From IMG/VR virus record IMGVR_UViG_3300037313_001869, positions 371,219 to 435,218 of that record: a stretch of 64,000 nt of DNA; one strand, 5' to 3'. This stretch comes from a virus. Its lineage: Duplodnaviria; Caudoviricetes. Numbering within the stretch: the stretch's first letter is position 1; each line of letters opens with the position of its first letter. Shown one piece after another: positions 1 to 64,000 of the stretch. The position numbers were made by a program, and so were the translations under genes. The notes beneath the pieces were generated by a model, which was not told the DNA's origin, searched no databases, and saw only the letters and a list, made by a program, of their open reading frames with translations.

Positions 1-371
1 GCCGTCGCCTTCGCCGCCTTGACCAGGAACTCCTTGTCGAAGCTGTCGATCTTCGACAGGTTGCTCTTGTACTTCTTGACGAACTCGACGATCGCCCGGA
101 GCTTCAGCTCCGACGCCTTCGGGGCGCTGATCTTCAGCTCGTCGTATTCTTCCTTCGCCTCACGCATGTCGGCGATCTCCTGGTCCTTCAGGATCTCGTC
201 GATCTGGTCGCCGCGGTAGTCTTCCGACGAACCCTCCCCCTTCTTCAGGCAGTAGGCCATGGCCGCGAAGCGGGCCGGGTCGGCCCAGTGGACCTCCTGA
301 AAGACCGTCTTGATGTCGGTGATGTGCGCCCGGCGAAGGACGCGATGGGTGAGCGGGTCGAGACGCTTCAT
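1..371 (-). CDS. hypothetical protein (partial, runs off window) with DPLxxRV leader
   Basis: ATG at 371 overlaps the TGA of 368..1552; reads MKRLDPLTHRVLRRAHITDIKTVF..., open to the window edge. Confidence 0.7.
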   Translation of the reverse strand, partial: MKRLDPLTHRVLRRAHITDIKTVFQEVHWADPARFAAMAYCLKKGEGSSEDYRGDQIDEILKDQEIADMREAKEEYDELKISAPKASELKLRAIVEFVKKYKSNLSKIDSFDKEFLVKAAKAT

Positions 372-1552
372 CGGGAGACCTCGATCAGAAGAAGATCCGA
401 GAGGGGCCGGGCGAGCAGGTTGGACGCCTCGGCCGAAGAGACGCGCGAGAGGAGCTTCGCGTAGCGGCTCGCCAGGTACTTGCCGTCGGCTCGGTAGATC
501 GCCTGGAACTCTTCCTTGTCCTCGTAGTATTCGAGCGCCTGGGTGAGGGCCAGGATGCACTCGGTCGGCTCGTGGGTGAGCGAGAAGACCAGGTCGCCGA
601 GCGCGAGGGCTTGCGAGTGGGCCTTCATCCGGGAGAGGTTCAGCACCGTGCCGTCGTCGACCACCTTGGTCGTACGGTTGAGCATCTGGACGAAGCGCTT
701 CTCCTCGCACGTCGCCGGGTCGAGCTGCCACTGCCGCCCGTTGACCCGGACGTGGATGTCGTAGCTCTCGTACTTCGCGTTCGGGCTCCGGTCCGGACCC
801 CGGCGAAGCTCGTTCAGCTTTTGCCGAAGCTCGTTCTCCTCGAAGACGATTTCGACGATCGGGGCCCGATCGACCTTCTTCTTGGTCGCCCCCATCCCGA
901 GCGTCTCCAGGGTCGTCTTCATCGGCGCCCCGCCCCGCTGCCTCGCCGCCCTCTTGTACGTCTGTTCGGTCAGCTTGCCGCCCGGCCAGACGTTCCAGTT
1001 CCGGACCGGGCTCGCAAACCAGCGGTCCCCGAGCTTGCTGAGGGCCTTGCTGATCTCCTTGCCCACGTCGCCCTTGACCGGCGGAAGGACGAGCGCCTCG
1101 ACCTCCCACCAGTATTGGGGCTGGCCCGTCGGCGAGTGCTGGATGCCCGCGACCACGACCTTGCCGCCCTTCACCCCCACGAAGGCCAGGCACGAGTAGA
1201 CCTTGCCGCCTCCGTTGCTCCCGCCCCACATCTTCCAGTCCACCCCGGAGGCGATGCCCGCTTTCGACAGCTCCCCGTCGAGCGTTGCTTCCTCCGCCCC
1301 CTCGGGCGGCTTCGGCTCGTCGTCGTCGAGGTCGAGCGGCTCGTCGAACACGTCCCGCTCTTCTTCCGCGACCCGAAGGAGCAGATCCTTCGCCGCGTGC
1401 CCGACAGGGCCGAGACCCCGGGATGCCTCCCAGGCGCGAGCAATCGACGCCGCCGTACGGGTCTCGCTCTGGGGCAGGCCAAGAACTAGGGCCGCTTGCT
1501 CGGGCGTGAGAGACGCTCGCTTGACCCAGTAGCTCGCTTCGATTTTGCGCAT
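368..1552 (-). CDS. hypothetical protein, possible degenerate J-domain-like N-terminus
   Basis: 394 aa ORF; AALVLGL...IARAW...AKDLL pattern without HPD. Confidence 0.7.
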   Translation of the reverse strand: MRKIEASYWVKRASLTPEQAALVLGLPQSETRTAASIARAWEASRGLGPVGHAAKDLLLRVAEEERDVFDEPLDLDDDEPKPPEGAEEATLDGELSKAGIASGVDWKMWGGSNGGGKVYSCLAFVGVKGGKVVVAGIQHSPTGQPQYWWEVEALVLPPVKGDVGKEISKALSKLGDRWFASPVRNWNVWPGGKLTEQTYKRAARQRGGAPMKTTLETLGMGATKKKVDRAPIVEIVFEENELRQKLNELRRGPDRSPNAKYESYDIHVRVNGRQWQLDPATCEEKRFVQMLNRTTKVVDDGTVLNLSRMKAHSQALALGDLVFSLTHEPTECILALTQALEYYEDKEEFQAIYRADGKYLASRYAKLLSRVSSAEASNLLARPLSDLLLIEVSR

Positions 1553-1641
1553 CGCAAGACGAGCTTCCTCACAAGAGGCTTATTCTTGCGATGGCCATGG
1601 ACCCAAAAAAATTTGGGAATGGACGCGACGTTTTCCCCGGA

Positions 1642-1986
1642 TCAGTGGATCGTGCGCGGCAGCTCGTCCCTCAGATCGAGCGCCCGGGCGTCCTCGATCA
1701 TGAGCCCGATCAGATCGGGGCTCTCGACCGTGGGATCGGCGGGTACCGCCCTCGCCGCCACGATCCTCTCGCCGAGCCCGATCCCCCGGGCCAGGGCCGG
1801 CAGCTTCGAGACGGGCAGAGGCCGCCGGCTCACGTAGGGCCGGGTCTGATCTTCGGCCACGCAAAGGCACGCCCAGACCAGGCCCTCGACCGGCGTGGGC
1901 GTCACCGTCAGAAACCCAAACTCCCCACGGCTCCCGCGCAGAGCGAAGAGCCACCTCGTGGTCGTGCTGAACGTCGGCAGGTTCAT
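1642..1986 (-). CDS. hypothetical protein
   Basis: 114 aa ORF; TACACCG motif at 1996-2002 upstream. Confidence 0.6.
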   Translation of the reverse strand: MNLPTFSTTTRWLFALRGSRGEFGFLTVTPTPVEGLVWACLCVAEDQTRPYVSRRPLPVSKLPALARGIGLGERIVAARAVPADPTVESPDLIGLMIEDARALDLRDELPRTIH

Positions 1987-2029
1987 GTCAAAGAGTACAC
2001 CGGTGATCTTCGGTGTAGAGAACCGGGCG

Positions 2030-2539
2030 ATGCACCCCTCCGAGCGCCTCGTGGCCTTTCTCTATGACCTCATGCGGGACAACCTCCCGGTCGGCACCGT
2101 CGAGCAGCTCGTGCGGAACAACGAGCCCATCGGGCTCGGCGAGATGGTCACCTACTCGAACAAGTACCTCGCGACCTACGCCCGGGAGCTGGCCATCCGG
2201 CTCACCTCGGTCATCGTCCAGACTCCGCACGAAGAAGCCGCGACCCTGCCCATCACCCGCATCCTCTACGGCCTCGCCTCCCACCGGCTCGTCCCCTTGC
2301 AAAATCTTGGGCCCATCGTCGATCAGGTCGTCAAATGCCCCAAGACCCCGACGAGCATTGGAGGGGTCCGGGTCCCGGCCCCTTCGCCCGCGGCCCGGCT
2401 TCTCTGCGTCCTCGCCGCCAACAACATTCCCTTCGACAAACTCCCGCCCGGCACCTCGATCGCCGACCCGCCCGATCTCGACGTGGGGCTCTGGCAAGGC
2501 TGCCGCGTCTGGGCGAGACGCATCGTAGAGGAGACCTGA
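2030..2539 (+). CDS. hypothetical protein
   Basis: ATG preceded by CGGTGTA motif. Confidence 0.65.
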   Translation: MHPSERLVAFLYDLMRDNLPVGTVEQLVRNNEPIGLGEMVTYSNKYLATYARELAIRLTSVIVQTPHEEAATLPITRILYGLASHRLVPLQNLGPIVDQVVKCPKTPTSIGGVRVPAPSPAARLLCVLAANNIPFDKLPPGTSIADPPDLDVGLWQGCRVWARRIVEET

Positions 2540-2541
2540 CC

Positions 2542-2994
2542 ATGAAAGTCCTGGAAAAAGGCACCCCCACCGCTCCCACCTGGACCGCCGAGGTCCTCTG
2601 CACCGGCGTCGGTACCGGAGGGGGCGGCTGCGGCGCCAAGCTCCTCATCGAGAAGGACGACGTGGTGGCCGTCCCCCACCCCGACGGCCACGCCGCCCAG
2701 ATGTTCGCCTTCTGCTGCCCCGAGTGCGGCGTCGAGACGGGCATCGCTTCGGTACCCAGCTTCGTCCGGAGCCAAGCCCGGGTGATGCCCGCCCAGGCCC
2801 CGGTCGACTCCGGCGAAACGGCCCGGCTCATCGCCCGGATGACCGAGGCCCGCATCGCCGTCGAGGCGATCCGCCCCCCTTCGCACCGGGGCTCTTGCCC
2901 CATCGAAGACGACACCTCGTACGCCCCGTGCAACTGCGGCGCAAGCGACGTAGAGCGGGCGATCGAAAAAGCCAAAACCCTCCTGAGGGTCTGA
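2542..2994 (+). CDS. Zn-ribbon protein
   Basis: CTGxGxGGGGC...CPECG; paralog of 3653..3940. Confidence 0.75.
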   Translation: MKVLEKGTPTAPTWTAEVLCTGVGTGGGGCGAKLLIEKDDVVAVPHPDGHAAQMFAFCCPECGVETGIASVPSFVRSQARVMPAQAPVDSGETARLIARMTEARIAVEAIRPPSHRGSCPIEDDTSYAPCNCGASDVERAIEKAKTLLRV

Positions 2995-2998
2995 CCCC

Positions 2999-3406
2999 AT
3001 GCCCAAAACCCGGTTCGATCACATCTGCGGGGACGACGCCCCACCCCCCGTAGAAAAGGGCGTCTACAACACGGCCCCCGTCTGGCCCAAGGAAGACCGG
3101 TACGCCGCTCTGACCCGGATTCGCGAGGCCCGCCTGGCCCAGTGCCGGAAGAGGGGCTGCGTGGGCTGCCCTACGTGCCGGGCTATCGAGCGCGTCTTCG
3201 AGGCCGACCGGCAAGACGAGAGAAAGAAGGCCCGCGAGGCCGAAGACCAGGCGTGCATGGAAGAGCTACGGATTCTCTTCCAGGACCGGTGGCCCGACCC
3301 CATCGAGCTGATGGCGCAGGTTCTCGCCTTCATGAAAGACGCCCGTGTGGCCGGAGTCAACTTGCCCAATCTGATCCGGCAGTTGAAAGCTACCAAAGGG
3401 GTGTAA
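2999..3406 (+). CDS. hypothetical protein with Cys cluster
   Basis: CRKRGCVGCPTC; N-terminal TRFDHI. Confidence 0.65.
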   Translation: MPKTRFDHICGDDAPPPVEKGVYNTAPVWPKEDRYAALTRIREARLAQCRKRGCVGCPTCRAIERVFEADRQDERKKAREAEDQACMEELRILFQDRWPDPIELMAQVLAFMKDARVAGVNLPNLIRQLKATKGV

Positions 3407-3416
3407 GGGCCAGGAC

Positions 3417-3656
3417 ATGAAAGCCAAGGTCGTCGAGTTCAACGTCATGCCCTTCGATCCCTACGAGCTGTGCGGGCTGCCCCCAGGGATCTCTCACATC
3501 CTCCTTCGCTTCTACGCCGACCCGGAGGCTACAGCCAGGATCGTGCGCTTCTTCAAGGAGAACGGCTTCATCATGGACGCCGACGCCTCCCCTCCCCCTG
3601 GACCCGACCCTATCCTCACCGAGGGTGTCCCTGCCCTCCCGGAGAAAACGCCATGA
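3417..3656 (+). CDS. hypothetical protein
   Basis: GGTGTA upstream; overlaps next gene. Confidence 0.6.
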   Translation: MKAKVVEFNVMPFDPYELCGLPPGISHILLRFYADPEATARIVRFFKENGFIMDADASPPPGPDPILTEGVPALPEKTP

Positions 3657-3940
3657 GAGTCCTGAAGAAAGGCACCGGCCAGCGTGGCTGGAGCGTCGAG
3701 GCCGAATGCACCGGAGCCAACAACGGCGGCGGCGGGTGCAGCGCGAAGCTCCTCGTCGAGCAAGACGACCTCTACAAGACCTACTCCTCCGACCGCCCCG
3801 GCTACCAGATGCACATCACCTTCCGCTGTCCCGAGTGCGGCGTCGAGACGGACGTGCCCGACAACAAAGTCCCGGGCCACGTCGTCTCGAAGCTCGTCGA
3901 CAAGAAGGACAGGCACCCTACCGACCGGGACCCGCTCTGA
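3653..3940 (+). CDS. Zn-ribbon protein
   Basis: MRVLKKGT..CTGANNGGGGC..FRCPECGVET. Confidence 0.75.
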   Translation: MRVLKKGTGQRGWSVEAECTGANNGGGGCSAKLLVEQDDLYKTYSSDRPGYQMHITFRCPECGVETDVPDNKVPGHVVSKLVDKKDRHPTDRDPL

Positions 3941-4446
3941 TGAGCGACGCCATTCTTGCCCAGGCTCGTATCTCGTTCCGGAGTCTTGGCGTCCGCGACG
4001 CGAACCTTCGGATTGAACCTTCCATCGAGGAGCGGACCGCCCGCGGACCCGACGAGGGCCCGTTCGCTTCGCTCCTCGAAGCCACCGTTCCCTCAGGACG
4101 GACCTACCACCTGGTGAGGGGCGACGAAGACCTCGTCGTGGGCTACCTCGCGATCCGTAACGGCAGGGTGGTCGAGTGCGGCATTTCGTGGATCGCCACC
4201 GACATGGCCCTGGGCCTTTCGGTTCTTCTTCCCGCCCCCATGGCCACGGTCCGGATCATTGATGCCCCGTGGTTTCACCTCCGGGCCCTTTGGGTCACCG
4301 ACCCCTCGGGTCTCGAACGCTGCTGGGTCGGAACGCCCCCCTTCCCCTGGGACGGACCGAAGGGGGAGCAAACCCCGGAGACTGTCTGCCACGCCCTCGC
4401 GAACAGGACCCCGGAAGGAGGCATGGTCACGGTCTTTCTCGACTGA
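3940..4446 (+). CDS. hypothetical protein
   Basis: TGATG coupling at 3938-3942. Confidence 0.6.
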   Translation: MSDAILAQARISFRSLGVRDANLRIEPSIEERTARGPDEGPFASLLEATVPSGRTYHLVRGDEDLVVGYLAIRNGRVVECGISWIATDMALGLSVLLPAPMATVRIIDAPWFHLRALWVTDPSGLERCWVGTPPFPWDGPKGEQTPETVCHALANRTPEGGMVTVFLD

Positions 4447-4449
4447 GCC

Positions 4450-4740
4450 TCAGGTGACGAACGCGCCCCAGCCGGCGAGGTTGACCGCGAGCACGGCCGT
4501 TTTGTGGGGAACGGCCAAGAGCGTGCGCAGCAAGTCATCGGTCGGCTGGCCCGGCTGCATCGGTAGATCGAGCCTCCGACCCGCCACCCGGACGATCCCC
4601 CCCTCGTCCCAGTAGGCCGCGAGGCCGGAGAGATCGTAGCTCTCCGTCGAGCACGCGCAGTCCGTCTGCACGTCGAGGTGGAAGGCTTTCAGCAAATCCT
4701 TGCTCACGCCAGAGAGCCGGAAGACGGGGTCGTCAGCCAC
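4450..4740 (-). CDS. hypothetical protein
   Basis: 96 aa ORF in minus-strand run. Confidence 0.55.
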   Translation of the reverse strand: MADDPVFRLSGVSKDLLKAFHLDVQTDCACSTESYDLSGLAAYWDEGGIVRVAGRRLDLPMQPGQPTDDLLRTLLAVPHKTAVLAVNLAGWGAFVT

Positions 4741-5218
4741 GCTTCTCTGCCTTCGCCCTGCGCCTCGCCATGTACCCGGGCTTGTAGTCGGGCAGCCGAA
4801 CCACCGGACCCTCCGAGAACGAGGCGTACCAGAAGATCCCGTTGTGGCCCGGGTCCTCGTCCTGGTTGTGGCACCGGAGCGTCAGCACTTGGCTCATCGG
4901 ACGCTTGTAGTGGATCTCGTCGCGGACCGAGACCACGACGTACTTCCACATCCCCTCGGTCCCTCGTCGCGGCGTCGCAAGATCGGGCGCATGGTCGATG
5001 ATGTAGAGCCGGTGCCCGAGCGGCCTCTTGAACGACGGCTGCTTCTTGCCCTCTCGCTTCCGGGTGAACGAGTAGCCGTAGCCCGCGTAGATCCCGGGGG
5101 TGCAATACTTCGGCCGAAGGTCGTCCTCTCGTTCGATCCCCTCCTCGATCAGCACGGCCAGGGTCGTGCGGTAGCGGGAAGGGTCGATCTCAGGTTTGCC
5201 CGTCAGGTCGATCAGCAT
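4733..5218 (-). CDS. hypothetical protein
   Basis: 161 aa ORF; GGTGTA and GAAGGGG upstream. Confidence 0.65.
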   Translation of the reverse strand: MLIDLTGKPEIDPSRYRTTLAVLIEEGIEREDDLRPKYCTPGIYAGYGYSFTRKREGKKQPSFKRPLGHRLYIIDHAPDLATPRRGTEGMWKYVVVSVRDEIHYKRPMSQVLTLRCHNQDEDPGHNGIFWYASFSEGPVVRLPDYKPGYMARRRAKAEKRG

Positions 5219-5225
5219 CCCTTCC

Positions 5226-5420
5226 CTACACCAGCCACGACTCGAACGGGAGAAGCTCGTAGCCCACCGGCACGAGCTTCTTTACCCCGCCCTGCCCCCA
5301 GACCCAGGCGTGGGTCCCCAGCGCTACCCAGGCGTCCGCTTCTTCGAGGCTCGTCGCCGAACCAAGGCTGAGATTCGGCAAGACCACGCCGACAACCTCC
5401 GTCACGCTCCAGCCCCTCAC
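5226..5420 (-). CDS. hypothetical protein
   Basis: GTGA overlap with upstream gene. Confidence 0.45.
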   Translation of the reverse strand: MRGWSVTEVVGVVLPNLSLGSATSLEEADAWVALGTHAWVWGQGGVKKLVPVGYELLPFESWLV

Positions 5421-5878
5421 CCGATCTTGTCCCATCGCGTGCTCCTCTTCTCTTCTTCCTCGAACTTCGCGTACGCCAGGCGGGCACGGTAGAGCGACTC
5501 CCGCGCCTCTTCCTCGTCGTGGTGGCACTCGGTCTCGCCGAACCTCCCGTCGGTGACGAGCCACACGTCGTCCTCGACCCTTCTCATCCTCGGCCCAAGC
5601 TCCAGGTCGGGCTCCGTCCTCATGTGCCAGTCCACCCCCACCTTCACGAGCCCCCGGTCATGCAAGGTCAGCGCTGCCGACGAGACCTCCCCCCGAGAGC
5701 CCTCGTAGGGGTACTCGTTCGGCATCAGCCCCTCCTCGCCTCGTTCGTGAACCGCGAGCAGAAGCCGGACTTCAAGATCGGTGAGCGGGCGCAGGGCCAT
5801 GGCCCGGGTACCTACACCGGGCTTGGCGGTGAGCCAGTAGTTGGGCGTCGGGACGACACGCAGGTCACGGGGGCTCAT
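5417..5878 (-). CDS. hypothetical protein, tail variant TRWDKIG
   Basis: 153 aa ORF, ATGA overlap. Confidence 0.6.
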   Translation of the reverse strand: MSPRDLRVVPTPNYWLTAKPGVGTRAMALRPLTDLEVRLLLAVHERGEEGLMPNEYPYEGSRGEVSSAALTLHDRGLVKVGVDWHMRTEPDLELGPRMRRVEDDVWLVTDGRFGETECHHDEEEARESLYRARLAYAKFEEEEKRSTRWDKIG

Positions 5879-6105
5879 GGTTTGACCCCGACCTCTGCCA
5901 AGGCCCGAAGGGCCCGGGCGTCCTCTTCCCTCCGGATGAGGTCCATCAGGAGCTTCGGCCTCGGGTCGAGGCCAAGCGCCCGATCCAGAAACCGATCCTT
6001 CCAGGCGAACCGGACGTAGGGCGTAGGACCCGGGAGACTCTCGACCTGAAGCTCTCCGGCCAGGATGGCGATAACCCGCGCGTCTTCGTAGTCAGCGATC
6101 GTCAT
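5875..6105 (-). CDS. hypothetical protein
   Basis: 76 aa, ATGA overlaps on both sides. Confidence 0.6.
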   Translation of the reverse strand: MTIADYEDARVIAILAGELQVESLPGPTPYVRFAWKDRFLDRALGLDPRPKLLMDLIRREEDARALRALAEVGVKP

Positions 6106-6398
6106 GGGGTTGCTCCGCAGTCAGGACAAACCGAACGAGGCGTCGGCCGGACCCAGTCGCAGATCGGGCACGCCCTCGCGTCCATGTACCGGTCGGCGCA
6201 GCCGTGGCACTGCCTCAGCCCCCGGCCCCGATCCCCAGGGACGCCGCACGACCCGCCGAGGAGCCTCCCCCCGCACACGTCACACCGACTCCCGCGGTAG
6301 GCCCGGTACCGAGCCCGCGACCACGCCGCAGCCCACCGGAGCAAGGCCCCTACCACGACCCCGAGCCCGAACACGGCAAGGGCTGCGGGGCTGGTCAC
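6102..6398 (-). CDS. membrane-anchored Zn-finger protein
   Basis: N-terminal hydrophobic helix plus four CxxC; GTGA overlap. Confidence 0.6.
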   Translation of the reverse strand: MTSPAALAVFGLGVVVGALLRWAAAWSRARYRAYRGSRCDVCGGRLLGGSCGVPGDRGRGLRQCHGCADRYMDARACPICDWVRPTPRSVCPDCGATP

Positions 6399-6775
6399 GG
6401 CTTCTTCTTCCGGTCTTCGAGCCGCTCGGGCACAGCCCTCTTGAACATCGCCGAAGCCCGCGCCTGCGTCATGCCCGGGACCCGCTTGACCATCTGGCCC
6501 ACGAAGTAGTCCTTGGCCCGGTGGTAGAGCACGACCCGGTTCACGACCGCCTCGACCCGCGTGAGCCCCACCCTCGTGCAAGGCTCACACGACAGCTCCC
6601 ACGGCTGCGGGTGCTGCCGATAGTCCTCGCAATAGAGGGCCCGAGAACGGCCGCAGCTCTGGCATTTACCCCTGGCCTTCCAGACCTTGAAGTGGAGGTC
6701 GCCGACGCTCTGGTGGATCGTGAACGTCTCGGGCTCTTGCGGCAGGGCCGGTGTTTTCTTGGGCTTCGGGGGCAT
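6395..6775 (-). CDS. Zn-finger hypothetical protein
   Basis: CQSC..CEPC; GGTGTA upstream. Confidence 0.65.
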   Translation of the reverse strand: MPPKPKKTPALPQEPETFTIHQSVGDLHFKVWKARGKCQSCGRSRALYCEDYRQHPQPWELSCEPCTRVGLTRVEAVVNRVVLYHRAKDYFVGQMVKRVPGMTQARASAMFKRAVPERLEDRKKKP

Positions 6776-7317
6776 GGGACCTATTTACACCCGTGGACCG
6801 AAAAAATGGCCGGGGGAAAATTTTGGAGCCGGGCTCCTAGTCCCGATCGGTCTCGACTTCGGCGCGGACCTCGGCCTTCGCCCCCGTTCGCTCCGCTTGC
6901 GTCTCGATCTGCTTTCGCTTCGACCACGCCCGCTTCTGGTTCCGGGACCCGAGCACCGTGTCCTTCCAGAACTTGCAGCGCTGTCCGTACCGGCTCTTGT
7001 TCGACCTGCTCATGATTTACCGCCTTTCCCCAGAAAAAGAACCGGGGGACTTTTTAGGAGGCCCGGGCCTCCGAGGGGCCTTTTCGGTTTTACCTGAAAA
7101 ATGCGGCCGGGCCAGTTTTTCCATGGGAGATACCGGGTTTTGCCCGGTCACGATCCATTTCCGCTCGCCTACTGAATACGCCCATTTACGCTACCCGTGC
7201 AAAACGAAAACGATAATGAAGCGGTTTTTCGTTGCACTTCCGGAGGGTCTACCCAGTGACCCCCGGAGATACGTTTCAGTCTTACGAGCGGGTTCGATGG
7301 GCACTACCCTCCCGTCC

Positions 7318-7503
7318 ATGCAAGAAAAAAGCGATGCGATCGAGAGACCGAACCGCAAGATGCGCCGGGCCGTGGCGAAGACCTACCGATCGAACCCAGG
7401 GGCCGAGGTGGTAGGTCTTGAGCTACCGCGCGAGGACATGACCCGCGACACGAAGAGGCGCGAGGGAGGGAAGACGGGCCGGTTCTTCCCCTCGGGCACG
7501 TAA
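7318..7503 (+). CDS. small basic protein
   Basis: MQEKSDAIERPNRKMRRAVAK; ends TAA at 7501-7503. Confidence 0.5.
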   Translation: MQEKSDAIERPNRKMRRAVAKTYRSNPGAEVVGLELPREDMTRDTKRREGGKTGRFFPSGT

Positions 7504-7779
7504 GTCAACGAAGAAATCGCGAAGGGCCTTCTTGGCCTCTGCGAGGGTGGAGAAGCTCTTCTCGTCGAGGGCGTCTGCCCCCGGGCGGGAGAAGGCCCGG
7601 CCCACGAGGGCCACCTTGTAGCCGGTGACCTCGACCCTCTGCTGTCGGGTCGAGCCCACGTAGGAGACGGAGACCTCCCGCTCGATGTAGCCCACGAGGG
7701 CCTCGCCGTGGTGGACGAGGGCCGAGGGGTTGTTGCCGGGGGTGACCTTGCCGAGCTTGCCGAAGGAGAGGAGGGACAT
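7501..7779 (-). CDS. hypothetical protein (proposed end at in-frame TTA)
   Basis: MSLLSFGK...RDFFVD then TTA, the reverse complement of the convergent gene's TAA; GGAAAA-N16-CGTCT upstream. Confidence 0.65.
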
Positions 7780-7851
7780 GGGGGAGAGACGAGCGGGAGG
7801 GGGGCTTTTTTCCAAAAAAGCCTTCCCCAGGGGGGTGTACTGGAGGGGGCG

Positions 7852-8526
7852 ATGCGAAACGCTCTTCCCGTCAAGCCGGCGGAGTGGCCCGAGCGGGCCT
7901 ACAAGCTGGCGTACGTGAGCCCGTCCTGGGGCCCGGAGGGGTCTAGCCGAGACCTCTCGGACCTGATGAAGCTTCCGGTGCCGAGCCTGCTCCTGCCGCC
8001 CGCGGTGGTGCTTCTCTGGGTACCTGGGGGCAAGCTGGAGGAGGGGCTGGATCTGCTCTGGGGGTGGAAGCTCCATTACCGGGGGGTCGCGTTCGTCTGG
8101 GTGAAGACCGACAGCAAGGGGGTACCTCTCGGGGCGCACGGGCCGAGGCCGACGGTCTCTTCGAGGGGGTCAACCGAGCTTGTGCTGGCGGCCGAGACGG
8201 GGCCGGAATACGTGCTCGCGGGATCGACCGAGAAGAGGGGCCGGCCCTTGCCCATCGTGGACGAGACCGTGGGCCAGGTGGTGATGGCCCCTGTAGGTCC
8301 TCGGCCCCCGGAGGTGCGAGCGAGGATCGAGCGCATGTACGGCTCGGCCGTCTCTCGGGTCGAGCTGTTTGCGCCGGGCGAGGTACCGGGGTGGGACGTA
8401 TGGGCCCCCGGGGCCGCGGTGGTGGTCTCGGCTCCTTCTCGGGAGGGGGCGGAAGAGAAGCCTGCCCCCCAGGGCGGGACCGAGAAAGAGGGCTTCGAGC
8501 TGGCGATGGGCCTCGACGATGAGTGA
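7852..8526 (+). CDS. MT-A70-family methyltransferase-like protein, catalytic motif degenerate
   Basis: LLWV, WG..Y...FVWVKT, TELVL, RIERMY..RVELFA..GWDVW; DPPW position reads SPSW. Confidence 0.75.
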   Translation: MRNALPVKPAEWPERAYKLAYVSPSWGPEGSSRDLSDLMKLPVPSLLLPPAVVLLWVPGGKLEEGLDLLWGWKLHYRGVAFVWVKTDSKGVPLGAHGPRPTVSSRGSTELVLAAETGPEYVLAGSTEKRGRPLPIVDETVGQVVMAPVGPRPPEVRARIERMYGSAVSRVELFAPGEVPGWDVWAPGAAVVVSAPSREGAEEKPAPQGGTEKEGFELAMGLDDE

Positions 8527-8848
8527 AGAGACCCCGAAGCCCCCGATGCGAAAGGGCGACCGCTACCGGGTGCGGGCTCCGTACGGGGGCTGGGCCGAGG
8601 GCCAGGTGATGATCGTCTCGGAGGCCCGGGCGTGGGGCGGCTGGCTCGGGGGCTTCCGGGTGCAGCTCATGGGGCAGGAGCAGCGAGGGGACCTCTTCTT
8701 CGAGATCAGCGTCACCTTGAAGACGACCGAGGCCGTGGCGGCGTGGCAGGAGAAATGGGAGCTACTGCCCCGGGCCAAGCGAAAGAGCCCTTCCCACCGG
8801 GCCTACGGGCGAAGGGTCAAGAGCCGCTTCGAGAGGGTGCTCGGGTGA
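8519..8848 (+). CDS. RFxR-tail protein (SH3-like start)
   Basis: ends KSRFERVLG. Confidence 0.65.
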   Translation: MSEETPKPPMRKGDRYRVRAPYGGWAEGQVMIVSEARAWGGWLGGFRVQLMGQEQRGDLFFEISVTLKTTEAVAAWQEKWELLPRAKRKSPSHRAYGRRVKSRFERVLG

Positions 8849-9096
8849 GACTGCCCAGGATGGGCGCTTGCTTTCAGCTCGTCCGGCCCTTCGGGGGCTG
8901 GACGGTGGGCGAGAGGGTCGAGGTCGGCGCCATCAACGACGGCTACGTCTGGCTCTGGACCTACCCCGAGGTTCTCAACCCCTACGGCCACCGGGACTGG
9001 ACCGCCTGCGTGCCCCTGAAGGGGTGGCTGAAATGGGTGAAGCCCTGGAGAGAGGTCCCCCTGCCCACCCGGTACGAGCGGGTGCTCAGCGGGTGA
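8845..9096 (+). CDS. RFxR-tail protein
   Basis: ends PTRYERVLSG; PFGGW segment shared with previous gene (PYGGW). Confidence 0.65.
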   Translation: MRLPRMGACFQLVRPFGGWTVGERVEVGAINDGYVWLWTYPEVLNPYGHRDWTACVPLKGWLKWVKPWREVPLPTRYERVLSG

Positions 9097-9274
9097 GGTC
9101 GGCCAGGCGCTCGCGGGCGTAGGCCGTGGCCTCCTCCAGGGTAGCCCAGGGCGGCGGCTCCTCCTCGCCCGCGAGCAGCCGGTCGAGGGTCTCTTGCCAG
9201 TCGAGCCGGATCTCCTCGTCCGAGGGGCAGTCGCAGGCGAGGGCGTTGCAGTTGGGGGCGTGGGAGGTCTTCAT
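9086..9274 (-). CDS. hypothetical protein
   Basis: 62 aa ORF. Confidence 0.55.
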   Translation of the reverse strand: MKTSHAPNCNALACDCPSDEEIRLDWQETLDRLLAGEEEPPPWATLEEATAYARERLADLTR

Positions 9275-9283
9275 GGCTAGGGC

Positions 9284-9730
9284 CTAGACGACCGGGCGCT
9301 TCGGCTTTTTCCACACCTTGGGCTGCGCCGCGTACCAGGCCCGGGCCTGGTCGAGCAGCTCGTCGGTGATGACCCGGGTGTCGTAGATGCTCCGAAGCTC
9401 CCGGGCCGTCTCGAAGGTCATCACCTGGTCGGCCCCGTCTCCGAGCTTGAACGTCTCGCCCCCGAGGTCGCAGAGCAGGTCGTCGTTGTCGTCCTGGTAG
9501 AAGCGCGGGCCGACGAGCCTCGCCTCGAAGACCTCGCTTGCGGGCTCGCCGAAGGCCGTGTAGCCCGAGCGCTCCAGGCGGACCCCGAGAAGGACCGCCT
9601 CCCTCGGGGTGAGCCGGTCGATGCGGGCCAGGAGCGCCTCCAGCACCTTGTGGTTGCCCTTGCGCCAGGCCCGCTCCCATTCGGCCCCGATGGCGCTCAC
9701 CAGGTCCTCGACCTTCTCTTCGGGGCTCAC
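9284..9730 (-). CDS. hypothetical protein
   Basis: shares L(T/D)PREA motif with 9727..10014. Confidence 0.65.
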   Translation of the reverse strand: MSPEEKVEDLVSAIGAEWERAWRKGNHKVLEALLARIDRLTPREAVLLGVRLERSGYTAFGEPASEVFEARLVGPRFYQDDNDDLLCDLGGETFKLGDGADQVMTFETARELRSIYDTRVITDELLDQARAWYAAQPKVWKKPKRPVV

Positions 9731-10014
9731 GGGCTATCCTCGCCTTCCCGCCCCGCCATCATCTTCGCCCGAAGGTCGGCCGTCACGGGCTCGAAGATGC
9801 GGGCCCGGAGCGCCTGAAGGGCCTCGGGCTTGGCCAGGTGCGACGCCTCCCCCAGGGCGAGGCCGAGGGCGAGGGCCTCGCGGGGGTCCAGCTTGCCGAG
9901 GTCCTCGACGAGGGCGTCCATGCCCTCCTGGTAGTCCGTCTCGTAGGCGTGGTCCCACGAGCGGACGAGGGCGGCGGCCCACTCGCGGGGGGCCTCTTGG
10001 GTCTTCTTGGGCAT
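9727..10014 (-). CDS. hypothetical protein
   Basis: GGAGAG RBS; GTGA overlap. Confidence 0.65.
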   Translation of the reverse strand: MPKKTQEAPREWAAALVRSWDHAYETDYQEGMDALVEDLGKLDPREALALGLALGEASHLAKPEALQALRARIFEPVTADLRAKMMAGREGEDSP

Positions 10015-10047
10015 GGTTGGCTCTCCTTGGGGTTGGGGGTGGGAAGC

Positions 10048-10284
10048 TCAGCGGGCGGGCTGGACGAGCTGGAACTTGGCCTCGTCGAGCCTGCCGCCCT
10101 CCTGACGGATGCCCACCCAGCCGTCGTGGGTCATGTACTCGGCCACGCCCGCGAAGGCGGCCTCGACCCCGTCGGGCCGGTACTCGACCCGCTGGCCGAG
10201 GGGGAAGAGCACCGAGCCGCGCGAGGTCTTGCACGAGGTCAGGTTGTGCTGCGAGGCGATGGGCTTGGGGTAGGTCTTTTCCAT
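10048..10284 (-). CDS. hypothetical protein
   Basis: GTCAAC-N16-CGTCT plus GGAG RBS upstream. Confidence 0.6.
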   Translation of the reverse strand: MEKTYPKPIASQHNLTSCKTSRGSVLFPLGQRVEYRPDGVEAAFAGVAEYMTHDGWVGIRQEGGRLDEAKFQLVQPAR

Positions 10285-10326
10285 GGTGTCTCCGAGACGG
10301 GGCGAGAGGGCGAACGTTGACAAGGC

Positions 10327-10581
10327 TCAGCTACGAAGGGCCCGGTCCCACACGTCCAGCTCCTCGATGAGCACGCGCGTGGCTTCCTCGGCCGTGGGCC
10401 CCTCGCTGTGGATCGCGTGGGGCTTCTTCCGACGGGAGTTCTTCAGGGTGACCGAGACGGTCATGGACACACCGAGCCGGCTGATGCACACCATGGGGTC
10501 GCCCGCTTGGGCGAGGCCCTCATGGGCCGAGAGGGCGGCTTCGAGCTTCTTGACGTAGGGGAGGATGTCTTCGGGGCGCAT
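10327..10581 (-). CDS. hypothetical protein
   Basis: GGAAAA-N16-CGTCC upstream. Confidence 0.65.
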   Translation of the reverse strand: MRPEDILPYVKKLEAALSAHEGLAQAGDPMVCISRLGVSMTVSVTLKNSRRKKPHAIHSEGPTAEEATRVLIEELDVWDRALRS

Positions 10582-10669
10582 GGTGTTCTCTAGGACGCTC
10601 GGGGGCCCGGGCTTTTTCCGAAAGAAAGGGGCCCGCTCGCCCTGCACGAGCGAGGGGCCCCGGGGGCTC

Positions 10670-11305
10670 TCAGGCCGCCTTTTTGGCGCGGCTCTTCTTG
10701 GGGGCCGGGGGCACCGGAACGTGGTTCTTGGCCCCGAGGTTGCGGCTCCGGTCCTGGTAGAGCGCCGTGTCGTGGCGCTTGACCTCGAACTCGTTGCCCA
10801 CGAGGGCGCCGAGCTGACGGGCCGAGAGGGGCAGCTCGTAGCGGCCCTCGACCAGGCTCGCGAAGAACTGCGTGTAGAGGCTCTTGCGGAACTCGCTCCG
10901 GAAGGTCTTGGTGCGGAGCAGGTCCGCGAGGCCCATCTTCTGCCCCGTGGGCAGCTTCAGGAAGACCCGCTGGACCTTCTCCGGCCAGGTCGGGCAGACC
11001 CCGCAGCCCCACACCCACTTCCAGGCGACGCGGTTCGCCACCCACTCTTCCACGCTAAGCCAGTGGGGGAGCACCACCTCGTTCACCTCGTAGACGTGCC
11101 CCTTGGTGAGCATGTCGTTGTCCCACGACACGCAGTAGTTCTCGACCTCCTGGAGGAGCGCCTCGTCCTCGCCCTCGACGAAGAGGCGGACGGGGTCGGG
11201 CGCGGTGGTGATGTTCTCGCCGTTGCGACGGAAGAGCACCTTGTGGGTGACGAGGACGGTGAGCGAGGCGTTGAGGGCGGCGGCGAGGAAGGAGAGGTTG
11301 CTCAT
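10670..11305 (-). CDS. hypothetical protein
   Basis: 211 aa; GGAAAA-N16-CGTCT plus GGGAG RBS. Confidence 0.75.
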   Translation of the reverse strand: MSNLSFLAAALNASLTVLVTHKVLFRRNGENITTAPDPVRLFVEGEDEALLQEVENYCVSWDNDMLTKGHVYEVNEVVLPHWLSVEEWVANRVAWKWVWGCGVCPTWPEKVQRVFLKLPTGQKMGLADLLRTKTFRSEFRKSLYTQFFASLVEGRYELPLSARQLGALVGNEFEVKRHDTALYQDRSRNLGAKNHVPVPPAPKKSRAKKAA

Positions 11306-11351
11306 GGTGCTCCCGAGACGGCTGGGGCCCGACCCTTTTTCCGAAAAAGAA

Positions 11352-11648
11352 CTAGGCGACCCGCCTGACCTCGACCCCCGCCACGATCCGGCGCTCGCCC
11401 ACCAGCACGAGACCTGCGACCGCAAGGCTCCTCTCCTCGGCCCCGAGACCGATGGAGTCGAACAGGTCGGAGAGGAGCAGGGTCACCCCTCCGACTGAGA
11501 CGGTGACCAGCCGGGCCCAGACCCGTTCGAGCGCCCTCACCTCCTCGTCGGGGTAGGGCGGCCCGGGCAAGAGCCGGTTCCGGGCCTGGCTGATGGAGTT
11601 CGTGAGGGCCCAGAGAAGGGCCCGCCTCTCGACGGGGTCAATGTCCAT
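11352..11648 (-). CDS. hypothetical protein
   Basis: 98 aa ORF. Confidence 0.45.
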   Translation of the reverse strand: MDIDPVERRALLWALTNSISQARNRLLPGPPYPDEEVRALERVWARLVTVSVGGVTLLLSDLFDSIGLGAEERSLAVAGLVLVGERRIVAGVEVRRVA

Positions 11649-12081
11649 CAGCGCACTCCCTAAAAGCGTTGTAGTTCATCTCGGCCTCCATGGCCTCGAC
11701 ACGGTAGGCCCGTGCCTGCTCGTGAAGGTGTACCCCAGTGGGCCCCTCCAAAGCCTCGGCCTTCTGCGTTCGGTCCAGGTAGACCATGTACGAGCACAGC
11801 TCGGGCCCAAGGTGGAACCACTCCCCTCGGTGCCGGTGAGCCTCGAAGCGCTCGTGAAGCTTGCGCTCCTCTCGCTTACCCCCGGGCACGACCAGCATCA
11901 GGTGCAGGGGGAAGGGGTTGCCGATGGCCAGGCTCGCGAGACGCTGCGAGACCACGGCGGCGAACCCGATCTTGACGTAGGGCCCGCAGACCACCCAGTA
12001 GACCCCGGCCTGCGAGCCCGGTACCAGGGGCTTCAGTTGCTCCGCGTACCCGAGGGCCCGCAGCGTTTCGAGTCCGTCCAT
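11638..12081 (-). CDS. T5orf172/MUG113 (GIY-YIG-like) domain protein
   Basis: VY...YVKIGF..RLASL..GNP..EERKLHERF..R.RGEWF. Confidence 0.8.
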   Translation of the reverse strand: MDGLETLRALGYAEQLKPLVPGSQAGVYWVVCGPYVKIGFAAVVSQRLASLAIGNPFPLHLMLVVPGGKREERKLHERFEAHRHRGEWFHLGPELCSYMVYLDRTQKAEALEGPTGVHLHEQARAYRVEAMEAEMNYNAFRECADGH

Positions 12082-12086
12082 GGCCC

Positions 12087-12407
12087 CTACCGTACCCGCC
12101 TGACCTCGACATGGCCCGGGCCGAGGAAGCACACCCGGTGGATGGGGAGGGTGAGCAGCTCGACCACGTCCGACTCGCTGAGGTCGGGGTTCGCCTCGAA
12201 GACGCTGGCCAGGGTACAGGGCTCGCCCCCGTCGACCCTGACGAGGTAGAGCTGAGCCAGGACCCTCCGGAGGGCTTCGCGCCGAGCCACGGCCCTCTTG
12301 CCCCCGTTGGGCCGGCGCACGGCCTCGTCCGCCCAGTCGAGGGCGTCCGCTACCGCATCCCGCAAAGCCACCTCTTGCTCTTCTGTGAGCGTCAGCCTCA
12401 GCTCCAT
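12087..12407 (-). CDS. hypothetical protein
   Basis: TGATG coupling at 12407. Confidence 0.6.
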   Translation of the reverse strand: MELRLTLTEEQEVALRDAVADALDWADEAVRRPNGGKRAVARREALRRVLAQLYLVRVDGGEPCTLASVFEANPDLSESDVVELLTLPIHRVCFLGPGHVEVRRVR

Positions 12408-12703
12408 CAGCCAAGCCCTCCCTTGCACGTCACCAGCGACGGCCCGCACCTCAGCCCGTCCCGGTGCAGCTCGTCGAGCCCCCCGGGCATGTGCCCCGCG
12501 ACCAGCTTCCCGTAGATCCCGTGGTCCCGCCCGATGGCCTCCCCGTCCCGGGGTAGGAAGTAGGCCCGGAGACCGAGGGCCCGCATTGCCCCAGCAAAGC
12601 CCTCGGCGGACTCCTCGTCGCCGAAGGTCATCTGAGCCACCGAAGGCCCGTGGAACAGACCCGACCTCCCCGGCTCGTAGCAGATCATCACATGCACCAT
12701 CAC
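12407..12703 (-). CDS. hypothetical protein
   Basis: GTGA overlap; AGGAAGG RBS. Confidence 0.55.
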   Translation of the reverse strand: MMVHVMICYEPGRSGLFHGPSVAQMTFGDEESAEGFAGAMRALGLRAYFLPRDGEAIGRDHGIYGKLVAGHMPGGLDELHRDGLRCGPSLVTCKGGLG

Positions 12704-13011
12704 CCTTCCTCCTCTCCGCATGAGCAGCAGCCCTGGCACTCGCCGCACCCGTCACACGAGGGCGGTACCTCCCCGCAGTTGGGGCACATACCCCTCTCCC
12801 CCTCGGGGCTGACCGCAGCGAGCTTCTCCCCGAGGTCCACGAGCTTGCGGTAGACCCCGACGTAGAACGCCTTCTCGTCCTCGCTGCCGGCCGCCTCCCG
12901 GCCCTTGCGGGTGAACTGCATCGAACGGCCCACCCCCGCCTGGAGGAGCTTCAGCTCTTCCTCGGTCACCCGGAGGGTCAGGAGCTTCGGTGTCTGTTTG
13001 CTTGTGGCCAT
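12700..13011 (-). CDS. hypothetical protein with Cys-rich C-terminus
   Basis: GGAAAA-N16-CGTCTAG upstream. Confidence 0.65.
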   Translation of the reverse strand: MATSKQTPKLLTLRVTEEELKLLQAGVGRSMQFTRKGREAAGSEDEKAFYVGVYRKLVDLGEKLAAVSPEGERGMCPNCGEVPPSCDGCGECQGCCSCGEEEG

Positions 13012-13057
13012 GGATGTCCTAGACGAGCGAACGGCCCGTCTTTTTCCTGAGAAACCC

Positions 13058-13396
13058 CTACACCACCTTGACGTGGGCGAACTCTTTCTCGATGGCCTCG
13101 GCCCCCGTGACCAGCTCGCCCAAGAGCCCGTGAAGCAGCTTCATCGTACCCGGGCCCGTGGTCATCCCCACCGTGTAGATGACCGCCCGCACCCTCCGGG
13201 CCAGCACCGAGACCTCGACGTGCATCCGGTAGCCCCACGCCCGGACCTCCAGCCCCGCCACCCCGCACCGGCCGTACGCCTCGTAAGCCCCCTCTCCCTG
13301 CTTCACCACCGAGAGAGCCCGGCCCATCCGGTCGAGGCTCTCGGCCGCCCGCATCACCACCCGCGCGTCCCCATGTACGATCTCTTCCAAGGTCAC
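13058..13396 (-). CDS. hypothetical protein
   Basis: GGAAAA-N16-CGTCTAG and GGAGG RBS. Confidence 0.65.
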   Translation of the reverse strand: MTLEEIVHGDARVVMRAAESLDRMGRALSVVKQGEGAYEAYGRCGVAGLEVRAWGYRMHVEVSVLARRVRAVIYTVGMTTGPGTMKLLHGLLGELVTGAEAIEKEFAHVKVV

Positions 13397-13712
13397 ACCT
13401 CCAGGGGGCTAGACGATCGGGGGCTCAGGCTTTTTCCAAGAAAGAAGAGCCCCGGGCGGGCCCGACCTCACCTTTCCAGCCACATCAAAAAGAAAGGGCC
13501 CGCCCGGGGCTCTTCTCCCCCGCTCTTTGGCACGCCAACAGCGCCACGAGAACGGCCCGTCCTGGCCGTTTCCCCGAAAATACGATCCCGGTCTCGTCCC
13601 GAGGTTCGACGCCTTGGAAGAGATCCTGGCGGGACCATTTCTGCCCGCGAGGCGCCTCGGAGAACCGCGCAACCGCGTTTGGTTTCCGACCCCCTGGCCC
13701 GAGCCTGCCCCC

Positions 13713-13918
13713 ACCAGGGCCCCTGCGGGGCTGGGGGTCTGGGCCTGCTAGGGCTCCCTCTCCCCGGACAGACCAGGGCCCCTTCGGGGCAGGGTAGGTC
13801 GGTGACCTTGGGGGCAGAGCAAGCCCCCACCAGGGCCCCCTTCGGGGGCGAGGGGTAAGGGCCGGCTGGGGCTCCTTCCCTGGACGGACCAGGGCCCCCT
13901 GCGGGGGCCGGGTAGGTC
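13713..13918. repeat. four degenerate ~58-nt hairpin repeats in a non-coding region
   Basis: ACCAGGGCCCC(C)TNCGGGG(G)C at 13713, 13772, 13829 and 13888. Confidence 0.75.
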
Positions 13919-13942
13919 GATGGTCTCTAGGGGGCTCGGTGC

Positions 13943-14149
13943 TCAGGGGCCCCTTCGTTTGGTCCCTACCCACCGTTCTCTCAGAGAGCGTGAGAGGGTG
14001 ACGATCAGGGCGTAGGGGAGCACGGCGAACTGGACGGGGGCGAGGGCGATGTTCTCGAAGGGAACGGGGTGCCCGGGGCGCTTGACGAGGAGGTAGGCGA
14101 CCGACCACGAGACGGGGCACCAGAGGGCGACGAGGAGGAGAAGGGTCAT
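13943..14149 (-). CDS. small membrane protein
   Basis: two hydrophobic segments. Confidence 0.5.
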   Translation of the reverse strand: MTLLLLVALWCPVSWSVAYLLVKRPGHPVPFENIALAPVQFAVLPYALIVTLSRSLRERWVGTKRRGP

Positions 14150-14194
14150 ACCCCTAGTAGGCGTGGAGGGGGTCAGGTGGCCGGTCTTTCCCTC

Positions 14195-14422
14195 TCACCT
14201 CCCCTTCTTGGGTCTCCTATCCCTGAGGTAGGCGAGGGCTCGTGCGTTCTCACCGTCGAGCGTGGCGTGGACGGACGACTCCCCTGTGCCGTAGTCGAGG
14301 GTGTTGATGTCGCTTCTCGAAGCCAGGGCGAGCAGGAGCGAGAGCCACGCCTTGGTTCTGGGGTTGGTCTCCTCTTCGATGGCCTTTTCGAGGTCGTCCT
14401 TACGGGGCAGGTTCTCGTTCAT
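14195..14422 (-). CDS. hypothetical protein
   Basis: CGGTGTA upstream on minus strand (14436-14442). Confidence 0.55.
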   Translation of the reverse strand: MNENLPRKDDLEKAIEEETNPRTKAWLSLLLALASRSDINTLDYGTGESSVHATLDGENARALAYLRDRRPKKGR

Positions 14423-14444
14423 GGTGTAGGTGGGCTACACCGGG

Positions 14445-14858
14445 ATGTGGATCATCATCAAGGCCGAGAGGGTAGGGGAGTCGAACGACTGCGTGGACCG
14501 GGTCTCGGTGGAGTCTGGGGGCCTTGGGCTCTGGCTTGTGCCTGTTGGGGCCCGTTACCGGGTGGGGCGGGCCCCGACGCTCCGTCCGTTTCGGGAGCTT
14601 GACCCTGTGAAGGGGGCTTTGGAGCTTGGGCTCTTGGCTGGTGAGTGGCGGCTTCACTACCAGGTGCAGCGGGAGGGTCGTTACCAGGAGGGTCCGGCCA
14701 TCCACATTGTGGGGGAGGTCATCGAGGGCCGGTCTCTTCTCCGGGTGTCTGGGGCCCACACGGGCTTTTCGGTGGACTTCGAGATGGGGGGCCCGCTGCC
14801 GGTGCTTGGGGAAGCTCGTTCGGGAGTCTCGCGTTACGAAAGGGAGGGCCTTCTCTGA
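14445..14858 (+). CDS. RFxR-tail family protein
   Basis: ends SRYEREGLL. Confidence 0.75.
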   Translation: MWIIIKAERVGESNDCVDRVSVESGGLGLWLVPVGARYRVGRAPTLRPFRELDPVKGALELGLLAGEWRLHYQVQREGRYQEGPAIHIVGEVIEGRSLLRVSGAHTGFSVDFEMGGPLPVLGEARSGVSRYEREGLL

Positions 14859-15244
14859 TGCTCATCCGGGTGGTGGGGCGCGAGAGCATCGAGGTGGACC
14901 TTTCGGGGGAGTCTGGGAGGGTGGTGGTGGGGTGCGACCAGGGCTACCAGGTGACGCGGTACGGGGACCGTGTGCAGTGGGGGTCGATTCACGGGGAAGA
15001 GGTCCGCTACGTCCTTTGGGGGCACGGGGCGGGGGCTGTGTACGTCTACGAGCTGACGGGGAAGGTGGGCTGGGGGGTCCCGTGGCTTCGTATCGAGGGC
15101 GGGTGGGAGCGGTCGACGGGTCAGTACCTCGTGGTCGTGGGGCCTCGGGAAGGGGCGCCGCTGCTTCTCCGGCCTGTTTTGGCGCCTATTCGGGGCGGGG
15201 GAGTGGTGGGGGCGCCGCGGTACGAGAGGGATGACGTTCTATGA
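14858..15244 (+). CDS. RFxR-tail family protein
   Basis: TGATG start; ends PRYERDDVL. Confidence 0.75.
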   Translation: MLIRVVGRESIEVDLSGESGRVVVGCDQGYQVTRYGDRVQWGSIHGEEVRYVLWGHGAGAVYVYELTGKVGWGVPWLRIEGGWERSTGQYLVVVGPREGAPLLLRPVLAPIRGGGVVGAPRYERDDVL

Positions 15245-15642
15245 GGGTCGAGCTTCGGGCGGGTAACGGTCTCTACGGGCTCTGGACGGACCCTGACTTG
15301 GAAGGGGAGCGTTTGGCCCTCTGGGTGCCGGTGGGGCACACGCTGGTCTCGGGCGATGGGGCTGTGCTACCGCCCTCGGGGCACAGGGAGGGGATGCTAC
15401 GGCACTGGCTCTTCCTCTCCGCTTCGGAGGGGCTGAGGCGCTACCAGATTCGGATCGGGGGCGGGGTGGGCCACCCGGTGGTGAGCGACCTTACGCTCTT
15501 TCTCGAAGAGGGCAGGGCGGTCTTGCGGGTCGAGGGTCTCGGGGGCCGGCTCCCTGTGATGGTCTACCTTCGGGAGGTACCTACGGAAGGGGGTAGGGAG
15601 GTGATGGGCCCGGCCCGGTTCGAGAGGGACGAGGTTTTGTGA
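15241..15642 (+). CDS. RFxR-tail family protein
   Basis: ends ARFERDEVL. Confidence 0.75.
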   Translation: MRVELRAGNGLYGLWTDPDLEGERLALWVPVGHTLVSGDGAVLPPSGHREGMLRHWLFLSASEGLRRYQIRIGGGVGHPVVSDLTLFLEEGRAVLRVEGLGGRLPVMVYLREVPTEGGREVMGPARFERDEVL

Positions 15643-16034
15643 TGCGGGTGACCTTGGCCGGGAAGGACAGGCAGGTACTCGTGGACGAGGGGTTGTACCC
15701 TCACTCGTTCGTGGTCGACGATCCGGTGGGCTACCTCGTCTATCGGGAGGGGGCGGGGCCGCCGCCGGTTCCCTCCTATGCCGGGGAGACCCGGAGCTAC
15801 CTCCTTCTCCCGTTCGGGGCTGGCGACCCTTTCGTTTACAAGTTCGAGGTGGCTCCGGGGGTGGCGCTGGCCTTCCTCGACAGGGTCCGTTTCACAGGGG
15901 GGTGGGAAGCTGGGGGCTACATCGTGACGATGAAGGCCCAGGTCGGCCCCTCGTGGCGGTTCCGTTTTGCGTCGGCGCCCCGGCCGATCGCGCGTGTGGC
16001 CGTGGGTCGCTTCGAGAGGGACGAGGTGGTGTAG
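15642..16034 (+). CDS. RFxR-tail family protein
   Basis: ends GRFERDEVV. Confidence 0.75.
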   Translation: MRVTLAGKDRQVLVDEGLYPHSFVVDDPVGYLVYREGAGPPPVPSYAGETRSYLLLPFGAGDPFVYKFEVAPGVALAFLDRVRFTGGWEAGGYIVTMKAQVGPSWRFRFASAPRPIARVAVGRFERDEVV

Positions 16035-16042
16035 AGGACAGG

Positions 16043-16447
16043 GTGCGGATCTCGCTCATCCCGTTCGGCTCGCGGTTCCGGGTGACGTTTCGCCCGTGGA
16101 TCGCGGGAGGGGACGTACTCTTTCGCCTGCCTTCGCACCTGGAGCTTCGGCTCATGGGTTCCCTGGTCTTGGACGAGGTCTCTTCGGGGTCGGGCTTCAG
16201 CGTCTACCGGATCTCCCGGGAAGAGCTGGCGAAGGACCACGTCTACGTGGTGAACGAGCCCTACGTGGCGGGGGATCTCCCGGTCGTCGTGGGGAAGCTC
16301 CAGGGGACGTGGCACCCTGATGGCCTTTGGGTCTTGCACCTTGCGGCGGGCGAGGTCGATATCCAGTGGCACGTCCCGTCCGAGGAATGGACGTGGGAAG
16401 AACGGGGGCCGGCGGCGCCGCGGTTCGATCGTGAGGGCCCGCTGTGA
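16043..16447 (+). CDS. RFxR-tail family protein
   Basis: GTG start VRISL; ends PRFDREGPL. Confidence 0.75.
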   Translation: MRISLIPFGSRFRVTFRPWIAGGDVLFRLPSHLELRLMGSLVLDEVSSGSGFSVYRISREELAKDHVYVVNEPYVAGDLPVVVGKLQGTWHPDGLWVLHLAAGEVDIQWHVPSEEWTWEERGPAAPRFDREGPL

Positions 16448-16878
16448 GGCTTGTCGTGATGCCCGATCTCGGCCGTCCTTGTCCGGGGCAAGAGGTCGAG
16501 GTCATCCAGCAGCCGTGGGCGCACCCGGGCGAGGTCGTCCTCTCGGTGCCTGGGGCCTACGGCCTTTGGTGGACCGACGGGAGGGAGCGGACGGTCTATT
16601 CGCCCTTCGAGGTGTACGGCTCGCACCAATCGTTCTGTCTCTCCCGCTCTGCGATCGTTCGGGGCGAGTCCTACGTGCTCTACTACAAGGCCGGGGACCT
16701 GCTCTTCGGGAACATTCACGGGATGGAGAAGCTGAGCGTCCCTGGCACGGCGCTCTTTCTCAAGATGGAGCACTCCCCCGTGCTTCAGCGGTTCGACATC
16801 CCTTCCGGGCAGTGGACCTTGGAGCCTGGGGGGCGGCCGTCGGAGCTGACGAGGTTCGATCGCGACGAAGTGGTGTAG
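16444..16878 (+). CDS. RFxR-tail family protein
   Basis: ends TRFDRDEVV. Confidence 0.75.
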   Translation: MRLVVMPDLGRPCPGQEVEVIQQPWAHPGEVVLSVPGAYGLWWTDGRERTVYSPFEVYGSHQSFCLSRSAIVRGESYVLYYKAGDLLFGNIHGMEKLSVPGTALFLKMEHSPVLQRFDIPSGQWTLEPGGRPSELTRFDRDEVV

Positions 16879-16886
16879 GGGGCGGG

Positions 16887-17315
16887 GTGCGGATCTCGCT
16901 CTTCCCCTTGGGCACGCCTGGGGACTACTATCGGTTTCGGGTGGCCACCTGCCCCTGGTCGAACCGCGGGTCACTGGTGCTCTGCGTCCCTCGGCCGTTC
17001 CGGCTCTTTCTGGTCGACGATCGGGCGGGGACCGAGAGCGAAGAGACCTACAAGGTCGACGACGGCTACCGCGCGTACCCTCTCTCCCGGCTCGCTTTTC
17101 AGTCGGGGGGCACATACGAGGTCCGGATGGGGGAGAGGGGTCCGACTGCCTTGGTCGCGACGCTTCGTGGCCGGCACCAGCGGACCGAGGGCCTTTGGCT
17201 CTTGCATGTGAGGGGGACGGGGCTCGATGCTCGCTGGCAGATGCCCGACGACGAGTGGACGACCGGGCCTTCGGACGAATCCTTGGCACGCTTCGACCGT
17301 GAGGAGCCCCTGTGA
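16887..17315 (+). CDS. RFxR-tail family protein
   Basis: VRISL start, paralog of 16043; ends ARFDREEPL. Confidence 0.75.
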   Translation: MRISLFPLGTPGDYYRFRVATCPWSNRGSLVLCVPRPFRLFLVDDRAGTESEETYKVDDGYRAYPLSRLAFQSGGTYEVRMGERGPTALVATLRGRHQRTEGLWLLHVRGTGLDARWQMPDDEWTTGPSDESLARFDREEPL

Positions 17316-17692
17316 TCATCGAGGTGACCACAGGCTCTCTCCTTCACGTCCGGCCCGACGTGGTCCCCGGGCGCCTGATCTTCTACTTTCCGAGGGGGGA
17401 GCGGGTCTTCAACCTGGCGAATCAGGGCGAGGTCCTCCCCGTGGCGGGCCTCCGGGACCTCGTGGGCGAGCGCGGCTACGTGCTCGGGGTGGGGGACGAC
17501 ACGGCCCAGATGCTCAACTTCGTCGCTCGCGGGGCCTGGGGCGACACGGTGATCCGGGGCTGGACCGCCTCAGGGGGCTTCGTCGTTTCGGTCGTGACCC
17601 CCGAGCGTTTCTCGACCACCGTGCTTTTGAGCTGGGTACCTCGCCTCTCGGTCATGGGCCAGGACCGTTTCGGCCGGGACGAGGTGGTGTAG
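17312..17692 (+). CDS. RFxR-tail family protein
   Basis: ends DRFGRDEVV. Confidence 0.75.
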   Translation: MIIEVTTGSLLHVRPDVVPGRLIFYFPRGERVFNLANQGEVLPVAGLRDLVGERGYVLGVGDDTAQMLNFVARGAWGDTVIRGWTASGGFVVSVVTPERFSTTVLLSWVPRLSVMGQDRFGRDEVV

Positions 17693-17695
17693 ACC

Positions 17696-18094
17696 ATGCG
17701 CGTGGTCATCGAAACCGACAACGATCGCTGCGTGGTGGTCCACTCGTACGAGGGCCTCGATTCAGGGTCTCTCTCGGTGGTCATCCCCTCGCAGCAGGCG
17801 CTTCTCATCATGCGGGAGCCGGTCTGGCGTGCGGTCGGGCCCTCGTGGGAAGAGGGCAAGGTCGAGGGCTACTGGCTCTCTCTGCCCGAGGGGGTCGACG
17901 AGGCCCGCTACCAGGTCGAGGGCGGTCCGATGCTCCTTGGGCTCGTGCTTCGGAGGCTCCTGCTCTCGGGGGAGGGAGAGCTTCGGATCAACGGGCCTCG
18001 CATCGCCTGGGCCCTGCGCCTTCCTTCGGTACCCATCGGGCCGGGGGAGGTCTTGCCGCTGCGTCCGAGGTTCGACCGGGAAGAGGTGATCTAG
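17696..18094 (+). CDS. RFxR-tail family protein
   Basis: ends PRFDREEVI. Confidence 0.75.
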   Translation: MRVVIETDNDRCVVVHSYEGLDSGSLSVVIPSQQALLIMREPVWRAVGPSWEEGKVEGYWLSLPEGVDEARYQVEGGPMLLGLVLRRLLLSGEGELRINGPRIAWALRLPSVPIGPGEVLPLRPRFDREEVI

Positions 18095-18465
18095 TGCGGG
18101 TCGTGATGTTTCGGGCCATCCGGACCATGCCGTGGCTTGACGAGGAAGCGCTCTCGCTGGTGATCCCGTTTGCGAGCGATCTTCGCCTCGAACAGGGGAC
18201 CTTGATCGACCCGGCGGCCATGGAGAGCGGAATCAAAAAGTTCTGGCTCTACTTCCCCCCGGGCGCAGAAGTTGTGGAATACAAGGTGGTCAACTTGGCT
18301 TCGCGTGTCGTCCGGATTCTCCTCTACCGGGAGGGGGCCTTCAGTGTCGTTCGGATCAGCGAGTCGGAGCATCAGGTGCCGACGGAGCTAATCTTGCCAT
18401 TCGTCCCTTCCGCGCCCGGGGTGATGCGGGGCCCCGCTCGTTTCGACCGGGAAGAGGTGATCTGA
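18094..18465 (+). CDS. RFxR-tail family protein
   Basis: TAGTG coupling; ends ARFDREEVI. Confidence 0.75.
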   Translation: MRVVMFRAIRTMPWLDEEALSLVIPFASDLRLEQGTLIDPAAMESGIKKFWLYFPPGAEVVEYKVVNLASRVVRILLYREGAFSVVRISESEHQVPTELILPFVPSAPGVMRGPARFDREEVI

Positions 18466-18872
18466 TGCACATTGGACTTTTGACCAACAAGGACGAGACG
18501 ACCCGCGTGCTCGTGGGCGAGGCGCATCCGGGGATGGTCATCCTGAGCCTCGTGGCGCGCTACGGGCTCTTTCGGGGGAGCGACACGGTCCCTATGCCCC
18601 TCTACCGGAAGGACGGCATGTTCCATCGCTACCGGCTCGGGCTTCGGCCGGGCGAAACGGACTGCGTGTATCGGGCACACTGGCTCGGCACTCCCTCAGC
18701 CCGCCCCCAAGTCCAGGTGAAGCTTCGCGAGAGGCTCCCTGAGTACGGAGGCATCCCGATCCTCTGTACCCAGATCGAGGACGGGCCGATCTGGGAGCTG
18801 GAGCTGTCGTTTCGGCCGACCGAGACAGACGACTTTCCGTGCCTCCGTTTCGAGAGGGGCGAGGTCATCTGA
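18465..18872 (+). CDS. RFxR-tail family protein
   Basis: ends LRFERGEVI. Confidence 0.75.
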   Translation: MHIGLLTNKDETTRVLVGEAHPGMVILSLVARYGLFRGSDTVPMPLYRKDGMFHRYRLGLRPGETDCVYRAHWLGTPSARPQVQVKLRERLPEYGGIPILCTQIEDGPIWELELSFRPTETDDFPCLRFERGEVI

Positions 18873-19261
18873 TGCTCGTGAGACTCTATACCTCCTACGG
18901 CTGCCCGCGGTTCTTCGAGGGCATCTACCCCCGGCGCTTCGTGGTCGAGACGACCGACCCTTACGAGGTGAGGCGGGACGGGGCGGAGCTGACGCCGTCG
19001 TTCGTGGACCGGGGGGTACGGATCTTCGCGCTCGCGGCCGAGGGGTCGAGCGCGGCAACGTACGACTTCGAGCTTCGGGGCAACAGCGGGCCGATGGGGG
19101 GCCTTCGGGTCCGGGTGATGCCCGCGAGGGGCGGGGTGGGCTACGAGGTCTCTCTGAACTTTCGGGGAGGCCCTACGATGGCCTTCTGGACGGCGGACCA
19201 GCCTATGCCGTGGGCTGGGAACGAGGCCGTGCCTCGGTATGATAGGGGCGAGGTCATCTGA
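18872..19261 (+). CDS. RFxR-tail family protein
   Basis: ends PRYDRGEVI. Confidence 0.75.
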   Translation: MLVRLYTSYGCPRFFEGIYPRRFVVETTDPYEVRRDGAELTPSFVDRGVRIFALAAEGSSAATYDFELRGNSGPMGGLRVRVMPARGGVGYEVSLNFRGGPTMAFWTADQPMPWAGNEAVPRYDRGEVI

Positions 19262-19677
19262 TGCGCCTTCGCATCGACCCCCCTGGCGTGCTTGGAGGCG
19301 AGACGGGCCGGCTCATGGTCGACCTTGCCCTTTGCCCGGGCGAGGTCGTCCTCTACGCCTACCCCACCTACAAGGTCTACCGGGTCTATCGGTTCGTGAA
19401 AGACGAGGTCTTCGCCCCGGGGCCCAAATACGGCCTCCACTGCACCTACTGGCTCGGGTCGGACCCTGCCAAGGAAGACCGAGAGGTGGCCTACGAGGCG
19501 AGGCACCCGTCGGGCCTTCCGTTTCACTTCGCGATCGTACGGGGCGAGGGAGCCGTGAGGGTCCAGGTCTCGGCCAAGGGTCTGCCCTACGTGCTTGACG
19601 CCTCCCTCGACTTCTGGCCGAGGGGGAGCACGGGCGAGGGCGGGCCGCCCCGGTTCGATCGGGACGAGGTCCTATGA
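19261..19677 (+). CDS. RFxR-tail family protein
   Basis: ends PRFDRDEVL. Confidence 0.75.
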   Translation: MRLRIDPPGVLGGETGRLMVDLALCPGEVVLYAYPTYKVYRVYRFVKDEVFAPGPKYGLHCTYWLGSDPAKEDREVAYEARHPSGLPFHFAIVRGEGAVRVQVSAKGLPYVLDASLDFWPRGSTGEGGPPRFDRDEVL

Positions 19678-20084
19678 GGGTGCGCCTCTACAGTGGGGTC
19701 TTTGGCTGGACGGTCGAGATCAACCCTTGGTCGGACGAGGGCCGGCTCGTGCTCACGATGCCCGAGCGGTTTCGGCTGGTGAGGTATGGCCACGACGACA
19801 TCAAGGTGCCCGTGGCCCCGCTCCCAGGGGACGTGGACGCGGTCGGGCACAGCCACTTCGAGCTAGGGGCGAACGAGGGGGAAGAGGGCTTTCGCTACGA
19901 GGCCCAGGACGCAGGGGTCACGGCCGTGTTTCTCCTCTTCAAGGATTTCGGCGTCCTCGGCTCCCGCTATCTCTTCCGGGGCCGGGTCGAGGGGGGCGGG
20001 TTTCTTTGTGACACGGTCCTCCCCTGCCCGCCGAGGCTCGGGGGAGAGGGTGCGCCTCGGTTCGAGCGTCCCGAGGTGCTTTAG
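19674..20084 (+). CDS. RFxR-tail family protein
   Basis: ends PRFERPEVL. Confidence 0.75.
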   Translation: MRVRLYSGVFGWTVEINPWSDEGRLVLTMPERFRLVRYGHDDIKVPVAPLPGDVDAVGHSHFELGANEGEEGFRYEAQDAGVTAVFLLFKDFGVLGSRYLFRGRVEGGGFLCDTVLPCPPRLGGEGAPRFERPEVL

Positions 20085-20698
20085 ACGACTGCGACGCTGA
20101 CCATGGTGGCGTCGGGGTTCGCTCGGCTTCGCTGGGCGACGACCTTGGCTTTGACGGGGCCGAGGTCGTTGCGGACGACCTGCACGATGGCGTCGCGGTC
20201 TGCCCAGGGGCCGGCCTCGAAGGTGATGGTGAGGAGGTTCTTGCCCACCTTCAGATCGTCCGGCCCTACCTTGTAGCCCGCTTTGGCGAGGGCCCCCAGG
20301 AGCTTCTTGCCCAGGTCCTCTAGCCCCTCGGTCTGCTCGACGAAGTAGTGCATGGCCGCCCCGATGGCCATCTCGATGTCCGACATCAGCTCGACGCCCT
20401 TCTGATCCGTCATGGTCCGCTTGATGCCGGAGACCTCCTGGGCGAGGTCCGAGAGCAGGTCCTTTTCGGCGGTCCAGGGAGAAGAGGAAGCGCGGCGATC
20501 GTAATGGTAGGGGGCCATCGTGGTACGGTGGCCAAAAGTGGATTCGGGCTTCTGCTGGTGGGCGAGGACAGCTCGCACGTATTCTTGGGCAAAGATTTCT
20601 CGGTTCTCGGGGGTCGAGGCCGCCCGCATGAGAATCTCGAACTTCTCCTCCAAGGTGAACTCACGACCGGGCGAGGGTTTGTCTTGGTCTTCGCTCAT
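20081..20698 (-). CDS. hypothetical protein (possible second start near 20518, MAPYHYDRRA)
   Basis: open frame with typical codon bias in the C-terminal part. Confidence 0.6.
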   Translation of the reverse strand: MSEDQDKPSPGREFTLEEKFEILMRAASTPENREIFAQEYVRAVLAHQQKPESTFGHRTTMAPYHYDRRASSSPWTAEKDLLSDLAQEVSGIKRTMTDQKGVELMSDIEMAIGAAMHYFVEQTEGLEDLGKKLLGALAKAGYKVGPDDLKVGKNLLTITFEAGPWADRDAIVQVVRNDLGPVKAKVVAQRSRANPDATMVSVAVV

Positions 20699-20729
20699 GG
20701 GCCGAAAACATAACATCGGTGAGGCGTAC

Positions 20730-20936
20730 ATGGCTGCAAAAAGGCGTTCGGAGGTGCCCTTGGACGTGACCGGTCGTGTGCTTCGGATCGGGGACCGGGT
20801 CGAGTCGACGCCGGGGCTCTCTTCCGAGAGGGAGACGGGTGAGGTCGTGGGCGTGAAGGACACGCGGGTCGAGGTCCGCTACGACTCGACGGGCGTGATC
20901 TGGCGTTCGTCGGGGAAGCTCTGGCGGGCGGTGTAG
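20730..20936 (+). CDS. small SH3/KOW-like protein
   Basis: DVTGRVLRIGDRV..GEVVGV..VEVRYD. Confidence 0.6.
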   Translation: MAAKRRSEVPLDVTGRVLRIGDRVESTPGLSSERETGEVVGVKDTRVEVRYDSTGVIWRSSGKLWRAV

Positions 20937-20951
20937 GGGACGGCAGATCCC

Positions 20952-21347
20952 ATGCTCATCGACGTTGTCACTCCGCAGCGGTTCTGGATCTACGCAAACC
21001 GTTTCACGACCACGCTCGTCTTCACCGTGCCCGACGGGGGGAGGGTGACTCACGGGCAGCCCTTCACGGTCCCAGGCGAGGTGGGTCCTTCGTTCGAGGT
21101 CGCGCGCTCCTCGCTCCCGTCCGGAGCGGGGCACCGGATCGCTGTTTCTTGGTCGGCTCGTGGCAAGAGAGAGCGGCTCGCGTTCCGGCTCGTCGTGGCG
21201 GGCGAGGAAACCTGGCTCGACTTGCCCAACAGCGGGGGCGTCCTCTGGGTCCCTGGCTACGGCCGGATTCGCCGTATGAAGCAGGTGGAGCGGTACCAGC
21301 CTACGCCTCCGCCGCCTCCTCGGTTCGATCGGGGCGAGGTGCTCTGA
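20952..21347 (+). CDS. RFxR-tail family protein
   Basis: ends PRFDRGEVL; CGGTGTA upstream. Confidence 0.75.
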   Translation: MLIDVVTPQRFWIYANRFTTTLVFTVPDGGRVTHGQPFTVPGEVGPSFEVARSSLPSGAGHRIAVSWSARGKRERLAFRLVVAGEETWLDLPNSGGVLWVPGYGRIRRMKQVERYQPTPPPPPRFDRGEVL

Positions 21348-21754
21348 TGCGGATCAACCTGAACCCTTCCGAGGGGAAAGAGCCTGTGGTGCGGCCGTGG
21401 GAAGACCTGGGGAAGCTCGTCGTGACAACGGAGGCGCCGGCCGTCATGCAGCCCGTGGACATTCGGCTAAACCCCCTCGTGGGCCAGCCGTATAGCGGGT
21501 GGTTGATCTTTGAGATTCCCCGGCCCGAAAACGGGGTCTTTGGCTACTACATCCTGCCGGCCGAGGACAAGCCCTACCTCTACGCCATCCAAGCGCTGAT
21601 TCGCCAAGCCTTCGATGGTTTTGCGGAGTGGAACTTGCATATCGTCTCCTCGTCGGGGCCGTCCGTGCGGGTGCTCTTGCCCGACCGGGAGTGGCGCAGG
21701 CCCCTGCCTTCCGATGGGCGCCCGGCCCGTTTCGAGAGGTCCGATGTATTGTAA
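21347..21754 (+). CDS. RFxR-tail family protein
   Basis: ends ARFERSDVL. Confidence 0.75.
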   Translation: MRINLNPSEGKEPVVRPWEDLGKLVVTTEAPAVMQPVDIRLNPLVGQPYSGWLIFEIPRPENGVFGYYILPAEDKPYLYAIQALIRQAFDGFAEWNLHIVSSSGPSVRVLLPDREWRRPLPSDGRPARFERSDVL

Positions 21755-21778
21755 ACCTCTTGTCACTGGCGGGTGGGT

Positions 21779-23248
21779 ATGCCCCGCCTCTCGCCGCTCG
21801 CTTACAAGGTTGCCGCTGCCTACCGCCTGATCCGGGCGATGGACGAGAGCTTGTGGGACGGGGCCGTGGCGGCTCTGCAAGACTTCCAGGTCGAGGCCGA
21901 GAAGCTCCGCGACTTCGACATCACGACGCAGGAGGGCATGGAGACCTTGCGGCAAGCTCGGTTCTCGAACAAGAGCGTCAACAAGCTCGTCGGGGGTCTC
22001 GGCAAAGATCAGGGCTTCGTCGAATGGATGAAGGTGGCCCTGCCGAACCACAAGGACTGGGAACGCTCGCTCTACGGTTACATGCGAGCGGTGGCCGAGG
22101 GGGCGAACAAGCTCTTCGAGGCGGAGGGCCTGGGGGACCGGTCGACCGTTCTCCGGCCGCTCGAAACCTACGAGAAGGTCGTCTCCGATCTGGTCTCGAA
22201 GGTCGCCCCGGCCCGCCTCACCTACGACGGCTTCGCGGTCGATAACCCCGACCGTCTGCTCGAACCCACGGTCCGGGCCTTGCTCGGGGGCGTGGACTAC
22301 GTCCTTGCCCTCTTCAAGAAGCGTGGCCTCGAAGAGATGCTCCGCGACGGCCTTCGCGGGGGCATCGGGCTCTACGGCCGTCCTCCGGAGGGCAGTGACG
22401 CTGCCGGGCACTACTTCTCGACCAAGGGTCGTATCCAGCTCTACGCCGTCCACATGATCGGCGCCTCGGGCGGCAAGCTGATGCAGGACTGGATCGCCGA
22501 GGTCTTCCTCCATGAGTTCGGCCACCACGTTCACCTGTCCGTCATGCCCAAGGACGCCATGGAAGCGTGGAACGGGACGTGGGACGAGGTGAAGAGCGAG
22601 AAGAAGAAGCTCGAAGAGACCTTGCAGAGCATCACGGGGCCCGAGCGCATGAGGTACTGGAACCTCCTCGAAGCCGCGGGCTACCAGCCGAACAAGGCTG
22701 CGGCGAAGATGAAGCCGATCGACAAGCTGAAATTCGGCGTCTGGCTCCGCAACCCTCGCATCAACGGGCCCCTCATTACCCCGGCACAGTTCCGGCTCTC
22801 GAAGGAGGGGCAGGAATACTTCTCGTTCTTCCTCGACCCGGAGAAGTACCTTCGCGAGGAGCGCTTCACCACCAAGGAGCAGGACGGCGAAAAGGCGTAT
22901 GAGGACCTCTTCAACCGGGTTCAGCGCCAGCGCTACAGCCGGCTCGGGCTCCTCGACGCGGGCAACGACCCACTCCCGATCGCCATGGCCGAGGAGCTGA
23001 TGAAGGCGGACCCTTCGCTTCAGAAGGCCGTGGATGCCGCCCTCGACAAGCTCCAGCCCGTAACCGAGTACGCGAAGACCAACGAAAAAGAGGACTTCGC
23101 CGAGGCATTCGTGGCGTTCGTGGCCGCGCCGGAGAAGCTCACGCCTTCGGCGAAGTTCCGGATGCAGCGGGCCCTCTCGCTCGCCGGTCTTTACGGCAAA
23201 TCCCTGGGCCGCGTCTCTTCCAAAAAGCCCGACATCGATCCTGCGTGA
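21779..23248 (+). CDS. zincin-like metallopeptidase domain protein with SPLxxKVA leader
   Basis: FLHEFGHHVH (HExxH) and distal TEYAKTNEKEDFAEAF. Confidence 0.8.
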   Translation: MPRLSPLAYKVAAAYRLIRAMDESLWDGAVAALQDFQVEAEKLRDFDITTQEGMETLRQARFSNKSVNKLVGGLGKDQGFVEWMKVALPNHKDWERSLYGYMRAVAEGANKLFEAEGLGDRSTVLRPLETYEKVVSDLVSKVAPARLTYDGFAVDNPDRLLEPTVRALLGGVDYVLALFKKRGLEEMLRDGLRGGIGLYGRPPEGSDAAGHYFSTKGRIQLYAVHMIGASGGKLMQDWIAEVFLHEFGHHVHLSVMPKDAMEAWNGTWDEVKSEKKKLEETLQSITGPERMRYWNLLEAAGYQPNKAAAKMKPIDKLKFGVWLRNPRINGPLITPAQFRLSKEGQEYFSFFLDPEKYLREERFTTKEQDGEKAYEDLFNRVQRQRYSRLGLLDAGNDPLPIAMAEELMKADPSLQKAVDAALDKLQPVTEYAKTNEKEDFAEAFVAFVAAPEKLTPSAKFRMQRALSLAGLYGKSLGRVSSKKPDIDPA

Positions 23249-23301
23249 CCTTCGCCCGGTGTAAAACCGGGCATGAGCGCGATCTCCCGGGCGGCTGAGC
23301 C

Positions 23302-23724
23302 ATGCGGGTGACGGTCCTTCCGTCCCGTCCCGGCCTCCAAACCAAGGTCTCATCGGTCCGGGTCGACCCGACCCTCGACAGGGGTTTGGTCCTGGTCGCT
23401 CCCGAGAGCTACCGGCTGATCGCCGCTCGCTCGTCGGTGGATAGCCACCTCGCCGTGCCTTTCCGCACTGTCAACGCCCTCTCCTACTACGAGCTGGGCT
23501 ACGATGAGGGGGCCGACCGGGCCACCTACAGCCTCTATCACCACGAGACGGTCACGACCCAGACGCGGCTTTCCATCGTGGGCGTGGCCGGCGACAGCGA
23601 GTGGTCACTCTTGATCGAGCCCCCCGAGGCCGCGATCGTGGTGGCTGTGCTGGGTACCGACAAGCCGAAGCTCGGGAGGGTGCGGCTCGAAGCCTCTCGG
23701 TTCGATCGGGAAGGGGTGCTCTGA
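23302..23724 (+). CDS. RFxR-tail family protein
   Basis: ends SRFDREGVL. Confidence 0.75.
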   Translation: MRVTVLPSRPGLQTKVSSVRVDPTLDRGLVLVAPESYRLIAARSSVDSHLAVPFRTVNALSYYELGYDEGADRATYSLYHHETVTTQTRLSIVGVAGDSEWSLLIEPPEAAIVVAVLGTDKPKLGRVRLEASRFDREGVL

Positions 23725-24116
23725 TGCTCATCGACTTTCGGAACCTCGCCACCCCTCGGATCGAGCAGCCCTGGCAGGGCCGGGTCTTGCTTCAGGGGGA
23801 GGAAGGGTGCCAGGGCCTCGTGGTCATGCCTACGACGCTCAACCTCGGCGGGGGCGTCTTCGAGATCGTGCCCCCTGAGCCCAACGAGGGCCTGGCAGAG
23901 ATGCAGTGGGACTACACGTTCCGGCCCACGGCGCAGGCCGCGCCCACGATCCTCATCTCGCTATTTGCCTGGCAGAGGTTCCGCTTCTGTACTCGCTGGG
24001 TCTGGGAAATCCGCTGGGAGATGAACCAGCAGCTCTCGAAAAACTGGTACTATCGCGGGCGCCTGAACGGCCTCACCACACAGCCCTCGCGCTACCTCCG
24101 GGACGAGGTGCTCTAA
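23724..24116 (+). CDS. RFxR-tail family protein
   Basis: ends SRYLRDEVL. Confidence 0.75.
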   Translation: MLIDFRNLATPRIEQPWQGRVLLQGEEGCQGLVVMPTTLNLGGGVFEIVPPEPNEGLAEMQWDYTFRPTAQAAPTILISLFAWQRFRFCTRWVWEIRWEMNQQLSKNWYYRGRLNGLTTQPSRYLRDEVL

Positions 24117-24466
24117 TGCTCCTCGACTTCACCTGCGACCGTCCGAGGCCGCACCCCGATAAGTGCCTGGGCCGGCTCATTCTCCGGTGCGAGGAGGGGG
24201 CCGAGGGCCTTCATTCGGGGGGCATCAATCTGGGCCGTGGGCTCTTCGAGATCCCTTGCCCCGAGTTTGACAAGGGCAAGGGCCGTGGGTCCTGGACCTA
24301 CCGCCTGAAGGCGAAGATCGGCCCGGGCGGGCACCATTTCGTTTCGCTCGTGTGGCATGGGACCTTCTGGCGCGTGTCGTTCACGGCCCAGCACGGGGGC
24401 AGCTCCTACCCCCTTATCAACTTCCACCCGATGCCTTCGCGGTTCGAGAGGGAGGAGATCCTGTGA
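24116..24466 (+). CDS. RFxR-tail family protein
   Basis: TAATG coupling; ends SRFEREEIL. Confidence 0.75.
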   Translation: MLLDFTCDRPRPHPDKCLGRLILRCEEGAEGLHSGGINLGRGLFEIPCPEFDKGKGRGSWTYRLKAKIGPGGHHFVSLVWHGTFWRVSFTAQHGGSSYPLINFHPMPSRFEREEIL

Positions 24467-24912
24467 GGATCGTGATCGACCCAGCCATGATCGTGAAAAA
24501 CCAGTTCGGGCGGGACGAGCACCGGATCGAGCTTCTCGAAGAAGACCTCGGGCAGGTAGCGCTTTACGTTCCTCCGGTCTTCGAGCTTCAGCGGGGAGGG
24601 CTCCCGGTACCCAGCGTCGAGGCCGGGTCGTGGCGTCGCTACGAGCTTGGGGTCTATACGGACGAGGCCCGGGCCACCTACCACCTACGGGGGCCGACCA
24701 TGGGTCCCAGACAGCTCGCTTGGGTTCGGATCAATCTCTTTCGCGAGTCCTACCCGGACGCCCAGGGCGTCGAGGTCCAAGGGCTCGTGGGGACGCTACA
24801 CACGGCCGGCGGGGTTGTGCGGGTCTTCGTGGCCAAGCCGGTCTCGCCCCCGTCGTGGCATCCACGGGCACCCTCGGCAGCGACCCGCTTCGAGAGAGAC
24901 GGGGTGCTCTGA
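24463..24912 (+). CDS. RFxR-tail family protein
   Basis: ends TRFERDGVL. Confidence 0.75.
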   Translation: MRIVIDPAMIVKNQFGRDEHRIELLEEDLGQVALYVPPVFELQRGGLPVPSVEAGSWRRYELGVYTDEARATYHLRGPTMGPRQLAWVRINLFRESYPDAQGVEVQGLVGTLHTAGGVVRVFVAKPVSPPSWHPRAPSAATRFERDGVL

Positions 24913-25298
24913 TGCTCGTCTATGTTGGCCCGAGCCACTCGCAGCCCACGGTCACCTTCGAGACGTTCGCCTACCCGAACGAGCTGGTCTTCGAGCTGGA
25001 CGATCACCTCCGGCTCTTCCCCGAGCAAGGTGACCGGCTGGAGAGGTCGGTCGATGGCCATACCCCATGGCGAATCAAGCTCCCGAAAGGATGCGACGAG
25101 GGCTACAACCTCGACCTTCAGACAGCGCCCAAGGGGCAGAAGACCCACCTCGAAATTCGTTTGCGAAAGCAGGATGGCGTGGGGACCTGGCGCGTCACGG
25201 TCGTCTACGGCGTCATGTTCACGTCCCTCCTTTTTCTCTGGCACCCGACGAAGGAGGCCCCACCGCCTCTCCGCTTCGAGCGGGAAGGGGTCCTCTGA
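24912..25298 (+). CDS. RFxR-tail family protein
   Basis: ends LRFEREGVL. Confidence 0.75.
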   Translation: MLVYVGPSHSQPTVTFETFAYPNELVFELDDHLRLFPEQGDRLERSVDGHTPWRIKLPKGCDEGYNLDLQTAPKGQKTHLEIRLRKQDGVGTWRVTVVYGVMFTSLLFLWHPTKEAPPPLRFEREGVL

Positions 25299-25762
25299 TG
25301 CTCGTCATCTTGACCCGGCTCATCGCCGACTATGCCGAGGGTCCCTTGCCCCTTCAGGGTCCGCCCTACATCGATTTGCGTGCCTGCCCGGGAAGGGTCC
25401 GGATCGCAGTGCCGTGCGTGCATCTGGTCACGATCGACCGGCAGAGCCGGTACGGTACCCGGACGCTCAACATCCCCGAAAACGAGGGCATCTACCAGCT
25501 CTACTCGGTCGGCTACCGGCCGGGCGAAGAGGGCCAAGAGGTGGTCCACCGCGCGTGGGCGAGGGAGAGTGGCAAGGTGCTGGAAGCGTGGGTGACGCTC
25601 GACAAGGAAGCCCGGCCCGATCCCGCTCAGGTCGTCACGGTGCGGCACGGGTTTCCTGCGAAGGTCATCGCTCGTGTGTTCCTCGGCGAGGACTACGACC
25701 TCGACTACCAGGAAGAGATCCCGCGGGAGGGCGAGAGCCCCTCTCGCTTCGCGAGGCTCTGA
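25298..25762 (+). CDS. RFxR-tail family protein
   Basis: ends SRFARL. Confidence 0.7.
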   Translation: MLVILTRLIADYAEGPLPLQGPPYIDLRACPGRVRIAVPCVHLVTIDRQSRYGTRTLNIPENEGIYQLYSVGYRPGEEGQEVVHRAWARESGKVLEAWVTLDKEARPDPAQVVTVRHGFPAKVIARVFLGEDYDLDYQEEIPREGESPSRFARL

Positions 25763-26181
25763 TGCTGGTCGAGGTCAGCGTTCGGCATCGGATCGACCCG
25801 GGCCTGCACCCGGGCGAGATCCGGCTTCGTGTGAGACCCAGCTACACGGTGAACGGGCCCGAAGGCCGGCTCGCGTCCGTTCACAGGGTCCCGAACGATG
25901 GGATGCGATTCGGCTTCGCGGACTACCTGCTCGCTCCGCCTCGGCCCGGACTTGACGTGGCCGAGTATCACATCTGCGGGCCCGAAGGCGGGTGGCCTAT
26001 CTCGCACGTACAGCTCTTCTGGGAGACGAGCGAAGGCAAGGTCATCTGGTGGGTGAAGTCTGACGGCCTTTCGGTCCGAGCCTACGACTTTCAGCCCGGC
26101 ATGACCATCGAGGGCGGGAGCCTGGTCTCTCCCGAGACGCCCGACCGTTTCTCTCGCGTGGGGGATAAAGACCCGTTCTGA
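25762..26181 (+). CDS. RFxR-tail family protein
   Basis: ends DRFSRVGDKDPF. Confidence 0.7.
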   Translation: MLVEVSVRHRIDPGLHPGEIRLRVRPSYTVNGPEGRLASVHRVPNDGMRFGFADYLLAPPRPGLDVAEYHICGPEGGWPISHVQLFWETSEGKVIWWVKSDGLSVRAYDFQPGMTIEGGSLVSPETPDRFSRVGDKDPF

Positions 26182-26213
26182 GTCTCGCCTCCCCGGTGTA
26201 AGGGACGCCCACA

Positions 26214-27365
26214 ATGGCGAGAACACCTTGGTGGCAGGCGCGGACGTACCCCTCGTTCGGCGATCACTTTTCTTTCACCGTCAACTGGTATCGCACGGTG
26301 GCCGTCCAGGCGGCCTTCGAGGGCGGCCCCCCGTGTCTCCTCGGTCGTCGCAACGGCGTGCTCACCAAGGGCCATGACGAGGCCGTCAAGGAGCTGGTCG
26401 AGGCGCTCGGGGTTCGGGTCGTGCTCGACGATCGCGACGAGCTGGGCCGGGGGACGATCGGCCTCGGCTCCCATGACATGCAGGTCGTCTTGACCCTCTG
26501 GGGCTCGCCGTCGAACATGACCGGGGACCTTCAGTTCACCTGCGTGAGCCCGGAGCTGCTCTCGAAGGCCCGCGACCTCTCGAAGCACCTGCTCCGGCCC
26601 CCGTCGAAGGAGGGAGGTCCGGTCTTCGCTCTCACGAAGAACGGCGACGACTACGACACGACGCGCATCGGTACAGCCGGTTCGCCCCTGGAGCGCGGAA
26701 ACTACGGCGCCAAGGTCCTCGAAGACTACGACCACCTGGTCAAGGACCTCGGGGCGAAGACGCCCTGCGGCCGGCTCGTCATCTTCTCGGGCGAGCCTGG
26801 CACGGGCAAGACCTTCCTGGTCCGCTCGCTCCTCTTGAACGTGAAGGACGCCACCTTCCTGCTCGTGCCCCCGCACCTGATGGCGAACCTCGGCGACCCC
26901 GAGCTGATCTCGGTCCTTGCCGGGGCCCGCGAGGGGAAGGGTCCGCTGGTCATCCTGGCCGAGGACGCCGACGACTGCCTCGTTCCGCGCGAGGACGGGG
27001 ACCACGTCGACCTCGAAAACATCCAGGCCGTCCTGAACCTCGGCGACGGCATCCTCGGCAGCGTGCTCGACGTGCGCGTGGTCATCACGACCAACGCCCC
27101 GCGCATGAAGATGGACCGGGCGGCCATCCGGCCCGGCCGTCTCTGCAAGCACCTGCACGTCGATGCGCTGAGCCCCAAGGAGGCCGAAGCGGTTCTCGAC
27201 CGGCTTCTCGTGACCCGTGAGCCGAGCATGGTCCCGGTCTTCTCCGACGCGACCCCGCTCGCGCAGGTCTACGCCAAGGCGCGGCAGATGGGGTGGGTAC
27301 CGCCCGAGCCCCCGTCCGACGACGCAGAGGAAGAGGTTGACAGCGACGACTCCTACCCGGGCTGA
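26214..27365 (+). CDS. AAA-family ATPase
   Basis: Walker A GEPGTGKT, Walker B VILAEDAD, sensor TTN, second region of homology AAIRPGRL. Confidence 0.9.
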   Translation: MARTPWWQARTYPSFGDHFSFTVNWYRTVAVQAAFEGGPPCLLGRRNGVLTKGHDEAVKELVEALGVRVVLDDRDELGRGTIGLGSHDMQVVLTLWGSPSNMTGDLQFTCVSPELLSKARDLSKHLLRPPSKEGGPVFALTKNGDDYDTTRIGTAGSPLERGNYGAKVLEDYDHLVKDLGAKTPCGRLVIFSGEPGTGKTFLVRSLLLNVKDATFLLVPPHLMANLGDPELISVLAGAREGKGPLVILAEDADDCLVPREDGDHVDLENIQAVLNLGDGILGSVLDVRVVITTNAPRMKMDRAAIRPGRLCKHLHVDALSPKEAEAVLDRLLVTREPSMVPVFSDATPLAQVYAKARQMGWVPPEPPSDDAEEEVDSDDSYPG

Positions 27366-27446
27366 CCCTCTCTCTGAAGCCCCGTGAGCCCCGGTCTCTT
27401 TTGCAGAAAAGAGACCGGGGCTTTTTCGTTTGGTGTAGGAAAAACC

Positions 27447-27722
27447 ATGGCCAACCCGCCACCTCCGGTCGTCCCGCTCACCGAAGAAGAGTTCCAGGCG
27501 CGGCTCGTGAAGTACCGGCCCGACCCGCCTGCCAAGCCCATGACAGATGAGGAGATCCAGCGCGGGATTCTCTATGCTGCGATCATGGCCCTCAACATCC
27601 GGTCGGCCGAGAAGCTCGACATGATCCAGGAGATTGCGATCCTTCGGGGCTGCGTGGCTCAGCTCTGGCACGCGATCGAGGACATGCACGAGGGCCGGGT
27701 TCCCGGTTCGGGAAGGCGGTAG
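27447..27722 (+). CDS. hypothetical protein
   Basis: GGTGTA-AGGA upstream of ATG. Confidence 0.6.
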   Translation: MANPPPPVVPLTEEEFQARLVKYRPDPPAKPMTDEEIQRGILYAAIMALNIRSAEKLDMIQEIAILRGCVAQLWHAIEDMHEGRVPGSGRR

Positions 27723-27727
27723 GCCCC

Positions 27728-28135
27728 GTGTTCCTGCTCTACATGCACGGCCACCTCGGGATGAACCTCCGGTCGATGGCGGGGGTGTTTGCGGTCGTCC
27801 TCCCGCAGGGCGAGGTGACCGTGGAGGGCCCCAACCTCACCTTCTTGCCCGAGCCGCTTCGTCCTTCGGGGTTCGACGATCAAGAGTTCTACGAGATCGG
27901 CGAGCCGAGCGAAGAAGAGCGGAAGCGCGGCCGGGTCTATTACCGGATCTCGGGCGAAGGGCAACCGACCGTCGAGTTCGAGCTGGTCTACAACCTCTCG
28001 GCTTGGTTTCTCGCCATGGGCCCTGATGCGGCCCAGATCCGCGTGGCGTTCGATGCCCGGGCCGATGCCGGCTGGGGCGTTCCTCGGGACCCGAGCGGCG
28101 TGCCGCCTCGGTTTGATCGGGAGTCGCCCCTGTGA
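27728..28135 (+). CDS. RFxR-tail family protein
   Basis: ends PRFDRESPL. Confidence 0.75.
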   Translation: MFLLYMHGHLGMNLRSMAGVFAVVLPQGEVTVEGPNLTFLPEPLRPSGFDDQEFYEIGEPSEEERKRGRVYYRISGEGQPTVEFELVYNLSAWFLAMGPDAAQIRVAFDARADAGWGVPRDPSGVPPRFDRESPL

Positions 28136-28509
28136 TCCTCTCCTACCGCCACGAGTACCCGTGCCTTGCGACCCACCTAGCGAAGGGCCGGTTTCTCGTC
28201 GAACTCATCCCTGGTGGCAAGGTCACAGGCCCGGCTGTGCGCAAGCTCCCTGACCGCGACGGCCCGGTGTTCTACCATGTCTCCAAGCCCCCGGGCGCCG
28301 AGCCCTTGGCCGAGTACGAGGCGAGCTGGCCTCACATTCGGGGGCGCAGGAAGGTCAAATTTGAGGTTTGCCGGGCGGCGATCGTGTGGGTCGTCACGTT
28401 CCGTTTCAAGGGTGAGCCCATCGAGATCCTGATCCACGAAAACGAGCTTGGCTGGGGGCCTCGTGATCCCCAAGGGCCCGAACGCTTCGAGCGAGAAGAG
28501 GTGCTTTGA
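28132..28509 (+). CDS. RFxR-tail family protein
   Basis: ends ERFEREEVL. Confidence 0.75.
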   Translation: MILSYRHEYPCLATHLAKGRFLVELIPGGKVTGPAVRKLPDRDGPVFYHVSKPPGAEPLAEYEASWPHIRGRRKVKFEVCRAAIVWVVTFRFKGEPIEILIHENELGWGPRDPQGPERFEREEVL

Positions 28510-28943
28510 TGCGCGTCTATATGGTGGCCAACGCCCTGAGGCAGGGCTTCGATGTTTCGGTCGACCTCGACCCTTCGCGCGACCCGCAGCAGTTCCGGGT
28601 CGAGCTAGCCAGGGATCTTTTTCTCCGGGGCCAGGACTTCGCCGAGCCTGTGTCCGGCGCCGACAACAACGGCCAGCTCTGGCGCCTCGCCTACCCCTCC
28701 GGAGGCTTCTCCGAGTTCGAGGTCTTGCATCGGGACCTCGACGATCGCGCGGCACGGGTTGCTGTGCTCTCTTTCAGCCATGGCAACGAGAGCGACATGT
28801 GGTCGGTCCGCGTCACGGCCAACTCGTGTAACATCTCGGTACCCTTCAAGTGGACGCCGATCGGCGTGGTTCGCCCCTGGCAACCGAAGGGCCCACCCAC
28901 CCTCGACCCTCCGGCCCGCTTCGACCGCGGAGAGGTGCTCTGA
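28509..28943 (+). CDS. RFxR-tail family protein
   Basis: ends ARFDRGEVL. Confidence 0.75.
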   Translation: MRVYMVANALRQGFDVSVDLDPSRDPQQFRVELARDLFLRGQDFAEPVSGADNNGQLWRLAYPSGGFSEFEVLHRDLDDRAARVAVLSFSHGNESDMWSVRVTANSCNISVPFKWTPIGVVRPWQPKGPPTLDPPARFDRGEVL

Positions 28944-29329
28944 TGCTGGTCTCGGCGCAGGGGCCGCTCGTGGACCCCACGGTCTACCCCGGGCGGCTCG
29001 TTCTTGTTCTCCACCAGGGCCATCAGCTTTTCTATCCTAACGGAGAGCCCCACCCGATCTGGATCAGGAACGAGAACTACTACTGCATCGTACCGCCGTC
29101 GCTCGCTCCTTCCGTCGACATGGAGTGGCGCTACCCGGTGAAGTGGAAGAAGCGCAACGGCCATGCCGAGGCGAACCATTTCAAGCTCACCTACGAGGGC
29201 TCGTCCCGCTGGGTGGTCTGGTCTCCCTGGGGTGGTGTTCGGGCCGTGATCCCGGGCTACGGCAGCGAGATCGACAATCACAAAGAAGGGCCCCCGGCTC
29301 CGCGCTTCGAGAGGGACGACGTTCTCTAG
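28943..29329 (+). CDS. RFxR-tail family protein
   Basis: ends PRFERDDVL. Confidence 0.75.
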   Translation: MLVSAQGPLVDPTVYPGRLVLVLHQGHQLFYPNGEPHPIWIRNENYYCIVPPSLAPSVDMEWRYPVKWKKRNGHAEANHFKLTYEGSSRWVVWSPWGGVRAVIPGYGSEIDNHKEGPPAPRFERDDVL

Positions 29330-29357
29330 GATTTTTCCGGTGTCTTGAGGGGGCGCC

Positions 29358-29759
29358 ATGCTCATCGACCTGACCCGCACCCCGCCTCAGATCCAGGCCA
29401 ACGAGTTCCCGGAGGAGCTTGTGTTCGACCTGGACGGGGGCGATGGACAGTACGGCGTGATCCAGCGGCCTAATGGCGAGCGCTTGCCCGTCGAGTACCT
29501 TGGCGGTCCCGAGCGGGTGAGCCGCATTCCGCTTCTTCTCCCGGGCGTGGTCACCGGCCTTTACACGTTCTATTTCGGCGACAAGGCGTTCCGTAGCTTC
29601 ACCCTCTCGTGTCCTTGGGGCGAGCCGACTTTCCTGCTCTGGTCCCTTCGTATCGAGGGCTTCGTCAACCTGTCATTCGAGACCAAAAGGGTTCGGCCTG
29701 CCCCGCTCCCACCCCCTCCGGGGACGCCCCCACGCTTCGAGAGAAACGAGGTGCTCTGA
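29358..29759 (+). CDS. RFxR-tail family protein
   Basis: ends PRFERNEVL. Confidence 0.75.
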   Translation: MLIDLTRTPPQIQANEFPEELVFDLDGGDGQYGVIQRPNGERLPVEYLGGPERVSRIPLLLPGVVTGLYTFYFGDKAFRSFTLSCPWGEPTFLLWSLRIEGFVNLSFETKRVRPAPLPPPPGTPPRFERNEVL

Positions 29760-30175
29760 TGGTTGTCCTCGTTGACCTTGGGGTCGTTACGCTTGAGCCC
29801 GGACTCCAACCCCGGGAGCTAGTCCTCGCGTACTCTGACGTGTCCCGTGGCCGGATTGTGTCTGACCGCGGGCCCGCCTTCGACGAGAGCCACCCGGGGC
29901 ACATGCGCCATGCGGCCCATACGTGGTTCGCTATTCCCCTCGCGGAAGCGACCGTGCCTGGGGCGAGGTACGTGATCGAGGTGCAGGGCTTCTCGCAGGT
30001 GTCGGTATGGGTCACGTCGAGTGACCTCGGGCCTTCACGGTACGCCGTCGAGGTTCTCCGGGGCGGCTATCGCACCCGGTGCATCCTTCCGCCGCTCCCG
30101 GCTGCCGTACCAGGGGCGCAGCCGTTCACGCCCCCTGCCGTGCTGCCCCGGTTCGAGAGAGACGAGGTTCTCTGA
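29759..30175 (+). CDS. RFxR-tail family protein
   Basis: ends PRFERDEVL. Confidence 0.75.
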   Translation: MVVLVDLGVVTLEPGLQPRELVLAYSDVSRGRIVSDRGPAFDESHPGHMRHAAHTWFAIPLAEATVPGARYVIEVQGFSQVSVWVTSSDLGPSRYAVEVLRGGYRTRCILPPLPAAVPGAQPFTPPAVLPRFERDEVL

Positions 30176-30633
30176 TGATGATCATGGTCTACGTTGATGA
30201 CGTGCCGCATCTTCGGATGGACGACTATCCGGGCGAGCTTCGCATCTGGACGCAGGATGGGTGGTACGTCTACGACGAGCTTGACCGGGTTCTGCCCTTC
30301 GAGGAAGAAGAGGACGACGAAGACGAGGGCGTCGCCTACGGCTTCATCATTCGCCGGCAACGGGCCACCCCCAACGAGCACATGTTCCAGTTCTACGTAC
30401 GCGAGCAGTCGAGGGAGCGCACACCCCTTGCCCTGTCGAAGTACACGATCCAAGTCTCGCCCGATGACGAAGACGAGACCCTTGCCCACATCCGGGTTCT
30501 CGGGAGCGATGGAAACAGCGTCTTCGGTTTCTGGGTCACCGACTGGGTCGAGACCCCGAGGCTGGGGGTCTCTCAGCCCGAACCGAGCGAGCCCACGGGC
30601 CCGCCCCGCTTTGATCGCGAGGAGATCCTCTGA
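30175..30633 (+). CDS. RFxR-tail family protein
   Basis: ends PRFDREEIL; close paralog of next gene. Confidence 0.8.
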   Translation: MMIMVYVDDVPHLRMDDYPGELRIWTQDGWYVYDELDRVLPFEEEEDDEDEGVAYGFIIRRQRATPNEHMFQFYVREQSRERTPLALSKYTIQVSPDDEDETLAHIRVLGSDGNSVFGFWVTDWVETPRLGVSQPEPSEPTGPPRFDREEIL

Positions 30634-30636
30634 GCC

Positions 30637-31095
30637 ATGCTGGTATCCCTAGTGCCGCACCCGGCCCCCCACCTTCACCCGGACGAGTACCCGGGGGAGC
30701 TGCGTATCCTGGTCCCAGAGGGCTGGAACATCTACGACGAGTTCGATCGGGAGGTGGCCTCCGAGAGGAGCGCTTCCGCCCACACGTTCGTCATTCCCCG
30801 GGCGGAAAGCGTCCACGACGATCCATTCATCTACTACCTGCGCCAGAAACCCCGGTGGCAGATCCCTCTGGATGTATCGAGGCTGGCCTTCTACGTCACC
30901 CCCGACGACCATGACGCCATGCTCGCCTACGTGCGCGTCGTGAACAGCAAGTCCGAGGTTCTCTGTGGTTTCTGGGTCACCGACTGGGGTGCCCAAACGC
31001 ACCCGAGCGAGGTGCCCCCGGCCTTTCAGGGGCCCGAATCGAAGCTTGCCGAACCCACGGGGCTTTACCGCTTCGATCGTGGGGAGGTCCTCTGA
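30637..31095 (+). CDS. RFxR-tail family protein
   Basis: ends YRFDRGEVL; shares YPGELRI, YDE, GFWVTDW with previous gene. Confidence 0.8.
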   Translation: MLVSLVPHPAPHLHPDEYPGELRILVPEGWNIYDEFDREVASERSASAHTFVIPRAESVHDDPFIYYLRQKPRWQIPLDVSRLAFYVTPDDHDAMLAYVRVVNSKSEVLCGFWVTDWGAQTHPSEVPPAFQGPESKLAEPTGLYRFDRGEVL

Positions 31096-31096
31096 C

Positions 31097-31714
31097 ATGC
31101 TCGTCGACTTCGCCGCAGAACCCCTGCTCATCCCCGACCCCTACCCCCGGGTCGTGGCCTTGCGTCTCTACGGGAGCGATGCCACGGCCCGCATGTTCGA
31201 TGAGCGCGAACCGCTCGACGACATCACCATGGAGGGCGACGACAGCACCCTCTTTTTCATCGACGCCAGCGACCTCCGCGGGGGCGGCCCGTGGTTCTTC
31301 GAGGTCATGACCCAGCGGGCGAACCACCGCTACAGCCGCTTCGTCGTCGAGCTACACCTTCACAGCTACGATCGCGAGGGCATCGAGCCCGACATACATC
31401 GGCTCGTGATCCGCCAGGGCAAGGCGAGTTTCTCGACCCTCCTCTACGACTTCGGAGCCGAGGGCGACGAGGTACCGGTGGCGGCTGACGTGGGGGATAG
31501 CCAAGGAGAAGACGAGGCCATGGCGGTGCTGTTCCCCCCGGAGCCGCCTCCCGAGCCGTTGCAGGCGACCATCCAACGGTCTCTCCCGGCCCGTTTCTAT
31601 CCGCGCACAGTCCTGAGCGAAGTCCCCGACGACGCCGAGGTTATCGAGGAATGGGAGCCCGGGTTCGCCCCGAAGCGTAAGCGGACACGATTCGACCGCG
31701 AAGGGCCGCTCTTA
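31097..31714 (+). CDS. RFxR-tail family protein (proposed end at in-frame TTA)
   Basis: TRFDREGPL immediately followed by TTA (31712-31714); the standard code would extend it about 1.25 kb antisense to the next gene. Confidence 0.75.
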
Positions 31715-32836
31715 CTCGTCCCAGGTCATGAGAACCGGGTCGCCCTCTTTCGGCAGGGGGCGCTTCTTCCACTTCGCGATCATGCCTTTGGCTCGGGTGA
31801 TGTCGTGCTCGATATCCTTGATGTTCGAGCGCAGATCCTCGATCACCCGGTCCCGGATGCGGTCCCACGACGGGTGGGTGTTCTCGATGATCTTGTCCTT
31901 CAGGTACAAGCTCGTTTGCGCGCCGGAGGCGAGGTTGTTCGCCTGGTCGTCGAGCTGCTTGATCCGGGGTTCGAGGTGCTCTTCGATGAGGGCCTTCGTG
32001 CCCTCCGGCGACAGCTCGAAGGGCTCGTGCCCCACGCCGAAGCAGCGGCCTTGGACCGGGCCGCTCCAGCGCTTCCGGGTGAAGCCGTGCAGGACCATGC
32101 TGTAGCTGTCCTCGTCACCCTTCAGCTTGATGTTCCTGAAACAGGCCGGGCAGGTCCCGGTGTTGTCTCGGGTCCGAGGTCCGGCCTGAACGGGGGCTTC
32201 GGTTCCGAGCGCCTTGTTCACCTGCGCCACGAAGCTCGTGTCCTTCTTCAGCCACGCCGCCGCGTAGAGGATCGGAAGCTTCGCAAGGGGCTCCAGCTCG
32301 CCGTAGCCTCCATCGACCTTGCTCTGCCCCCGGCCGTCGGGGAGCACCTCGAAGGTCTTGCCCTCGGGGGAGGTGATGCGCCAACCCTCGGCGCCGATCT
32401 GCGAGTAGTAGCGGAAGAGGTAGACCTTCTTGCCGCCTCGGTCGAGGATATCGATGTCGGTGAGGCCCGTGACGTACCTCTCGCCCAGCTTCGGGTGCAT
32501 GGGCAGAGACGAGACCTCGTCCCGGGTCTGGATTTCGTGCCTTTGCTGGACGAACCTCAGGTTGTCGTCGGCCACGATGGCCTCGTTCCCTTCGTAGAAG
32601 AGAGGCACGAGGCCGACGAACTTTTCGAGCCGGAAGCCCCCACCGATGCGCTCGAAGACCTGCGGAAGGTTTCCCCAGGTGAGCCCGCCCATCGAGCCCT
32701 TGCGGAGCTTTGCGAGCAGGTCGTTCATCTTCTCGGGCGTGAGCGCCTTGGCCGCCGCAGCGAGACGGAGGGCCATGGCCTCGTCTTGGTGACGGACAAG
32801 GGCGAGGTGGGCTACGCGGCGAGCAAGATCGTCCAT
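31712..32836 (-). CDS. hypothetical protein with MDDLARRVA leader and C-terminal CxxC..H..C motif
   Basis: 374 aa; GTCPAC..LHG..RCFG. Confidence 0.8.
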   Translation of the reverse strand: MDDLARRVAHLALVRHQDEAMALRLAAAAKALTPEKMNDLLAKLRKGSMGGLTWGNLPQVFERIGGGFRLEKFVGLVPLFYEGNEAIVADDNLRFVQQRHEIQTRDEVSSLPMHPKLGERYVTGLTDIDILDRGGKKVYLFRYYSQIGAEGWRITSPEGKTFEVLPDGRGQSKVDGGYGELEPLAKLPILYAAAWLKKDTSFVAQVNKALGTEAPVQAGPRTRDNTGTCPACFRNIKLKGDEDSYSMVLHGFTRKRWSGPVQGRCFGVGHEPFELSPEGTKALIEEHLEPRIKQLDDQANNLASGAQTSLYLKDKIIENTHPSWDRIRDRVIEDLRSNIKDIEHDITRAKGMIAKWKKRPLPKEGDPVLMTWDE

Positions 32837-32970
32837 GGGCTACCCCGAGAACGATCAACAGAGGATTTTCGATCGGACAAAAGAGGAAAGCCCCCGCCCG
32901 GCTCATCGGCCGATCCGGAGGCTTTCCCGAAACTACACCCCCGAGACGGGTCCCGGGCGTGACGGGCATT

Positions 32971-33159
32971 CTAGCCCGGCGGGTAGCAGATGCCCATGAT
33001 CTTGTCGCGTAGGGCCTTGATCTGCTTGCGGGTCTTCTCGCGCGTCTCTTCGGGCGAGGTGACCACCGTGTGCGTGAGCGGCACCCCGCGCAGGATGTCG
33101 TCGTATTCGGCGAGCAGGGTGTCGATCTCGCTCAGCTCGTCCCTTGTGAACTCGGGCAT
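32971..33159 (-). CDS. hypothetical protein
   Basis: TGATG coupling. Confidence 0.6.
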   Translation of the reverse strand: MPEFTRDELSEIDTLLAEYDDILRGVPLTHTVVTSPEETREKTRKQIKALRDKIMGICYPPG

Positions 33160-33386
33160 CAGGTCCCCCGTGGCGGGTAGGTCCAGACCTCGCGCACCGT
33201 GAAGGCCACGTCGCCCATCACGTCGAGCCGCTTCTCGTCGAGGTATCGCTCGGCCTCCTCGCGCGTGTCCTTGGTGTCGATGACGCGCTCGGGCGTGTTC
33301 CTTCCCGCCAGGCTGACGATCTGGTAGCGCCTGACGAGCGAGCCCTTCTTGGGCTCTGGTTTGGTTGCTGCTGCGGTCTTGGCCAT
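33159..33386 (-). CDS. hypothetical protein
   Basis: 75 aa ORF. Confidence 0.6.
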   Translation of the reverse strand: MAKTAAATKPEPKKGSLVRRYQIVSLAGRNTPERVIDTKDTREEAERYLDEKRLDVMGDVAFTVREVWTYPPRGT

Positions 33387-33391
33387 GGGGG

Positions 33392-33643
33392 CTAGCCCTC
33401 CTTCTTCATGAGGTCGGCCAGGTTCTTGCGGCTGCCGTAGAGGTAGCCGAAGAGCCCCTGCTTCGCCTGGCTCCGGTGGAGGCCCGAGACCTCCTCGTAA
33501 GGGACCTCGGTGACGCGGGCTGCGATGGCCCGGTAGATGTCGCCCTTGCCGTTCTTCGCAGCCTCGGCGATCGTCTCTTGGATCACGGCGTCGGGCAGGC
33601 TCATCACCAGACCGGTGATATCGGGCGGGAGTCCTTCTTTCAT
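33392..33643 (-). CDS. mini-protein resembling family-A DNA polymerase fingers (motif B)
   Basis: DIYRAIAA..VPYEEVS..RSQAKQGLFGYLYG matches the R...K...FG..YG O-helix motif. Confidence 0.7.
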   Translation of the reverse strand: MKEGLPPDITGLVMSLPDAVIQETIAEAAKNGKGDIYRAIAARVTEVPYEEVSGLHRSQAKQGLFGYLYGSRKNLADLMKKEG

Positions 33644-33963
33644 GGGGCCTCTGCTTTCTTGATCGCCTCTTCGACGAGGCGCTTGTAGGTGCCGGAGGTG
33701 AGCAGCTCGTGAGGTGCCGACCCTTCCCCGCCGAAGTCGTCGCGGGCGTAGGGCATGGCAGCGGTCTCCAGGGCCTCGGGGCGGACCTGAACGACGAGCA
33801 CGACGTAGCCCTCGCCGTCGCCCGTCATGGCCGAGTCGGACGCTTCTCCGTCCGAGATCGCCCGGTCGATGGCGCCCCGCAGGGAGAGGAGGGCCTCTTT
33901 CGAGCCCACGATGAACACGTCGTCGTGGGGGTGTTCTTGCCCGTAAACGTGAAGGTTGCTCAT
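33640..33963 (-). CDS. hypothetical protein
   Basis: ATGA overlaps on both sides. Confidence 0.65.
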   Translation of the reverse strand: MSNLHVYGQEHPHDDVFIVGSKEALLSLRGAIDRAISDGEASDSAMTGDGEGYVVLVVQVRPEALETAAMPYARDDFGGEGSAPHELLTSGTYKRLVEEAIKKAEAP

Positions 33964-34277
33964 GGGGCCTCTGGGGGTGCGGGGCGCACGAGAATGTAGG
34001 CGTGCCCCGTGGTCTCGTAGACGATGTTCTGGACAGGTAGGAGCCGGGTCGCGAGGGCCCGTTCGGTGGCGAAGTGCAGGTCTTCGAGCGTCGCCGGCCC
34101 CATGCCGAACCGGTGGAAGTACACGTTCAGGCGCCACGGCTTGGGGTCGTAGTAGGCGAATGGTACGAAGATCGTCGCCTGCCCGCCGTCCCGGAAGAGG
34201 ACGTAGTCGGTGCCCCCGATGACCTTCCGGGGCTCGATCTTCAGGCCGTGGGTGTAGACCGTGGGGACGAGGAGCAT
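33960..34277 (-). CDS. hypothetical protein
   Basis: 105 aa, TGATG start. Confidence 0.6.
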   Translation of the reverse strand: MLLVPTVYTHGLKIEPRKVIGGTDYVLFRDGGQATIFVPFAYYDPKPWRLNVYFHRFGMGPATLEDLHFATERALATRLLPVQNIVYETTGHAYILVRPAPPEAP

Positions 34278-34495
34278 CAGATAGATACCTGTCTCTCGGG
34301 CTCAACCGCCACGACGCCTGCGATGGCCCGGAGCGTGTCGAGCTTGTCCTCGTCGAACTCGCCGGTAACCATCTCGATGTCGGCGAGGTCTTTCGGGTTC
34401 CCGAGACCCGCGGCGCAGAGTGCCTCGTAGGCCGCTTTGCGCTCCTCGAAGGACAGGTCGTCTGAAAGGCTGATGATCACTCCGACTTGGGCCAT
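34277..34495 (-). CDS. small ferredoxin-like/inhibitor-I9-like protein
   Basis: MAQVGVIISL..VTGEF..LRAIAGVVAVEPE. Confidence 0.6.
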   Translation of the reverse strand: MAQVGVIISLSDDLSFEERKAAYEALCAAGLGNPKDLADIEMVTGEFDEDKLDTLRAIAGVVAVEPERQVSI

Positions 34496-34497
34496 GG

Positions 34498-35076
34498 TCA
34501 GTTCCAGAAGGGCTTGTTGTGGGCGGGCTTCTCCTCGGGGGTGACCCCGTGCCCGTCCTGGTTGATGACGATCGCGAGGCGTGTGGTCGTGTTCACCGTC
34601 ACCCAGCGCGGGTTCTTCTCGCCCGTCGGGTCGGCCCCCACGTAGGCGAGAATCTTCTCGGGCTCGTTCAACCACCAGTCGGTTGGCTTGTCGCCCACGC
34701 TCGCCTCCGACTCGGCCGCCCGGCGCTGCATCGCCTCGATGATCTTCTCGGGATGCGCGGTGGGCTCGCCCATCCCGGTCTCGGGCTGGTTGTAGAGCGA
34801 CTGGAAGACCGGTAGGGCGTTCGCTGGGAAGACGAAGCCCACGTCCTTCTTCTCGCACGACGCGCTCACGAAGAAGTGCCCGTCGGCTGTCTTGATGACG
34901 TGGGGCCGGGTCCAGAGCACCAGCCGGCCGTGCTTGTCGTGGGTCGCCGCACGCATCAGGGCGATCACCGTTTCGAGCGGCACCCCGAAGGGTAGAGGGC
35001 CCTCGGCGCGGTAGAGGGTGCAGAGCAGGAGCTTGTGAGGCGGGCGGAACAGGCTTGGGGTCGGCATGGTCTCCAT
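34498..35076 (-). CDS. hypothetical protein
   Basis: 192 aa; GGTGTA upstream. Confidence 0.65.
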   Translation of the reverse strand: METMPTPSLFRPPHKLLLCTLYRAEGPLPFGVPLETVIALMRAATHDKHGRLVLWTRPHVIKTADGHFFVSASCEKKDVGFVFPANALPVFQSLYNQPETGMGEPTAHPEKIIEAMQRRAAESEASVGDKPTDWWLNEPEKILAYVGADPTGEKNPRWVTVNTTTRLAIVINQDGHGVTPEEKPAHNKPFWN

Positions 35077-35123
35077 CTACACCCGCAGCTCTGTGCCGCC
35101 CAGGAAAAATGCTGGGTATCCGG

Positions 35124-35372
35124 TAAGCCCGTCTCCGGCGTTGAGAGGAGGAAGGCATGGCCGAGGCACTGCGGCTGGTGCTTGGGGCTCCACCAGGTGG
35201 GCTGCTCTGAGAACGACTCGCCCGTGTGGCCATTATCGTAGGTGAGGCGGAAGGCGTAGCCCTTCTCGATCGTCACATTGGTTGTGGTCCGGCCCGAATA
35301 GGGCAGCGTGACGAACACGGGGGTTTCGGGGTCGAGCTTCTGAAGCTCGGCGATCAGCTCGCGGACATTCAC
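35124..35372 (-). CDS. hypothetical phage protein (proposed end at in-frame TTA)
   Basis: MNVRELIAELQKLDPETPV start; TTA at 35124-35126 lies before the next gene's promoter. Confidence 0.65.
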
Positions 35373-35929
35373 GGGGTACCTTCCTTGCCGAGGCGCGCGA
35401 CGTAGGCTGCGATGTCCTGGTCTTCGGAGAACACGATCTTGCCCTGCCGGACCTTCCCCATGTCCGCGACGAGCGCGGCGGTGACCTCGGGGGTCATGGT
35501 CCCGGCGTGCTCGGCCAGGTACCGCCTCGCGTTACGGACGAAGGCCAGGCTCTCGGGCGTCGGGTTCACCTCCCAGGTCGACCCAGGAGGGGGCGGGGGC
35601 TTCGGCTCTTCTTCCTTGGGCTCGCCGTAGGTCACGTACATGACGCCGTGGCCGTTGCCCCCAGAGAAGAACGCCTTCGCGACCTTCTGGCCCGTGATAC
35701 GTTCGATGACGCGGGCCATCTGCTCGTCGGGCTTGGGCTTGTCGTAGTAGTGCCAGATAAAGGCCGCGAAGCACTCGGGGGCCGGGTCGCCTTTCACGCA
35801 GCCCAGGACCACGCTGATCCCGTTCGGGACCTCGATGTTGAACTCCAACTGCTCGGGCTTGTCCTTGGGCGTCCAGGCGTGGACCTTGATCTCGGTCCCG
35901 TCCTCGTAGCGGGTCGTTTCGGTGAGCAT
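35369..35929 (-). CDS. hypothetical protein
   Basis: 186 aa ORF. Confidence 0.7.
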   Translation of the reverse strand: MLTETTRYEDGTEIKVHAWTPKDKPEQLEFNIEVPNGISVVLGCVKGDPAPECFAAFIWHYYDKPKPDEQMARVIERITGQKVAKAFFSGGNGHGVMYVTYGEPKEEEPKPPPPPGSTWEVNPTPESLAFVRNARRYLAEHAGTMTPEVTAALVADMGKVRQGKIVFSEDQDIAAYVARLGKEGTP

Positions 35930-35932
35930 GGT

Positions 35933-36205
35933 TCAGAGCCCCAGCTCGGTCCGTCGGGCCTCGTAGCCCTGGCGGATCTGGTTCATCAGGAGGTTCAGGC
36001 GCGGGCCGATCTGGCTCCGCGACGCGGCCGACTCTCCCCTCATGCGCCGGGTCGCCTTGTCGAGGACCCCGTCCTTGCCCAAGAGCGAGGCTCGGGCCGT
36101 GTTCAGCTCTGCTTCGGTCTGAGCTGCCCCGAAGGTCGGGCCGATCAGGGCCTCGATGCGGTCGATCTCTTCGCTCAGCGTATTCGATTCGGTGGGCATC
36201 TTCAT
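35933..36205 (-). CDS. stand-alone PheRS alpha N-terminal coiled-coil-like protein
   Basis: ELNTARASLLGKDGVL..MRGESAASRSQIGPRLN resembles the Phe_tRNA-synt_N LGKKG..R...G..LN pattern. Confidence 0.65.
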   Translation of the reverse strand: MKMPTESNTLSEEIDRIEALIGPTFGAAQTEAELNTARASLLGKDGVLDKATRRMRGESAASRSQIGPRLNLLMNQIRQGYEARRTELGL

Positions 36206-36393
36206 TCCTCTTCTTTCTCGACGATGATGATCACGCGGAAGCGCCCCCCGCCACCCATCCCGGGCTTGCAGGGGACTTGCAGCTTGACGTACGCCTCGCC
36301 CACGGTCCCTTGGCCCTCGTAGACCGGGTCGTCGTAGTAGTAGCCGTCGTCCCGGAAGGACAGATCGAGCTTGCCGGTGAACGTGTGGCCCAT
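36202..36393 (-). CDS. hypothetical protein
   Basis: 63 aa, coupled on both sides. Confidence 0.55.
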   Translation of the reverse strand: MGHTFTGKLDLSFRDDGYYYDDPVYEGQGTVGEAYVKLQVPCKPGMGGGGRFRVIIIVEKEEE

Positions 36394-36977
36394 CAGAGCT
36401 TCCCTCGGTAGCGCACGATCGTGCGGTAGTCGGCTGCGTCGAAGAACTCCAAGCGGGCGCCGATGGGGCCAACGAAGGCCAGATCGTCCCAGTCCACGCC
36501 CACCTCGTCGGGGCGGAAGGTGGGGGCGGCGATCGTGACGTTGACCCGCTTGACGAGGTCGCCTGCGTAGATCGAAAAGCCCTCGGCCATGGCCTGCTTT
36601 TCGGAAAACCAGCCGAAGAGGGGCGCGTCGTCGGGGTTCGCCGCGAAGCGGGCCACGGTGGCGTTGACGAAGCGCCCGATCGTCTCGTTGTAGCCCTCGG
36701 CGAACCGGGTCTCTATGGTCCCCACCCGATGCGCCACGATCTCGCTCTTGCGGTCCATCGAAATGGCGTGACGCGAGCGCTTGACGACCCGGAAGTTGCC
36801 GTTGACGACGTAGTCTCCTGTGACGAGCAGGTAGCCCCCGCGGCCGTCAAGCGAAGCGTAGACCTCGCAGACCTCCGGTTGGCCCGAGATGGCCAGCACC
36901 GAGGTCTCGGGTTCTTCCCCGCCCTCCATGCGCGAGACCAGCTCGGCCCACGCTCCCGTTTTCTTCGGCTCACTCAC
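36393..36977 (-). CDS. hypothetical protein
   Basis: 194 aa ORF. Confidence 0.65.
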   Translation of the reverse strand: MSEPKKTGAWAELVSRMEGGEEPETSVLAISGQPEVCEVYASLDGRGGYLLVTGDYVVNGNFRVVKRSRHAISMDRKSEIVAHRVGTIETRFAEGYNETIGRFVNATVARFAANPDDAPLFGWFSEKQAMAEGFSIYAGDLVKRVNVTIAAPTFRPDEVGVDWDDLAFVGPIGARLEFFDAADYRTIVRYRGKL

Positions 36978-37001
36978 GGCTTCTTCTCGCTTCCTGGTCG
37001 T

Positions 37002-37262
37002 TCACGGGAGCAGATGCCGATGGCGCTCGGCAGGGGTTTCGCTGGGCAAGGCCGGTTTGGGGTCGTGCGAGCACAGGAGGAACACAATCACCCCAAACCA
37101 GAGCCCGAGCAGAGCGAGGCAAACGCGGACGGCGTACCGATCCGACTCTGCTTGCTTAGCCCGGATCTTGGCTTGTCTCTCAGGCGAAAGGGACCGAAAC
37201 CAGGCCCGGTACTTCCGGTCTTCTTCGTCGCTCTCGCGACTCCGCCTCGACCACCCGACCAT
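37002..37262 (-). CDS. small membrane protein
   Basis: single hydrophobic helix. Confidence 0.5.
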   Translation of the reverse strand: MVGWSRRSRESDEEDRKYRAWFRSLSPERQAKIRAKQAESDRYAVRVCLALLGLWFGVIVFLLCSHDPKPALPSETPAERHRHLLP

Positions 37263-37600
37263 CAGAACCTCGCCTTCTCGACAAGCTGCCGGCCCAGCTC
37301 CTCGCGAGCGGCCCGGACGTAGCCATCGATCATGAGCGACAGCATGTAGTCCGAGAAGGGGACGTGGCTACGCTCCCAGCAGAGGTGCTGGACCATGGAA
37401 GCCGGTCCGAGCGTGGTACGCAGCGTCACCTGAGGTTGGCCCCAGAACGAAGACGGCCCAGGGTCGCCCCGCCGGACGAGCTGGCACTCGAAGACCTCGA
37501 CCCGGATAGACGGGTTGAGCCTTCGAGGCAGCTCGACCTTCAGGGCCTCGATGAAAGCGGGGATAGTGACGGCGCGGGCGAAGCTTTCGAGGGGGCTCAT
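37262..37600 (-). CDS. hypothetical protein
   Basis: CGGTGTC variant upstream. Confidence 0.6.
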   Translation of the reverse strand: MSPLESFARAVTIPAFIEALKVELPRRLNPSIRVEVFECQLVRRGDPGPSSFWGQPQVTLRTTLGPASMVQHLCWERSHVPFSDYMLSLMIDGYVRAAREELGRQLVEKARF

Positions 37601-37618
37601 ACCCCTTGAGACACCGGC

Positions 37619-38263
37619 TCAGGGCTTCTTGGTGAAGAGCACCTGAACGCGCACGTCGAGCATGGCCTTGCCCGGCTCGGCCGCCGAGCCCCGGGGCTTC
37701 GCGCCGTCGGTGAACGAGAGGCTCTTGCCCCGCGGCTGCTCGTCCTCGATGCTCCAGGACGAGACCTGGTAGGCGGCCGGGTCGAGGCTGAGCGCCTTGC
37801 ACTGGGCCTCGAACTTCGCCCGGGCCTTCTTCACGCCGTCGGCGAAGGCCGCGTTGGCGAACTCCGAAGCGTCGTCGACATGGAAGACGGGCGTGTCGGC
37901 CACGACTCCGGCGAGGCTCGTGAGCTGGTCGTGGACCGAGAGCGCCTCGATCACGTTCCTGCCCGCGAAGCTCGCCGTGAACGTCGCCCGGTAGCCCGAG
38001 GCCACCCTTCCGCCGCTGTTCGTGTGCGTGTACTCGGGCTCGACGGACTTGGTCGTCGTCACCCGGTCGGCTTCGAGCCCGGCCGTCTCGGCGTTGGCCT
38101 GGATGATCTTGAAGACGATCCCGATGAGGGGGTCGATCTTGTTCTTGGCCTCGGGGCCCGTGCTCGCCACCTCCGAGACCGTGACCTTGAAGGTCGCCTT
38201 GGTGAAGCGGCTCTCGGCCGAGCCCTTGGCGTTGACGCTGATTTGGTTGGGGGTCGTATACAT
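37619..38263 (-). CDS. SIMPL (DUF541) domain protein
   Basis: ISVNAKGSAE..ATFKVTV..GYRAT..ARAK..PGKAMLDVRVQVLF. Confidence 0.8.
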   Translation of the reverse strand: MYTTPNQISVNAKGSAESRFTKATFKVTVSEVASTGPEAKNKIDPLIGIVFKIIQANAETAGLEADRVTTTKSVEPEYTHTNSGGRVASGYRATFTASFAGRNVIEALSVHDQLTSLAGVVADTPVFHVDDASEFANAAFADGVKKARAKFEAQCKALSLDPAAYQVSSWSIEDEQPRGKSLSFTDGAKPRGSAAEPGKAMLDVRVQVLFTKKP

Positions 38264-38284
38264 GCCCAGCTCTTACACCGGGCG

Positions 38285-38563
38285 CTAGCTCGATTTCTTC
38301 TGCCGATCGCGCATCGCCCGGAGATCGGCGTAGAGGCTCCGGAAGCGGACCTGGTCGAAGGTCTCCTGGCCGTCGAGGCTCCCGAGGATGCGGCCCATCG
38401 TCTCGATCAGGTGATCGGCGATGTCCCCCGGGACCGGGTCGCCCTTCAGGTATTGCTCAGCAGGGCGGTAGGTCGACTGGGCCAGCTTGTCGCGCCCCTC
38501 GGGGTAGCTGAGGTAGTGGACGATCAGGTCTTCTTTCTGCTTGGGGGAAAGGGCGACTTGCAT
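38285..38563 (-). CDS. hypothetical protein
   Basis: KEDLIVHYLSYPEGRDKLAQS. Confidence 0.65.
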   Translation of the reverse strand: MQVALSPKQKEDLIVHYLSYPEGRDKLAQSTYRPAEQYLKGDPVPGDIADHLIETMGRILGSLDGQETFDQVRFRSLYADLRAMRDRQKKSS

Positions 38564-38748
38564 GGGGGCTCCGGATCAGGGTTTGCTGGCTTCTTCCTGA
38601 CGATAGCGAAGCATCTGCCGCACAAGCCCTCGTGTCCGGCGAGGAAGCTGGTTTCCGGGTAGAGCTGGTCGCAGCCCCAGCACGAGTAGAAGTCTGGGGG
38701 CGGCGCGTCCTCTGGGGGCTCGGGGCTTCGCTTCTGCTTGATGCTCAT
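38524..38748 (-). CDS. small Zn-finger protein
   Basis: CWGC..CGRC. Confidence 0.55.
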   Translation of the reverse strand: MSIKQKRSPEPPEDAPPPDFYSCWGCDQLYPETSFLAGHEGLCGRCFAIVRKKPANPDPEPPCKSPFPPSRKKT

Positions 38749-38753
38749 GTCCG

Positions 38754-39134
38754 TTACTGCGCCGAGGCAGCGGGCTTCGCCAGGTACCGTCCATCCTGGC
38801 AGGCCGCAAGGTCGATGCCGATCGACTTGGCCGCTCCCTCGTAATCGCCGTGCATCACCTGGACGCGGTTGTAGTGCCCCGAGATATGCACGAGGTGGCC
38901 GTGGGGCCCCTTCCAGTAGATCCCGTCGGACCCGGGCTCGTTGGTCACGCTCGTCTCCCGCAGACGCCAGCAGTTCATCGGCTGTCCGTCGTTCCGGTAC
39001 TGAACGATGATCCAGTCGGCGCCGTAGCTCTCGGCGTTGCAGCTCGCGCACTCCCTTTCCATCCCAGCACAGCCGACGAGCAGGGCGGCCGACAGGACGT
39101 AGTGAAGGGCGGTCTTCCAGGCAGGGGTTTTCAT
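38754..39134 (-). CDS. putative lipoprotein
   Basis: signal peptide with lipobox LVGC; GGTGTA upstream. Confidence 0.7.
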   Translation of the reverse strand: MKTPAWKTALHYVLSAALLVGCAGMERECASCNAESYGADWIIVQYRNDGQPMNCWRLRETSVTNEPGSDGIYWKGPHGHLVHISGHYNRVQVMHGDYEGAAKSIGIDLAACQDGRYLAKPAASAQ

Positions 39135-39239
39135 GCCCCCTGGTACACCGAAAGCTCGGTAAATCCATGCCTGGGTGTTTTCCCACCCATCTTTATTTTC
39201 GTAACTTTTCCCTCTATCCTATTTATGACTCCCTAGAGT

Positions 39240-39755
39240 GTGCCCTCGTACCTCCGGAGCCAGAGGTTGTACCAATTTCTGCGTAAAGCAGACGTGGTGC
39301 GCGACCTCGATCGGTTGCTCCGGGCGATCGAGGACGAGCTGGACTGGCTCTCCCTTTCACAAGGTTCGGGGGGCGGAGGCGGATCGGGCGGGGTAGAGCC
39401 TGGGCCGGCGGGCCTGTACGCCTGCGATCCTTCGGTTTTCGACACCGCTCTTGTCGTGGTTGATGCCGCCGATCATGTGATGCTCACCGACGGCCTGCTC
39501 CCGGCGCGAGGCTTCGTCACGTCCAAGCCCACGCCCACGACAGCCATCGTGCAATACGGCGGAGAGGTGGACGGCTTCTCGGACCTCGTCCCAGGGGCCA
39601 CGTACTACATGAGCCCTACGCCCGGGCACATCAGCTCCGAACCGCCCTCTCTGCCCGGCAATCTGGTGCAGAGGATCGGCTTCGCGAAGAACACAACGAC
39701 CATCGTGATTCGCATGGACGGGGACGCAATTTTGCTGTCCGAGTTACCCACTTAG
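39240..39755 (+). CDS. virion structural-like protein (decoration/cement-like); in-frame TTA three codons before TAG
   Basis: GFV..PTPTTAIVQYGGEV..LVPGATYYMS..PG...VQRIGFAKNTTTI. Confidence 0.7.
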   Translation: MPSYLRSQRLYQFLRKADVVRDLDRLLRAIEDELDWLSLSQGSGGGGGSGGVEPGPAGLYACDPSVFDTALVVVDAADHVMLTDGLLPARGFVTSKPTPTTAIVQYGGEVDGFSDLVPGATYYMSPTPGHISSEPPSLPGNLVQRIGFAKNTTTIVIRMDGDAILLSELPT

Positions 39756-39779
39756 CCCTCGAAAACCCAGGAGATTCGC

Positions 39780-40949
39780 ATGGCCGACTACAAAGCGCTT
39801 ACCCTACAGTCCGGATCGATCAAGCAGCTCATCAACACCGATCGGCTGATCGTCGGCGCGGGCATCATCTCAGCGGCCGGCGCGTTGGTCCTCGCGGCAG
39901 CGGGTACCGACGTTCAGGTTCAGGCGAACAAGAACCTCTCGGCCGCTGCCGGTTCGGGCGCGATCGACTTCTCCTCGGCCACGGGTCTTTTCAAGACCTC
40001 GACCGGCGCGGTCACGATCGGCCCTGGTACCGTCACGGTCTCGGGCACGACGACGTTCTCGGCGTCCGGCACGGCCCTCACGGTCACCAACAACACCCTG
40101 CTCTCGGGCACGACCACCACGACGGGGCTCCTGACCTCGAACGGCGGCCACACCATCTCTGGTGCCCTCACGCAGACGACGGGCGCTGTCTCCCTCACCG
40201 GCAACGCAGCGTCGAGCTTCACGACCAGCTCGGGGGCCCTCACCCTCACCTCGGCGGTCGCGGCCACCTGGTCGACGACCGCCGGTGCCCTGACCCTCAA
40301 CGGTACAGGTGGCCTCAGCCTTCAGGGTGGCGGGGTCACGGCCCTGGCCGTCAACAACGCGGGCACGGCCATCACGGTCCAGGGTGGGGCCACCCTCGGG
40401 ACGACCGGCACGGGCAACATCAACCTGCCGAACAACGGGAGTGCCCGGTTCCAGATCGAAGGCGCGAGCGTCTCGTCCAACGTCACCGCAGCGAACCTCG
40501 GCACGCTGACGGCGGGCTCGTCGAGCATCGCCGATAGCCTCCACACCCACGCCGGCATCCCGGTCCTGACCGGTCTGACGACCACGGGCCTCGGCGACGG
40601 GGATTTTGCCTACATCTCGGCGAACAACACCGTCTCGAAGACCGATGCGACAGCGCTCGCCTCTTCCTACGTCATCGGCGCCAACACCGGCACCTCCGGC
40701 GCGATCGTCACGGGTGGGCTCATCTCGAACGCGAAGTTCACGACCGCGGGCGGCTCTCCCTCGGCCGGCAGCCCGGTCTACCTCGCTCTCAGCACCGACG
40801 ACACGAGCACGGGCTCGGGCAAGCTGACCGCCACGGTCCCCTCGACGGGTATCGTCGTCGAGGTCGGTATCTGCATCGACAACTCCAACTACGCCGCCTC
40901 GAAGACGGCCAAGGTCCTCCTCCAGCCCAAGATGGCCATCACCCTCTGA
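39780..40949 (+). CDS. T/G/S/A-rich fibre-like virion protein
   Basis: 389 aa with beta-rich T..GALTL repeats; C-terminal domain similar to preceding gene; AGGAG RBS. Confidence 0.8.
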   Translation: MADYKALTLQSGSIKQLINTDRLIVGAGIISAAGALVLAAAGTDVQVQANKNLSAAAGSGAIDFSSATGLFKTSTGAVTIGPGTVTVSGTTTFSASGTALTVTNNTLLSGTTTTTGLLTSNGGHTISGALTQTTGAVSLTGNAASSFTTSSGALTLTSAVAATWSTTAGALTLNGTGGLSLQGGGVTALAVNNAGTAITVQGGATLGTTGTGNINLPNNGSARFQIEGASVSSNVTAANLGTLTAGSSSIADSLHTHAGIPVLTGLTTTGLGDGDFAYISANNTVSKTDATALASSYVIGANTGTSGAIVTGGLISNAKFTTAGGSPSAGSPVYLALSTDDTSTGSGKLTATVPSTGIVVEVGICIDNSNYAASKTAKVLLQPKMAITL

Positions 40950-40967
40950 TCCGATCCGGAGCCCACC

Positions 40968-41264
40968 ATGAAGAAGAAATCGAACAAGAGCCCGAAGTCG
41001 TCCGCCCCCGAGACCCGCAAGGTATCGCCCGAGGACGAGCGACAGCTTCGAGCCCTGGAGCACGAGGTGACGCAAGCCAAGATTCAGCTTGCAGACCTCG
41101 TGCTCCAGCAGCGAGCCGCCGAGCACGCCGTGGCGCTCTCCATCGAGCGCTACAAGGACAAGGTCTTCGCCATTGCCCGGTCGCAGGGGATCGACCCGGA
41201 CGACGCCTCAAAGGCCCGGTGGGACTTCAACGCCGACACCATGCTGTTCGTTCGCACGTCGTGA
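40968..41264 (+). CDS. coiled-coil protein (possible fibre chaperone)
   Basis: heptad-rich 98 aa; GGAG RBS. Confidence 0.7.
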   Translation: MKKKSNKSPKSSAPETRKVSPEDERQLRALEHEVTQAKIQLADLVLQQRAAEHAVALSIERYKDKVFAIARSQGIDPDDASKARWDFNADTMLFVRTS

Positions 41265-41268
41265 CGCC

Positions 41269-41787
41269 ATGGCCCAGGTACGCCTTCTCAAGTTTTCACA
41301 GTCCCCTGCTTCCCCGCAGCGGCATGTCGAGTCGACCGATTCGGTCCGTATCGCGTCCTTGGGCCTGGGGGTCAACGCCCCGAGTACCATCGGGCTCATC
41401 GCGTTTACGGACGCAACCCCGACCGCAGCCGGCCAGCTCGGCATGGACACAACAACCGGAAGACCCCGCTGCTACATCAGCGGGGCCTCTCGGTCCCTCG
41501 CCTACCAAGGCGAGAGCAACATTGACCTCTTCCTCTCGTCGGACCCCACGACGCCCGGGCACGCCTACGCCCAGGTTGTCACCTCGGGCAAGGTCACCCG
41601 GGAGACGTGGACGGCGACCTCGGGTGGGGCGCTCATCAAGAGCGTCGACTACACCTACACTAGCAACAAAGTACAGACGATCGTGACCAAGGTGTTCGCT
41701 TCGGACGGCACGACCATCACGGGCCAGACGACCATCACCTACTCCTACGGAGCGACCGTCTCCTACACGCTCGTGAGGGACGTTTTA
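41269..41787 (+). CDS. virion-like protein (proposed end at in-frame TTA)
   Basis: ...SYTLVRDV then TTA overlapping the next ATG (TTATG). Confidence 0.7.
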
Positions 41788-42740
41788 TGCCGGGCTCCAT
41801 CGCGCTTTCTTCCTTCCCCATCACCCGCGATCCCAACGCGCAGGCGATCCACGCGAACTCCACGGTCACGGCGTCGGGCTCTTCGATCGTCACCGGCTAC
41901 GGCTCTTCCGAGGTCACCCTGTTCGTCAACGTCAAGGCCGCGCCTACGGGCACGACCCCGACGCTCACGTACACGCTTCAGGAGGTCGACCCAGGGGATA
42001 CGACGACCGTGATCGGTACCACCGTGTCGAGCACGACGATCTCGGCCTTGGGCATCCAGAAAGTCACGCTGCCCTGTCTCTTTGGCGGGGCCATCAAGGT
42101 CTCCTGGACCGTCACCGGCACGACCCCGAGTTTCACGCAGGTTTACGCCACCCTCATCAACAAGTCTGGCACGATCAAGATCACCGACGCGGCAGGCACG
42201 GCGTTCGGCACGAGCACCAACCCCATCCAGGTCTCGGAGTTCGAGAAGGCCACCTACAGCGCCAGCATCCTGGCGCTCGCCCCGGCCACGACCCCGACGG
42301 ATGTTTTCACAATCACGGGGTCGGCCTCGAAGGTCCTGCGTGTCACCTACCTGGAAGTCTTCGGCATCCAGACGACCGCGGGACATCCTGTCATCCAGCT
42401 CGTCAAGCGCAGCACGGCCAACACGGGCGGCACGTCCGCCGCCGTTACGGCCGTGCCCTATGACTCCTCCGATGCAGCGGCGACGGGAACCGTGCTCTCG
42501 TACACGGCCAACCCCACCGCCCTTGGAACATCGGTGGGTGTCGTTCGTGCTGGCCGCATTTTCGTCCCCACCTCCGCAACCGCTTCTGATCAGCACGGCG
42601 TTCGGTGGGACTTTGGTACAAGGGACAACGGAAAAGCTGTTGTTCTCCGAGGCACTACGCAGGTCCTCGCGGTCAACCTCAACTCTGTGACCCTGACGGG
42701 TGGGTCGCTGTCCATCAACGTCGAATGGACGGAAGAGTGA
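41787..42740 (+). CDS. T-rich virion structural-like protein
   Basis: 317 aa, beta-rich, ends INVEWTEE. Confidence 0.8.
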   Translation: MPGSIALSSFPITRDPNAQAIHANSTVTASGSSIVTGYGSSEVTLFVNVKAAPTGTTPTLTYTLQEVDPGDTTTVIGTTVSSTTISALGIQKVTLPCLFGGAIKVSWTVTGTTPSFTQVYATLINKSGTIKITDAAGTAFGTSTNPIQVSEFEKATYSASILALAPATTPTDVFTITGSASKVLRVTYLEVFGIQTTAGHPVIQLVKRSTANTGGTSAAVTAVPYDSSDAAATGTVLSYTANPTALGTSVGVVRAGRIFVPTSATASDQHGVRWDFGTRDNGKAVVLRGTTQVLAVNLNSVTLTGGSLSINVEWTEE

Positions 42741-42742
42741 GC

Positions 42743-42973
42743 TTACTTCCCCTTCGCCGAACGCCAGACGATCTCGCCCTTCGGGCCTTCGCACGCCGCG
42801 AGCTTGCCTTGGCACCAGAGGGGCTCTTGTCCCCCGCACGCCTCCTGGCACCTCGTCAGCGTGTCGTTCGCGATCCAGAGAGCAGTGCCCCCGATGGTCA
42901 GGATGACCAGGATGCCGACCGGTACCATCCAGAAGCTCCCAGACGAATAACCCCGCGTCATGGCACATTCCAT
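42743..42973 (-). CDS. small membrane protein
   Basis: hydrophobic helix plus Cys-rich tail. Confidence 0.5.
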   Translation of the reverse strand: MECAMTRGYSSGSFWMVPVGILVILTIGGTALWIANDTLTRCQEACGGQEPLWCQGKLAACEGPKGEIVWRSAKGK

Positions 42974-42976
42974 CCG

Positions 42977-43342
42977 TCAACGATCTTCTCTGAAGTCGTA
43001 CATATGGTCGAAATCTGGGTCCCATGGATCGGCGAAATACTCGGGAAATATAGCCCGACCACATGGCTCGCAGTAGTCGGCATCACCAGAAGGCCCCCCA
43101 CATTCTTCGCAGGTTTGTTCTTCTGGCTCAGGCCGATCTTTAGGTTTGGCGGGTTGTCCGTTGGGGCCGAGGATGATGAGACCCTCTTTGCTGGCAACCT
43201 GCTTGAAGCCGAACATGCTTTTCAGCACGCGCTCGACCTCTGCCCTGGGCTTCTTCAGCTCGGACGCGACCTTGTCGATCAGTCCGTTCCGGCGAAGGGG
43301 CTTTTCTGAGACCACTTTGAGGATGTAGGCGCCTATTTTCAT
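42977..43342 (-). CDS. hypothetical Zn-finger protein
   Basis: CEEC..CEPC; GAGGGAG RBS. Confidence 0.6.
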   Translation of the reverse strand: MKIGAYILKVVSEKPLRRNGLIDKVASELKKPRAEVERVLKSMFGFKQVASKEGLIILGPNGQPAKPKDRPEPEEQTCEECGGPSGDADYCEPCGRAIFPEYFADPWDPDFDHMYDFREDR

Positions 43343-43349
43343 CTCTCCC

Positions 43350-43760
43350 TCACACCGAGCTATGGCGGCCCGAGCATACATCAGACGGCTCGTTAGCCAG
43401 CTCTTCGAGGATGGCCCTCTGCTCTTCGATGACCCGGGCTGCCTCGTTGATCTTTTGGAGGGCGGCTTCTGCCTGGGCCTCCCGATCAGGGATCAGTTCC
43501 CAGTCGTTGTCGTGCCAGTGGTCCCCTCGCCACTGAAACCAGAGGTTCTGGCACCCAAGGGCCTTGCCATGGCAGTCGAGGATGGTGAGCCCGATGAGCT
43601 GGTCGTCGATGTCGTTGACCCGGGCCGCGGTCGGAACGCCGCTCTTGAAGAAGCTGAGGTCGAGGCCGGGTCTCGGCCGGAGCAGGGCGCCTCTTCGGGC
43701 CCACCGGGGGAGGGCGGGGGTGTGGTCAGTTGACGGGGTGGGCTTGGGCCTTGGCGTCAT
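43350..43760 (-). CDS. hypothetical protein
   Basis: 136 aa ORF. Confidence 0.6.
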   Translation of the reverse strand: MTPRPKPTPSTDHTPALPRWARRGALLRPRPGLDLSFFKSGVPTAARVNDIDDQLIGLTILDCHGKALGCQNLWFQWRGDHWHDNDWELIPDREAQAEAALQKINEAARVIEEQRAILEELANEPSDVCSGRHSSV

Positions 43761-43768
43761 AGTCGTTC

Positions 43769-44077
43769 TCAGCCTCCCGTCGGGGTCTTGTCATCGAAGC
43801 CTACGATGTACTGGGCCGAGATGACGTTCGCGTTGCCCGGGTAGACCGGCGTAGCCTCGATGAGGTGGCCACAGTGAACGCGCACCATCTTGCCAGCCTC
43901 GCGCGGGTGCCCCTCGGGAAGGTCCATGTTCGGGTCGGTGAGCTTCAGCTCGACCGCCGACATGGTGGTATTGAGGACCCTGTAGAGGTTACCATCAACA
44001 TGTTCGGCCCAGGCGACTTCCGACCCATGGTCGAGGTGGAGGCGCACTAGGCGGCGTGGCGTTTTGGTTTCGATCAT
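43769..44077 (-). CDS. hypothetical protein
   Basis: CGGTGTA upstream. Confidence 0.65.
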   Translation of the reverse strand: MIETKTPRRLVRLHLDHGSEVAWAEHVDGNLYRVLNTTMSAVELKLTDPNMDLPEGHPREAGKMVRVHCGHLIEATPVYPGNANVISAQYIVGFDDKTPTGG

Positions 44078-44095
44078 ACCTGGCTTTACACCGTG

Positions 44096-44302
44096 CTAAA
44101 GCCAGGGGTGGCGGTAGCCTTCGGGGAAATGCTGGCTATGGCCGCAGTGCCGGCAGATGAGAAAGACCCTGAGGTAGGGTGTCAAGCCGGGCCTTTCGGG
44201 GTCCTTCAAGGTCTGCCGCTCGTACTCGTGTTTGCACGGCGGGAACGGGTCCGGGTAGACGCCGTCGTCGTCTGGGGCCGGCAGGCGGTAGGTCATGCTC
44301 AC
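44096..44302 (-). CDS. small Zn-binding protein
   Basis: CKH..CRHCGH. Confidence 0.55.
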   Translation of the reverse strand: MSMTYRLPAPDDDGVYPDPFPPCKHEYERQTLKDPERPGLTPYLRVFLICRHCGHSQHFPEGYRHPWL

Positions 44303-44739
44303 TCCCGGACGAGACGCCGGGCCCGCCTCTCTTCGGCGTAGCCCTGGTCCATGGCCTCTCGCTGCTCTCTCGCCTGCTCTGCCTCGTGGGCCTCGGCGGC
44401 TCGGATGGCCTTGGATGCGGGCTCGTACTCGTTCGGGTCGAGAGCGTCGATCTCGGCCGCTTCTTCGGGCGTCAGCTCCCGGCAGTGGCCCACGTTCACG
44501 CCCTGCTCACGAAGCATGATGCGCTCGGCCGTGTACCGGTCGAAGCCACGTTCCATGAGCATCTCGACGGAAGGGGGCGGGGCCTCGACCACGATGCAGC
44601 CGTCGATCTCCCCCAGCTCTCGCGCGTAGACCTCTTCGGCCTTCTGCCGGTCGTAACCGAAGTTCTTCATCAGCGACTCGACGCTGAGAGGCACCGTCTT
44701 CGGCTTGCGACGCTTCTTTCGACGGGGGAGAGCGCTCAT
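44299..44739 (-). CDS. hypothetical protein with internal repeat
   Basis: SVESLMKNFGYDRQKAE / SVEMLMERGFDRYTAE. Confidence 0.65.
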   Translation of the reverse strand: MSALPRRKKRRKPKTVPLSVESLMKNFGYDRQKAEEVYARELGEIDGCIVVEAPPPSVEMLMERGFDRYTAERIMLREQGVNVGHCRELTPEEAAEIDALDPNEYEPASKAIRAAEAHEAEQAREQREAMDQGYAEERRARRLVRE

Positions 44740-46367
44740 GGCATCTCGATGGGATGGGTGTAGGGTGGGGGCTCTTTTTTGGGGCGTTCCTCGGCTATTT
44801 TGGGCAGCGCTTGCATCAAGTAGCAGCTTTTTGCCGGCACCCCTGATGCTCTCAAGATCCTTCGGTTCTCTCGCACCACCATGGGGTAGACAGGGTCTTG
44901 GGAAGGGTCCGTCATCAACTTGACCCACCTAGGCCCCTTCTCAAGAAAAATCGCCTTTTTGTAGGAGTACCTGTGGCGTTTAAGCCAAGGGCGGAGGTAT
45001 CCGAGCGCTTGTCCGTTCTCCGAGACCACGAGCTTATGCCCGTCGAAACTTGCCCTAATGAGCTTTCCCTGTACTCGGTCCCGGTGCTCTCTCAGTCGTT
45101 GTTGAAGGTAACTGAAATCGGACTCGGAGAGCCCGAGGGCCGCCTCTCGAAACTCCTTTTCTTTCTGCTCCAAGTACAGAGGCCCCTCAGCTAGAATGAA
45201 CTCGACCAAAGCCGGGTCTGGCAGTTTTCGGCACGGCAACTCCCGTGAGGGGGAAAACGTGCCACTTGGGGCGGGAGCCAGCTCTGCACCTTCTGCTTGC
45301 AAAAGAAGGTCGTAGACCTCTTCGTAGGAGGCTTGTCCGGTGGTGATTTCCTGCCGCAGTCTCTCGTAGAGCTGTTGGTACCGCTTGGCTTTTGCGGCCT
45401 CTCTGGCAAGGTTTGCGTTATCTTGGCGTTGCTTGGCCTCTCTTTCGGCTCTTTTTTTGCTGTAGGCCCAGTCGCTATTTGCCTTCCAAATAGCCTTGAA
45501 TGTGCGGACCCTGTTCAAGGTTTTTGCATGATCTGACTCGATTTGCTGCCGCAGATCATTGTCGTGCAGCACGTCCAGGAGGTGCCGGCGAATGAACTCG
45601 CCCTTCGAGATCAGGTGTCCAACGAGGCGATGGTCTTCCATCCTGGACACTTTGAGGATTGACCCGCGCACCCCTTGTGCCTCATCGAAACAGAACTCTG
45701 AGCCAAGATCCAGGTAAAGAGGGGCCCGGACTTGTAGGACAGACTTTCTCGGCCTGGTCCAATAAATACCAATCCTGGGCGGTCGCAGTTGAAGGTTGCC
45801 TTTGGGGCCCATGGGGTATGCACCTCGAAGGCGACGAGGCAAGCTCAACATGAGGCCCTCATGGTAGCCTCGGTAAAGCCCCTCTTGCTCCCCCTCCCTA
45901 GCGATTCGGATGGTTGGAGCATCGCGCCGAACGCAGATGGGGTCAGGATGCTCTTCGGAGAGGTTTAGGTTGTGGAGAAAAGGTGTGGCATCGAACAGCC
46001 AGACCATCTTCCCGTAGAACGCTTCTCTTGCACGCACATCTTCGTTGGAGATCAAGGAGTGTTGAAGCTCGACGACTACCCCGCGGTTGCCAACGATGTC
46101 GGCTCGGTGGTGGTAGGTCTTCCCGTCGCGTTCTTCACGCATGGTCCGTTCGAGGTGGTCAGGCCGAACAAGGGATTGCCACCCGAGGTGCCATGGCCCA
46201 ACAGGCTCACTCCAAGAGTCGCACTCGCGAACCGAGAGATGGGCCCAGTGGTGAGCGACATGCACCCCACAATGGGCCACTACGGCGCTGTCGCAGGAGG
46301 GGCAGCGTCCCCTTTCGGCACTCCTCTCGGGAAGCCTTCGGCCTGTATCGGTGTTGGCAAATCTCAT
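44736..46367 (-). CDS. CoiA-like nuclease domain protein
   Basis: CPSC..HWAH..WH..W..RADIV..VVELQHS..RE.FY..MVWLFD. Confidence 0.8.
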   Translation of the reverse strand: MRFANTDTGRRLPERSAERGRCPSCDSAVVAHCGVHVAHHWAHLSVRECDSWSEPVGPWHLGWQSLVRPDHLERTMREERDGKTYHHRADIVGNRGVVVELQHSLISNEDVRAREAFYGKMVWLFDATPFLHNLNLSEEHPDPICVRRDAPTIRIAREGEQEGLYRGYHEGLMLSLPRRLRGAYPMGPKGNLQLRPPRIGIYWTRPRKSVLQVRAPLYLDLGSEFCFDEAQGVRGSILKVSRMEDHRLVGHLISKGEFIRRHLLDVLHDNDLRQQIESDHAKTLNRVRTFKAIWKANSDWAYSKKRAEREAKQRQDNANLAREAAKAKRYQQLYERLRQEITTGQASYEEVYDLLLQAEGAELAPAPSGTFSPSRELPCRKLPDPALVEFILAEGPLYLEQKEKEFREAALGLSESDFSYLQQRLREHRDRVQGKLIRASFDGHKLVVSENGQALGYLRPWLKRHRYSYKKAIFLEKGPRWVKLMTDPSQDPVYPMVVRENRRILRASGVPAKSCYLMQALPKIAEERPKKEPPPYTHPIEMP

Positions 46368-46371
46368 GGGG

Positions 46372-46542
46372 TCACCGGCTCGCCGCAGGGTGGGGCGGGG
46401 GGTTGCCACAGAAGCACTGGTTCGTGTTGCTGTTCGAGTAGAGCATCACCTGGCCCGAGGCGTGGCACGCCTTCGAGCACTCATCGGGCGTGGGTCCGCA
46501 GCTCACGAGAACCAGGGTCAGGAACAAGAGGGCGGCTTTCAT
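46372..46542 (-). CDS. small Cys-rich lipoprotein (56 aa, below ORF-track cutoff)
   Basis: MKAALLFLTLVLVSCGPTPDECSKAC...; TGATG coupling. Confidence 0.6.
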   Translation of the reverse strand: MKAALLFLTLVLVSCGPTPDECSKACHASGQVMLYSNSNTNQCFCGNPPPHPAASR

Positions 46543-46865
46543 CAGGCGTCTCCTTCGGGCAGGGCCTCGATCTCTTCGAGGTCATCAGGGTCGACGCCGA
46601 ACACGATGCGGTTCTCGGTCACCCTCCCGCGGTTGGCTTCGACAGGGATCGAGACCTGGACGGTGATCTTGCCCATGCTTGGAGAGATGTCGTTCGGGCC
46701 GTTGATCATGTGGAAGGCCACGTAGTGCCCCGTGGACTTGAGACGGTAGAGCGTCCAAGGGTGGAACCGCTCGGCCACCTTCCGCAGGTCCTCGGGCAGC
46801 GCGGCCCGCCACTCCTCGAATGACGCGCGATGGCGCTCTTCAGGCTCGTACCACTTTGTTCGCAT
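46542..46865 (-). CDS. hypothetical protein
   Basis: CGGTGTA upstream. Confidence 0.65.
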   Translation of the reverse strand: MRTKWYEPEERHRASFEEWRAALPEDLRKVAERFHPWTLYRLKSTGHYVAFHMINGPNDISPSMGKITVQVSIPVEANRGRVTENRIVFGVDPDDLEEIEALPEGDA

Positions 46866-46906
46866 GAGGGTACCTTACACCGACCTCTAACGGTTGTCCT
46901 TGGGGC

Positions 46907-47029
46907 TCATGAAGCTGACCTACACCGGCAACCCGTACAGACACCGACGACCAGCCCGTGCCGGTACCTCAGGGTCACGAACATCCGGCGGCAGGCCGTG
47001 CAGAAGAAGTCGACGGGCAGCCCGTTCAT
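46907..47029 (-). CDS. tiny Zn-finger protein
   Basis: CTAC..CTGC; ATGA overlap. Confidence 0.4.
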   Translation of the reverse strand: MNGLPVDFFCTACRRMFVTLRYRHGLVVGVCTGCRCRSAS

Positions 47030-47772
47030 GGCTTCGCCAGCTCGTACCACCGGGCCGAGAGCATCCGGGCGTAGCTCACCGGCGGCAGGCCGTAGTGCCC
47101 GAAGCTGAAGGCGTGGTTGAACTCGACCAGCACCGTCCTTCCATCGGCGAGCACGGCGAAGTCGAGCAGATACGCCTTCGGGGCCTTCTTGCCCATGGCC
47201 GCGACGGCCGCCTCGACCGTCTCCCGGTTCGGCGCCTTCGACCAGTCGCCCTTGTAGAGCCGGCAGCCGATGATCTGACGGTAAAGCACCATGCAACGGT
47301 ACTCAGCCACCATCTCGACCGGCTCCGACAGCCACACGGGCGTGTCATCGTCGTGGGTCACGATCCGGCGCCGGGACGCCGCGTCGGCTTGCCCACCCCA
47401 GCAGAAACCTGTAAACGCCTTGTGTTCCAGCGGTTTTACGAAGATCGGGTCGATGCTCGCCCGTACGTCGCTCAGCGTCCCCCGCCAGACCCGGCGGCCG
47501 AGGAACGGTTGGAGCGGCGAAGGGTAGTCGTCCGGGTCGGGGATGGGGCGCCCGAGCTTCAGGAGCCCGGCGTGAACGTCTCCCAGGTACCCGACGATAC
47601 CGACCTCGGGGCCGAGGTCTTCGAGCCTCAGAAGATCGTCAACCCAGTAGAAGGGCGCGACCTCGATCCCGAGGGTCGTGAAGCCCACGAGGGCCTGCGC
47701 CATCATCTCGGTCTCGGGGTAGTTCTCCCGGTGCCGGATGTAGACCTTCCGAAGCTCAACGTCGCTTGCCAT
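47026..47772 (-). CDS. ATP-grasp domain protein (DUF4343-like)
   Basis: IFVKP..KAFTG, EYRC, LDFAV..GRTVLVEFN..SFGHYG. Confidence 0.8.
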   Translation of the reverse strand: MASDVELRKVYIRHRENYPETEMMAQALVGFTTLGIEVAPFYWVDDLLRLEDLGPEVGIVGYLGDVHAGLLKLGRPIPDPDDYPSPLQPFLGRRVWRGTLSDVRASIDPIFVKPLEHKAFTGFCWGGQADAASRRRIVTHDDDTPVWLSEPVEMVAEYRCMVLYRQIIGCRLYKGDWSKAPNRETVEAAVAAMGKKAPKAYLLDFAVLADGRTVLVEFNHAFSFGHYGLPPVSYARMLSARWYELAKP

Positions 47773-47789
47773 GGTTCGAGTTACACCGC

Positions 47790-48248
47790 TCAGGGGCGGC
47801 TGGGCCTGAGGGCCTCGGGGAGCTGACCCCAAGCATCAGCTTCAACACGCACGACTAGATAGGACGCCCCTCTCAGGGTGGTCTTCTCGCGAGACACGGC
47901 CCAGGACGAGCCCAGGATAGTGACGGTCCGGCGGTCTTCTTCAGGCGCAAGAAAAAGGAAGTGGGTGCCTCCCCTCCGAGCGGCAGCCTCGGCGGCCTCA
48001 GCATGGGCCTCTTCGAGCCTTGTGCTGCTCCAGTGGCTTGATGCCGTGATCGTCAGCGTGCCGATGGGCCTGGCATTTGCCCCATCGAGGGCAGCCACAT
48101 CACCTTCGTAAAAGCGAACGGCCTTCGGGGTTGAAACGGTTTTCGGTTGGGTAGCCGTCTTGGGCTGATAGCGGATTGTCCAGTAGTCTGTGCAACCAAC
48201 CGAGACGAGAGCCAAGGCCAGGACGGCGATGCGGTAGAAGCCAGGCAT
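47790..48248 (-). CDS. putative lipoprotein
   Basis: MPGFYRIAVLALALVSVGC signal and lipobox; EAAARRGGTH. Confidence 0.7.
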   Translation of the reverse strand: MPGFYRIAVLALALVSVGCTDYWTIRYQPKTATQPKTVSTPKAVRFYEGDVAALDGANARPIGTLTITASSHWSSTRLEEAHAEAAEAAARRGGTHFLFLAPEEDRRTVTILGSSWAVSREKTTLRGASYLVVRVEADAWGQLPEALRPSRP

Positions 48249-48278
48249 GGGTGGTTCTTTCCGAAAGAAAACCCCAGT

Positions 48279-48539
48279 TAAGGGCTCGGTCGGCATTTCT
48301 ACATCAAAGGGCTGGCACGTCTCGACCCGGCTGACCCCGCGGACCTTGGAAAGGGCCTTGACCTGCTCCTCGGCGACGTACCCGTAGATGCGAAGGTCCC
48401 CCCGGAACTTCCCTCCGGTATAGACCCACCAGCGGGAGGTATCGCGAAGCCCGGCCGCTTGAAGAACGGGCTCCAGGGCCCGCCTCGCTTCGGTATCAAG
48501 CGTCTTCTTGGGGTACACGCAGACGTACACGTCAGCCAT
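48279..48539 (-). CDS. small ferredoxin-like protein (proposed end at in-frame TTA)
   Basis: MADVYVCVYP..LSKVRGVSRVE..MPTEP then TTA, followed by a hairpin and the lipoprotein start. Confidence 0.65.
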
Positions 48540-48590
48540 TGGCTCTCTCAAGCGCCCCAAAAGGGGAGCTACTCACGACGATCTTTCCGC

Positions 48591-48619
48591 TCAAGCATCC
48601 CCGTGCGTAGGGGAGAGCC
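48591..48619 (-). CRISPR. single repeat (array A remnant)
   Basis: TCAAGCATCCCCGTGCGTAGGGGAGAGCC; eroded copy near 48548. Confidence 0.6.
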
Positions 48620-48805
48620 GCACGCCCCCCTACGGGGGCCTTCGCTTCTACCCAAACACTCCCGTGCTTGCGGGCTGTGCCCGCATCGATATTCCAAGCA
48701 CCCACGGGGTGCCGACCCTCGCGAGTCGGCCTTCCTCGTTCATCGGACCCTCTTACAGACGGGTAACCTCCCGAGGCTGCAAAACCGGAGCTTTTCCGGC
48801 CGAAG
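48620..48805 (-). ncRNA. omegaRNA/tracr-like scaffold copy A
   Basis: core TTCCTCGTTCATCGGACCC..GGTAACCTCCCGAGGCTG shared with copies B and C. Confidence 0.65.
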
Positions 48806-48846
48806 CTGTAAAATCCAACTGTAATCGTTCCCGAGGTACCACTCAG

Positions 48847-48997
48847 CCAAGCACCCCTGGGCGTAGGGGAGAGCCCCTCGGTCTCGACTTGCTGCACGAG
48901 CCAGGTTCCAAGCATCCCCGCGCGTAGGGGAGAACCGGGACGTTGAACGAGCCCCAGAGACACGTCTTCCAAGCATCCCCGCGCGTAGGGGAGAACC
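48847..48997 (-). CRISPR. mini CRISPR array B (3 x 29-nt repeats, 2 x 32-nt spacers)
   Basis: CCAAGCATCCCCGCGCGTAGGGGAGAACC at 48908 and 48969, variant at 48847; 61-nt period. Confidence 0.9.
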
Positions 48998-49165
48998 CCT
49001 TGCTTTCTTCGATGTTTTTGGTGTTGAACGTCTCCGAAAACCGTCGGTAACTCCCCTAGCCACACAGGGTATGAGCCCTCGCGAACCCACGTTCCTCGTT
49101 CATCGGACCCCTTTACGAGCAGGTAACCTCCCGAGGCTGCTTCACCGGGGCTTTCCCGGCTGACA
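48998..49165 (-). ncRNA. omegaRNA/tracr-like scaffold copy B
   Basis: directly downstream of tnpB; hairpins; anti-repeat at 49046-49059; CGGTGTA just upstream. Confidence 0.75.
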
Positions 49166-49173
49166 GTTCTCTC

Positions 49174-50433
49174 TTACACCGAGGGAATTTGCGTCTCCTC
49201 GACCACGGCCACTTTTTTCTTCTTGCCCTTCAGCTTGACGCTGACCCTCTTTTTGATCGGAGCAGGCTCGACAGCGGCGGCAAGGGCCCGGGCCTCGATG
49301 TTCCTGGCCGCGTTCAGGTCGGCATTCTCGGCGTGCCCGCACTTCTGGCAGGCGAAGACGGCCTGCGAGGGCCGGTTCTTTTCGTCGATGTGGCCGCACT
49401 TCGAGCACATCTGAGACGTATACGCGGCCGGCACCTCGATTACCTTCGCGCCCGTCTCGATGGCCTTGTACTTGAGCATATCGCCGAACATGCCCCAGCC
49501 GGCGTCGAGGATCGAACGGTTTAGGCCGCTCTTCTGTCGGACCTTTTTACCGGGTTTTTTCTTGGTACCGGAGGCGCTCTTCGACATGTTCTTGATGGCC
49601 AGCTTCTCGATGCCGATCGTGCCGAACGTGTCGACGTAGTGGCGGCTCTGCTCGTGGAGAAGGTGCTTGCGCTGGCGCGCGATCTTCTGCTGGATCTTCG
49701 CGACCTTCATGAGCGCCTTGTGCCGGTTGTTCGAGCCCTTCTTCTTGTGGTCGGCCTCGCGCTGGGCCCGGGCGAGCTTCTCACGCATCCGGTCGTAGAA
49801 GTGAGGGTTCTCGACCATACCCCCGGCCGAGTCGACCATGAGCTTCGCGACGCCCCGATCGATACCGACCGACGGACGAGGCTCCGGTTTGGGGTCAGGT
49901 ACCTCGATCTCAGCGGGAAAAACCGCGTACCACTCATCGACCTCACGCACGATCGAACACGACGAGAGCTTGCCCTGCATAGGCCGGTCGAGGCGGATCT
50001 CGATGAGCCCGAGGTCATCTCCCTTGCGGGCCTTCGTGACCCGGAGCTGGGCTTTACGGCCCTCTCCGGTCACCTTCCAATGTGCGGTCGTAGAGAAATA
50101 GAACTTGATGCTATTCGTCCGCTTCTTGAAGCGCGGCCTCTTGGCCAGCTTCTTGAAGAAGCGCTCCCACGCTGTGTCCAGTATCCGCGGAACTTCCTGC
50201 CGGACGCAGCATGGGATACGGGCAAGCCACGGATCGTCAGGCAGCAGCAAGGTCACTTCCTTGTTCTGCGACATGTGTGACGGATAGACCGGGTCCGTCC
50301 TCCATATACCCATGAGCCGCTGCTCATGGGCAAGATTCCAGAGACGCCGTAGCGTCCTGTCCCAACCGTAGAGCATCTTCTCCTGGGCGGGCGTCGGATA
50401 GATGCGGTACTTGAAGGTCTTTTTTACGATCAT
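49174..50433 (-). CDS. tnpB: TnpB/Cas12f-like RNA-guided endonuclease
   Basis: N-terminal KYRIYPT, RuvC-I GIDRG, RuvC-II IEKL, Zn finger CSKC/CQKC, RuvC-III NADLNAARNI. Confidence 0.95.
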   Translation of the reverse strand: MIVKKTFKYRIYPTPAQEKMLYGWDRTLRRLWNLAHEQRLMGIWRTDPVYPSHMSQNKEVTLLLPDDPWLARIPCCVRQEVPRILDTAWERFFKKLAKRPRFKKRTNSIKFYFSTTAHWKVTGEGRKAQLRVTKARKGDDLGLIEIRLDRPMQGKLSSCSIVREVDEWYAVFPAEIEVPDPKPEPRPSVGIDRGVAKLMVDSAGGMVENPHFYDRMREKLARAQREADHKKKGSNNRHKALMKVAKIQQKIARQRKHLLHEQSRHYVDTFGTIGIEKLAIKNMSKSASGTKKKPGKKVRQKSGLNRSILDAGWGMFGDMLKYKAIETGAKVIEVPAAYTSQMCSKCGHIDEKNRPSQAVFACQKCGHAENADLNAARNIEARALAAAVEPAPIKKRVSVKLKGKKKKVAVVEETQIPSV

Positions 50434-50499
50434 ATGGGTTCTCGAATCGAACAGCCCCCCTCAAAAGAGCCGCTGTTTCCCTTGCTCATGATGACCTTC

Positions 50500-50708
50500 C
50501 CAAGCATCCCCGTACCCGTGAGGGATTCCGAGCAAGTGGTGGAGACGACTGAAGCAGCCAAGCACCCCCGCACCTGTGGAAGACCCGGCTGCGGATCTGG
50601 TCAGGTCAGGGACCTCGTCCAAGCATCCCCGCACCCATGGGAGATCCTTCCGCGTCTCGATGAGGCGCTACTCGGACGACCAAGCACCCCCGCGCTCGTG
50701 GGAGATCC
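50500..50708 (-). CRISPR. mini CRISPR array C (4 degenerate repeats, 3 spacers)
   Basis: CCAAGCA(T/C)CCCCG-type repeats at 50500, 50558, 50619 and 50680 (periods 58, 61, 61). Confidence 0.85.
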
Positions 50709-50890
50709 TCTTGTTTTCTTCGGTGTTTTTGGTATCAAACGCTTCCGAAAACCGTTGGTAGCTCCCGCGAGCAGGCGTCTTTTGGGTATGGGGTGTGAGC
50801 CCTCACGAGCCCACGCTTCCTCGTTCATCGGACCCCTTTACAAGCGGGTAGCCTCCCGAGGCTGTACCGCCGAGGCTTTCTCGGCTACGC
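50709..50890 (-). ncRNA. omegaRNA/tracr-like scaffold copy C
   Basis: colinear with copy B; anti-repeat at 50757-50772; CGGTGTA at 50898-50904. Confidence 0.75.
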
Positions 50891-50912
50891 TTTTTTCTAC
50901 ACCGGTCGCGGG

Positions 50913-51830
50913 CTACGTCGAGACCGTCTCGTCTTTTTTCTCGATTTCAGATGCCCTAGCGAGCTTGACCGCCACCCGCCCTTGGTAGAGCTGCAAGGTC
51001 TCGCTCGTGCGGCTGTAGCCGACGAGGGGCTGGTTGTAGAGCGCGATGATGCGTTTTTCGTCCTCGGCGGTCATCGTGCAGGGTTCTTTGCCGTAGGAGG
51101 TCCGGATGCCCTTGACCGCGGACTCGCCGTCGATGATCCAGAGCGGATCGGAAGGGAAGGCGCGGGCGAGGATGCCGAGGCACGTATCGACCAGGCTCCC
51201 CGGGATCTTGAAGAGCCAGCGGTTGCCCTTCTTCTCGCGGAGCTGAACCTGGGTGAGGGCGATGCCCTCTTCCATAGCCGCAAAGCCACAGGTGAGAACG
51301 TGCTCGCCCTTGTAGTAGAAGAGCAGGGCGAAGGTCCCGTCGATGAACAGGTACCGCGAGCAATGATAGGCCCGGCCCACAGGGTTGAAGGCCGTGGAGT
51401 AGGTGAGCCGGATCTCGAACCCCTCCGGAGCCTGGAGAGCCCGTAGGCCGTCGAGGTGGCGGCAGAGCAGGTTGTAGTCCTTGCCCGCCCAGCCGTAGCG
51501 GTGGTGCGAGTTCGAGACCTTCCAGACGAGAAAATCGTTCTTCTCGATGTACTCGCCGGCCTTCGACATGATGAAGTCCGACATCCAGAGCTTGACGATC
51601 TCCTCTTCCGAGAAGACCCAGCGCAGGTGCTCGTAGTCGATGTTGCGCCAGTAGCGCCACTCGAAGTCTTCGGGGTCGTCGCTGATGTGGTCGACAACCC
51701 ACTTCCGGAGCCCGGTGCGAACGCGCCCGACCGGATCAGGCACCGTATCGCCGCTCTTCTCGGTCAGCTCGGGCGGGACGGGCTTGTAGTGGTAGCCGAT
51801 CTTCTGGGGGTCGATGCCTTCGAGAGTCAT
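50913..51830 (-). CDS. hypothetical protein
   Basis: 305 aa; GGAAAA-N16-CGTCTAG upstream. Confidence 0.75.
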   Translation of the reverse strand: MTLEGIDPQKIGYHYKPVPPELTEKSGDTVPDPVGRVRTGLRKWVVDHISDDPEDFEWRYWRNIDYEHLRWVFSEEEIVKLWMSDFIMSKAGEYIEKNDFLVWKVSNSHHRYGWAGKDYNLLCRHLDGLRALQAPEGFEIRLTYSTAFNPVGRAYHCSRYLFIDGTFALLFYYKGEHVLTCGFAAMEEGIALTQVQLREKKGNRWLFKIPGSLVDTCLGILARAFPSDPLWIIDGESAVKGIRTSYGKEPCTMTAEDEKRIIALYNQPLVGYSRTSETLQLYQGRVAVKLARASEIEKKDETVST

Positions 51831-51874
51831 GGTCCGCGCTAGACGATCAAAGGCCCAAGACTTTTCCGAGAAAA

Positions 51875-52234
51875 TCAGCTCGCCATGCTGGGCTGCGGGA
51901 GCCAAGCCCGGACCCACTCCCCGAAGCTCTGATCGGAGGACTTCTTCGCTACCGGCTCCCGGCCCTTCTTGCCGCCGCCCTTGTCGTCATCGTCGTCGTC
52001 CCCGGGCAGCTTCCCGCGGACTGCCGTGCTGGCGATGTTGTAGAGGCATAGGAAGGGTACCAGGGTCTTCCGCTCCTCGGGCAGCATCAGGTAGCAGGGG
52101 ATGCTGATCAGGATGGAGGCGAGCACGATCGACACGAGAGGGCGCTGGATCTTCTCGTTGATGGCCCGGGCCAGGGTCTCCAGCAACCAGAGTAGGGGCA
52201 TCATCGCTAGAGCCCAGAAGAGCAGGGAGATCAT
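51875..52234 (-). CDS. membrane protein
   Basis: three hydrophobic segments. Confidence 0.65.
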   Translation of the reverse strand: MISLLFWALAMMPLLWLLETLARAINEKIQRPLVSIVLASILISIPCYLMLPEERKTLVPFLCLYNIASTAVRGKLPGDDDDDDKGGGKKGREPVAKKSSDQSFGEWVRAWLPQPSMAS

Positions 52235-52274
52235 GAGGGGGCGTGCCTTTCGGTTGCCTGATTCTACACCGGGC

Positions 52275-52604
52275 CTAACGCACCACGGGCTCGTGGCCGA
52301 TGGTCTCGTCCGTGTACCGGAACCGCTGGCCGCAGAAGCAGCAGTTGTCTTGGGCCATCAGGTTGAAGGTCTCGGGGTTGCGCCGGACGAGCAGGACGCC
52401 CCGGACGCAAACCGGGCAGTCAACCTTGAAGTCGCTTTCGTCCGAGAGCTTCGTAAGGTCCGCGTGCCGGACCTCGATCACCGGGGCCCGGGCGTTCTCG
52501 CCCACGACGCACTCCCGCCGGGTATCGGCCGGCTTGGGCTTGCTGGGCACGGGGCGTGAGCTGTCGGGGGCGATGCGGTCGTAACGGGTGCGCTGGGTAG
52601 CCAT
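52275..52604 (-). CDS. Zn-ribbon protein with N-terminal TRYDRI
   Basis: CPVC..CCFC; GGGAG RBS. Confidence 0.65.
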   Translation of the reverse strand: MATQRTRYDRIAPDSSRPVPSKPKPADTRRECVVGENARAPVIEVRHADLTKLSDESDFKVDCPVCVRGVLLVRRNPETFNLMAQDNCCFCGQRFRYTDETIGHEPVVR

Positions 52605-52606
52605 GG

Positions 52607-53089
52607 TAACTCCCTAGACCGGCGGGGGTCGCGGAACTGACGGAAATCCTCGGGGCAATCGTCTTCCCGGAACGCGAAGAAGGCCATGCCTCCGAGGCTC
52701 GCGGCGTCGGCGAGGTAGGGGCCCGAGAGCGGGTGCCTTGCCAGGGCTTGCTCGTCCGGAGGGAGCCTCGAAAGGTCGGCGATCATGGTCTCGCCCGTGG
52801 GGGTGACGAAAATCACGTCCTGTCCTTCGGTCTGGACGCCGGGCAAGATGTGGCCGAACCGGTGGGCGTAGTCGACGAAGAGCCCGCCCGGGCCGAAGAG
52901 CTTTTCGTACTTCTGTCCCGGCCTCACTGTGTCCTCGACCCAGGCGCCGAGGTCGGTCGCGTGCAGGCGGAAGGTCGAGCCGTCAGAGCACTCGATCCGG
53001 CAGATGCACTCGTTGGCTTCGGCTCTCTCGACGGCGGTAACGGTCTTGCCCACAAGACGGGCGCGAATGGCTTCGAGGTCGACAGGCAT
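52607..53089 (-). CDS. hypothetical protein (proposed end at in-frame TTA)
   Basis: ..RDPRRSRE then TTA (52607-52609), 2 nt before the next ATG at 52604. Confidence 0.65.
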
Positions 53090-53097
53090 GGCAGTCC

Positions 53098-53304
53098 TCA
53101 GAGGTTGGCGAGCAGACGGAGGAGGAGGCTAAGCAGGCTGAAAACGACACCGACACCCGCGATGTAGACCCCGATCTGAGCCCGCCTCGCTGCCTCGTGG
53201 GCTTCGAGAATGTTGCGATCGATTGGGTCCATCGGGCGAGGCGGGGCCTTCGGGGCCTCTGGCAGAGGGTCAGGCGCCGGCCCCGGGACCCGGTAGGGGT
53301 TCAT
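53098..53304 (-). CDS. small membrane protein
   Basis: MNPYR start, C-terminal hydrophobic helix. Confidence 0.55.
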   Translation of the reverse strand: MNPYRVPGPAPDPLPEAPKAPPRPMDPIDRNILEAHEAARRAQIGVYIAGVGVVFSLLSLLLRLLANL

Positions 53305-53607
53305 GGATCGGCCCCAAGCTTCTTCAGAAGCGTCTCGATGAGCCCGTGCATCTTCGGCTTTCGCTCTTTCCGGTAGAAGGGCTGGCTGTGGTAGAGCAGC
53401 CCCCGGAGCAGGGCGGCTTCTTCGCCGGAGAGGTTCAAGATCACCCGAGTCTCGCGGTTTGCCCCCTTCGGGGGCCCGCAGGTCTTGATGGGCCGGTGGC
53501 TCTGGTAAGGCCGAGTCTGGTGCCCCCACTGGCCACAGCTCATGCACTGGAAGTACACGGTCACCGGCGTCGACACGTCCTCCCGCAGAAGCCAGTCGTG
53601 ATCCCAC

Positions 53608-53922
53608 TCACATGCTGTAGTCGGTGAGATCGCACTCTGCGTGGCAGTCGTTGCAGACGAGCTTGACGACCGTGCCGAGGCCCGTGGGCGTGAAGGAATA
53701 GGTGTACCTGCCACCGCTTGCCCCGTACGGGGCCCCGTGGAGCGCTTTGTGTTCTTGGCGGAAGGCATGGGCTTGCTCTTTCTGGGTGAGATCGATCCGG
53801 AAGGTGTCGGGGTCGTCGGCCACCTTCGCCGCTCGGGCCTCGATGGCCGCGAGGCGTGCTGCGTTCTCCCGGGCCCGGTCAGCGTGGTACTCGGCGAGCT
53901 TCTGCTTGGCGTTCTTGCTCAT
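53608..53922 (-). CDS. hypothetical phage protein
   Basis: GGRYTYSFTPTGLG..CNDC..DLTDY. Confidence 0.7.
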   Translation of the reverse strand: MSKNAKQKLAEYHADRARENAARLAAIEARAAKVADDPDTFRIDLTQKEQAHAFRQEHKALHGAPYGASGGRYTYSFTPTGLGTVVKLVCNDCHAECDLTDYSM

Positions 53923-54395
53923 GAGGGGGGCTCTTCGGGCAGGGTCTTCAGAAGAGCTTCGGCCTGTTCCCGAAGCGCGGGATGTTCAGCGAGGATGGGG
54001 GCGTACTTGAGGAGGCGCGCGAGCACGATCCGAGCTGCCGTATACTTCTCTTGGGGGATCAGCTCGTTCCGGACGCGGTTGATGTGCCTCTCGATGCTGC
54101 TGGCGGGGGATACCCGGAGAAGCTCCTGGACGATCTCCTCATTGGACCTAGGCCCCACGAGCTTTTTGCAAGCCTGGGCCTGGGTCTCCCGGAGGTAGGT
54201 CACAACGCTCTCCCAGGTGGGGAACTCGGTTTCAGGCCCCAGCTCGAACCCGTAGTCGAAGGACCTCGCGACCGTGCCTTCGGTCGCCGAGTCGGCCTTG
54301 TCTTCCTCGAAAGGAGGCCGAGTGTGCAAGTATCTGTCCCCGATTTGGAGGAACGCATACCCGTCTTCGGGGCTGTAGGTGGCGATCTTGATCAT
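53919..54395 (-). CDS. hypothetical protein
   Basis: 158 aa ORF. Confidence 0.7.
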   Translation of the reverse strand: MIKIATYSPEDGYAFLQIGDRYLHTRPPFEEDKADSATEGTVARSFDYGFELGPETEFPTWESVVTYLRETQAQACKKLVGPRSNEEIVQELLRVSPASSIERHINRVRNELIPQEKYTAARIVLARLLKYAPILAEHPALREQAEALLKTLPEEPPS

Positions 54396-54407
54396 GGGCG
54401 TCTTTTG

Positions 54408-54980
54408 TCAGTGGGTCGAGGGCCGGGGGACGCCGCCCCATTCGAGGACGAAACAGGAAGGGAAGCCTCCCCGGTGAGCGGCCACCACGGCCGCCCGGCC
54501 GCTGCCGTCCTCGTGCTCCAGGATAGCTCCCGTGTCGAACGGCTGCGGTAGGCCGATCACGATCCCTGTCCGGACGTGAGGCGAGGCATAGACCGAGAGG
54601 GCCCCGACGACCGAGGCGAGCTGCTCGGCCTGGCTCTCGTGGGTGAGCAGGCTCCAGAGGTTGCGGTCCCGGTTCATCTGACCGCGCAGGTGGTTGGCGA
54701 CTTGCCGGAGGGGCACGGCGATCCGGCGCTCGTCGTCGGGCTCTGCGGCGAAAGCCCCGACCGACAGGAGCGCGGCGAGCGCTTCGGGGCCCGGCGTCGG
54801 GAACTGAAACGGCGGGTAGACCAGCCGGCCGCGCGAGACCATCGTGGTCGCGTCCCCGTTCAGGTAGTGGGCGCTCGTGTCCCAGTCCTTCGGAAACGGC
54901 GTCGAGACGACCGCGAACCCGTCGTGGTTGCCGGCCCGCTTCTCGACCAGAAACAGCTCCCGCAGATCGGTGCGAACCAT
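54408..54980 (-). CDS. hypothetical protein, possible degenerate capsid-protein paralog
   Basis: RELFLVE..GRLVYPPF..YASPHVRTGIVI..P.PF.TG. Confidence 0.55.
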   Translation of the reverse strand: MVRTDLRELFLVEKRAGNHDGFAVVSTPFPKDWDTSAHYLNGDATTMVSRGRLVYPPFQFPTPGPEALAALLSVGAFAAEPDDERRIAVPLRQVANHLRGQMNRDRNLWSLLTHESQAEQLASVVGALSVYASPHVRTGIVIGLPQPFDTGAILEHEDGSGRAAVVAAHRGGFPSCFVLEWGGVPRPSTH

Positions 54981-54982
54981 GG

Positions 54983-55216
54983 CTACCACGCCCTCTCCCT
55001 GCGCCCGGTGACCACGTAGTCGCTTTCGACCGAGGGGAAGAACACCGACACCAGCTCGCCCGTCTCGTGGCTCCGAAGAGTCACCCAGCTCGTGTCGCGG
55101 GTCTCGATCAGGCACATCTGGGTGATCGTGAAGAGCTTTGACCGGTCCTTTTTCAGGGCAAGGATGGCGCCACGGTAGTAGGCGAGTGGGGGCAGGTAGA
55201 GGGTCACCTCGGGCAT
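54983..55216 (-). CDS. hypothetical protein
   Basis: CGGTGTA upstream. Confidence 0.55.
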   Translation of the reverse strand: MPEVTLYLPPLAYYRGAILALKKDRSKLFTITQMCLIETRDTSWVTLRSHETGELVSVFFPSVESDYVVTGRRERAW

Positions 55217-55245
55217 GGGCCCTCTTACACCGCCCGCTCGACCGT

Positions 55246-55530
55246 TCAGAGCGCCGACTTCGCGGGGTCGGCGAGGTAGGCCGCGACGGCCGCCTTGGCC
55301 TTGGCGAACGTCGAGACGCGGGCGATCTCGGTGTGGTTCTTGCCCTCGCTCGCCTTCTTGCGGTCCATGGCCACGTACTCGTAGTCGTAGAATCGGCTGC
55401 CCTTGTGGCCGAGGCGGGCTCGGAAGGCCATCACGAGAAACCGCTCGTCCGAGGTCATCCACATCGGCTCGCTCTTCGAGGCCGAGAGCTTGTTCCACTT
55501 GAGGGCAGCGGGCTTGGTCGAGGTGCTCAT
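55246..55530 (-). CDS. hypothetical protein
   Basis: GGAAAA-N16-CGTCTAG upstream. Confidence 0.7.
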   Translation of the reverse strand: MSTSTKPAALKWNKLSASKSEPMWMTSDERFLVMAFRARLGHKGSRFYDYEYVAMDRKKASEGKNHTEIARVSTFAKAKAAVAAYLADPAKSAL

Positions 55531-55537
55531 GGTCCCT

Positions 55538-55591
55538 AGACGACGAGAGGCCCTGCTCTTTTCCGGAAAAGACAGAGGGCCTCGATCGTCT
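55538..55591. promoter_or_regulatory. back-to-back GGAAAA-N16-CGTCT promoters sharing palindrome TTTTCCGGAAAA
   Basis: exact 16-nt spacing on both strands ahead of the starts at 55530 (-) and 55599 (+). Confidence 0.7.
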
Positions 55592-55598
55592 CGGAGCC

Positions 55599-55922
55599 AT
55601 GCTCGTCGACCTCTCTTCCAGTCGCCCCCGACTCTCCTCCGTTTTCCCTCGCACCCTCACCCTCAAGCTCTCTAGCGAGGGCGTGGGGGTGGGCGTCTTC
55701 CCCTACGGCAGCCAGACCTCGATCAAGCCGGTCGATGGCTGCTACGAAGTGCCCCTGCCCCTGGCGGGCGAGGCGTCGCACTATCGGGTCGTGGCCCGGG
55801 GGGAGATGCGAGGCGAAGCGGCGGCCATCGTGTGGGACCTCCTGGTCCGCGGCGAACGCACCTACGCCGAGGCCGCCTTCTTCACCTACGCCCCCACGGC
55901 CTCCTTCGAGGTCATCGTCTGA
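55599..55922 (+). CDS. array-family-like protein lacking the RFxR tail
   Basis: MLVDLS..FPRTLTL start. Confidence 0.65.
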   Translation: MLVDLSSSRPRLSSVFPRTLTLKLSSEGVGVGVFPYGSQTSIKPVDGCYEVPLPLAGEASHYRVVARGEMRGEAAAIVWDLLVRGERTYAEAAFFTYAPTASFEVIV

Positions 55923-55936
55923 AAGGACCTGCTGCC

Positions 55937-56257
55937 ATGCTCATCGACACCACCTCCGAATCGCGCCTCACCCTCCTCCCCCACCGCTACGCGGGTCAGC
56001 TCGTCGTCAGGACCCCGCAGGCCCCCGGCTTCGGCGTCTTCTGCGTGCCCGGCGAGGGCGAGGTCAAGAACATCGAGCACGGCATCTTCGTGGCGTCTCT
56101 GCCCAAGGAGGGCGAGCAGGTCTACACGATCCGCTTTCCCGGCGGGACCAATCTTGCGCGGATCATCGAGCTGATCGCCGTCCGCATGGGCCAGGGCTGG
56201 ATGGTCACCCTCACCACCCGGGACGCCGCGTTCGACGTGTACGTGGCCGAGGTGTGA
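55937..56257 (+). CDS. array-family-like protein lacking the RFxR tail
   Basis: MLIDTT..YAGQLVV start. Confidence 0.65.
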   Translation: MLIDTTSESRLTLLPHRYAGQLVVRTPQAPGFGVFCVPGEGEVKNIEHGIFVASLPKEGEQVYTIRFPGGTNLARIIELIAVRMGQGWMVTLTTRDAAFDVYVAEV

Positions 56258-56914
56258 TCAGTCGTCCTCGACCGGGACCGGGCCCTTGCCGAGGGTGATC
56301 GTCACCCCCTCGTCGAGGGCCTCTTTCACCTTCAGGTACAGCTTGTAGAGCTTCTTGCGCCTGGCGTAGGGAACGATCGTTCCCCGCGGCAGATGGGCGA
56401 GCCGGACGGCGCACTCGAAGACCGTCATCTTCTCGATATCGTACGCCGCGACCAGCTCCGCGGCTTTAGCCTCGTCGCTTCGGTAGGCGGCGATCTGCTC
56501 TTTGGCCCGGTTGCAGTCAACCGACACCTGAAGGGCCGGGCCAGCGAGGAACGGGGCCATGGTGGGCGGAGGCTCGTTGCCTATGACGGGCCCGCCTGAG
56601 GCTCCACAGCTCTGGCAGATGTAGAAGTCGTCCTTACCAACGGGCCCGCCGTCGACCTCTTCGGTCGTCCAAAGATGCCCCCGGGCCGGGGGCAGAAGAC
56701 CGAGGGCCCTCTCGATCTCTTCTTTGGCCCGGGCCCGGGAAGAGGCGTAGCGGTAGCCGTCACCCCCACGATCGACGTTCACCCGGTCCGGATCAGGGGC
56801 GAGCGTCCAACGCCACTCCGGGAAGCTCCTCTCGTAGACGAGTTCGAGGTTGGCGAGGACCCTGCCACTTGCGTTGAAAAGGGCGCTCTCTTCTTCCTTG
56901 TCGACCCAGGGCAT
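56258..56914 (-). CDS. hypothetical protein with CQSC motif
   Basis: MPWVDKEEE start with its own CGGTGTA. Confidence 0.7.
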   Translation of the reverse strand: MPWVDKEEESALFNASGRVLANLELVYERSFPEWRWTLAPDPDRVNVDRGGDGYRYASSRARAKEEIERALGLLPPARGHLWTTEEVDGGPVGKDDFYICQSCGASGGPVIGNEPPPTMAPFLAGPALQVSVDCNRAKEQIAAYRSDEAKAAELVAAYDIEKMTVFECAVRLAHLPRGTIVPYARRKKLYKLYLKVKEALDEGVTITLGKGPVPVEDD

Positions 56915-56922
56915 GATTCCCC

Positions 56923-56940
56923 TCGTACACCGGTGTACGA
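56923..56940. promoter_or_regulatory. 18-bp perfect palindrome carrying CGGTGTA on both strands
   Basis: TCGTACACCGGTGTACGA between divergent ATGs at 56914 and 56948. Confidence 0.7.
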
Positions 56941-56947
56941 TCTTCCC

Positions 56948-57169
56948 ATGAGCGAAACCATCGCAGGGAAGTACGTCGTTCGACTCTTCGACATGTTCGA
57001 CGGCTGGATCGACATCACCGGCCCCCTCTCGAAAGAAGAGGCGGACGCTGTCTGGCGCGAGAAGACCGGCAATGGCACGCACCACACCAGCTTCTCGGAC
57101 GGCGACTACTACGCCGTCTATTCCGCCGACACGAGGATGATCTTCACCCCCGAGTTTCTCGGCCGCTAA
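56948..57169 (+). CDS. hypothetical protein
   Basis: MSETIAGKYVVRLFDMFDGWID..; ends TAA at 57167-57169. Confidence 0.7.
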   Translation: MSETIAGKYVVRLFDMFDGWIDITGPLSKEEADAVWREKTGNGTHHTSFSDGDYYAVYSADTRMIFTPEFLGR

Positions 57170-58303
57170 GTGCGGGCGAGGGGTCTTGTACCAGTCTTGC
57201 TCGACCCGGGCGATGTCGGCCGCGAAGACGACCAGCTCGCTCTTCGGCGTCTGCCAGGGCATCGGGTCGTACCAGTTCTTCATGAGCTGGAGGAACTCGT
57301 TCTCGACCGCTTCGGCCCGGTCGATGGGACCGACGAACAGGGCACGGCCGTAGGCAAGCCACTCGCGAGCGAGGTCGTCGTCGCCCGCGTTCGAGGCGTC
57401 GTCGGCCTTCTCCTGCGAGAGCTTGTAGTCCTGCTTCATCTGGTACTGGATCTGCCGGAGTGTCTTCAGAAGCTCCGACTTTTCGAGGAACATCGCCTTG
57501 AACTTCTCGACGCCTTTCTTGTAGGCGTACCAGCCGGTCGAGGCTTCGTCGTAGGCTGACTCGACTGAGCAGACGAGCTTCCAGATTTCGATGCAGAAAG
57601 GCGCGACCTTGTTCTTGTAGACGGCCTTGAGGTCGTCGAGCGCTCGCTTGTACCCCTCGTTCGGGCTGTAGGTGTCGTAACGGAAGGCGTCGCCTCGGCC
57701 GTTCGCCACCTGGTAGAGCGCGTCGCAGACCTCCTCCCACTGCTTCTTGTGGTCGGGGCTCGTGTCGAGGAAGTCCGCGTAGTCCTTGCCGAGTTCGTAG
57801 TCCGGCTTCTTCTTCATGTGCTCGAAGCTGCCGGCCATGTTGTCGAGGAACGAGGCCGCGAGGCTCCGGACCGAAGGGGCAAACGAGTCCTTCTTCGGCT
57901 TGTTCCGGTTCTTGACCTCGGTGTCGAGCTTGCGACCGATCCTCGTCGCGTCTTCCATCCACGCCTCCCAGCGCTTTTGGAAGGGCGGGTAGTAGCACTT
58001 GGACGTGCTCGGGCCGGTGCCGTTCAGGGCATTCATGGCCTTCTCGAACGAGCCCGATCCCGGACGGAAGGCGTCCTCGATGGCCGCCCGCTGAGAATCT
58101 TCGAGCGCCGGGTGCCGCAGAAAAGGCCCGATCGTCTTCTGGTAGAAGCGTTTGTAGGCCCCGTCGAGGACATTCCACGCCTTCAGGTCGGCTGCCTTCG
58201 CCCGGTCGATCTGGCTCTCTCCCTCGACCGGCTCATCGTAGTCGAGGTGGTCGGCCCTCTTTTCGAGGTAGAGCTTTGCAACGCGCCGGGCGAGAGGGTC
58301 CAT
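57167..58303 (-). CDS. helical protein with MDPLARRVA leader (proposed end at in-frame TTA)
   Basis: 378 aa, then TTA complementary to the convergent gene's TAA. Confidence 0.75.
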
Positions 58304-58336
58304 ACCGGGGGCGGCAGGATAAATGAATCTTTGTGC

Positions 58337-59269
58337 TTACATCGGGGGCCCGCCCGTGGCCTTCCACAGTTCGTGGAGCTTGCCGGCGGCGAGGACCCGG
58401 TGGAGCCTCGGAGCCCGGAGAAGGGGCGTCTGGTGGCGCTCTTTGTCGCCCGGCTTGCCCGTCTCGATGAAGAGCGCTCCGTCCTGGTAGACGAAGTAGG
58501 TCGGGGGCTTGCGGTACGCCTCGTTCCCCTCGATGAGGACGACGCGCCCGGTACCTGCGCCGAGCCAGTTGGTCATGGCCTTTTCGGCCTCGTCGAGAGT
58601 CTCATTCAGGCTCTCGGTCGCCTCCCGCAGGGCCCGAGCCACCTCGTCGACCCTCTCACGCATCGGACCGCTCTTCAGGTCCTCGGTTGCCTTGTTGGCG
58701 GCCTTGACGGCTTCGAGGATGCGCTCGGCGAGGCCCTCATCTCCCTCGGGGCCGTAGCCGGCTTCGGCCGGGTAGCAGTAGCACGAGGAGAGACGCTCCT
58801 TGCAGGTGTCGCAGTAGTAGCCCCCGTCGACCACCCGGCAGAGGGGCGAAGGAGGGCTCTTGAGCGGCACCATCTTCGGCAGCTTCTTCCGGCAGTAGGG
58901 GCAGGCGATGGGCTCGGGGCGGTTGGCCCAGTAGTCGAGGCCCATCTGGAGGGCGACCCGCTCGCCAGGCCCCCGCTCGCCCGTGTGGGCGTACCAGCGG
59001 CCCCGCTGTTCCTCTGGGGGATCTTGGACGTTGACCGAGAACACGATCGCCGGGTAGAGAAAAGCGCTTTCGCAGCAGGTCGGCCGGGGGATCGCGTCCT
59101 CGATCTCGGCCCGCCGAAGGTCGTAGAGTTCCATCAGCCTGTCGTCGTCTGCCTCGGAGAGGTCCCGCCGCTTCCTCTTGCGCTGTAGCTCCTGGATCTG
59201 TTCGACCGTGGACTTCGGCTTCTCGTCGGCCGCGGGCTTCTTTTCGACCTTGGTTTTCTTCGTCGCCAT
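58337..59269 (-). CDS. Cys-rich hypothetical protein
   Basis: CC, CPYC, CDTC, CYC; GGTGTA upstream. Confidence 0.75.
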   Translation of the reverse strand: MATKKTKVEKKPAADEKPKSTVEQIQELQRKRKRRDLSEADDDRLMELYDLRRAEIEDAIPRPTCCESAFLYPAIVFSVNVQDPPEEQRGRWYAHTGERGPGERVALQMGLDYWANRPEPIACPYCRKKLPKMVPLKSPPSPLCRVVDGGYYCDTCKERLSSCYCYPAEAGYGPEGDEGLAERILEAVKAANKATEDLKSGPMRERVDEVARALREATESLNETLDEAEKAMTNWLGAGTGRVVLIEGNEAYRKPPTYFVYQDGALFIETGKPGDKERHQTPLLRAPRLHRVLAAGKLHELWKATGGPPM

Positions 59270-59327
59270 GCCCCTTCTACACCCCGGCCGTCAGAACCCC
59301 CGCCTTCTTATCGTCCGCTAAGGCACT

Positions 59328-60074
59328 ATGACGACTTTTTGCATCGGCGATGTCCACGGCTGCTCTTCGGAGCTAGCCGATCTTCTCGACAAGATCGCCC
59401 TCACTTCTTCCGACCGTGTCCTCTTCATCGGGGACCTCATCGACAAGGGCCCTGACCCGATCGGTACCGTGCGCCTCGCGCGCTCTGTCCCGAACTCCGC
59501 CCTCGTCCAGGGCAACCACGAGGAAAAGGCCCTGCGCTTCCGCAAGCACGAGGCCAAGGCCAAGGCGAACCCCAAGTACAAGAACCCCATGGAGCCGCCG
59601 AAGAGCAAGCGGTATGCCGAATGGATGGGCCTGTCGGATGAGGACCTGGCCTACCTGAGCGCCGCTCCGATCGTCCTGCGGCCCATCCCTGGTTGGATCG
59701 CTGTCCATGGCGGCGTGCTCCCCGGCGAGGTACCCGCCGAGAAGCAAAAGCCCGGCGAGGTCCTGCGCCTCCGGTGGGTTACCGCCGAGGGTAAGTACGT
59801 GGCGCTCAAGCCCGGTGAGACCACCCGGCCCGAGGGTGCCCTCGACTGGTCGGCGCAGTGGGACGGCCCCGATTCAATCGTCTACGGCCACGAGGTCCAC
59901 GACGAGGTCTCGCCCCGGGTCGACCGGAACGCCCGCGGAGCCGAGTGCTGGGGCATCGATACGGGTTGCGTCCACGGGGGAAGGCTGACTGCGCTCGCTC
60001 TCGAAACCCGCGAGATCGTCCAGGTCCAGGCCCGCCGGCAGTACACTCCCCGCGGCTTCGTCTCCGAGGACTGA
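59328..60074 (+). CDS. metallophosphoesterase (ApaH/PrpE/PPP-like)
   Basis: GDVHG, GDLIDKG, GNHE, HGG, YGH, IDTGC. Confidence 0.92.
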   Translation: MTTFCIGDVHGCSSELADLLDKIALTSSDRVLFIGDLIDKGPDPIGTVRLARSVPNSALVQGNHEEKALRFRKHEAKAKANPKYKNPMEPPKSKRYAEWMGLSDEDLAYLSAAPIVLRPIPGWIAVHGGVLPGEVPAEKQKPGEVLRLRWVTAEGKYVALKPGETTRPEGALDWSAQWDGPDSIVYGHEVHDEVSPRVDRNARGAECWGIDTGCVHGGRLTALALETREIVQVQARRQYTPRGFVSED

Positions 60075-60101
60075 GACCCCGCCCGGTGTAGGTGTTTCCC
60101 G

Positions 60102-60554
60102 ATGCGGATTCACCTGTACTGGGGGCTCATCCAGCCGGGCGAGTGGCTTGTCGACCCCATCGACCCGTACGATGGTTCAGACGGGCTCGTGCTCTCGATC
60201 CACCGCCACGAAGAGCCGGTGATCATCGCCGACCTCTACGGCGAGAACCAGAAGCTCGTCTCGCACGCGCGTAAGAGCACGAAGACGGGGCGCTTTTACA
60301 TCGCCAAGCTCGTCTACCCCCCGGTCGAGCGCGAAGAGCTGGAGTACCGGGTCTGCTACCAAGACCGGGTTAACGTCAACGTCCGGCTCACGAAAGCTCA
60401 CGTCCTCGGCCACTTGCGCTACTTCGTCGAGACGTGGATCGTGGGCAAGACCCTGCATTCAGCCGTCCCGCTGCCCCCGGCCTACGACCCTTACAAGGAT
60501 TTCGAGCTGCCCTCGGCCGCGCGCCGCCGGGTCTCTCGCTTCGCACGGGTGTAG
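60102..60554 (+). CDS. RFxR-tail family protein
   Basis: ends SRFARV. Confidence 0.7.
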   Translation: MRIHLYWGLIQPGEWLVDPIDPYDGSDGLVLSIHRHEEPVIIADLYGENQKLVSHARKSTKTGRFYIAKLVYPPVEREELEYRVCYQDRVNVNVRLTKAHVLGHLRYFVETWIVGKTLHSAVPLPPAYDPYKDFELPSAARRRVSRFARV

Positions 60555-60565
60555 GAGAGAGGGCC

Positions 60566-61042
60566 ATGCTCATCGTGCTCACGGGTGCATCGTCAGCTTT
60601 CTACACTACCGGAGGTGGGGAGGGTCTCACCTTGAAGGTACTTGGGTCCTGGAAAGAGACCCCTCCGTTTCGTTTGCATCTTCTTTGCAACGCCTCCCTG
60701 CCTCGGGGAATGCGCGAGAAGATCGCGAGCTATGACCCCTTGCCCTTGACGGTCGAGAAGCCGCCCGAGAAAGCTCTCGTCTCTTACGAGTTCCGGCCCA
60801 CCTTGCCGCCAGGCGGAAAATACATCCTGGCCGTCGAGAACGAGCAACCTACCGGGAAGTTTCAAGTCGCTTCGATTCGCATCGATGCTGTCAAAGACCA
60901 CCCTCCGCGCGGGCCGATCGTGGGGTGGTCGTTTTCCGTCGAGGTAGGTCAGAACCGGTCGATGCTCGTGGTACCTCACTTCGAGCTGAACCACCCGCAC
61001 GCGCCCGACGCCACCCGCTACGAGAGGCTTCTTTCGTGCTGA
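60566..61042 (+). CDS. RFxR-tail family protein
   Basis: ends TRYERLLSC. Confidence 0.7.
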   Translation: MLIVLTGASSAFYTTGGGEGLTLKVLGSWKETPPFRLHLLCNASLPRGMREKIASYDPLPLTVEKPPEKALVSYEFRPTLPPGGKYILAVENEQPTGKFQVASIRIDAVKDHPPRGPIVGWSFSVEVGQNRSMLVVPHFELNHPHAPDATRYERLLSC

Positions 61043-61497
61043 TCACGCTCTCTCATCTGCCGGCGGCGTGGATGCCCACGGTCAACCCCTACTTCGGCAC
61101 GGGGCTCTTGCTCGCGGCCGAGATTTCGACGCTCACCGAGAGAAGACCCCGGGTCAAGGTCAAGGGCACTTCCGACGCCCATACCTTCGATTTGCCTTGC
61201 GCAGGGGTCGAGCCAACCACGGTGGGCTTCGAGATCCACATCTACCAGCTCTGGTCGTCGCACATCGCCGAGGTCTTCGTTCGCTTCGATGTCCAGCTCG
61301 GGAAGCACCACAAGACCCAGCTCCGCCTCCAACGTGGCGAGGACAGTCCGCTCTGGCTGCTCCGGGTGAACGAGCTGACCGACATCGTGATGCCCGACGG
61401 CTACTCGCCCTTCGACAGCTCGGTCTTCGAGCTTCACAACGAGCCCGACCCTTCGGTACCCACGCGCTTTGACAGGCTCACCCGTCCTGCGGTGTAG
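61036..61497 (+). CDS. RFxR-tail family protein
   Basis: ends TRFDRLTRPAV. Confidence 0.7.
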   Translation: MLITLSHLPAAWMPTVNPYFGTGLLLAAEISTLTERRPRVKVKGTSDAHTFDLPCAGVEPTTVGFEIHIYQLWSSHIAEVFVRFDVQLGKHHKTQLRLQRGEDSPLWLLRVNELTDIVMPDGYSPFDSSVFELHNEPDPSVPTRFDRLTRPAV

Positions 61498-61509
61498 AGG
61501 CACTAGGCC

Positions 61510-61998
61510 ATGATGACCTTGGTGCTCGGCGGCCCCGGCGCGGGCAAGACGACCTATCTCCTCGACCTTTACCGGAGGGCGACGTTCGAGGCGCCAGTGC
61601 GGCTCTTTACCCAGGACGTGAACATCGATCAGGCCCTTCAGGGCTTCTACCCCCCGACAGGCAGTCACATACGGCGCTTTTCAGCGACGAATCCGCCCCC
61701 AATCATCTCCCAGGTAGTCCACGAAGTACGCGAATACGCTCGCGGCACCTGGGGCATCGAGGTATTCCCGGGGCTCTCTCTTGGCGCGCTCGGCGAGCTT
61801 CGGGCAGAAGCCTCGAAGAAAGGCTCGGACGTGTACTTCGTCTGGCAGACGAAGCGGGACTTTTCGGGCCGTTACGAGGACTTGCCCTCTAGCATCACGC
61901 CCTTCTTCGATCGCGCCTTGCTCTTGGAGAGGGGCCAGGACCGCGTCATCTTCGAGGTCTACAAGGGACCCCGGCTCACGCGCTTCGAGAGGATCTGA
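61510..61998 (+). CDS. P-loop (RecA-like remnant) protein with RFxR tail
   Basis: GGPGAGKT; ends TRFERI. Confidence 0.7.
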   Translation: MMTLVLGGPGAGKTTYLLDLYRRATFEAPVRLFTQDVNIDQALQGFYPPTGSHIRRFSATNPPPIISQVVHEVREYARGTWGIEVFPGLSLGALGELRAEASKKGSDVYFVWQTKRDFSGRYEDLPSSITPFFDRALLLERGQDRVIFEVYKGPRLTRFERI

Positions 61999-62004
61999 CC
62001 TGCC

Positions 62005-62421
62005 ATGCGTATCTCTTTTTGGGCTAACGAGCACGGCCGCCCCTTCGCTCGCCGTATGGTCGTCGACCAGTGTGACAAGCCCGAGCTTCTTGTTCGCGTC
62101 GAGGCGCAGCGGGTACCCACGGTCTATGGCCACGCCATGATCGACGGCGTCTGGTGCTCGCTCGGGCCGAAGGGGCCCGAGTCCTATAACCAGCACGTCT
62201 ACACCTACCGGCTCGAAGATACCTTGGTCAGCGATCGGTACAGCTACCTGGCCAAGGTGAACAGCGCCAAGGCGATGTTCTTTCTGAGCCGCTACAAGGG
62301 CGCCGGTCCCTGGCTCGTCGAGATCAAGGCGCCGCTCGGGCACATCCACGTCGAGCTTCCATCGGCCTTCGTCCCCTGGCGCGTGTCCGAAGAGACCGCG
62401 AGCCGCTACGAGAGGATGTGA
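62005..62421 (+). CDS. RFxR-tail family protein
   Basis: ends SRYERM. Confidence 0.7.
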   Translation: MRISFWANEHGRPFARRMVVDQCDKPELLVRVEAQRVPTVYGHAMIDGVWCSLGPKGPESYNQHVYTYRLEDTLVSDRYSYLAKVNSAKAMFFLSRYKGAGPWLVEIKAPLGHIHVELPSAFVPWRVSEETASRYERM

Positions 62422-62425
62422 GGCC

Positions 62426-62917
62426 GTGATCGTCGAGGTTCCTATCGGGTTCCATCGCCCTCCGGTAGCTACGATCGGAGGGCGGGGGTTCGTCCTCAAT
62501 CTGACCGTCCCGCGGGACACCCCGGTGCAGGTGATCCGTGTTCAGCAGGGGAGCCGCTACGAGCACGCTGCGTTTCACGTCTACGAAACCTGGGCGTTTC
62601 ACGCGGAGGTCTCCCCCGGCAGGCACGAGGACGTGCTCACCCGCGTTCATTCCTTCCGGCTGACCTTTCAGCCAGACGAGCCCTGCAACTACACGGTGTT
62701 TGACTTTCATGTGACCGCGGGGCCTCACCGGGGGCAGATTCGGCTCTACCGTAGCACTAGCCTTCCGGGATGGGCCTACCGCTTCCTCTTCCTGAAGTTC
62801 GACATGATCCTCGTGATGCCGGGGGACTTCTCCCCCTTTCTGACCGAAGAAAACGAGCCCGTGCCGGAAGAGCCAACAGGGACGAGTCGCTACGAAAGGT
62901 TGGGCCATGACGAGTAA
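62426..62917 (+). CDS. RFxR-tail family protein
   Basis: ends SRYERLGHDE. Confidence 0.7.
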   Translation: MIVEVPIGFHRPPVATIGGRGFVLNLTVPRDTPVQVIRVQQGSRYEHAAFHVYETWAFHAEVSPGRHEDVLTRVHSFRLTFQPDEPCNYTVFDFHVTAGPHRGQIRLYRSTSLPGWAYRFLFLKFDMILVMPGDFSPFLTEENEPVPEEPTGTSRYERLGHDE

Positions 62918-63308
62918 GGAAGAGTGGGCCGCGTTTCTTGGCGTCGTTTTCCGCACGGTCCAGCGGGCCGCGCCGTTCGTCCAGTGGCTCCGGTTCAACG
63001 AGGACGGGTTCTTCTTCTACAGGGACCGGGCCCTCGCCCGGGTCCCATTCCCGATTGGAGCTTCGCTCCATGCGATTGGAGAGGGCTCTGATGGTCGGGC
63101 GATCGTCATCGCGAGCTTCAACATCCCCGATGAGGGCTACCTCGGCTTGGCGGGGCTCGTCGCTGGCGTCGTGATCGAGCGGCTCTTCACGAAGGGCCAT
63201 ATGGATGTGATCCACGACAGCGCCATGTACTTCGTCAAGATCGCCAACGAAGAGGCCAAGAGCTTCTCCCGCAAGGGCTCGCGCTTCGATCGCGAAGAGC
63301 CGGTGTAA
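62907..63308 (+). CDS. RFxR-tail protein
   Basis: ends SRFDREEPV. Confidence 0.7.
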   Translation: MTSKEEWAAFLGVVFRTVQRAAPFVQWLRFNEDGFFFYRDRALARVPFPIGASLHAIGEGSDGRAIVIASFNIPDEGYLGLAGLVAGVVIERLFTKGHMDVIHDSAMYFVKIANEEAKSFSRKGSRFDREEPV

Positions 63309-63317
63309 AGGCAACCG

Positions 63318-63758
63318 ATGGCGAAGAAGAACGCGGGCTCGCACGTCACCGTCCCGATGCTCCTCGACATGTGCCGGGACATGCTGAACGAGGCACACCC
63401 CTACCTCGAAAAGGGCCGCGAGGTCCAGATCGTCAACGAGAGCACGCTCTGGTCCTACGGCCACCGCGAGGGCATCCGGATCATCGAGATCGACTCGACC
63501 ATCCGGGTCCAGGCCGTCCACGTCTACAACTACGACTCCCTCAAGGAGATCAAGGTTCAGGGCTCGCACAACCAAGGCTCGTGGCGCGACATCGAGCGGA
63601 GGGGCCGGACGCCCGAGCACCTGGAGTCGGACGTGCTCCGGGCTGTCTGGACGTTCACCGAGGAGCACATGACGCTTCGCTACGAGGCGTACTGCTGGCT
63701 TGGTAACCACCGTGAGAAGTGGAGCCGGCTCCGCTCTCGCTTCGAGAGGGTCGGATGA
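63318..63758 (+). CDS. RFxR-tail protein
   Basis: ends SRFERVG; CGGTGTA upstream. Confidence 0.7.
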   Translation: MAKKNAGSHVTVPMLLDMCRDMLNEAHPYLEKGREVQIVNESTLWSYGHREGIRIIEIDSTIRVQAVHVYNYDSLKEIKVQGSHNQGSWRDIERRGRTPEHLESDVLRAVWTFTEEHMTLRYEAYCWLGNHREKWSRLRSRFERVG

Positions 63759-64000
63759 GCCAGTTCGAGGAGCGCCCCCTCCCCGACTGGTGGGGCTCGT
63801 TCTTCTCGGACGTGCTCCGGGACATGAGGGCGGGCTTGCCGTGGTGCGATTTCGAGGCCCAGGGCGACCAGATCCTCTACCATGGACACGGGGCGAGGCT
63901 CCGTTGGGGCGTCTTCCGGGACATCGACGACGCAGGCGGAGAGACGATCACGGTCGTGTATATCGAGGCCGGCGGACTCGTCTTCGGCGGAAACTTCGAG
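63755..64000 (+). CDS. hypothetical protein (partial)
   Basis: ATGA overlap; open to the window end. Confidence 0.55.
   Translation, partial: MSQFEERPLPDWWGSFFSDVLRDMRAGLPWCDFEAQGDQILYHGHGARLRWGVFRDIDDAGGETITVVYIEAGGLVFGGNFE

Follow-up and report, generated by a model that had tools for sequence, protein, structure and literature searches.

The final 64 kb of the genome of a jumbo phage (the window, 64,000 nt in length) raises the question of whether the codon TTA (UUA) ends genes in this virus instead of encoding leucine. The phage, G000, is represented by one metagenome-assembled genome from a single assembly, a complete IMG/VR genome of 435,218 bp with 64.8% GC and 44 tRNAs, and no match to it was found among GenBank phages by megablast. 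A first-pass annotation of the window had proposed that UUA terminates translation. This core proposal was supported by five independent lines of sequence evidence, namely the stops of orthologues, a family of conserved protein tails, the tag of the phage tmRNA, the absence of TTA from conserved columns and the N-termini of 58 homologues. On these five lines, TTA almost certainly marks genuine protein ends in the phage, and UUA is very probably a termination signal, a fourth stop beside UGA, UAG and UAA that has lost its leucine meaning.

Calling genes in the window with TTA as a stop gave exactly eight TTA-ended genes. These were the eight sites on which the first-pass annotation was based, all of them present, in frame and recovered as gene ends (Table 1).

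Table 1. TTA triplets at gene ends in the window and the tail array that serves as an internal reference (window coordinates)
Feature	Position	Strand	Gene or role	Coding score before / after	At or beyond the triplet
TTA	7501-7503	-	ends gene 7504-7779(-), ~92 aa	0.56 / -0.47	TAA stop, on the + strand, of convergent gene 6958-7503(+); gap -3
TTA	31712-31714	+	directly after tail RFDREGPL of gene 31097-31711(+)		TAA stop, on the other strand, of convergent gene 31712-32836(-)
TTA	35124-35126	-	ends small gene 35127-35372(-), 82 aa	0.55 / -0.78	read-through frame Arg/Ser/Pro-rich, 52 codons without a standard stop
TTA	39744-39746	+	close to the end of gene 39240-39743(+)		TAG two codons on, 39753-39755
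TTA	41785-41787	+	ends gene 41269-41784(+)	0.81 / -1.30	TTATG, one-base overlap with start of gene 41787-42740(+); next standard stop 74 codons away
TTA	48279-48281	-	ends small gene 48282-48539(-)		ATG (48248-48246) 30 nt on, same frame, start of a lipoprotein gene ending at 47790
TTA	52607-52609	-	ends gene 52610-53089(-), 160 aa	/ -0.87	ATG of next gene 2 nt on, at 52604
TTA	57167-57169	-	ends gene 57170-58303(-), 378 aa		TAA stop of convergent gene 56675-57169(+)
Array of small genes with tail R[FY][DE]R[DE]x[PV][LIV] + stop	14445-31714	+	internal reference for the stop at 31712

Several of the descriptions given earlier for individual sites were borne out. The sequence past the TTA at 48279, MPGFYRIAVLALALVSVGC, is a signal peptide that carries a lipobox cysteine and has to lie at a protein N-terminus. 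A small protein is separated here from a lipoprotein, as had been claimed. The spacing of TTA, two nucleotides and ATG described for 52607 was also found. At 57167 the coding signal ends at the triplet on both strands (0.75 and 0.72), and reading the TTA as a stop avoids, as the first-pass annotation had argued, a 681-aa product that would run antisense through the convergent gene. No homologues of the 378-aa protein were found, so this site rests on the coding statistics and the shared TAA; an exact-protein look-up of 56675-57166 returned no record. The site at 39744 is uninformative as to a stop or leucine reading, because of the TAG that follows it. The TTA at 31712 belongs to the tail family, in which about 40 paralogous tails are each directly followed by a stop. 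This stop is TTA in one case (31712) and TGA, TAG or TAA in the others, including the sibling gene pointed out earlier, in which an identical RFDREGPL is followed by TGA (16445-16447).

The gene ends of the phage were compared with those of two syntenic relatives (G001 and G002) and about 55 further relatives, and a TGA, TAG or TAA of the orthologue was found at the position of the phage TTA. In 57 gene-relative pairs, the offset between the orthologue stop and the TTA was 0 in 33%, at most 3 codons in 61% and at most 10 codons in 88%. This distribution matches that of the TGA-ended genes of the phage (40%, 73% and 89%). The comparison with homologue C-termini that the first-pass annotation had suggested thus favoured its reading, with exact alignment of TTA to TGA, TAA or TAG in at least eight genes (g180106, g199999, g216101, g63102, g83823, g250988, g213226 and g266740); for g117525, about 40 further orthologues end at the TTA position. 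Several tblastn alignments that seemed to continue past a TTA were rejected as an artefact of running with composition statistics off, as on inspection they proved to extend across stops of the relatives, in many cases right at the TTA. Use of TTA as a stop was found in none of the relatives examined (G001, G002, 48 metagenome loci, 16 IMG/VR loci and one MAG contig), which read TTA as leucine or lack it. In locus L069, a single isolated TTA resembled a stop.

Re-calling genes genome-wide with TTA as a stop, another check put forward earlier, brought coding density up to 90.6%, from 87.1%, and added 4582 to the summed coding score. Among about 636 genes, 71 then ended in TTA, 405 in TGA, 90 in TAG and 70 in TAA, so that TTA, at 11% of gene ends, was about as frequent as TAA. 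When 19 other sense codons were treated as stops in the same way, density fell for all but AGA (87.1% to 87.2%). In a coding-drop test, in-frame codons preceded by 60 strongly coding codons were scored for whether non-coding sequence comes next. This was the case for 76% of TTAs (n=45), 83% of TGAs and 77% of TAGs, for 14-25% of ordinary sense codons and for 42-54% of other rare codons. The argument from positional enrichment made for the window therefore holds across the genome. In the relative G001, TTA scored 22% in this test, as an ordinary sense codon does. A shift of +1 to TAA or TAG was rejected, since an A comes directly after only 4% of the TTAs and a C or T after 55%, as was decay through stop loss, since TCA, TGG, CAA and TTG, each one step from a stop, act as sense codons. 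The stop-to-sense recoding known from phages (codes 4 and 15) does not apply here, TAG and TGA acting as stops; the gene calls collapse when either is dropped from the stop set.

Within genes, the pattern noticed by eye, in which TTG and CTA occurred mid-gene but TTA did not, was recovered at scale. Among 120,942 conserved aligned columns, TTA was present in three, all at HSP edges, compared with 79 for CTA and 440 for TTG. Many TTAs at conserved leucines would have spoken against UUA as a stop, and no internal TTA aligned to leucine was found in these columns, which also sets aside a bldA-type regulation by UUA. The apparent exceptions inside open reading frames are, as judged from the sequence, gene boundaries. 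A Pfam match to DUF6094 spanning the TTA at genome position 10201 was removed as a counter-example, as residue 1 of 58 homologues aligns two codons beyond this TTA. Tandem DUF4419 paralogues lie on either side of the TTA at genome position 328911. The remaining mid-frame TTAs have an ATG 0-66 nt downstream, with a Shine-Dalgarno motif in two; at genome positions 49525 and 133543 only the ATG downstream supports the boundary, joined at 133543 by a Shine-Dalgarno motif.

The phage tmRNA is a full-length match to Rfam model RF00023 (score 78.8 bits, gathering threshold 47). Its tag, ANDNFAASPALAA, is followed by TTA (tag end ALAA-TTA), with the next standard stop 7 codons on, and the tag frame ends in LAA plus a stop only if TTA is a stop. 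A gene for tRNA-Leu(UAA) is encoded by both fully fetched relatives, G001 and G002. The tRNA-Leu anticodons of the phage are CAA, GAG and CAG only; no tRNA(UAA) was detected by ARAGORN at -ps95, -ps90 or -ps85, and no remnant of a lost tRNA-Leu(UAA) gene by blastn. The loss of this tRNA, which had been offered as part of one possible explanation, can thus be stated for the phage itself. A tRNA(CUA) is present in the genome, although TAG is a stop. A search for release-factor homologues, also suggested earlier, gave no match to RF-1, PCRF, prfB or eRF1 (eRF1_2) in the phage, and no Pth or ArfB-type gene was recognised.

The alternative that survives best, though it is improbable, is that UUA is an unassigned, 'hungry' codon. 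Under this explanation no tRNA reads UUA in the infected cell, tRNA-Leu(UAA) being absent from the host or destroyed by the phage, and stalled ribosomes are relieved by an ArfB-type factor, by peptidyl-tRNA drop-off or by slow near-cognate action of RF2. The lack of both tRNA-Leu(UAA) and a release factor in the phage is consistent with this, as is the near-absence of TTA from relatives at 58-65% GC, a state that would precede unassignment. However, a stalling codon fits poorly with a triplet that matches TAA in frequency and that shows no sign of leakiness, a back-up stop being present within 10 codons downstream of 20% of TTA ends and 25% of TGA ends. The genes ended by TTA include core genes (RecA-like, ClpX-like and those for proteins of 1100-1280 aa). 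Rescue of the tmRNA type would mark the products of TTA-ended genes for degradation, and a rescue message that itself ends in a stall at the tag TTA would be self-defeating.

Errors in the deposited sequence (assembly, base-calling or corruption of the record), with TAA or TGA as the real codons, are a far less probable explanation. The trait is confined to one assembly and occurs in none of the relatives examined, but such errors would have to strike the middle base of 71 stops and of the tmRNA tag stop without a common sequence context, erase all internal TTAs and delete a tRNA gene. Moreover, at 16 of the 53 convergent gene pairs a single TTA/TAA triplet is the stop of both genes, with the complementary TAA in use as the stop of the gene opposite. 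That stop would be lost if the triplet were corrected to TGA, and no triplet can read TAA on both strands. It is barely credible that TTA is still leucine. On this reading it would be a rare codon with a regulatory role close to 3' ends, acting through a scarce tRNA as with bldA, through programmed read-through or through translational bypassing, and translation would really stop further downstream. UUA-dependent regulation and candidate bypassing are described for Streptomyces and its phages (PMC10732093, PMC4255298), but read-through here would append as many as 1271 residues that resemble non-coding sequence and, in 16 cases, would cross a neighbouring gene in antisense. In addition, orthologues end where the TTA lies, 58 conserved N-termini and the signal peptide of a lipoprotein start just past a TTA, and the conserved blocks of the phage, unlike those of relatives, have no TTA aligned to leucine.

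That ribosomes terminate at these TTAs in vivo is accordingly held to be very likely; whether it is a release factor that reads UUA is evenly balanced. A codon capture in three steps might account for the present state: rising GC content would have purged TTA from coding sequence, the phage tRNA-Leu(UAA) would then have been lost, and UUA would finally have been taken up as a stop. In the relatives at 58-65% GC, TTA is nearly gone ahead of any use as a stop (only 0.19 per 1000 codons in a relative at 58% GC). The reader of UUA would be a class-I release factor of the RF2 type, relaxed at the second codon base and presumably supplied by the host, as the phage encodes no recognisable release factor. 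In organelles, UUA termination is attributed to an altered RF2 or mtRF1a, and in organellar RF2 one change beside the SPF motif accompanies it (PMC12574857, PMC6821328). A host with an ordinary tRNA-Leu(UAA) would read through the TTA sites unless this tRNA were removed or outcompeted. It is conceivable, though doubtful, that the phage imposes the stop meaning of UUA on the infected cell, during infection only, by a putative phage factor that would eliminate the host's tRNA-Leu(UAA) or retarget a release factor. UUA-containing host messages would then be truncated, a codon-based form of host shut-off, and phage genes, lacking internal UUA, would be spared, UUA serving them as an ordinary stop. 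Alternatively, the host bacterium may itself read four stops, and would then be the first free-living organism with a reassignment from sense to stop.

Within the literature searched, reports of sense-to-stop reassignment are confined to mitochondria and plastids, and all described phage code changes are from stop to sense. With UUA as a stop, the phage would extend the sense-to-stop change to viruses and to bacterial cytoplasmic translation, and it points to a UUA reader, which could be a variant of the host RF2 or a factor of the phage. Together with its relatives, in which TTA ranges from common to nearly absent to absent, it lends itself to a clean test of codon capture. With standard gene calling, about 11% of its genes come out fused or too long and about 45 are lost; the database copy of one protein (P0001) is a 1539-aa fusion.

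Kano, Ohama and Osawa reportedly described, in the early 1990s, codons left unassigned in bacteria of very high GC content (Micrococcus luteus). There, as is proposed for the phage, an A/U-rich codon was lost with its tRNA under GC pressure, but the codon is merely avoided, while TTA is in active use in the phage. In Streptomyces, as here, UUA is rare at high GC and expression hinges on one tRNA (bldA), but UUA is decoded as leucine inside genes, whereas in the phage it occurs only at ends aligned to orthologous stops (PMC10732093, PMC4255298). A parallel in meaning is given by the organellar codes, in which UUA is a stop in Thraustochytrium/labyrinthulean mitochondria (NCBI table 23) and peDinoflagellate plastids, and UUA and UUG are stops in Marsupiomonadales and Pseudoscourfieldia mitochondria (PMC12574857, PMC6821328). 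The same codon has there passed from leucine to stop, is absent inside genes and lies at orthologous stop positions, with no tRNA(UAA) encoded and translation of the bacterial type. These organelles have tiny genomes and a nucleus-encoded RF2 or mtRF1a with identifiable changes, unlike the present 435-kb bacterial virus, which encodes no recognisable release factor and whose examined relatives use the standard code. Lak, crAss-like and other phages, in which TAG is recoded to Gln or TGA to Trp (10.1101/2021.08.26.457843, PMC9523058), resemble the present phage in having a phage-specific code, large genomes, many tRNAs and a history of mis-annotation by standard callers. No suppressor tRNA or phage release factor accounts for the change in the present case, and its direction is the opposite one, from sense to stop, with TAG and TGA retained as stops.

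The source phage genome (G000) is a single contig of 435,218 bp, an IMG/VR virus record of which the window forms bases 371,219-435,218, with direct terminal repeats, a CheckV completeness of 100% and a GC content of 64.8%. The evidence for TTA as a stop codon comes from this one metagenome assembly, and genes were called with a home-made caller, self-trained on codon usage. When the genome was re-called with TTA in the stop set, a check proposed in the first-pass annotation, coding density rose from 87.1% to 90.6%, the number of genes from 591 to 636 and the summed coding score by 4582. This gain is similar to the loss of 4669 score units seen when TAG was dropped from the stop set. No density gain was obtained with any of 19 other sense codons, the best being AGA (87.1% to 87.2%). 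Under this calling 71 genes ended in TTA, 405 in TGA, 90 in TAG and 70 in TAA, and every 50-kb bin of the genome held TTA-ended genes.

A coding-drop test was also performed, in which in-frame codons following 60 strongly coding codons without a standard stop were scored by the share then followed by non-coding sequence. This share was 83% for TGA, 77% for TAG and 76% for TTA (n=45), 42-54% for the rare codons AGA, ATA, CCA and CTA, and 14-25% for ordinary sense codons; GCT, CTT and GAA, which have a background bias like that of TTA, scored 19-24%. The sequence around the coding-drop TTAs resembles gene junctions (TTATG, TTAATG, TTA-ccATG, or TTA then GGAGG and ATG).

The eight TTAs of the window listed at first are all present and in frame, and calling with TTA as a stop yields exactly those eight TTA-ended genes there. 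One of them (39744) is uninformative because of the TAG that closely follows it. The tail that precedes the TTA at 31712 recurs identically in a sibling gene, there followed by TGA, as had been claimed. At 48279, MPGFYRIAVLALALVSVGC is indeed a lipoprotein signal peptide; as this must be N-terminal, the ATG after the TTA is the start of a new gene.

TTA sites and other features of the phage genome and of its relative G002 (L014 and L017 are sub-stretches of the G000 genome)
Feature	Numbering	Position	Strand	Context
TTA	window	7501, 31712, 57167		each doubles, on the complementary strand, as the TAA that ends a convergent gene
TTA	window	31712	+	directly after tail RFDREGPL
RFDREGPL tail with TGA	window	16445
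TTA	window	39744		TAG two codons on
TTA	window	41785	+	TTATG overlap
TTA	window	48279	-	in-frame ATG 30 nt downstream, opening MPGFYRIAVLALALVSVGC
TTA	window	52607	-	ATG 2 nt further on, as first claimed
TTA	genome	10201		two codons ahead of Met of DUF6094 methyltransferase-helicase
TTA	genome	49525, 133543, 272170		ATG 0-66 nt downstream; clear Shine-Dalgarno motif at 133543
TTA	genome	59164		end of AAA ATPase; orthologues stop there
TTA	genome	328911		between two full-length tandem DUF4419 paralogues
Tandem DUF4419 duplicates	genome	327822-330101 (L017:7822-10101)	+	50% identical, same frame, only TTA and 42 nt between
Tail-family genes	window	14445-31714		about 20 more elsewhere in the genome
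tmRNA	genome	269,912-270,439 (L014:9912-10439)	-	528 nt
CUA tRNA	genome	331929-332021 (L017:11929-12021)	-	93 nt
CUA tRNAs	G002	35459-35532, 35791-35867
tRNA-like genes (ARAGORN)	G002	67947-68020, 71582-71653, 347126-347200		4-base/2-base anticodons ctgg, ga, ctca

Four lines of evidence do not rely on the gene caller: orthologues, paralogue tails, the tmRNA and the N-termini of homologues. The orthologues come from two syntenic jumbo phages with whole genomes, G001 (363 kb, 53% GC) and G002 (407 kb, 57.9% GC). The alignment of g250988 (291 aa) extends through its final residue, after which TGA stands in place of TTA in both relatives; the RecA-like gene has an acidic tail at its end in G000, G001 and G002 alike, and the codon after it is TTA, TAG or TGA. 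With stops permitted within the alignment, TTA aligned exactly to TGA, TAA or TAG in g180106, g199999, g216101, g63102 and g83823, and lay 1-2 codons from the orthologue stop in g209487, g231472, g117525 and g214534. About 40 more g117525 orthologues from metagenomes all end where G000 has TTA. The suggested tabulation of TTA against homologue C-termini placed the orthologue stop at offset 0 in 33% of 57 gene-relative pairs, within 3 codons in 61% and within 10 codons in 88%; the same offsets for TGA-ended genes were 40%, 73% and 89%.

The tail R[FY][DE]R[DE]x[PV][LIV] is directly followed by TGA, TAG or TAA in about 40 genes of the genome. The small proteins that share it are otherwise dissimilar; it stands at their extreme C-terminus, often behind a Pro-rich linker, and may serve them all as a tag for docking, sorting or packaging.

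The tmRNA, for which no gene caller is involved, scored 78.8 bits against Rfam RF00023 (gathering score 47); compared with that model it carries two large insertions, and ARAGORN missed it. Its tag, read from the conserved resume position, is ANDNFAASPALAA, then TTA, with the first standard stop 7 codons further on. The G002 tag is ANDNSTAFTAKAA, then TGA TAG. tmRNA tags in general end in LAA at a free C-terminus, the feature recognised by Clp proteases.

Conserved parts of the genes hold almost no TTA. In a six-frame alignment of the G001 and G002 proteins to G000, TTA occupied 3 of 120,942 columns, all of them close to an alignment end (final 3-19 columns), while a simple product rule (TTG x CTA/CTG) predicted about 12; CTA was found in 79, TTG in 440, ATA in 8 and AGA in 47. 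All TTAs that have coding sequence both before and after them could be resolved as boundaries between genes. At genome position 10201, the alignments of 58 DUF6094 homologues begin at or after the Met (query residue 270), mostly at the homologue's own residue 1, and none of the 58 extends upstream of it. A public 1539-aa protein (P0001) is the read-through fusion of g9400 with this methyltransferase-helicase, held as one protein; given the TTA stop, this fusion is an annotation error.

Judged from their sequences, the relatives use the standard code, so the trait is so far unique to G000. In G001, TTA is a normal sense codon in the coding-drop test (22%) and gene calls were wrecked when it was set as a stop; in G002 it occurs only 0.19 times per 1000 codons yet aligned to Leu codons within conserved blocks. 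At 66 more relative loci (44-65% GC), in-gene TTA aligned to Leu, Ile or Val, and at none did it replace an orthologue's stop. An orthologue of g117525 (47% identical) was also present on a 205-kb contig of an actinobacterial Lysinibacter sp. MAG (JBBAQX010000001.1). This contig is probably a related jumbo phage; as a distant relative it gives a weak hint to the host range of the group.

Both G001 and G002 encode tRNA-Leu(UAA) and tRNA-Leu(UAG). Neither tRNA, nor a remnant, was found in G000, including with relaxed thresholds; of the 44 tRNA genes that ARAGORN detected, 43 form a cluster at 266-300 kb, and the only Leu anticodons are CAA, GAG and CAG. The tRNA with the amber anticodon CUA, labelled 'Pyl' by ARAGORN, is class II with a long variable arm and an encoded CCA, and lies outside the cluster; despite it, about 90 genes still end in TAG.

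The search for release-factor homologues proposed at first gave no match in G000 to RF-1, PCRF, prfB, eRF1_2 or Pth. UUA would thus have to be read by something else, which is presumably host-encoded. From this analysis, the chances are about even that a release factor would read UUA as a stop in the infected cell. Alternatively, UUA might be unassigned, with the ribosome stalling there before rescue. This is rather unlikely, as TTA is as frequent as TAA at gene ends, core genes and the tmRNA tag end in it, and nearby standard stops do not back it up (one lies within 10 codons in 20% of cases, vs 25% for TGA). That the TTAs are sequence errors is argued against by 16 of the 53 convergent junctions (30%), at which both genes end in a single triplet that reads TTA in one direction and TAA in the other; an altered middle base would abolish the partner gene's stop, and such sharing is impossible under the standard code. 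These 16 sites include 7501, 31712 and 57167 in the window. The base after TTA rules out that ribosomes shift by +1 to reach a TAA or TAG.

Reading by a release factor is favoured over stalling and rescue by the precedent of organelles. In the literature searched, phage recoding was described in the stop-to-sense direction only and UUA termination in organelles only. There it accompanies specific changes in RF2 or mtRF1a, the RF2 change affecting one and the same residue, adjoining SPF, in the mitochondria of labyrinthuleans and in peDinoflagellate plastids (PMC12574857, PMC6821328).

Follow-up and report, generated by a model that had tools for sequence, protein, structure and literature searches.

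The window analysed here, a stretch of 64,000 nucleotides (positions 371,219 to 435,218 of the IMG/VR record IMGVR_UViG_3300037313_001869), belongs to the 435-kb genome of an uncultured phage, hereafter G0. Between positions 14445 and 31714 it contains an array of 32 genes, all on the plus strand, which encode proteins of 116-154 amino acids and one of 205 amino acids (Table 1). Among the 27 junctions within the runs of the array, 21 are stop/start overlaps of 1 or 4 nt and 6 are spacers of 1-28 nt, confirming the sequence-only reading of 32 co-oriented, mostly coupled genes with a shared tail. In 29 of the 32 genes, R-[FY]-x-R and four further residues form the end of the product, and a standard stop codon follows. 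The third residue of these tails is D or E in 27 cases, the others being RFGR (m08) and RYLR (m18), and the final residue is L, I or V, so that the array tail reads R-[FY]-[DE/G/L]-R-x-x-x-[LIV]. The three exceptions are m22 and m23, whose tails are degenerate, and m32, which ends at TTA. TTA is not a standard stop codon, and the end of m32 at 31714 is valid only if it terminates; read on the other strand, these three nucleotides are the TAA stop with which the following convergent gene ends.

Table 1. Coordinates of the array genes, interspersed features and other tag carriers in the window
Feature	Position	Strand	Length (aa)	Terminal sequence	Remarks
N-terminal tag copy	2999..3040	+		M-P-K-T-R-F-D-H-I-..D-D-A-P-P-P	
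Two overlapping-frame ORFs	8297..9096	+		..SRFERVLG, ..TRYERVLSG	outside array, short-form tags
m01	14445..14858	+	137	RYEREGLL	
m02	14858..15244	+	128	RYERDDVL	
m03	15241..15642	+	133	RFERDEVL	
m04	15642..16034	+	130	RFERDEVV	
m05	16043..16447	+	134	RFDREGPL	GTG start
m06	16444..16878	+	144	RFDRDEVV	GTG start
m07	16887..17315	+	142	RFDREEPL	GTG start
m08	17312..17692	+	126	RFGRDEVV	GTG start
m09	17696..18094	+	132	RFDREEVI	
m10	18094..18465	+	123	RFDREEVI	GTG start
m11	18465..18872	+	135	RFERGEVI	
m12	18872..19261	+	129	RYDRGEVI	
m13	19261..19677	+	138	RFDRDEVL	
m14	19674..20084	+	136	RFERPEVL	ends run 1, convergent gene next; modelled
Non-member	20081..20863	-	260		no family match
m15	20952..21347	+	131	RFDRGEVL	
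m16	21347..21754	+	135	RFERSDVL	
Non-member HExxH protein	21773..23248	+	491		motif HEFGH; weak metallopeptidase matches; orthologue in relative G2
m17	23302..23724	+	140	RFDREGVL	
m18	23724..24116	+	130	RYLRDEVL	
m19	24116..24466	+	116	RFEREEIL	
m20	24463..24912	+	149	RFERDGVL	GTG start
m21	24912..25298	+	128	RFEREGVL	
m22	25298..25762	+	154	..SPSRFARL	degenerate
m23	25762..26181	+	139	..PDRFSRVGDKDPF	degenerate; directly 5' of AAA gene
Classical AAA ATPase (PF00004)	26214..27365	+	383		unassigned 170-aa N-domain; last gene of its transcription unit
Strong terminator-like hairpin	27386..27423	+			17-bp stem then T run, 3' of AAA gene
Small non-member gene	27447..27722	+			start at MANPPPP.. 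likelier, because alternative 27384 start overlaps hairpin
m24	27728..28135	+	135	RFDRESPL	start uncertain
m25	28132..28509	+	125	RFEREEVL	
m26	28509..28943	+	144	RFDRGEVL	
m27	28943..29329	+	128	RFERDDVL	
m28	29358..29759	+	133	RFERNEVL	
m29	29759..30175	+	138	RFERDEVL	
m30	30175..30633	+	152	RFDREEIL	
m31	30637..31095	+	152	RFDRGEVL	
m32	31097..31714	+	205	RFDREGPL	then TTA (31712-31714)
Convergent gene	31712-32836				
R2K ATP-grasp ligase	47029-47835				
N-terminal tag copy	52550..52604	-		M-A-T-Q-R-T-R-Y-D-R-I-A-P-D..	then Pro-rich stretch
Seven tagged ORFs	60374..63758	+		..RYERLLSC, ..RFDRLTRPAV, ..RFERI, ..RYERM, ..RYERLGHDE, ..RFDREEPV, ..RFERVG	other bodies

The array is one fast-diverging family of beta domains

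As the sequence-only reading had claimed, the members resemble each other at their N-termini: 27 of the 32 begin with M-[RL]-[IVL], and around residues 15-25 there is a P..PG.L.L motif. The same reading had judged the cores barely alignable, which has to be corrected, as a leave-one-out profile from which the last 12 residues had been removed still recovered 27 of the 32 members at E <= 0.01. The 32 bodies are one family of tandemly duplicated, fast-diverging, all-beta domains of approximately 120 residues. The suspected beta-rich character was borne out by an AlphaFold2 model of m14, which is all-beta with ten strands (pLDDT 89, pTM 0.81) and leaves the last ~16 residues unstructured. The members are near-neutral in charge. 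Searches of the family against Pfam and PHROG gave no family match, fold searches gave no fold match, and the family is known only from the source phage and one other contig fragment. The array profile aligns weakly with each of the MBG_2 repeats (PF18676) of giant bacterial adhesins, following a pattern of strand, loop, and then Y-x-L..G-E..G-x-Y-x-V; however, single members have no Pfam match, the hhalign probability is only 41%, and fold searches with the family did not recover MBG_2. Each member thus has a folded body that varies, followed by a disordered, Pro-rich linker and a terminal peptide that stays constant. This is the architecture of the proposed library of variable domains with a constant docking tail, but the tail is not restricted to the array family.

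The tail is a portable terminal tag

In its full form the motif is P-[TSPA]-R-[FY]-[DE]-R, followed by two mostly acidic residues and [VP]-[LIV] at the chain end. The core R[FY][DE][RKH] occurs 168 times in the six-frame translation of the 435-kb genome, 95 times within 8 residues of a stop and 54 times exactly 4 residues before one, compared to 18-62 occurrences, with 0-8 near a stop, for each of 22 order-permuted control motifs in the same genome. The tag is located strictly at chain termini, mostly C-terminal and sometimes N-terminal, on approximately 100 otherwise unrelated ORFs of G0, which are concentrated at both genome ends (0-65 kb and 345-435 kb). The array core-domain profile found no G0 ORF besides the array members, and therefore the other carriers have different bodies. 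Pfam searches gave no match for 20 G0 carriers and only four kinds of domain, one of them Tad2-like, for 108 carriers in relatives. The tail is a portable tag, not a feature of the 32-gene family.

Related huge phages of 49-51% GC carry the tag on dozens of ORFs (56, 61 and 17 in three of them), and it is present in further contigs. Its conservation spans genomes of 49-65% GC. Orthologues with bodies only 30-40% identical retain it. In the relatives it takes two forms, ..RFER-[ED][DE]-V-I at the very end of the chain, and ..RFER-I-L-x-acidic, which occurs at N-termini too.

Conservation at the DNA level was also considered, in which the tail would be a cassette for stop/start coupling, its GAGGT serving as the Shine-Dalgarno sequence of the next gene, and would have multiplied through duplication or gene conversion. 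Array members often use GAG-GTN for E-V, 6 nt before the overlapping ATG. However, coupled tails contain GAGGT in 15 of 39 cases and uncoupled tails in 5 of 15, therefore it is not enriched and the tag is independent of translational coupling. Tails are also found on either strand and ahead of convergent genes, N-terminal copies exist, and the 49-51% GC relatives encode the peptide by different codons, in many cases with an E-D-V-I ending that lacks GAGGT. The Arg codons are drawn from two boxes, CGN and AGR, both at position 1 (CGG 23, CGC 20, CGT 8, AGG 3) and at position 4 (AGG 15, CGC 14, CGG 13, CGT 5, AGA 4, CGA 2). We therefore rejected this explanation, whose probability we regard as close to negligible. 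The synonymous variation had already been taken as a sign of selection at the protein level, and this is borne out, since the tag is portable and is kept by orthologues and by relatives of different GC content.

A portable tag on unrelated bodies favours a shared sorting or packaging signal, or docking on one hub, over array-specific roles. Both had been proposed for the array, and the ~100 unrelated carriers in G0 together with the tags in relatives argue in the same direction. The terminal peptide looks like an undescribed address label.

The embedded AAA ATPase as candidate reader of the tag

The classical AAA ATPase within the array has an AAA domain most similar to those of the Cdc48/AFG2 unfoldases. 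Orthologues are encoded by the tag-bearing relatives G1, G2, G3 and G008, and all tag-bearing relatives examined have the gene except G007, a 60%-complete record in which no AAA match was found. The only complete relative that lacks it, G011, also lacks tags. In G0 (both copies), G2, G3, G008, G009 and G010, the AAA gene is immediately preceded by one whose product ends in the tag or a tag variant. In tag-rich genomes such adjacency is expected by chance; in the tag-poor G009, 4 of the ~10 tags are found no more than 2 kb from one of its two AAA genes, against an expectation of ~0.3. Since relatives in which strict tags are few or absent (G004, G012 and G006) have orthologues too, the AAA ATPase is not specific to the tag. 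The pore-loop position reads N-L-G, without an aromatic residue, and the Walker B motif has E-D instead of D-E, which is atypical for a processive unfoldase. Based on gene neighbourhood and co-occurrence, this ATPase is the best candidate for a reader of the tag, an assignment that we hold only tentatively.

Short terminal peptides are recognized by several AAA+ machines, as in ssrA and ClpX, the MIT-MIM system of Vps4, and CbbX with the Rubisco tail. The parallel with the tag is a short terminal peptide common to the clients of one ATPase, with the AAA gene embedded in the tagged array here and neighbouring tags in relatives, whereas the pore loop here is atypical, the carriers are far more numerous and diverse, and binding is putative. 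Because AAA+ degrons are usually terminal peptides, the tag might also be a degron, by which the AAA ATPase would unfold tagged early proteins or adaptor-bound targets for destruction by the HExxH protein or a host protease, resulting in timed turnover. The presence of both a Cdc48-like AAA and an HExxH protein within the array, and the accessory nature and early-looking position of the tagged genes, would fit such a role, but the HExxH protein is found in only one of three relatives, a ClpP-like gene only in G0, the pore loop lacks its aromatic residue, and destroying 15% of its own proteome would be costly for the phage. We consider timed turnover improbable.

Precedents and alternative explanations

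The main rival to docking on the AAA ATPase, or else its downstream purpose, would be head loading in the manner of the T4 capsid-targeting sequence (CTS). The tag would then bind the scaffold or the inner capsid surface directly, without the AAA ATPase, and the tagged arsenal would be taken into the head and ejected along with the DNA; as an explanation of its own, we regard this as rather unlikely. A short terminal peptide at either end, joined by a flexible linker to many unrelated small bodies, is a known loading-peptide architecture. The T-even internal proteins are small, highly diverse, encoded at a locus that varies between relatives, have only the CTS in common, and serve in counter-defence (PMC3012670). 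Unlike the tag, the T4 CTS is N-terminal, has another sequence, binds the scaffolding core and is removed by the prohead protease, and T4 internal proteins are basic instead of near-neutral. The tag is mostly C-terminal and has ~100 carriers, and its cleavage or presence in the virion is putative. Giant phages provide a second precedent in SPN3US, whose paralogue family B is a large tandem array of 20 diverged head proteins, identified by mass spectrometry, and where the copy number of head paralogues is very plastic between relatives (PMC5694885); family B has no sequence relation to our array, which is known from its genes, and no described shared terminal tag. Encapsulin cargo-loading peptides are short, conserved and terminal, and direct unrelated proteins via a flexible linker to an HK97-fold or other shell (PMC8346489). 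The tag differs in sequence and has no G-S-L-type motif, and here the phage's own capsid protein is the sole shell protein, to which binding of the tag is putative. Head loading is further suggested by tagged paralogues in G0, G2 and G3 that are fragments of the capsid protein itself, by the Tad2-like tagged body, which fits anti-defence cargo, and, as a weak lead, by the resemblance of the HExxH protein to peptidase modules of polyvalent and minor-capsid proteins. Against it, the tagged genes are not part of the head module, the Gln-rich scaffold-like protein adjoining the capsid gene is without a tag, no cleavage motif is evident, and ~100 different cargo species would lack precedent. Across more than 570 contigs the capsid protein is 90-95% identical, but some of these contigs belong to relatives that have few tags or none, and this conservation is therefore unrelated to the tag. 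Microcompartment encapsulation peptides likewise address unrelated proteins to a protein shell.

A host component might also serve as the docking hub, for instance the ribosome, RNA polymerase, a chaperone or membrane machinery, or the tag might dock on another phage protein, e.g. the vWA domain of the phage Ro60. Ro60-vWA and a DnaJ-domain protein are both encoded by the phage and conserved in relatives. The tag behaves as a short linear motif at either terminus, and its R-[FY]-[DE] core recalls, by resemblance only, the acidic-residue ligands of MIDAS sites. However, a PDZ domain is absent from G0, G1 and G2, and tag use differs strongly among phages with nearly the same virion and probably similar hosts. 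We find such docking quite improbable. The poxvirus ankyrin/PRANC proteins, to which the array had been compared, are an expanded viral family with a variable binding body and a constant C-terminal docking module. That part of the analogy stands, but PRANC is a folded, F-box-like domain that binds host Skp1, whereas the module here is a linear motif of 6-10 residues on unrelated bodies. A further possibility, very improbable in our view, is that the motif is a processing or modification site. Either a peptidase (papain-like or HExxH) would cut it, or the R2K ATP-grasp ligase would lengthen it in the way that RimK lengthens the S6 tail. A papain-like C1 peptidase is conserved in four of four tag-rich records, the ligase is also encoded by G1 and G2, and the motif consists of an R-x-x-R core with an acidic end. 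The peptidase and ligase genes are, however, tied to the tags by same-genome co-occurrence alone, and papain-type enzymes prefer a hydrophobic P2 residue, which does not fit cleavage after RFER.

The best explanation, in which we place somewhat less than even confidence, is that the portable tag would dock all of its carriers on one common partner, so that they would be handled as a class. The preferred, putative partner is the conserved single-ring AAA ATPase embedded in the array; for jumbo-phage AAA ATPases, a role in loading folded proteins into heads has been proposed (PMC7824862). Unfolding or turnover of tagged proteins would be an alternative purpose. Most plausibly, the docking would serve to deliver or load an arsenal that evolves fast, for example into the procapsid, from which it would be ejected together with the DNA.

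The array and its genomic setting

The 435,218-bp record (G0), of which the window forms the terminal 64 kb (371219-435218), has direct terminal repeats and a GC content of 64.8%, and megablast found no near relatives among GenBank phages. The 32 co-oriented genes noticed in the sequence-only reading (m01-m32) indeed fill their block on the plus strand, with as only interruptions a minus-strand gene that is not a member, an HExxH protein, a classical AAA ATPase gene and one small gene (see the table for coordinates). The proposed translational coupling of most members was found as 1- or 4-nt overlaps at 21 of the 27 junctions inside runs. A terminator-like hairpin lies directly 3' of the AAA gene, thus at least two transcription units are present at this point of the array, and since the next ORF at its maximum length would overlap the hairpin, this ORF probably starts at ~27447. 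The window also carries a TnpB/Cas12f-like gene (OrfB_IS605 and TNB domains), and loci L017, L018, L004 and L007 of G0 encode Ro60 (TROVE and vWA), PTH2 peptidyl-tRNA hydrolase, peptide deformylase, a DnaJ-domain protein, an Acb1/2'-5' ligase-like protein and DUF4419.

The tail that all members were said to share was present in 29 of the 32 genes, which end in R-[FY]-x-R, four further residues and then a standard stop; the third position is D or E in 27 of these 29 (m08 has RFGR and m18 RYLR). The three exceptions are m22 and m23, whose tails are degenerate, and m32, which ends in RFDREGPL-TTA, after which 420 codons follow without a standard stop.

Features of G0 and its relatives, with positions in the window or in the record named
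Feature	Location	Strand	Remarks
Array m01-m32	window 14445-31714	+	32 genes
Non-member gene	window 20081-20863	-	interrupts array
HExxH protein	window 21773-23248	+	491 aa; interrupts array
Classical AAA ATPase	window 26214-27365	+	interrupts array
Terminator-like hairpin	window 27386-27423		17 bp, GC-rich, with T run; directly 3' of AAA gene
TTA at m32 end	window 31712-31714		
R2K-clade ATP-grasp	window 47029-47835	-	PF18299
TnpB/Cas12f-like gene	window 49174-50433	-	OrfB_IS605, TNB
Second AAA copy	G0 57982-59163		
Papain-like cysteine peptidase, two copies	G0 72003-72794 and 319266-320156		PF00112
Major capsid protein	G0 215188-216063 (L012:688-1563)	-	PF05065
ClpP-like gene	G0 274091-274564		
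Tagged capsid-fragment paralogues	G0 42948-43859 (L003:3948-4856); G2 220830-221597; G3 53834-54589, 55682-56590		
G1	IMGVR_UViG_3300037067_009442		228 kb
G2	IMG/VR 3300028654_000001		512 kb, terminal repeats
G3	IMG/VR 3300037088_000682		71 kb

TTA as a probable stop codon

TTA appears to end genes in G0, which would explain the end of m32. Among 48,304 orthologue-aligned G0 codons TTA occurred once, two codons before the end, compared to 34 times for CTA and 27 times for AGA, and its overall frequency was 1.3 per 1000 trinucleotides, whereas base composition would predict 5.4. Comparison with the relative G2 showed at least 10 genes whose first in-frame TTA comes 1-6 codons past the end of the G2 orthologue, and one AAA paralogue runs out as acidic tail-TTA-GCC-ATG (G0 59164). 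The tag, P-[TSPA]-R-[FY]-[DE]-R with an acidic/hydrophobic end, serves here as a ruler for protein ends: five tags, compared to 0.85 expected, have a TTA within 4-6 codons while their standard stop comes only after 36-471 codons, which is independent support for TTA ending genes in G0.

The array members form one all-beta family

When the last 12 residues were removed, 12 of the 496 pairs of bodies matched at E < 1e-3, and these were collinear and mostly neighbours, such as m30-m31, m05-m07, m18-m19, m09-m10 and m24-m25. The cores had been described as barely alignable, and this holds for their divergence, which reaches ~20% identity, but not for their recognition, as 27 of the 32 members were recovered at E ≤ 0.01 with a leave-one-out profile. 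The pairwise and profile matches therefore indicate a single family that arose by local tandem duplication followed by divergence. That the bodies would be beta-rich was supported by an AlphaFold2 model based on the 32-row alignment, in which residues 1-120 form ten strands and the tail has no structure (pLDDT 89, pTM 0.81). The array encodes a new protein family, a confidently modelled all-beta domain for which no known fold matches, and this family evolves by tandem duplication.

Pfam and PHROGs returned nothing for the array members, Foldseek comparison of a member model with the PDB gave no convincing fold match (best E 0.02, TM 0.25), a wide VIA-align search reached a best Z of 5.4, BFVD returned nothing, and the ESM Atlas gave only generic beta-sandwiches with TM below 0.5. 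The family profile weakly resembles MBG_2 (PF18676; hhalign probability 41% over 56 columns); Pfam assigned none of five tested members to any family at E ≤ 0.1, and no MBG entry was present among the structural matches. No other ORF in G0 or in the tag-rich relatives G1-G3 matched the core profile. A word-indexed profile search of 5.8 billion proteins found only the phage's own proteins, and an exhaustive search of 1.84 billion representatives added weak matches to multi-repeat MBG_2 adhesins and a sole foreign homologue, P0044. The latter is located on a 2.8-kb contig from run SRR22868770 with three coupled genes, ending in RYSRDEVV, RYERDEVV and RYERAEVV. A search for related loci with the family alignment gave no usable conserved stretch.

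The tag is conserved at the protein level

In a six-frame translation of the whole of G0, R[FY][DE][RKH] occurred 168 times, of which 95 were at most 8 residues from a stop and 54 exactly 4 residues before it, compared to 18-62 occurrences, with 0-8 near a stop, for each of 22 control motifs with permuted order. The sequence-only reading had placed selection on the protein and named conservation purely at the DNA level, together with a tail dispensable for localisation and interactions, as the finding that would overturn its reading. Codon use supported the former: both Arg positions draw on CGN and AGR codons, D and E interchange, and tails occur on both strands, also ahead of convergent genes. 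Coupling to a downstream start did not enrich tails for the Shine-Dalgarno-like GAGGT (15 of 39 coupled and 5 of 15 uncoupled tails), and a role as Shine-Dalgarno or coupling cassette was rejected, since the motif is tied neither to a downstream coupled start nor to fixed nucleotides. Most tellingly, related phages of 49-51% GC encode the same peptide with other codons, which is the strongest pointer to selection on the protein. The chance that the tag is a DNA-level artefact is therefore negligible.

A portable tag on unrelated carriers

The tag was found on ~100 ORFs of G0, which cluster at 0-65 kb and 345-435 kb, and hardly any tags lie in the central region with the replication and virion genes. 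Pattern scans of IMG/VR showed that it recurs in G1, G2, G3 and several smaller contigs; the strict G0-type tail pattern gave no matches there, and scanning metagenomes yielded nothing further beyond a small contig and the contig from which G2 derives. Cores at most 8 residues from a stop made up 56 of 76 in G1, 61 of 103 in G2 and 17 of 23 in G3. Two forms were distinguished: form A, P-T-R-F-E-R-[ED]-[DE]-V-I, at the chain end, and form B, P-T-R-F-E-R-[IV]-L-x-acidic, which can also stand directly behind the initiator Met and ahead of a Pro-rich stretch, thus a free C-terminus is not essential to the motif. Orthologues in G0-G3 keep the tag despite bodies that are only 30-40% identical. Pfam found no domains in 20 longer tagged G0 proteins, and in 108 carriers from G1-G3 only a RecA/KaiC-like ATPase, a BED finger, an Ig-like domain and, in one protein, a Tad2-like (Thoeris anti-defence 2) domain, which fits an accessory, counter-defence-type set.

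Taken together, we consider it probable that the tag is a portable docking tag acting at the protein level. Portable terminal address tags are an already known kind of signal; what is new here is the motif variant and the all-beta family. No prior description of the motif was found in the literature searched.

A probable huge-phage clade and its nearly frozen capsid protein

Over ~190 kb, G0 and G2 share their gene order at 40-74% identity. Their major capsid protein, a 292-aa HK97-type protein, is 92% identical between G0 (65% GC) and G2 (49% GC), compared to 40-74% for other core proteins. More than 570 IMG/VR contigs encode it at 90-95% identity, and many of these measure 300-530 kb, which points to a very large huge-phage clade in which this protein is nearly frozen. 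The form-A DNA pattern was counted 45 times in G0, 32 in G1, 21 in G2, and 8 and 6 times in the further relatives G008 and G007, versus 0-5 times in seven other large records and 0-2 times in controls. Co-evolution of the capsid protein with the tag was considered and dropped, as the capsid protein of tag-free relatives is equally conserved; with tag use so variable in the clade, the tag does not explain this conservation. A tag-like sequence, R-R-F-D-L-I-E-R, is also present within the capsid protein.

A candidate reader and possible purposes of the tag

The AAA ATPase embedded in the array may be the partner that binds the tag, although we hold this only tentatively. It is a classical AAA protein (PF00004, E = 1e-8), closest in the PDB to AFG2/Cdc48 (E = 1e-15), and Walker A, Walker B, sensor 1 and Arg-finger motifs (GxPGxGKT, EDAD, TTN and RPGR) are kept in five orthologues. 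G0 contains a second copy and a third, more distant AAA. Orthologues are present in the tag-bearing G1, G2, G3 and G008, and the only complete relative without an AAA, G011, is also without tags; tag-bearing G007, a record that is only 60% complete, gave no AAA match. Immediately upstream of the AAA lies a gene that ends in a tag in G2 (..NPSRFERDIGI), G3, G008 and at both G0 copies, and in variants in G009 (..PTRFDLEPPI) and G010 (..PTAWERMLLDFPDP). Over the whole record of the tag-poor G009, 4 of ~10 credible tags are at most 2 kb away from its two AAA genes, compared to ~0.3 expected. Against this role, orthologues also occur in G004 and G012, which have few strict tags, and both paralogues have N-L-G or similar at the pore-loop position and E-D-A-D as Walker B. 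Complex prediction with the last 44 residues of an array member scored 0.00, which speaks neither for nor against binding, the N-domain of the AAA model (pLDDT 25-65) was too poor for a fold search, and an AAA protein search for related loci gave no confirmed relative. The two paralogue types differ at the C-terminus, with a long poly-Asp/Glu tail in one and G-W-x-P-P-P in the other; in G2 and G3 a conserved gene of ~100 aa ending in R-P-P-G-R comes after the acidic-tail type.

Other conserved candidates are a papain-like peptidase, which the four tag-rich records have in common, an R2K ATP-grasp, the Ro60-vWA protein and the DnaJ protein. PDZ domains are absent from G0, G1 and G2, and a ClpP-like gene is present only in G0. 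The R2K-clade ATP-grasp (E = 1e-39) is conserved in G1 and G2 and is possibly a peptide ligase acting on acidic protein tails.

The nearest described logic for the tag is the T-even internal-protein locus, a highly diverse counter-defence set with only a capsid-targeting sequence in common (PMC3012670). The giant phage SPN3US has a large and plastic 20-member paralogue family of head proteins (PMC5694885), and Iyer and colleagues proposed that jumbo-phage AAA ATPases load folded proteins into heads (PMC7824862). In view of these precedents and of the tagged capsid-protein fragments in G0, G2 and G3, head loading would in our analysis be the most attractive purpose of the tag. These fragments are paralogues that reproduce the N-arm/E-loop/spine-helix region of the capsid protein, in one case in permuted order. 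On the other hand, the scaffold-like protein carries no tag and the array members are not basic. The T4 capsid-targeting sequence is N-terminal, whereas the tag is C-terminal in those 95 of 168 occurrences, and the copies at N-termini share the RF[DE]R core and do not match the T4-type consensus. With encapsulin cargo-loading peptides the tag has in common a terminal peptide on a flexible linker (Pro-rich, with a disordered tail) and unrelated carriers. That the tag would bind capsid or scaffold directly is rather unlikely. We see a lower probability for a protein-sorting system of the clade's own, in which a terminal code of 6-10 residues (P-T-R-F-[DE]-R plus an acidic/hydrophobic end), marking up to ~15% of the proteome, would be read by a phage-encoded single-ring AAA ATPase that handles the folded clients as one class and delivers them, with the procapsid as the most plausible destination and injection as the end; the 32-gene array would then be an expanding library of injected effectors. 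A degron is a somewhat fainter prospect, docking on a host or other hub is improbable, and a modification or processing site would be more surprising still.

Significance of the tag

Since its use ranges from nearly zero to ~100 genes per genome, the clade offers a natural comparison set for finding the reader, and the tag is a simple experimental handle: one peptide, one reader. If it is an address label, it provides a sequence-readable list of ~60-100 proteins per genome that are handled together by a widespread huge-phage clade, probably its host-takeover or counter-defence arsenal. If an AAA-read sorting code were true, the sequence by itself would tell which effectors are injected.

What the first reader, a model, noticed from the sequence alone, without database searches (positions are those of the whole stretch)
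48548..50904. Phage TnpB flanked by three omegaRNA-like scaffolds, each leading into CRISPR-like repeats
Seen: tnpB (intact D/E/D RuvC triad) has no adjacent tnpA, cas1, cas2 or other cas gene. A ~170-nt element occurs three times (48620-48805, 48998-49165, 50709-50890); its minus-strand core is CAGCCTCGGGAGG(T/C)TACC..GGGTCCGATGAACGAGGAA. Each copy is followed on the tnpB strand by 29-nt hairpin repeats (GGTTCTCCCCTACGCGCGGGGATGCTTGG type): 1, 3 and 4 repeats, with unique spacers of mostly 32 nt. Established: TnpB uses an omegaRNA encoded at its 3' end, Cas12 arose repeatedly from TnpB, and 29+32-nt geometry is typical of type I-E arrays. Inference: a domesticated, multiplexed guide system (TnpB-to-Cas12 intermediate) that may borrow host I-E Cas1-Cas2 for spacer acquisition and target competing elements or host genes.
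Basis: partly seen in the sequence, partly recalled or inferred. Interest (0 to 1): 0.9.

Follow-up and report, generated by a model that had tools for sequence, protein, structure and literature searches.

The report
Jumbo-phage TnpB with guide-RNA mini-arrays
A 435-kb phage carries a small transposon-type RNA-guided DNA cutter (TnpB) that has lost its transposase and sits among three copies of its own guide-RNA scaffold, each feeding a short CRISPR-like array. This is a clear natural example of the recently described step from transposon guide RNA to CRISPR, so it belongs to a known kind, although this particular layout looks unusual.

Summary
An intact 419-aa TnpB lies at 49174-50433(-). 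Three copies of a ~100-nt structured RNA core surround it, followed on the same strand by 4, 3 and 1 repeats of 29 nt. Four of the five spacers are 32 nt and the fifth is 29 nt.

The core is the omegaRNA of this TnpB clade. A covariance model built from it hits the 3' end of tnpB in more than 25 related loci, with strong covariation. Scaffolds 2 and 3 each hold an anti-repeat that pairs with positions 1-25 of their own repeat variant. Scaffold 1 has the two arms fused into a short hairpin, like a single-guide RNA. Relatives show the same design with 1 unit (L199), 3 (L200), 4-5 (L013) or 9 (L018), so the repeat is the duplicated 3' arm of the omegaRNA terminal stem.

The phage has no Cas1, Cas2, Cas6e, Cas7e, Y1 TnpA or serine recombinase. 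No protospacer and no host array with this repeat were found.

Best reading: a TranC / type V-U*-like transposon-CRISPR intermediate. The idea that it borrows host I-E adaptation rests only on the 60-61-nt period. The kind is published, and this scan noted it on other, unrelated DNA.

Everything here is computational; no expression or activity was shown.

The parts
51841..51867 (-). Phage ECF-like promoter motif GGAAA-N17-CGTCT upstream of the gene that precedes scaffold 3; candidate promoter of the whole minus-strand unit
   Evidence: Exact match to the motif; the motif as such is not enriched at 1 mismatch (24 found against 16.6 expected). No minus-strand terminator-like site between 51300 and 48300. 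Its role is inferred.
50792..50891 (-). Scaffold 3 core (omegaRNA-type structured RNA), upstream of tnpB
   Evidence: Covariance model R1, 113.6 bits; compensatory changes against copies 1 and 2.
50756..50796 (-). Anti-repeat of scaffold 3 (with a ~15-nt internal loop), pairs with repeat A1
   Evidence: Duplex -33.3 kcal/mol with repeat positions 1-25; non-cognate repeats give -22.6 to -26.0 in the matrix; 4 of 300 shuffles as good. The MFE fold gives the same stem.
50709..50755 (-). Linker / leader-like segment between anti-repeat 3 and repeat A1
   Evidence: 82% identical to the linker of scaffold 2 (family D4). Shares a TCGAAG motif next to the first repeat with L018 and L200.
50500..50708 (-). 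Array A: 4 degenerate 29-nt repeats (A1-A4) with spacers 50648-50679, 50587-50618 and 50529-50557
   Evidence: The 3' half GCGGGG(A/G)TGCTTGG is conserved; the 5' half varies.
49174..50433 (-). tnpB, 419 aa (P0001), RuvC triad D192/E276/D372 intact
   Evidence: Single copy in the genome.
49068..49166 (-). Scaffold 2 core, directly 3' of the tnpB stop codon (the canonical omegaRNA position)
   Evidence: R1, 111.3 bits. The same model hits the 3' end of tnpB in relatives.
49045..49074 (-). Anti-repeat of scaffold 2 (TCATACCCTGTGTGGCTAGGGGAGTTACCG), a degenerate G:U-tolerant inverted copy of repeat B
   Evidence: Duplex -35.6 kcal/mol with repeat positions 1-25, z -4.2, 0 of 300 shuffles as good.
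48998..49044 (-). Linker / leader-like segment between anti-repeat 2 and repeat B1
   Evidence: family D4.
48847..48997 (-). Array B: 3 repeats (B1 and B2 identical, B3 variant) with 32-nt spacers 48937-48968 and 48876-48907
48708..48806 (-). Scaffold 1 core
   Evidence: R1, 116 bits.
48694..48712 (-). Fused anti-repeat/repeat hairpin GCACCC-CGT-GGGTGC plus TTGG: a single-guide (omegaRNA-like) 3' end of scaffold 1
   Evidence: Read from the sequence. The same short form ending in GGCTGG occurs in two tandem units of L018.
48662..48693 (-). Candidate guide of scaffold 1 (the first 32 nt after TTGG)
   Evidence: Position only, so inferred. No match in the phage genome.
48591..48619 (-). Solitary repeat C1 (GGCTCTCCCCTACGCACGGGGATGCTTGA)

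Best explanation
This is a domesticated, non-mobile TnpB nuclease of an IS605 lineage in a jumbo phage. It is probably programmed by several guides made from omegaRNA-derived modules, which makes it a transposon-CRISPR intermediate of the TranC / type V-U* kind.

Proposed mechanism:
1. The minus strand is transcribed through scaffold 3, array A, tnpB, scaffold 2, array B, scaffold 1 and repeat C1 (inferred).
2. TnpB binds the ~100-nt structured core, which is homologous to the omegaRNA of its transposon relatives (homology shown; binding inferred).
3. In the ancestral omegaRNA the core is followed by a terminal stem-loop, a short free tail (...GCTTGG) and the guide.
4. Here the 3' arm of that stem plus a guide has been multiplied into repeat-spacer units.
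5. The 5' arm remains in the scaffold as an anti-repeat. It pairs in cis with the first repeat, giving a natural single guide, and could pair in trans with later repeats in the way a tracrRNA does.
6. Scaffold 1 has the two arms fused into a short hairpin, so it is a plain omegaRNA-type guide.
7. The loaded nuclease would cut DNA matching about 6 spacers next to an unknown TAM, using RuvC residues D192/E276/D372. The likely targets are competing mobile elements or host DNA.
8. New spacers of fixed length most likely come from an integrase supplied in trans. This last step is the weakest.
For: Scaffold is an omegaRNA:
- Model R1, built from the three copies, hits the 3' end of tnpB on the coding strand in L013 (67 bits), L199 (73), L156 (67), L017, L026, L031, L129, L016, L200, L014 and others.
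- L014 carries a Y1 TnpA next to its tnpB.
- Across 23 members 93.9% of cells are paired and 26 of 28 pairs show compensatory changes; slid controls give 39-48%.
- Within the three window copies 98.8% of cells are paired, with 7 compensatory pairs.

Anti-repeat:
- Cognate duplexes are -32 to -36 kcal/mol against about -24.5 for non-cognate pairs.
- Each scaffold pairs best with its own repeat type: B with scaffold 2, A1 with scaffold 3, and likewise in L013 and L018.
- Shuffles give z -2.8 to -4.5.
- MFE folds of six family members give the same terminal stem with a free 3' tail.

Series of states among relatives:
- L199 has one unit, L200 three repeats, L013 four or five, and L018 nine repeats of 29 nt with 32-nt spacers.
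- Repeat 3' ends equal the lineage's omegaRNA 3' end (L118 against L117; L031).

Protein and domestication:
- The window protein groups with L013, L018 and L016 (98 SH-aLRT), next to a clade of classic IS605 elements.
- The catalytic triad is intact.
- tnpB is single-copy, and the genome has no TnpA, serine recombinase or cas genes.

Published precedent for the kind: TranC (cited in bioRxiv 10.64898/2026.03.27.714800 and PMC13565253) and V-U* with the 'serial duplication of omegaRNA segments' origin (PMC10691335).
Against: - No expression, RNA-processing or cleavage data exist; every step is computational.
- No protospacer was found for any spacer in INPHARED phages, PLSDB plasmids, IMG/VR (exact 20-mers) or the phage itself. 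Activity against real targets is therefore unshown and no TAM can be derived.
- Repeats A2-A4 match the scaffold 3 anti-repeat only at their ends, so trans pairing for them is doubtful.
- Array A and the L013 array are degenerate, as expected for arrays that no longer turn over.
- GC-rich sequence gives strong background duplex energies. One non-cognate pair (scaffold 2 with L013 R1) equals the cognate value for L013.
- The family alignment used for covariation was fitted to the model.
Confidence: 0.65

Rival explanations
1. The arrays are phage-borne type I-E mini-arrays that are loaded into the host's Cascade. The conserved element upstream of each array is a leader, and tnpB is an unrelated neighbour.
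For: - 29-nt repeats with 32-nt spacers, a period of 61.
- Repeat ends GGTTCTCCCC...GGGGATG resemble I-E repeats such as the true array in L052.
- The phage has no cas genes.
- Virus-borne mini-arrays are known (cited in bioRxiv 10.64898/2026.09.14.751636).
Against: - The 'leader' is the omegaRNA of this TnpB clade and sits at the 3' end of tnpB in more than 25 loci.
- It carries anti-repeats that co-vary with the arrays.
- Repeat 3' ends follow the lineage's omegaRNA end, not a host repeat.
- The repeats' own hairpins are weak and change register.
- No reference genome has an array with this repeat.
Confidence: 0.1
2. The locus is a relic: an IS605 remnant whose right-end / omegaRNA segments were duplicated by recombination or by insertion into an older array. 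It has no present guide function.
For: - IS605 elements of this clade do land in or beside arrays: L156 lies inside a 36-nt-repeat array and L052 lies beside an I-E array.
- Array A is degenerate.
- No targets were found.
- No transposase is present.
Against: - tnpB is intact with all catalytic and zinc residues.
- All three scaffold copies keep their structure through 7 compensatory changes with only one unpaired cell.
- The anti-repeats have co-evolved with their own repeat variants.
- The same layout is kept at 41-50% protein identity (L013, L018, L200).
Confidence: 0.12
3. The RNP works as a programmable binder or regulator, or serves phage-genome maintenance or homing, rather than as an anti-competitor nuclease.
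For: - Domesticated TnpB relatives acting as RNA-guided repressors are known (TldR, PMC10705468; Cas12m, cited in PMC13565253).
- No external protospacers were found.
Against: - The RuvC triad is intact, unlike in TldRs.
- No spacer matches the phage's own genome beyond 13-16 nt.
Confidence: 0.08
4. The repeats, above all the solitary C1, are RNA anti-CRISPR decoys that mimic host repeats and sequester host Cas proteins.
For: Phage-encoded repeat-like units without cas genes. That such decoys exist in phages is recalled from the literature and was not checked here.
Against: - No host repeat of this sequence was found.
- The units are tied to TnpB scaffolds in non-identical relatives.
- The spacers are unique and of fixed length.
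Confidence: 0.04

Closest known systems
TranC (transposon-CRISPR intermediate) systems, Jin et al., Cell 2025, as described in bioRxiv 10.64898/2026.03.27.714800 and PMC13565253
   Same: - A TnpB-sized RuvC effector.
- The omegaRNA/reRNA is functionally split into a tracrRNA-like part and repeat-spacer units.
- No adaptation genes nearby.
- Some members are in phages (CauTranC9).
- Fused and split guide forms coexist.
   Different: - LaTranC is only distantly related (E 1e-9, RuvC C-terminal part only), so this is a separate lineage nearest to ISDra2-type TnpB.
- Repeats here are 29 nt with 32-nt spacers, against 32-38 bp in the clades reported in the preprint.
- There are three scaffold copies, two of them with their own co-varying repeat type.
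- Dual RNA use has not been tested here.
- I could not read the Cell paper itself, so overlap with one of its clades is not excluded.
Type V-U* candidate systems and the omegaRNA arrays of Sigma-TnpB (Altae-Tran et al. 2023, PMC10691335)
   Same: - TnpB linked to arrays without cas1/cas2.
- Proposed origin by 'serial duplication of omegaRNA segments'.
- Fusion of a half repeat with the tracrRNA back into an omegaRNA, as in scaffold 1 here.
- Duplication of whole omegaRNAs for several targets.
   Different: - Sigma-TnpB is catalytically dead and linked to RpoE; this protein is intact and has no such partner.
Cas12r-CRISPR of Thermus Lalka phages (bioRxiv 10.64898/2026.04.20.719267)
   Same: - A phage-encoded TnpB-like effector followed by a short array of degenerate 29-bp repeats with 32-33-bp spacers.
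- No adaptation genes.
- Host I-E adaptation is proposed from the same geometry.
   Different: - Cas12r is 564 aa, thermophile-specific and works without a tracrRNA.
- This protein is 419 aa with clear omegaRNA-derived scaffolds and anti-repeats.
- No Lalka phage appeared among the 25 best-listed of 307 phage matches to P0001, none of which reaches 40% identity.
IS200/IS605 TnpB with omegaRNA (ISDra2; PDB 8exa, 8h1j)
   Same: - Full-length alignment (E 2e-31).
- Same catalytic triad.
- The omegaRNA lies at the 3' end of the gene.
- Sister-clade members still carry Y1 TnpA (L014).
   Different: - No TnpA, a single copy, and no mobile-element signature.
- The guide region is multiplied into arrays.
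- The RuvC-III motif is NADLN ('derived' type) rather than DRDXN.
- A 14-aa insertion is shared with Cas12n (9j09).
Cas12n (V-U4, PDB 9j09) and Cas12f
   Same: - Miniature type V effectors whose tracrRNA lies between the gene and the array.
- The C-terminal half matches Cas12n at E 2e-32.
- The PADLOC Cas12f profile PDLC01690 scores 301 bits.
   Different: - The N-terminal REC/WED expansions are lacking (419 aa against 540 aa).
- NCBIfam places it under guided_TnpB, and the Cas12f2 and C2c8 models score far below their cut-offs.

Membership tests
TranC / type V-U* (TnpB-derived effector with CRISPR-like array) | TnpB-like RuvC nuclease with an intact catalytic site | tested here: met
   guided_TnpB 288 bits; D192/E276/D372 align with ISDra2 D191/E278/D361.
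TranC / type V-U* (TnpB-derived effector with CRISPR-like array) | Adjacent array of direct repeats separated by unique spacers, on the effector's strand | tested here: met
   Arrays A (4 repeats) and B (3 repeats) plus C1; spacers are unique.
TranC / type V-U* (TnpB-derived effector with CRISPR-like array) | Guide scaffold derived from the omegaRNA/reRNA and split so that one part (tracr) pairs with the repeat | tested here: met
   The covariance model hits tnpB 3' ends in relatives. Anti-repeat and repeat pair, and the pairing co-varies. This is computational only.
TranC / type V-U* (TnpB-derived effector with CRISPR-like array) | DNA cleavage guided by both crRNA+tracrRNA and a single reRNA | not testable with these tools
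   Needs biochemistry. Both RNA forms are encoded: scaffold 1 against scaffolds 2 and 3.
TranC / type V-U* (TnpB-derived effector with CRISPR-like array) | Loss of transposon context (no transposase, not multicopy) | tested here: met
   No PF01797 or PF00239 hit in the 435-kb genome; tnpB is single-copy.
Type I-E CRISPR array | 29-nt repeats with about 32-nt spacers | tested here: met
   Period 61 in 4 of 5 intervals. Periods of 60-61 also occur in L018, L200, L031 and L117.
Type I-E CRISPR array | Stable conserved repeat hairpin (Cas6e substrate) | tested here: not met
   Repeat folds are -6.8 to -11.3 kcal/mol, no better than shuffles, and the A repeats fold in different registers. The true I-E repeat of L052 gives a 6-bp stem at -12.1 kcal/mol.
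Type I-E CRISPR array | I-E cas genes in the same genome, or a host array with the same repeat | tested here: not met
   No Cas1, Cas2, Cas6e or Cas7e in the phage. The scan of 185,579 species genomes gave only 22 single, chance-like matches and no array. The host itself is unknown.
IS200/IS605 insertion sequence | Y1 TnpA (or a serine recombinase) and transposon ends; usually multicopy | tested here: not met
   No transposase in the genome and a single tnpB. Relatives L014, L052 and L156 do have TnpA.
TldR / nuclease-dead TnpB repressors | Loss of RuvC catalytic residues | tested here: not met
   The triad is intact.

The most novel reading that the evidence does not exclude
One effector is served by two diverged, co-varying tracr/repeat pairs plus a fused single guide. 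The arrays were born, and still grow, when a type I (I-E or I-F-like) Cas1-Cas2 of the host integrates spacers ectopically at the repeat-like terminal hairpin of the omegaRNA.

This would explain two facts together. The repeats carry the lineage's own omegaRNA 3' end, yet five separate loci (the window, L018, L200, L031, L117) share a 60-61-nt period with unique spacers. If so, the locus would be a direct snapshot of how a class 2 array arises from a transposon RNA with class 1 adaptation machinery.
Probability: 0.2. Interest if true: 0.8.

Novelty: new variant of a known kind. Interest (0 to 1): 0.55.

Why it matters
- It is a compact (419-aa) nuclease with an intact catalytic triad, sitting on the border between transposon TnpB and type V CRISPR.
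- One locus holds all three guide-RNA states: a fused omegaRNA-type guide, a scaffold joined in cis to an array, and repeats that would need the scaffold in trans.
- Together with the graded series in relatives (1, 2, 3, 4-5 and 9 units), this gives a testable natural series for the 'RNA splitting' origin of type V CRISPR.
- The two co-varying scaffold/repeat pairs offer a ready test of guide orthogonality.
- The 60-61-nt period makes the question of who supplies adaptation concrete.
- For phage biology, it adds a jumbo phage that appears to carry a multi-guide weapon without any cas gene.

Tried and rejected
- Rfam found no family at E <= 1 over 47500-52000.
- The exact scaffold 19-mer is absent from IMG/VR.
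- The arrays and scaffolds gave no hit in INPHARED phages. PLSDB plasmids gave only one chance-level hit.
- Exact 20-mers of spacers A1, A2, B1 and B2 are absent from IMG/VR.
- The L018 array has no targets either.
- All spacers against the phage's own genome gave only 13-16-nt chance matches.
- The host-repeat scan of the reference genomes gave 22 single matches. None was an array and none had a scaffold hit.
- The repeat-handle pair pattern in IMG/VR gave two hits, both G-rich or coding tandem repeats.
- L052 at first looked like a family member with a 23-repeat I-E array. It is an ordinary IS605 with TnpA beside a true I-E array, so I rejected it as evidence.
- L016 at first looked like a locus with two scaffolds for one gene. 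It is two tnpB paralogs, each with its own omegaRNA.
- RNAalifold on a MAFFT alignment of the anti-repeat regions was uninformative because the arms were misaligned. I used pairwise duplexes and single folds instead.
- The contigs behind L018, L031 and L016 could not be searched for cas genes because the records are not held.
- The careful tree search did not finish in time, so only the quick tree is cited.
- ORFs overlapping the arrays have no Pfam hits.
Full report
**What is there**

The window is the last 64 kb of a complete 435,218-bp virus record with direct terminal repeats and about 65% GC.

tnpB:
- The minus strand at 49174-50433 encodes a 419-aa protein (P0001).
- Pfam gives OrfB_IS605, Cas12f1-like_TNB and HTH_OrfB_IS605. 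NCBIfam guided_TnpB scores 288 bits.
- The protein aligns over its full length with ISDra2 TnpB (E 2e-31). D192, E276 and D372 fall on the catalytic residues D191, E278 and D361.
- Its RuvC-III motif is NADLN.
- It shares a 14-residue insertion with Cas12n (9j09) that ISDra2 TnpB lacks.
- It is the only tnpB in the genome.

Scaffolds:
- Three copies of a ~100-nt core lie at 50792-50891, 49068-49166 and 48708-48806, all on the minus strand.

Repeats:
- Each core is followed, after a further 70-100 nt, by 29-nt repeats that end in GGGG(A/G)TGCTTGG.
- Scaffold 3 is followed by four repeats (A1-A4, spacers 32, 32 and 29 nt).
- Scaffold 2 is followed by three (B1-B3, spacers 32 and 32 nt).
- Scaffold 1 is followed by one (C1).

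**The scaffold is an omegaRNA**

- A covariance model built from the three cores finds the 3' end of the tnpB gene, always on the coding strand, in many relatives fetched from metagenomes and IMG/VR.
- The hits include L013 (67 bits), L199 (73), L156 (67), L017, L026, L031, L129, L117/L118, L170, L016, L200 and L014.
- L014 is a classic IS605 with a Y1 TnpA beside its tnpB.
- On the 23-member alignment 93.9% of cells pair and 26 of 28 pairs show compensatory changes. Slid controls give 39-48%. That alignment was fitted to the model.
- Among the three window copies alone 98.8% of cells pair, with 7 compensatory pairs and one unpaired cell. All three copies therefore look to be under selection as RNA.
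- Rfam has no family for this RNA.

**The repeats are the 3' arm of the omegaRNA terminal stem**

Pairing between scaffold and repeat:
- Scaffold 2 contains, just after the core, TCATACCCTGTGTGGCTAGGGGAGTTACCG. This is a degenerate inverted copy of repeat B in which C-to-T changes keep G:U pairs.
- It pairs with repeat positions 1-25 at -35.6 kcal/mol, and 0 of 300 shuffles do as well.
- Scaffold 3 has its own version, interrupted by about 15 nt. It matches the different 5' half of repeat A1 (-33.3 kcal/mol; 4 of 300 shuffles).
- In a 4 x 4 matrix with L013 and L018, cognate pairs score -32 to -36 kcal/mol and non-cognate pairs about -24.5 on average.

The same fold across the family:
- Single-sequence folds of L199, L200, window scaffolds 2 and 3, L013 and L018 all give one long terminal stem made of anti-repeat and first repeat.
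- In each fold a short free tail lies before the spacer.

A graded series of states:
- L199 (47% identity) has only this stem-loop followed by one guide. This is the one-unit omegaRNA state.
- L200 (44%) has three identical 30-nt repeats at periods 61 and 60.
- L013 (50%) has four or five degenerate repeats.
- L018 (41%) has nine 29-nt repeats with 32-nt spacers, preceded by three tandem partial scaffolds.

Repeat ends follow the lineage:
- In the wider clade, L031 and L117 have two-repeat units at periods 61 and 60.
- Their 3' ends (GGGGATTAC, GAGCTTACC) equal the omegaRNA 3' end of their nearest array-less relatives, for example L118 in the same contig as L117.

Scaffold 1:
- It has the two arms fused into GCACCC-CGT-GGGTGC plus TTGG. 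This is a natural single-guide form.
- Two tandem units of L018 are built in the same way.

Tree:
- A quick ML tree places the window protein with L013, L018 and L016 (98 SH-aLRT).
- This group lies next to a clade of classic IS605 elements. The careful search did not finish.

**What is not there**

- The phage has no Cas1, Cas2, Cas6e, Cas7e, Y1 transposase or serine recombinase.
- Flanking ORFs have no cas or defence hits.
- No other array with a 61-nt period exists in the genome.
- No spacer matches the phage itself, INPHARED phages, PLSDB plasmids or IMG/VR.
- No reference genome has an array with this repeat.
- The repeats' own hairpins are no better than shuffles.

**Mechanism**

The best-supported reading has five parts:
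- One minus-strand transcript unit. A phage ECF-like promoter motif lies at 51867-51841, and there is no minus-strand terminator-like site across the locus.
- It yields TnpB together with scaffold-guide RNAs.
- The core binds TnpB.
- The anti-repeat:repeat stem and the free ...GCTTGG tail place the spacer as the guide.
- RuvC then cuts matching DNA next to an unknown TAM.

The homology, the structure and the pairing are shown. Transcription, processing, trans pairing for later repeats and cleavage are inferred.

The fixed spacer length across separate lineages suggests a ruler-type integrase acting in trans. That this is the host's I-E Cas1-Cas2 is only an inference from geometry.

**Comparison with what is known**

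- The kind is published as TranC systems (Jin et al. 2025, as cited in bioRxiv 10.64898/2026.03.27.714800 and PMC13565253).
- About 50 independent TnpB-array associations (V-U*) have been reported, with 'serial duplication of omegaRNA segments' as one proposed origin. The same work describes omegaRNA arrays and the re-fusion of a half repeat with the tracrRNA (PMC10691335, PMC12669027).
- Phage parallels exist. Cas12r of Thermus phages has 29-bp degenerate repeats, 32-33-bp spacers and proposed host I-E adaptation (10.64898/2026.04.20.719267). A myxophage Cas12m has repeats like its host's I-E repeats (10.64898/2026.09.14.751636).
- This scan's own notes list the same kind in at least 8 other genomes. 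None is related in sequence to this one.
- LaTranC is only a distant relative (E 1e-9), and no isolate phage has a close homolog.

What stands out here:
- the very small, TnpB-like effector;
- three scaffold modules around one gene;
- two of those modules having their own co-varying repeat type;
- the full graded series of states among relatives.

I rate it a new variant of a known kind, of moderate interest.

Noticed in passing
L156:880-3000 (IMG/VR contig of 297,749 bp): A complete IS605 (reverse-strand TnpA-like ORF, tnpB, omegaRNA ending GGGGTAGGTTTA) sits inside an array of ~36-nt repeats (GTAGAAACGGATGCTCCGATCCATCC..GGAGAC, period 72-76). Two repeats lie upstream and three downstream. 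This is a transposon caught inside a CRISPR-like array of another jumbo phage.
   Followed up: partly
L052:1-3300: An ordinary IS605 (TnpA and TnpB) lies directly beside a true I-E-type array of 23 repeats (GTATTCCCCCCGCATGCGGGGGTTATCGG, period 61). Two of about 160 loci of this TnpB group lie in or beside arrays, which may be more than chance.
   Followed up: partly
L018:3900-4130: Three tandem partial scaffold units (period 73-88) precede the nine-repeat array. The first two end in ..GGCTGG like the repeats and may be extra single-guide RNAs.
   Followed up: partly
window 48985-49003, 50869-50885, 50919-50931 and others (+ strand): Eight terminator-like hairpins were found against 2.8 expected, all on the plus strand, which is antisense to the locus. 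Several are scaffold or repeat hairpins followed by the complement of A-runs. They might block antisense transcription into the guide unit.
   Followed up: no
window 55538-55564(-) and 55565-55591(+); also 7787-13437(-): Exact copies of the phage ECF-like promoter motif GGAAA-N17-CGTCT, including a back-to-back divergent pair.
   Followed up: partly
window 47026-47832(-): ORF with an R2K-clade ATP-grasp domain (Pfam R2K_2, E 1e-39; phrog_7313), two genes downstream of the guide locus.
   Followed up: no
P0001 residues ~286-305 (window ~49519-49578): The insertion SASGTKKKPGKKVRQKSGLN is absent from ISDra2 TnpB but shared with Cas12n (PDB 9j09: SAKGTVENPGKNVAQKSGLN).
   Followed up: no
own genome G000:C1:151620-151800 (outside the window): Tandem 60-nt units (..CCGTGGCCCCTTCCGAAAGCGAGAG.GTCTCGGA..), three or four copies. 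They are not CRISPR-like, and whether they are coding is unknown.
   Followed up: no
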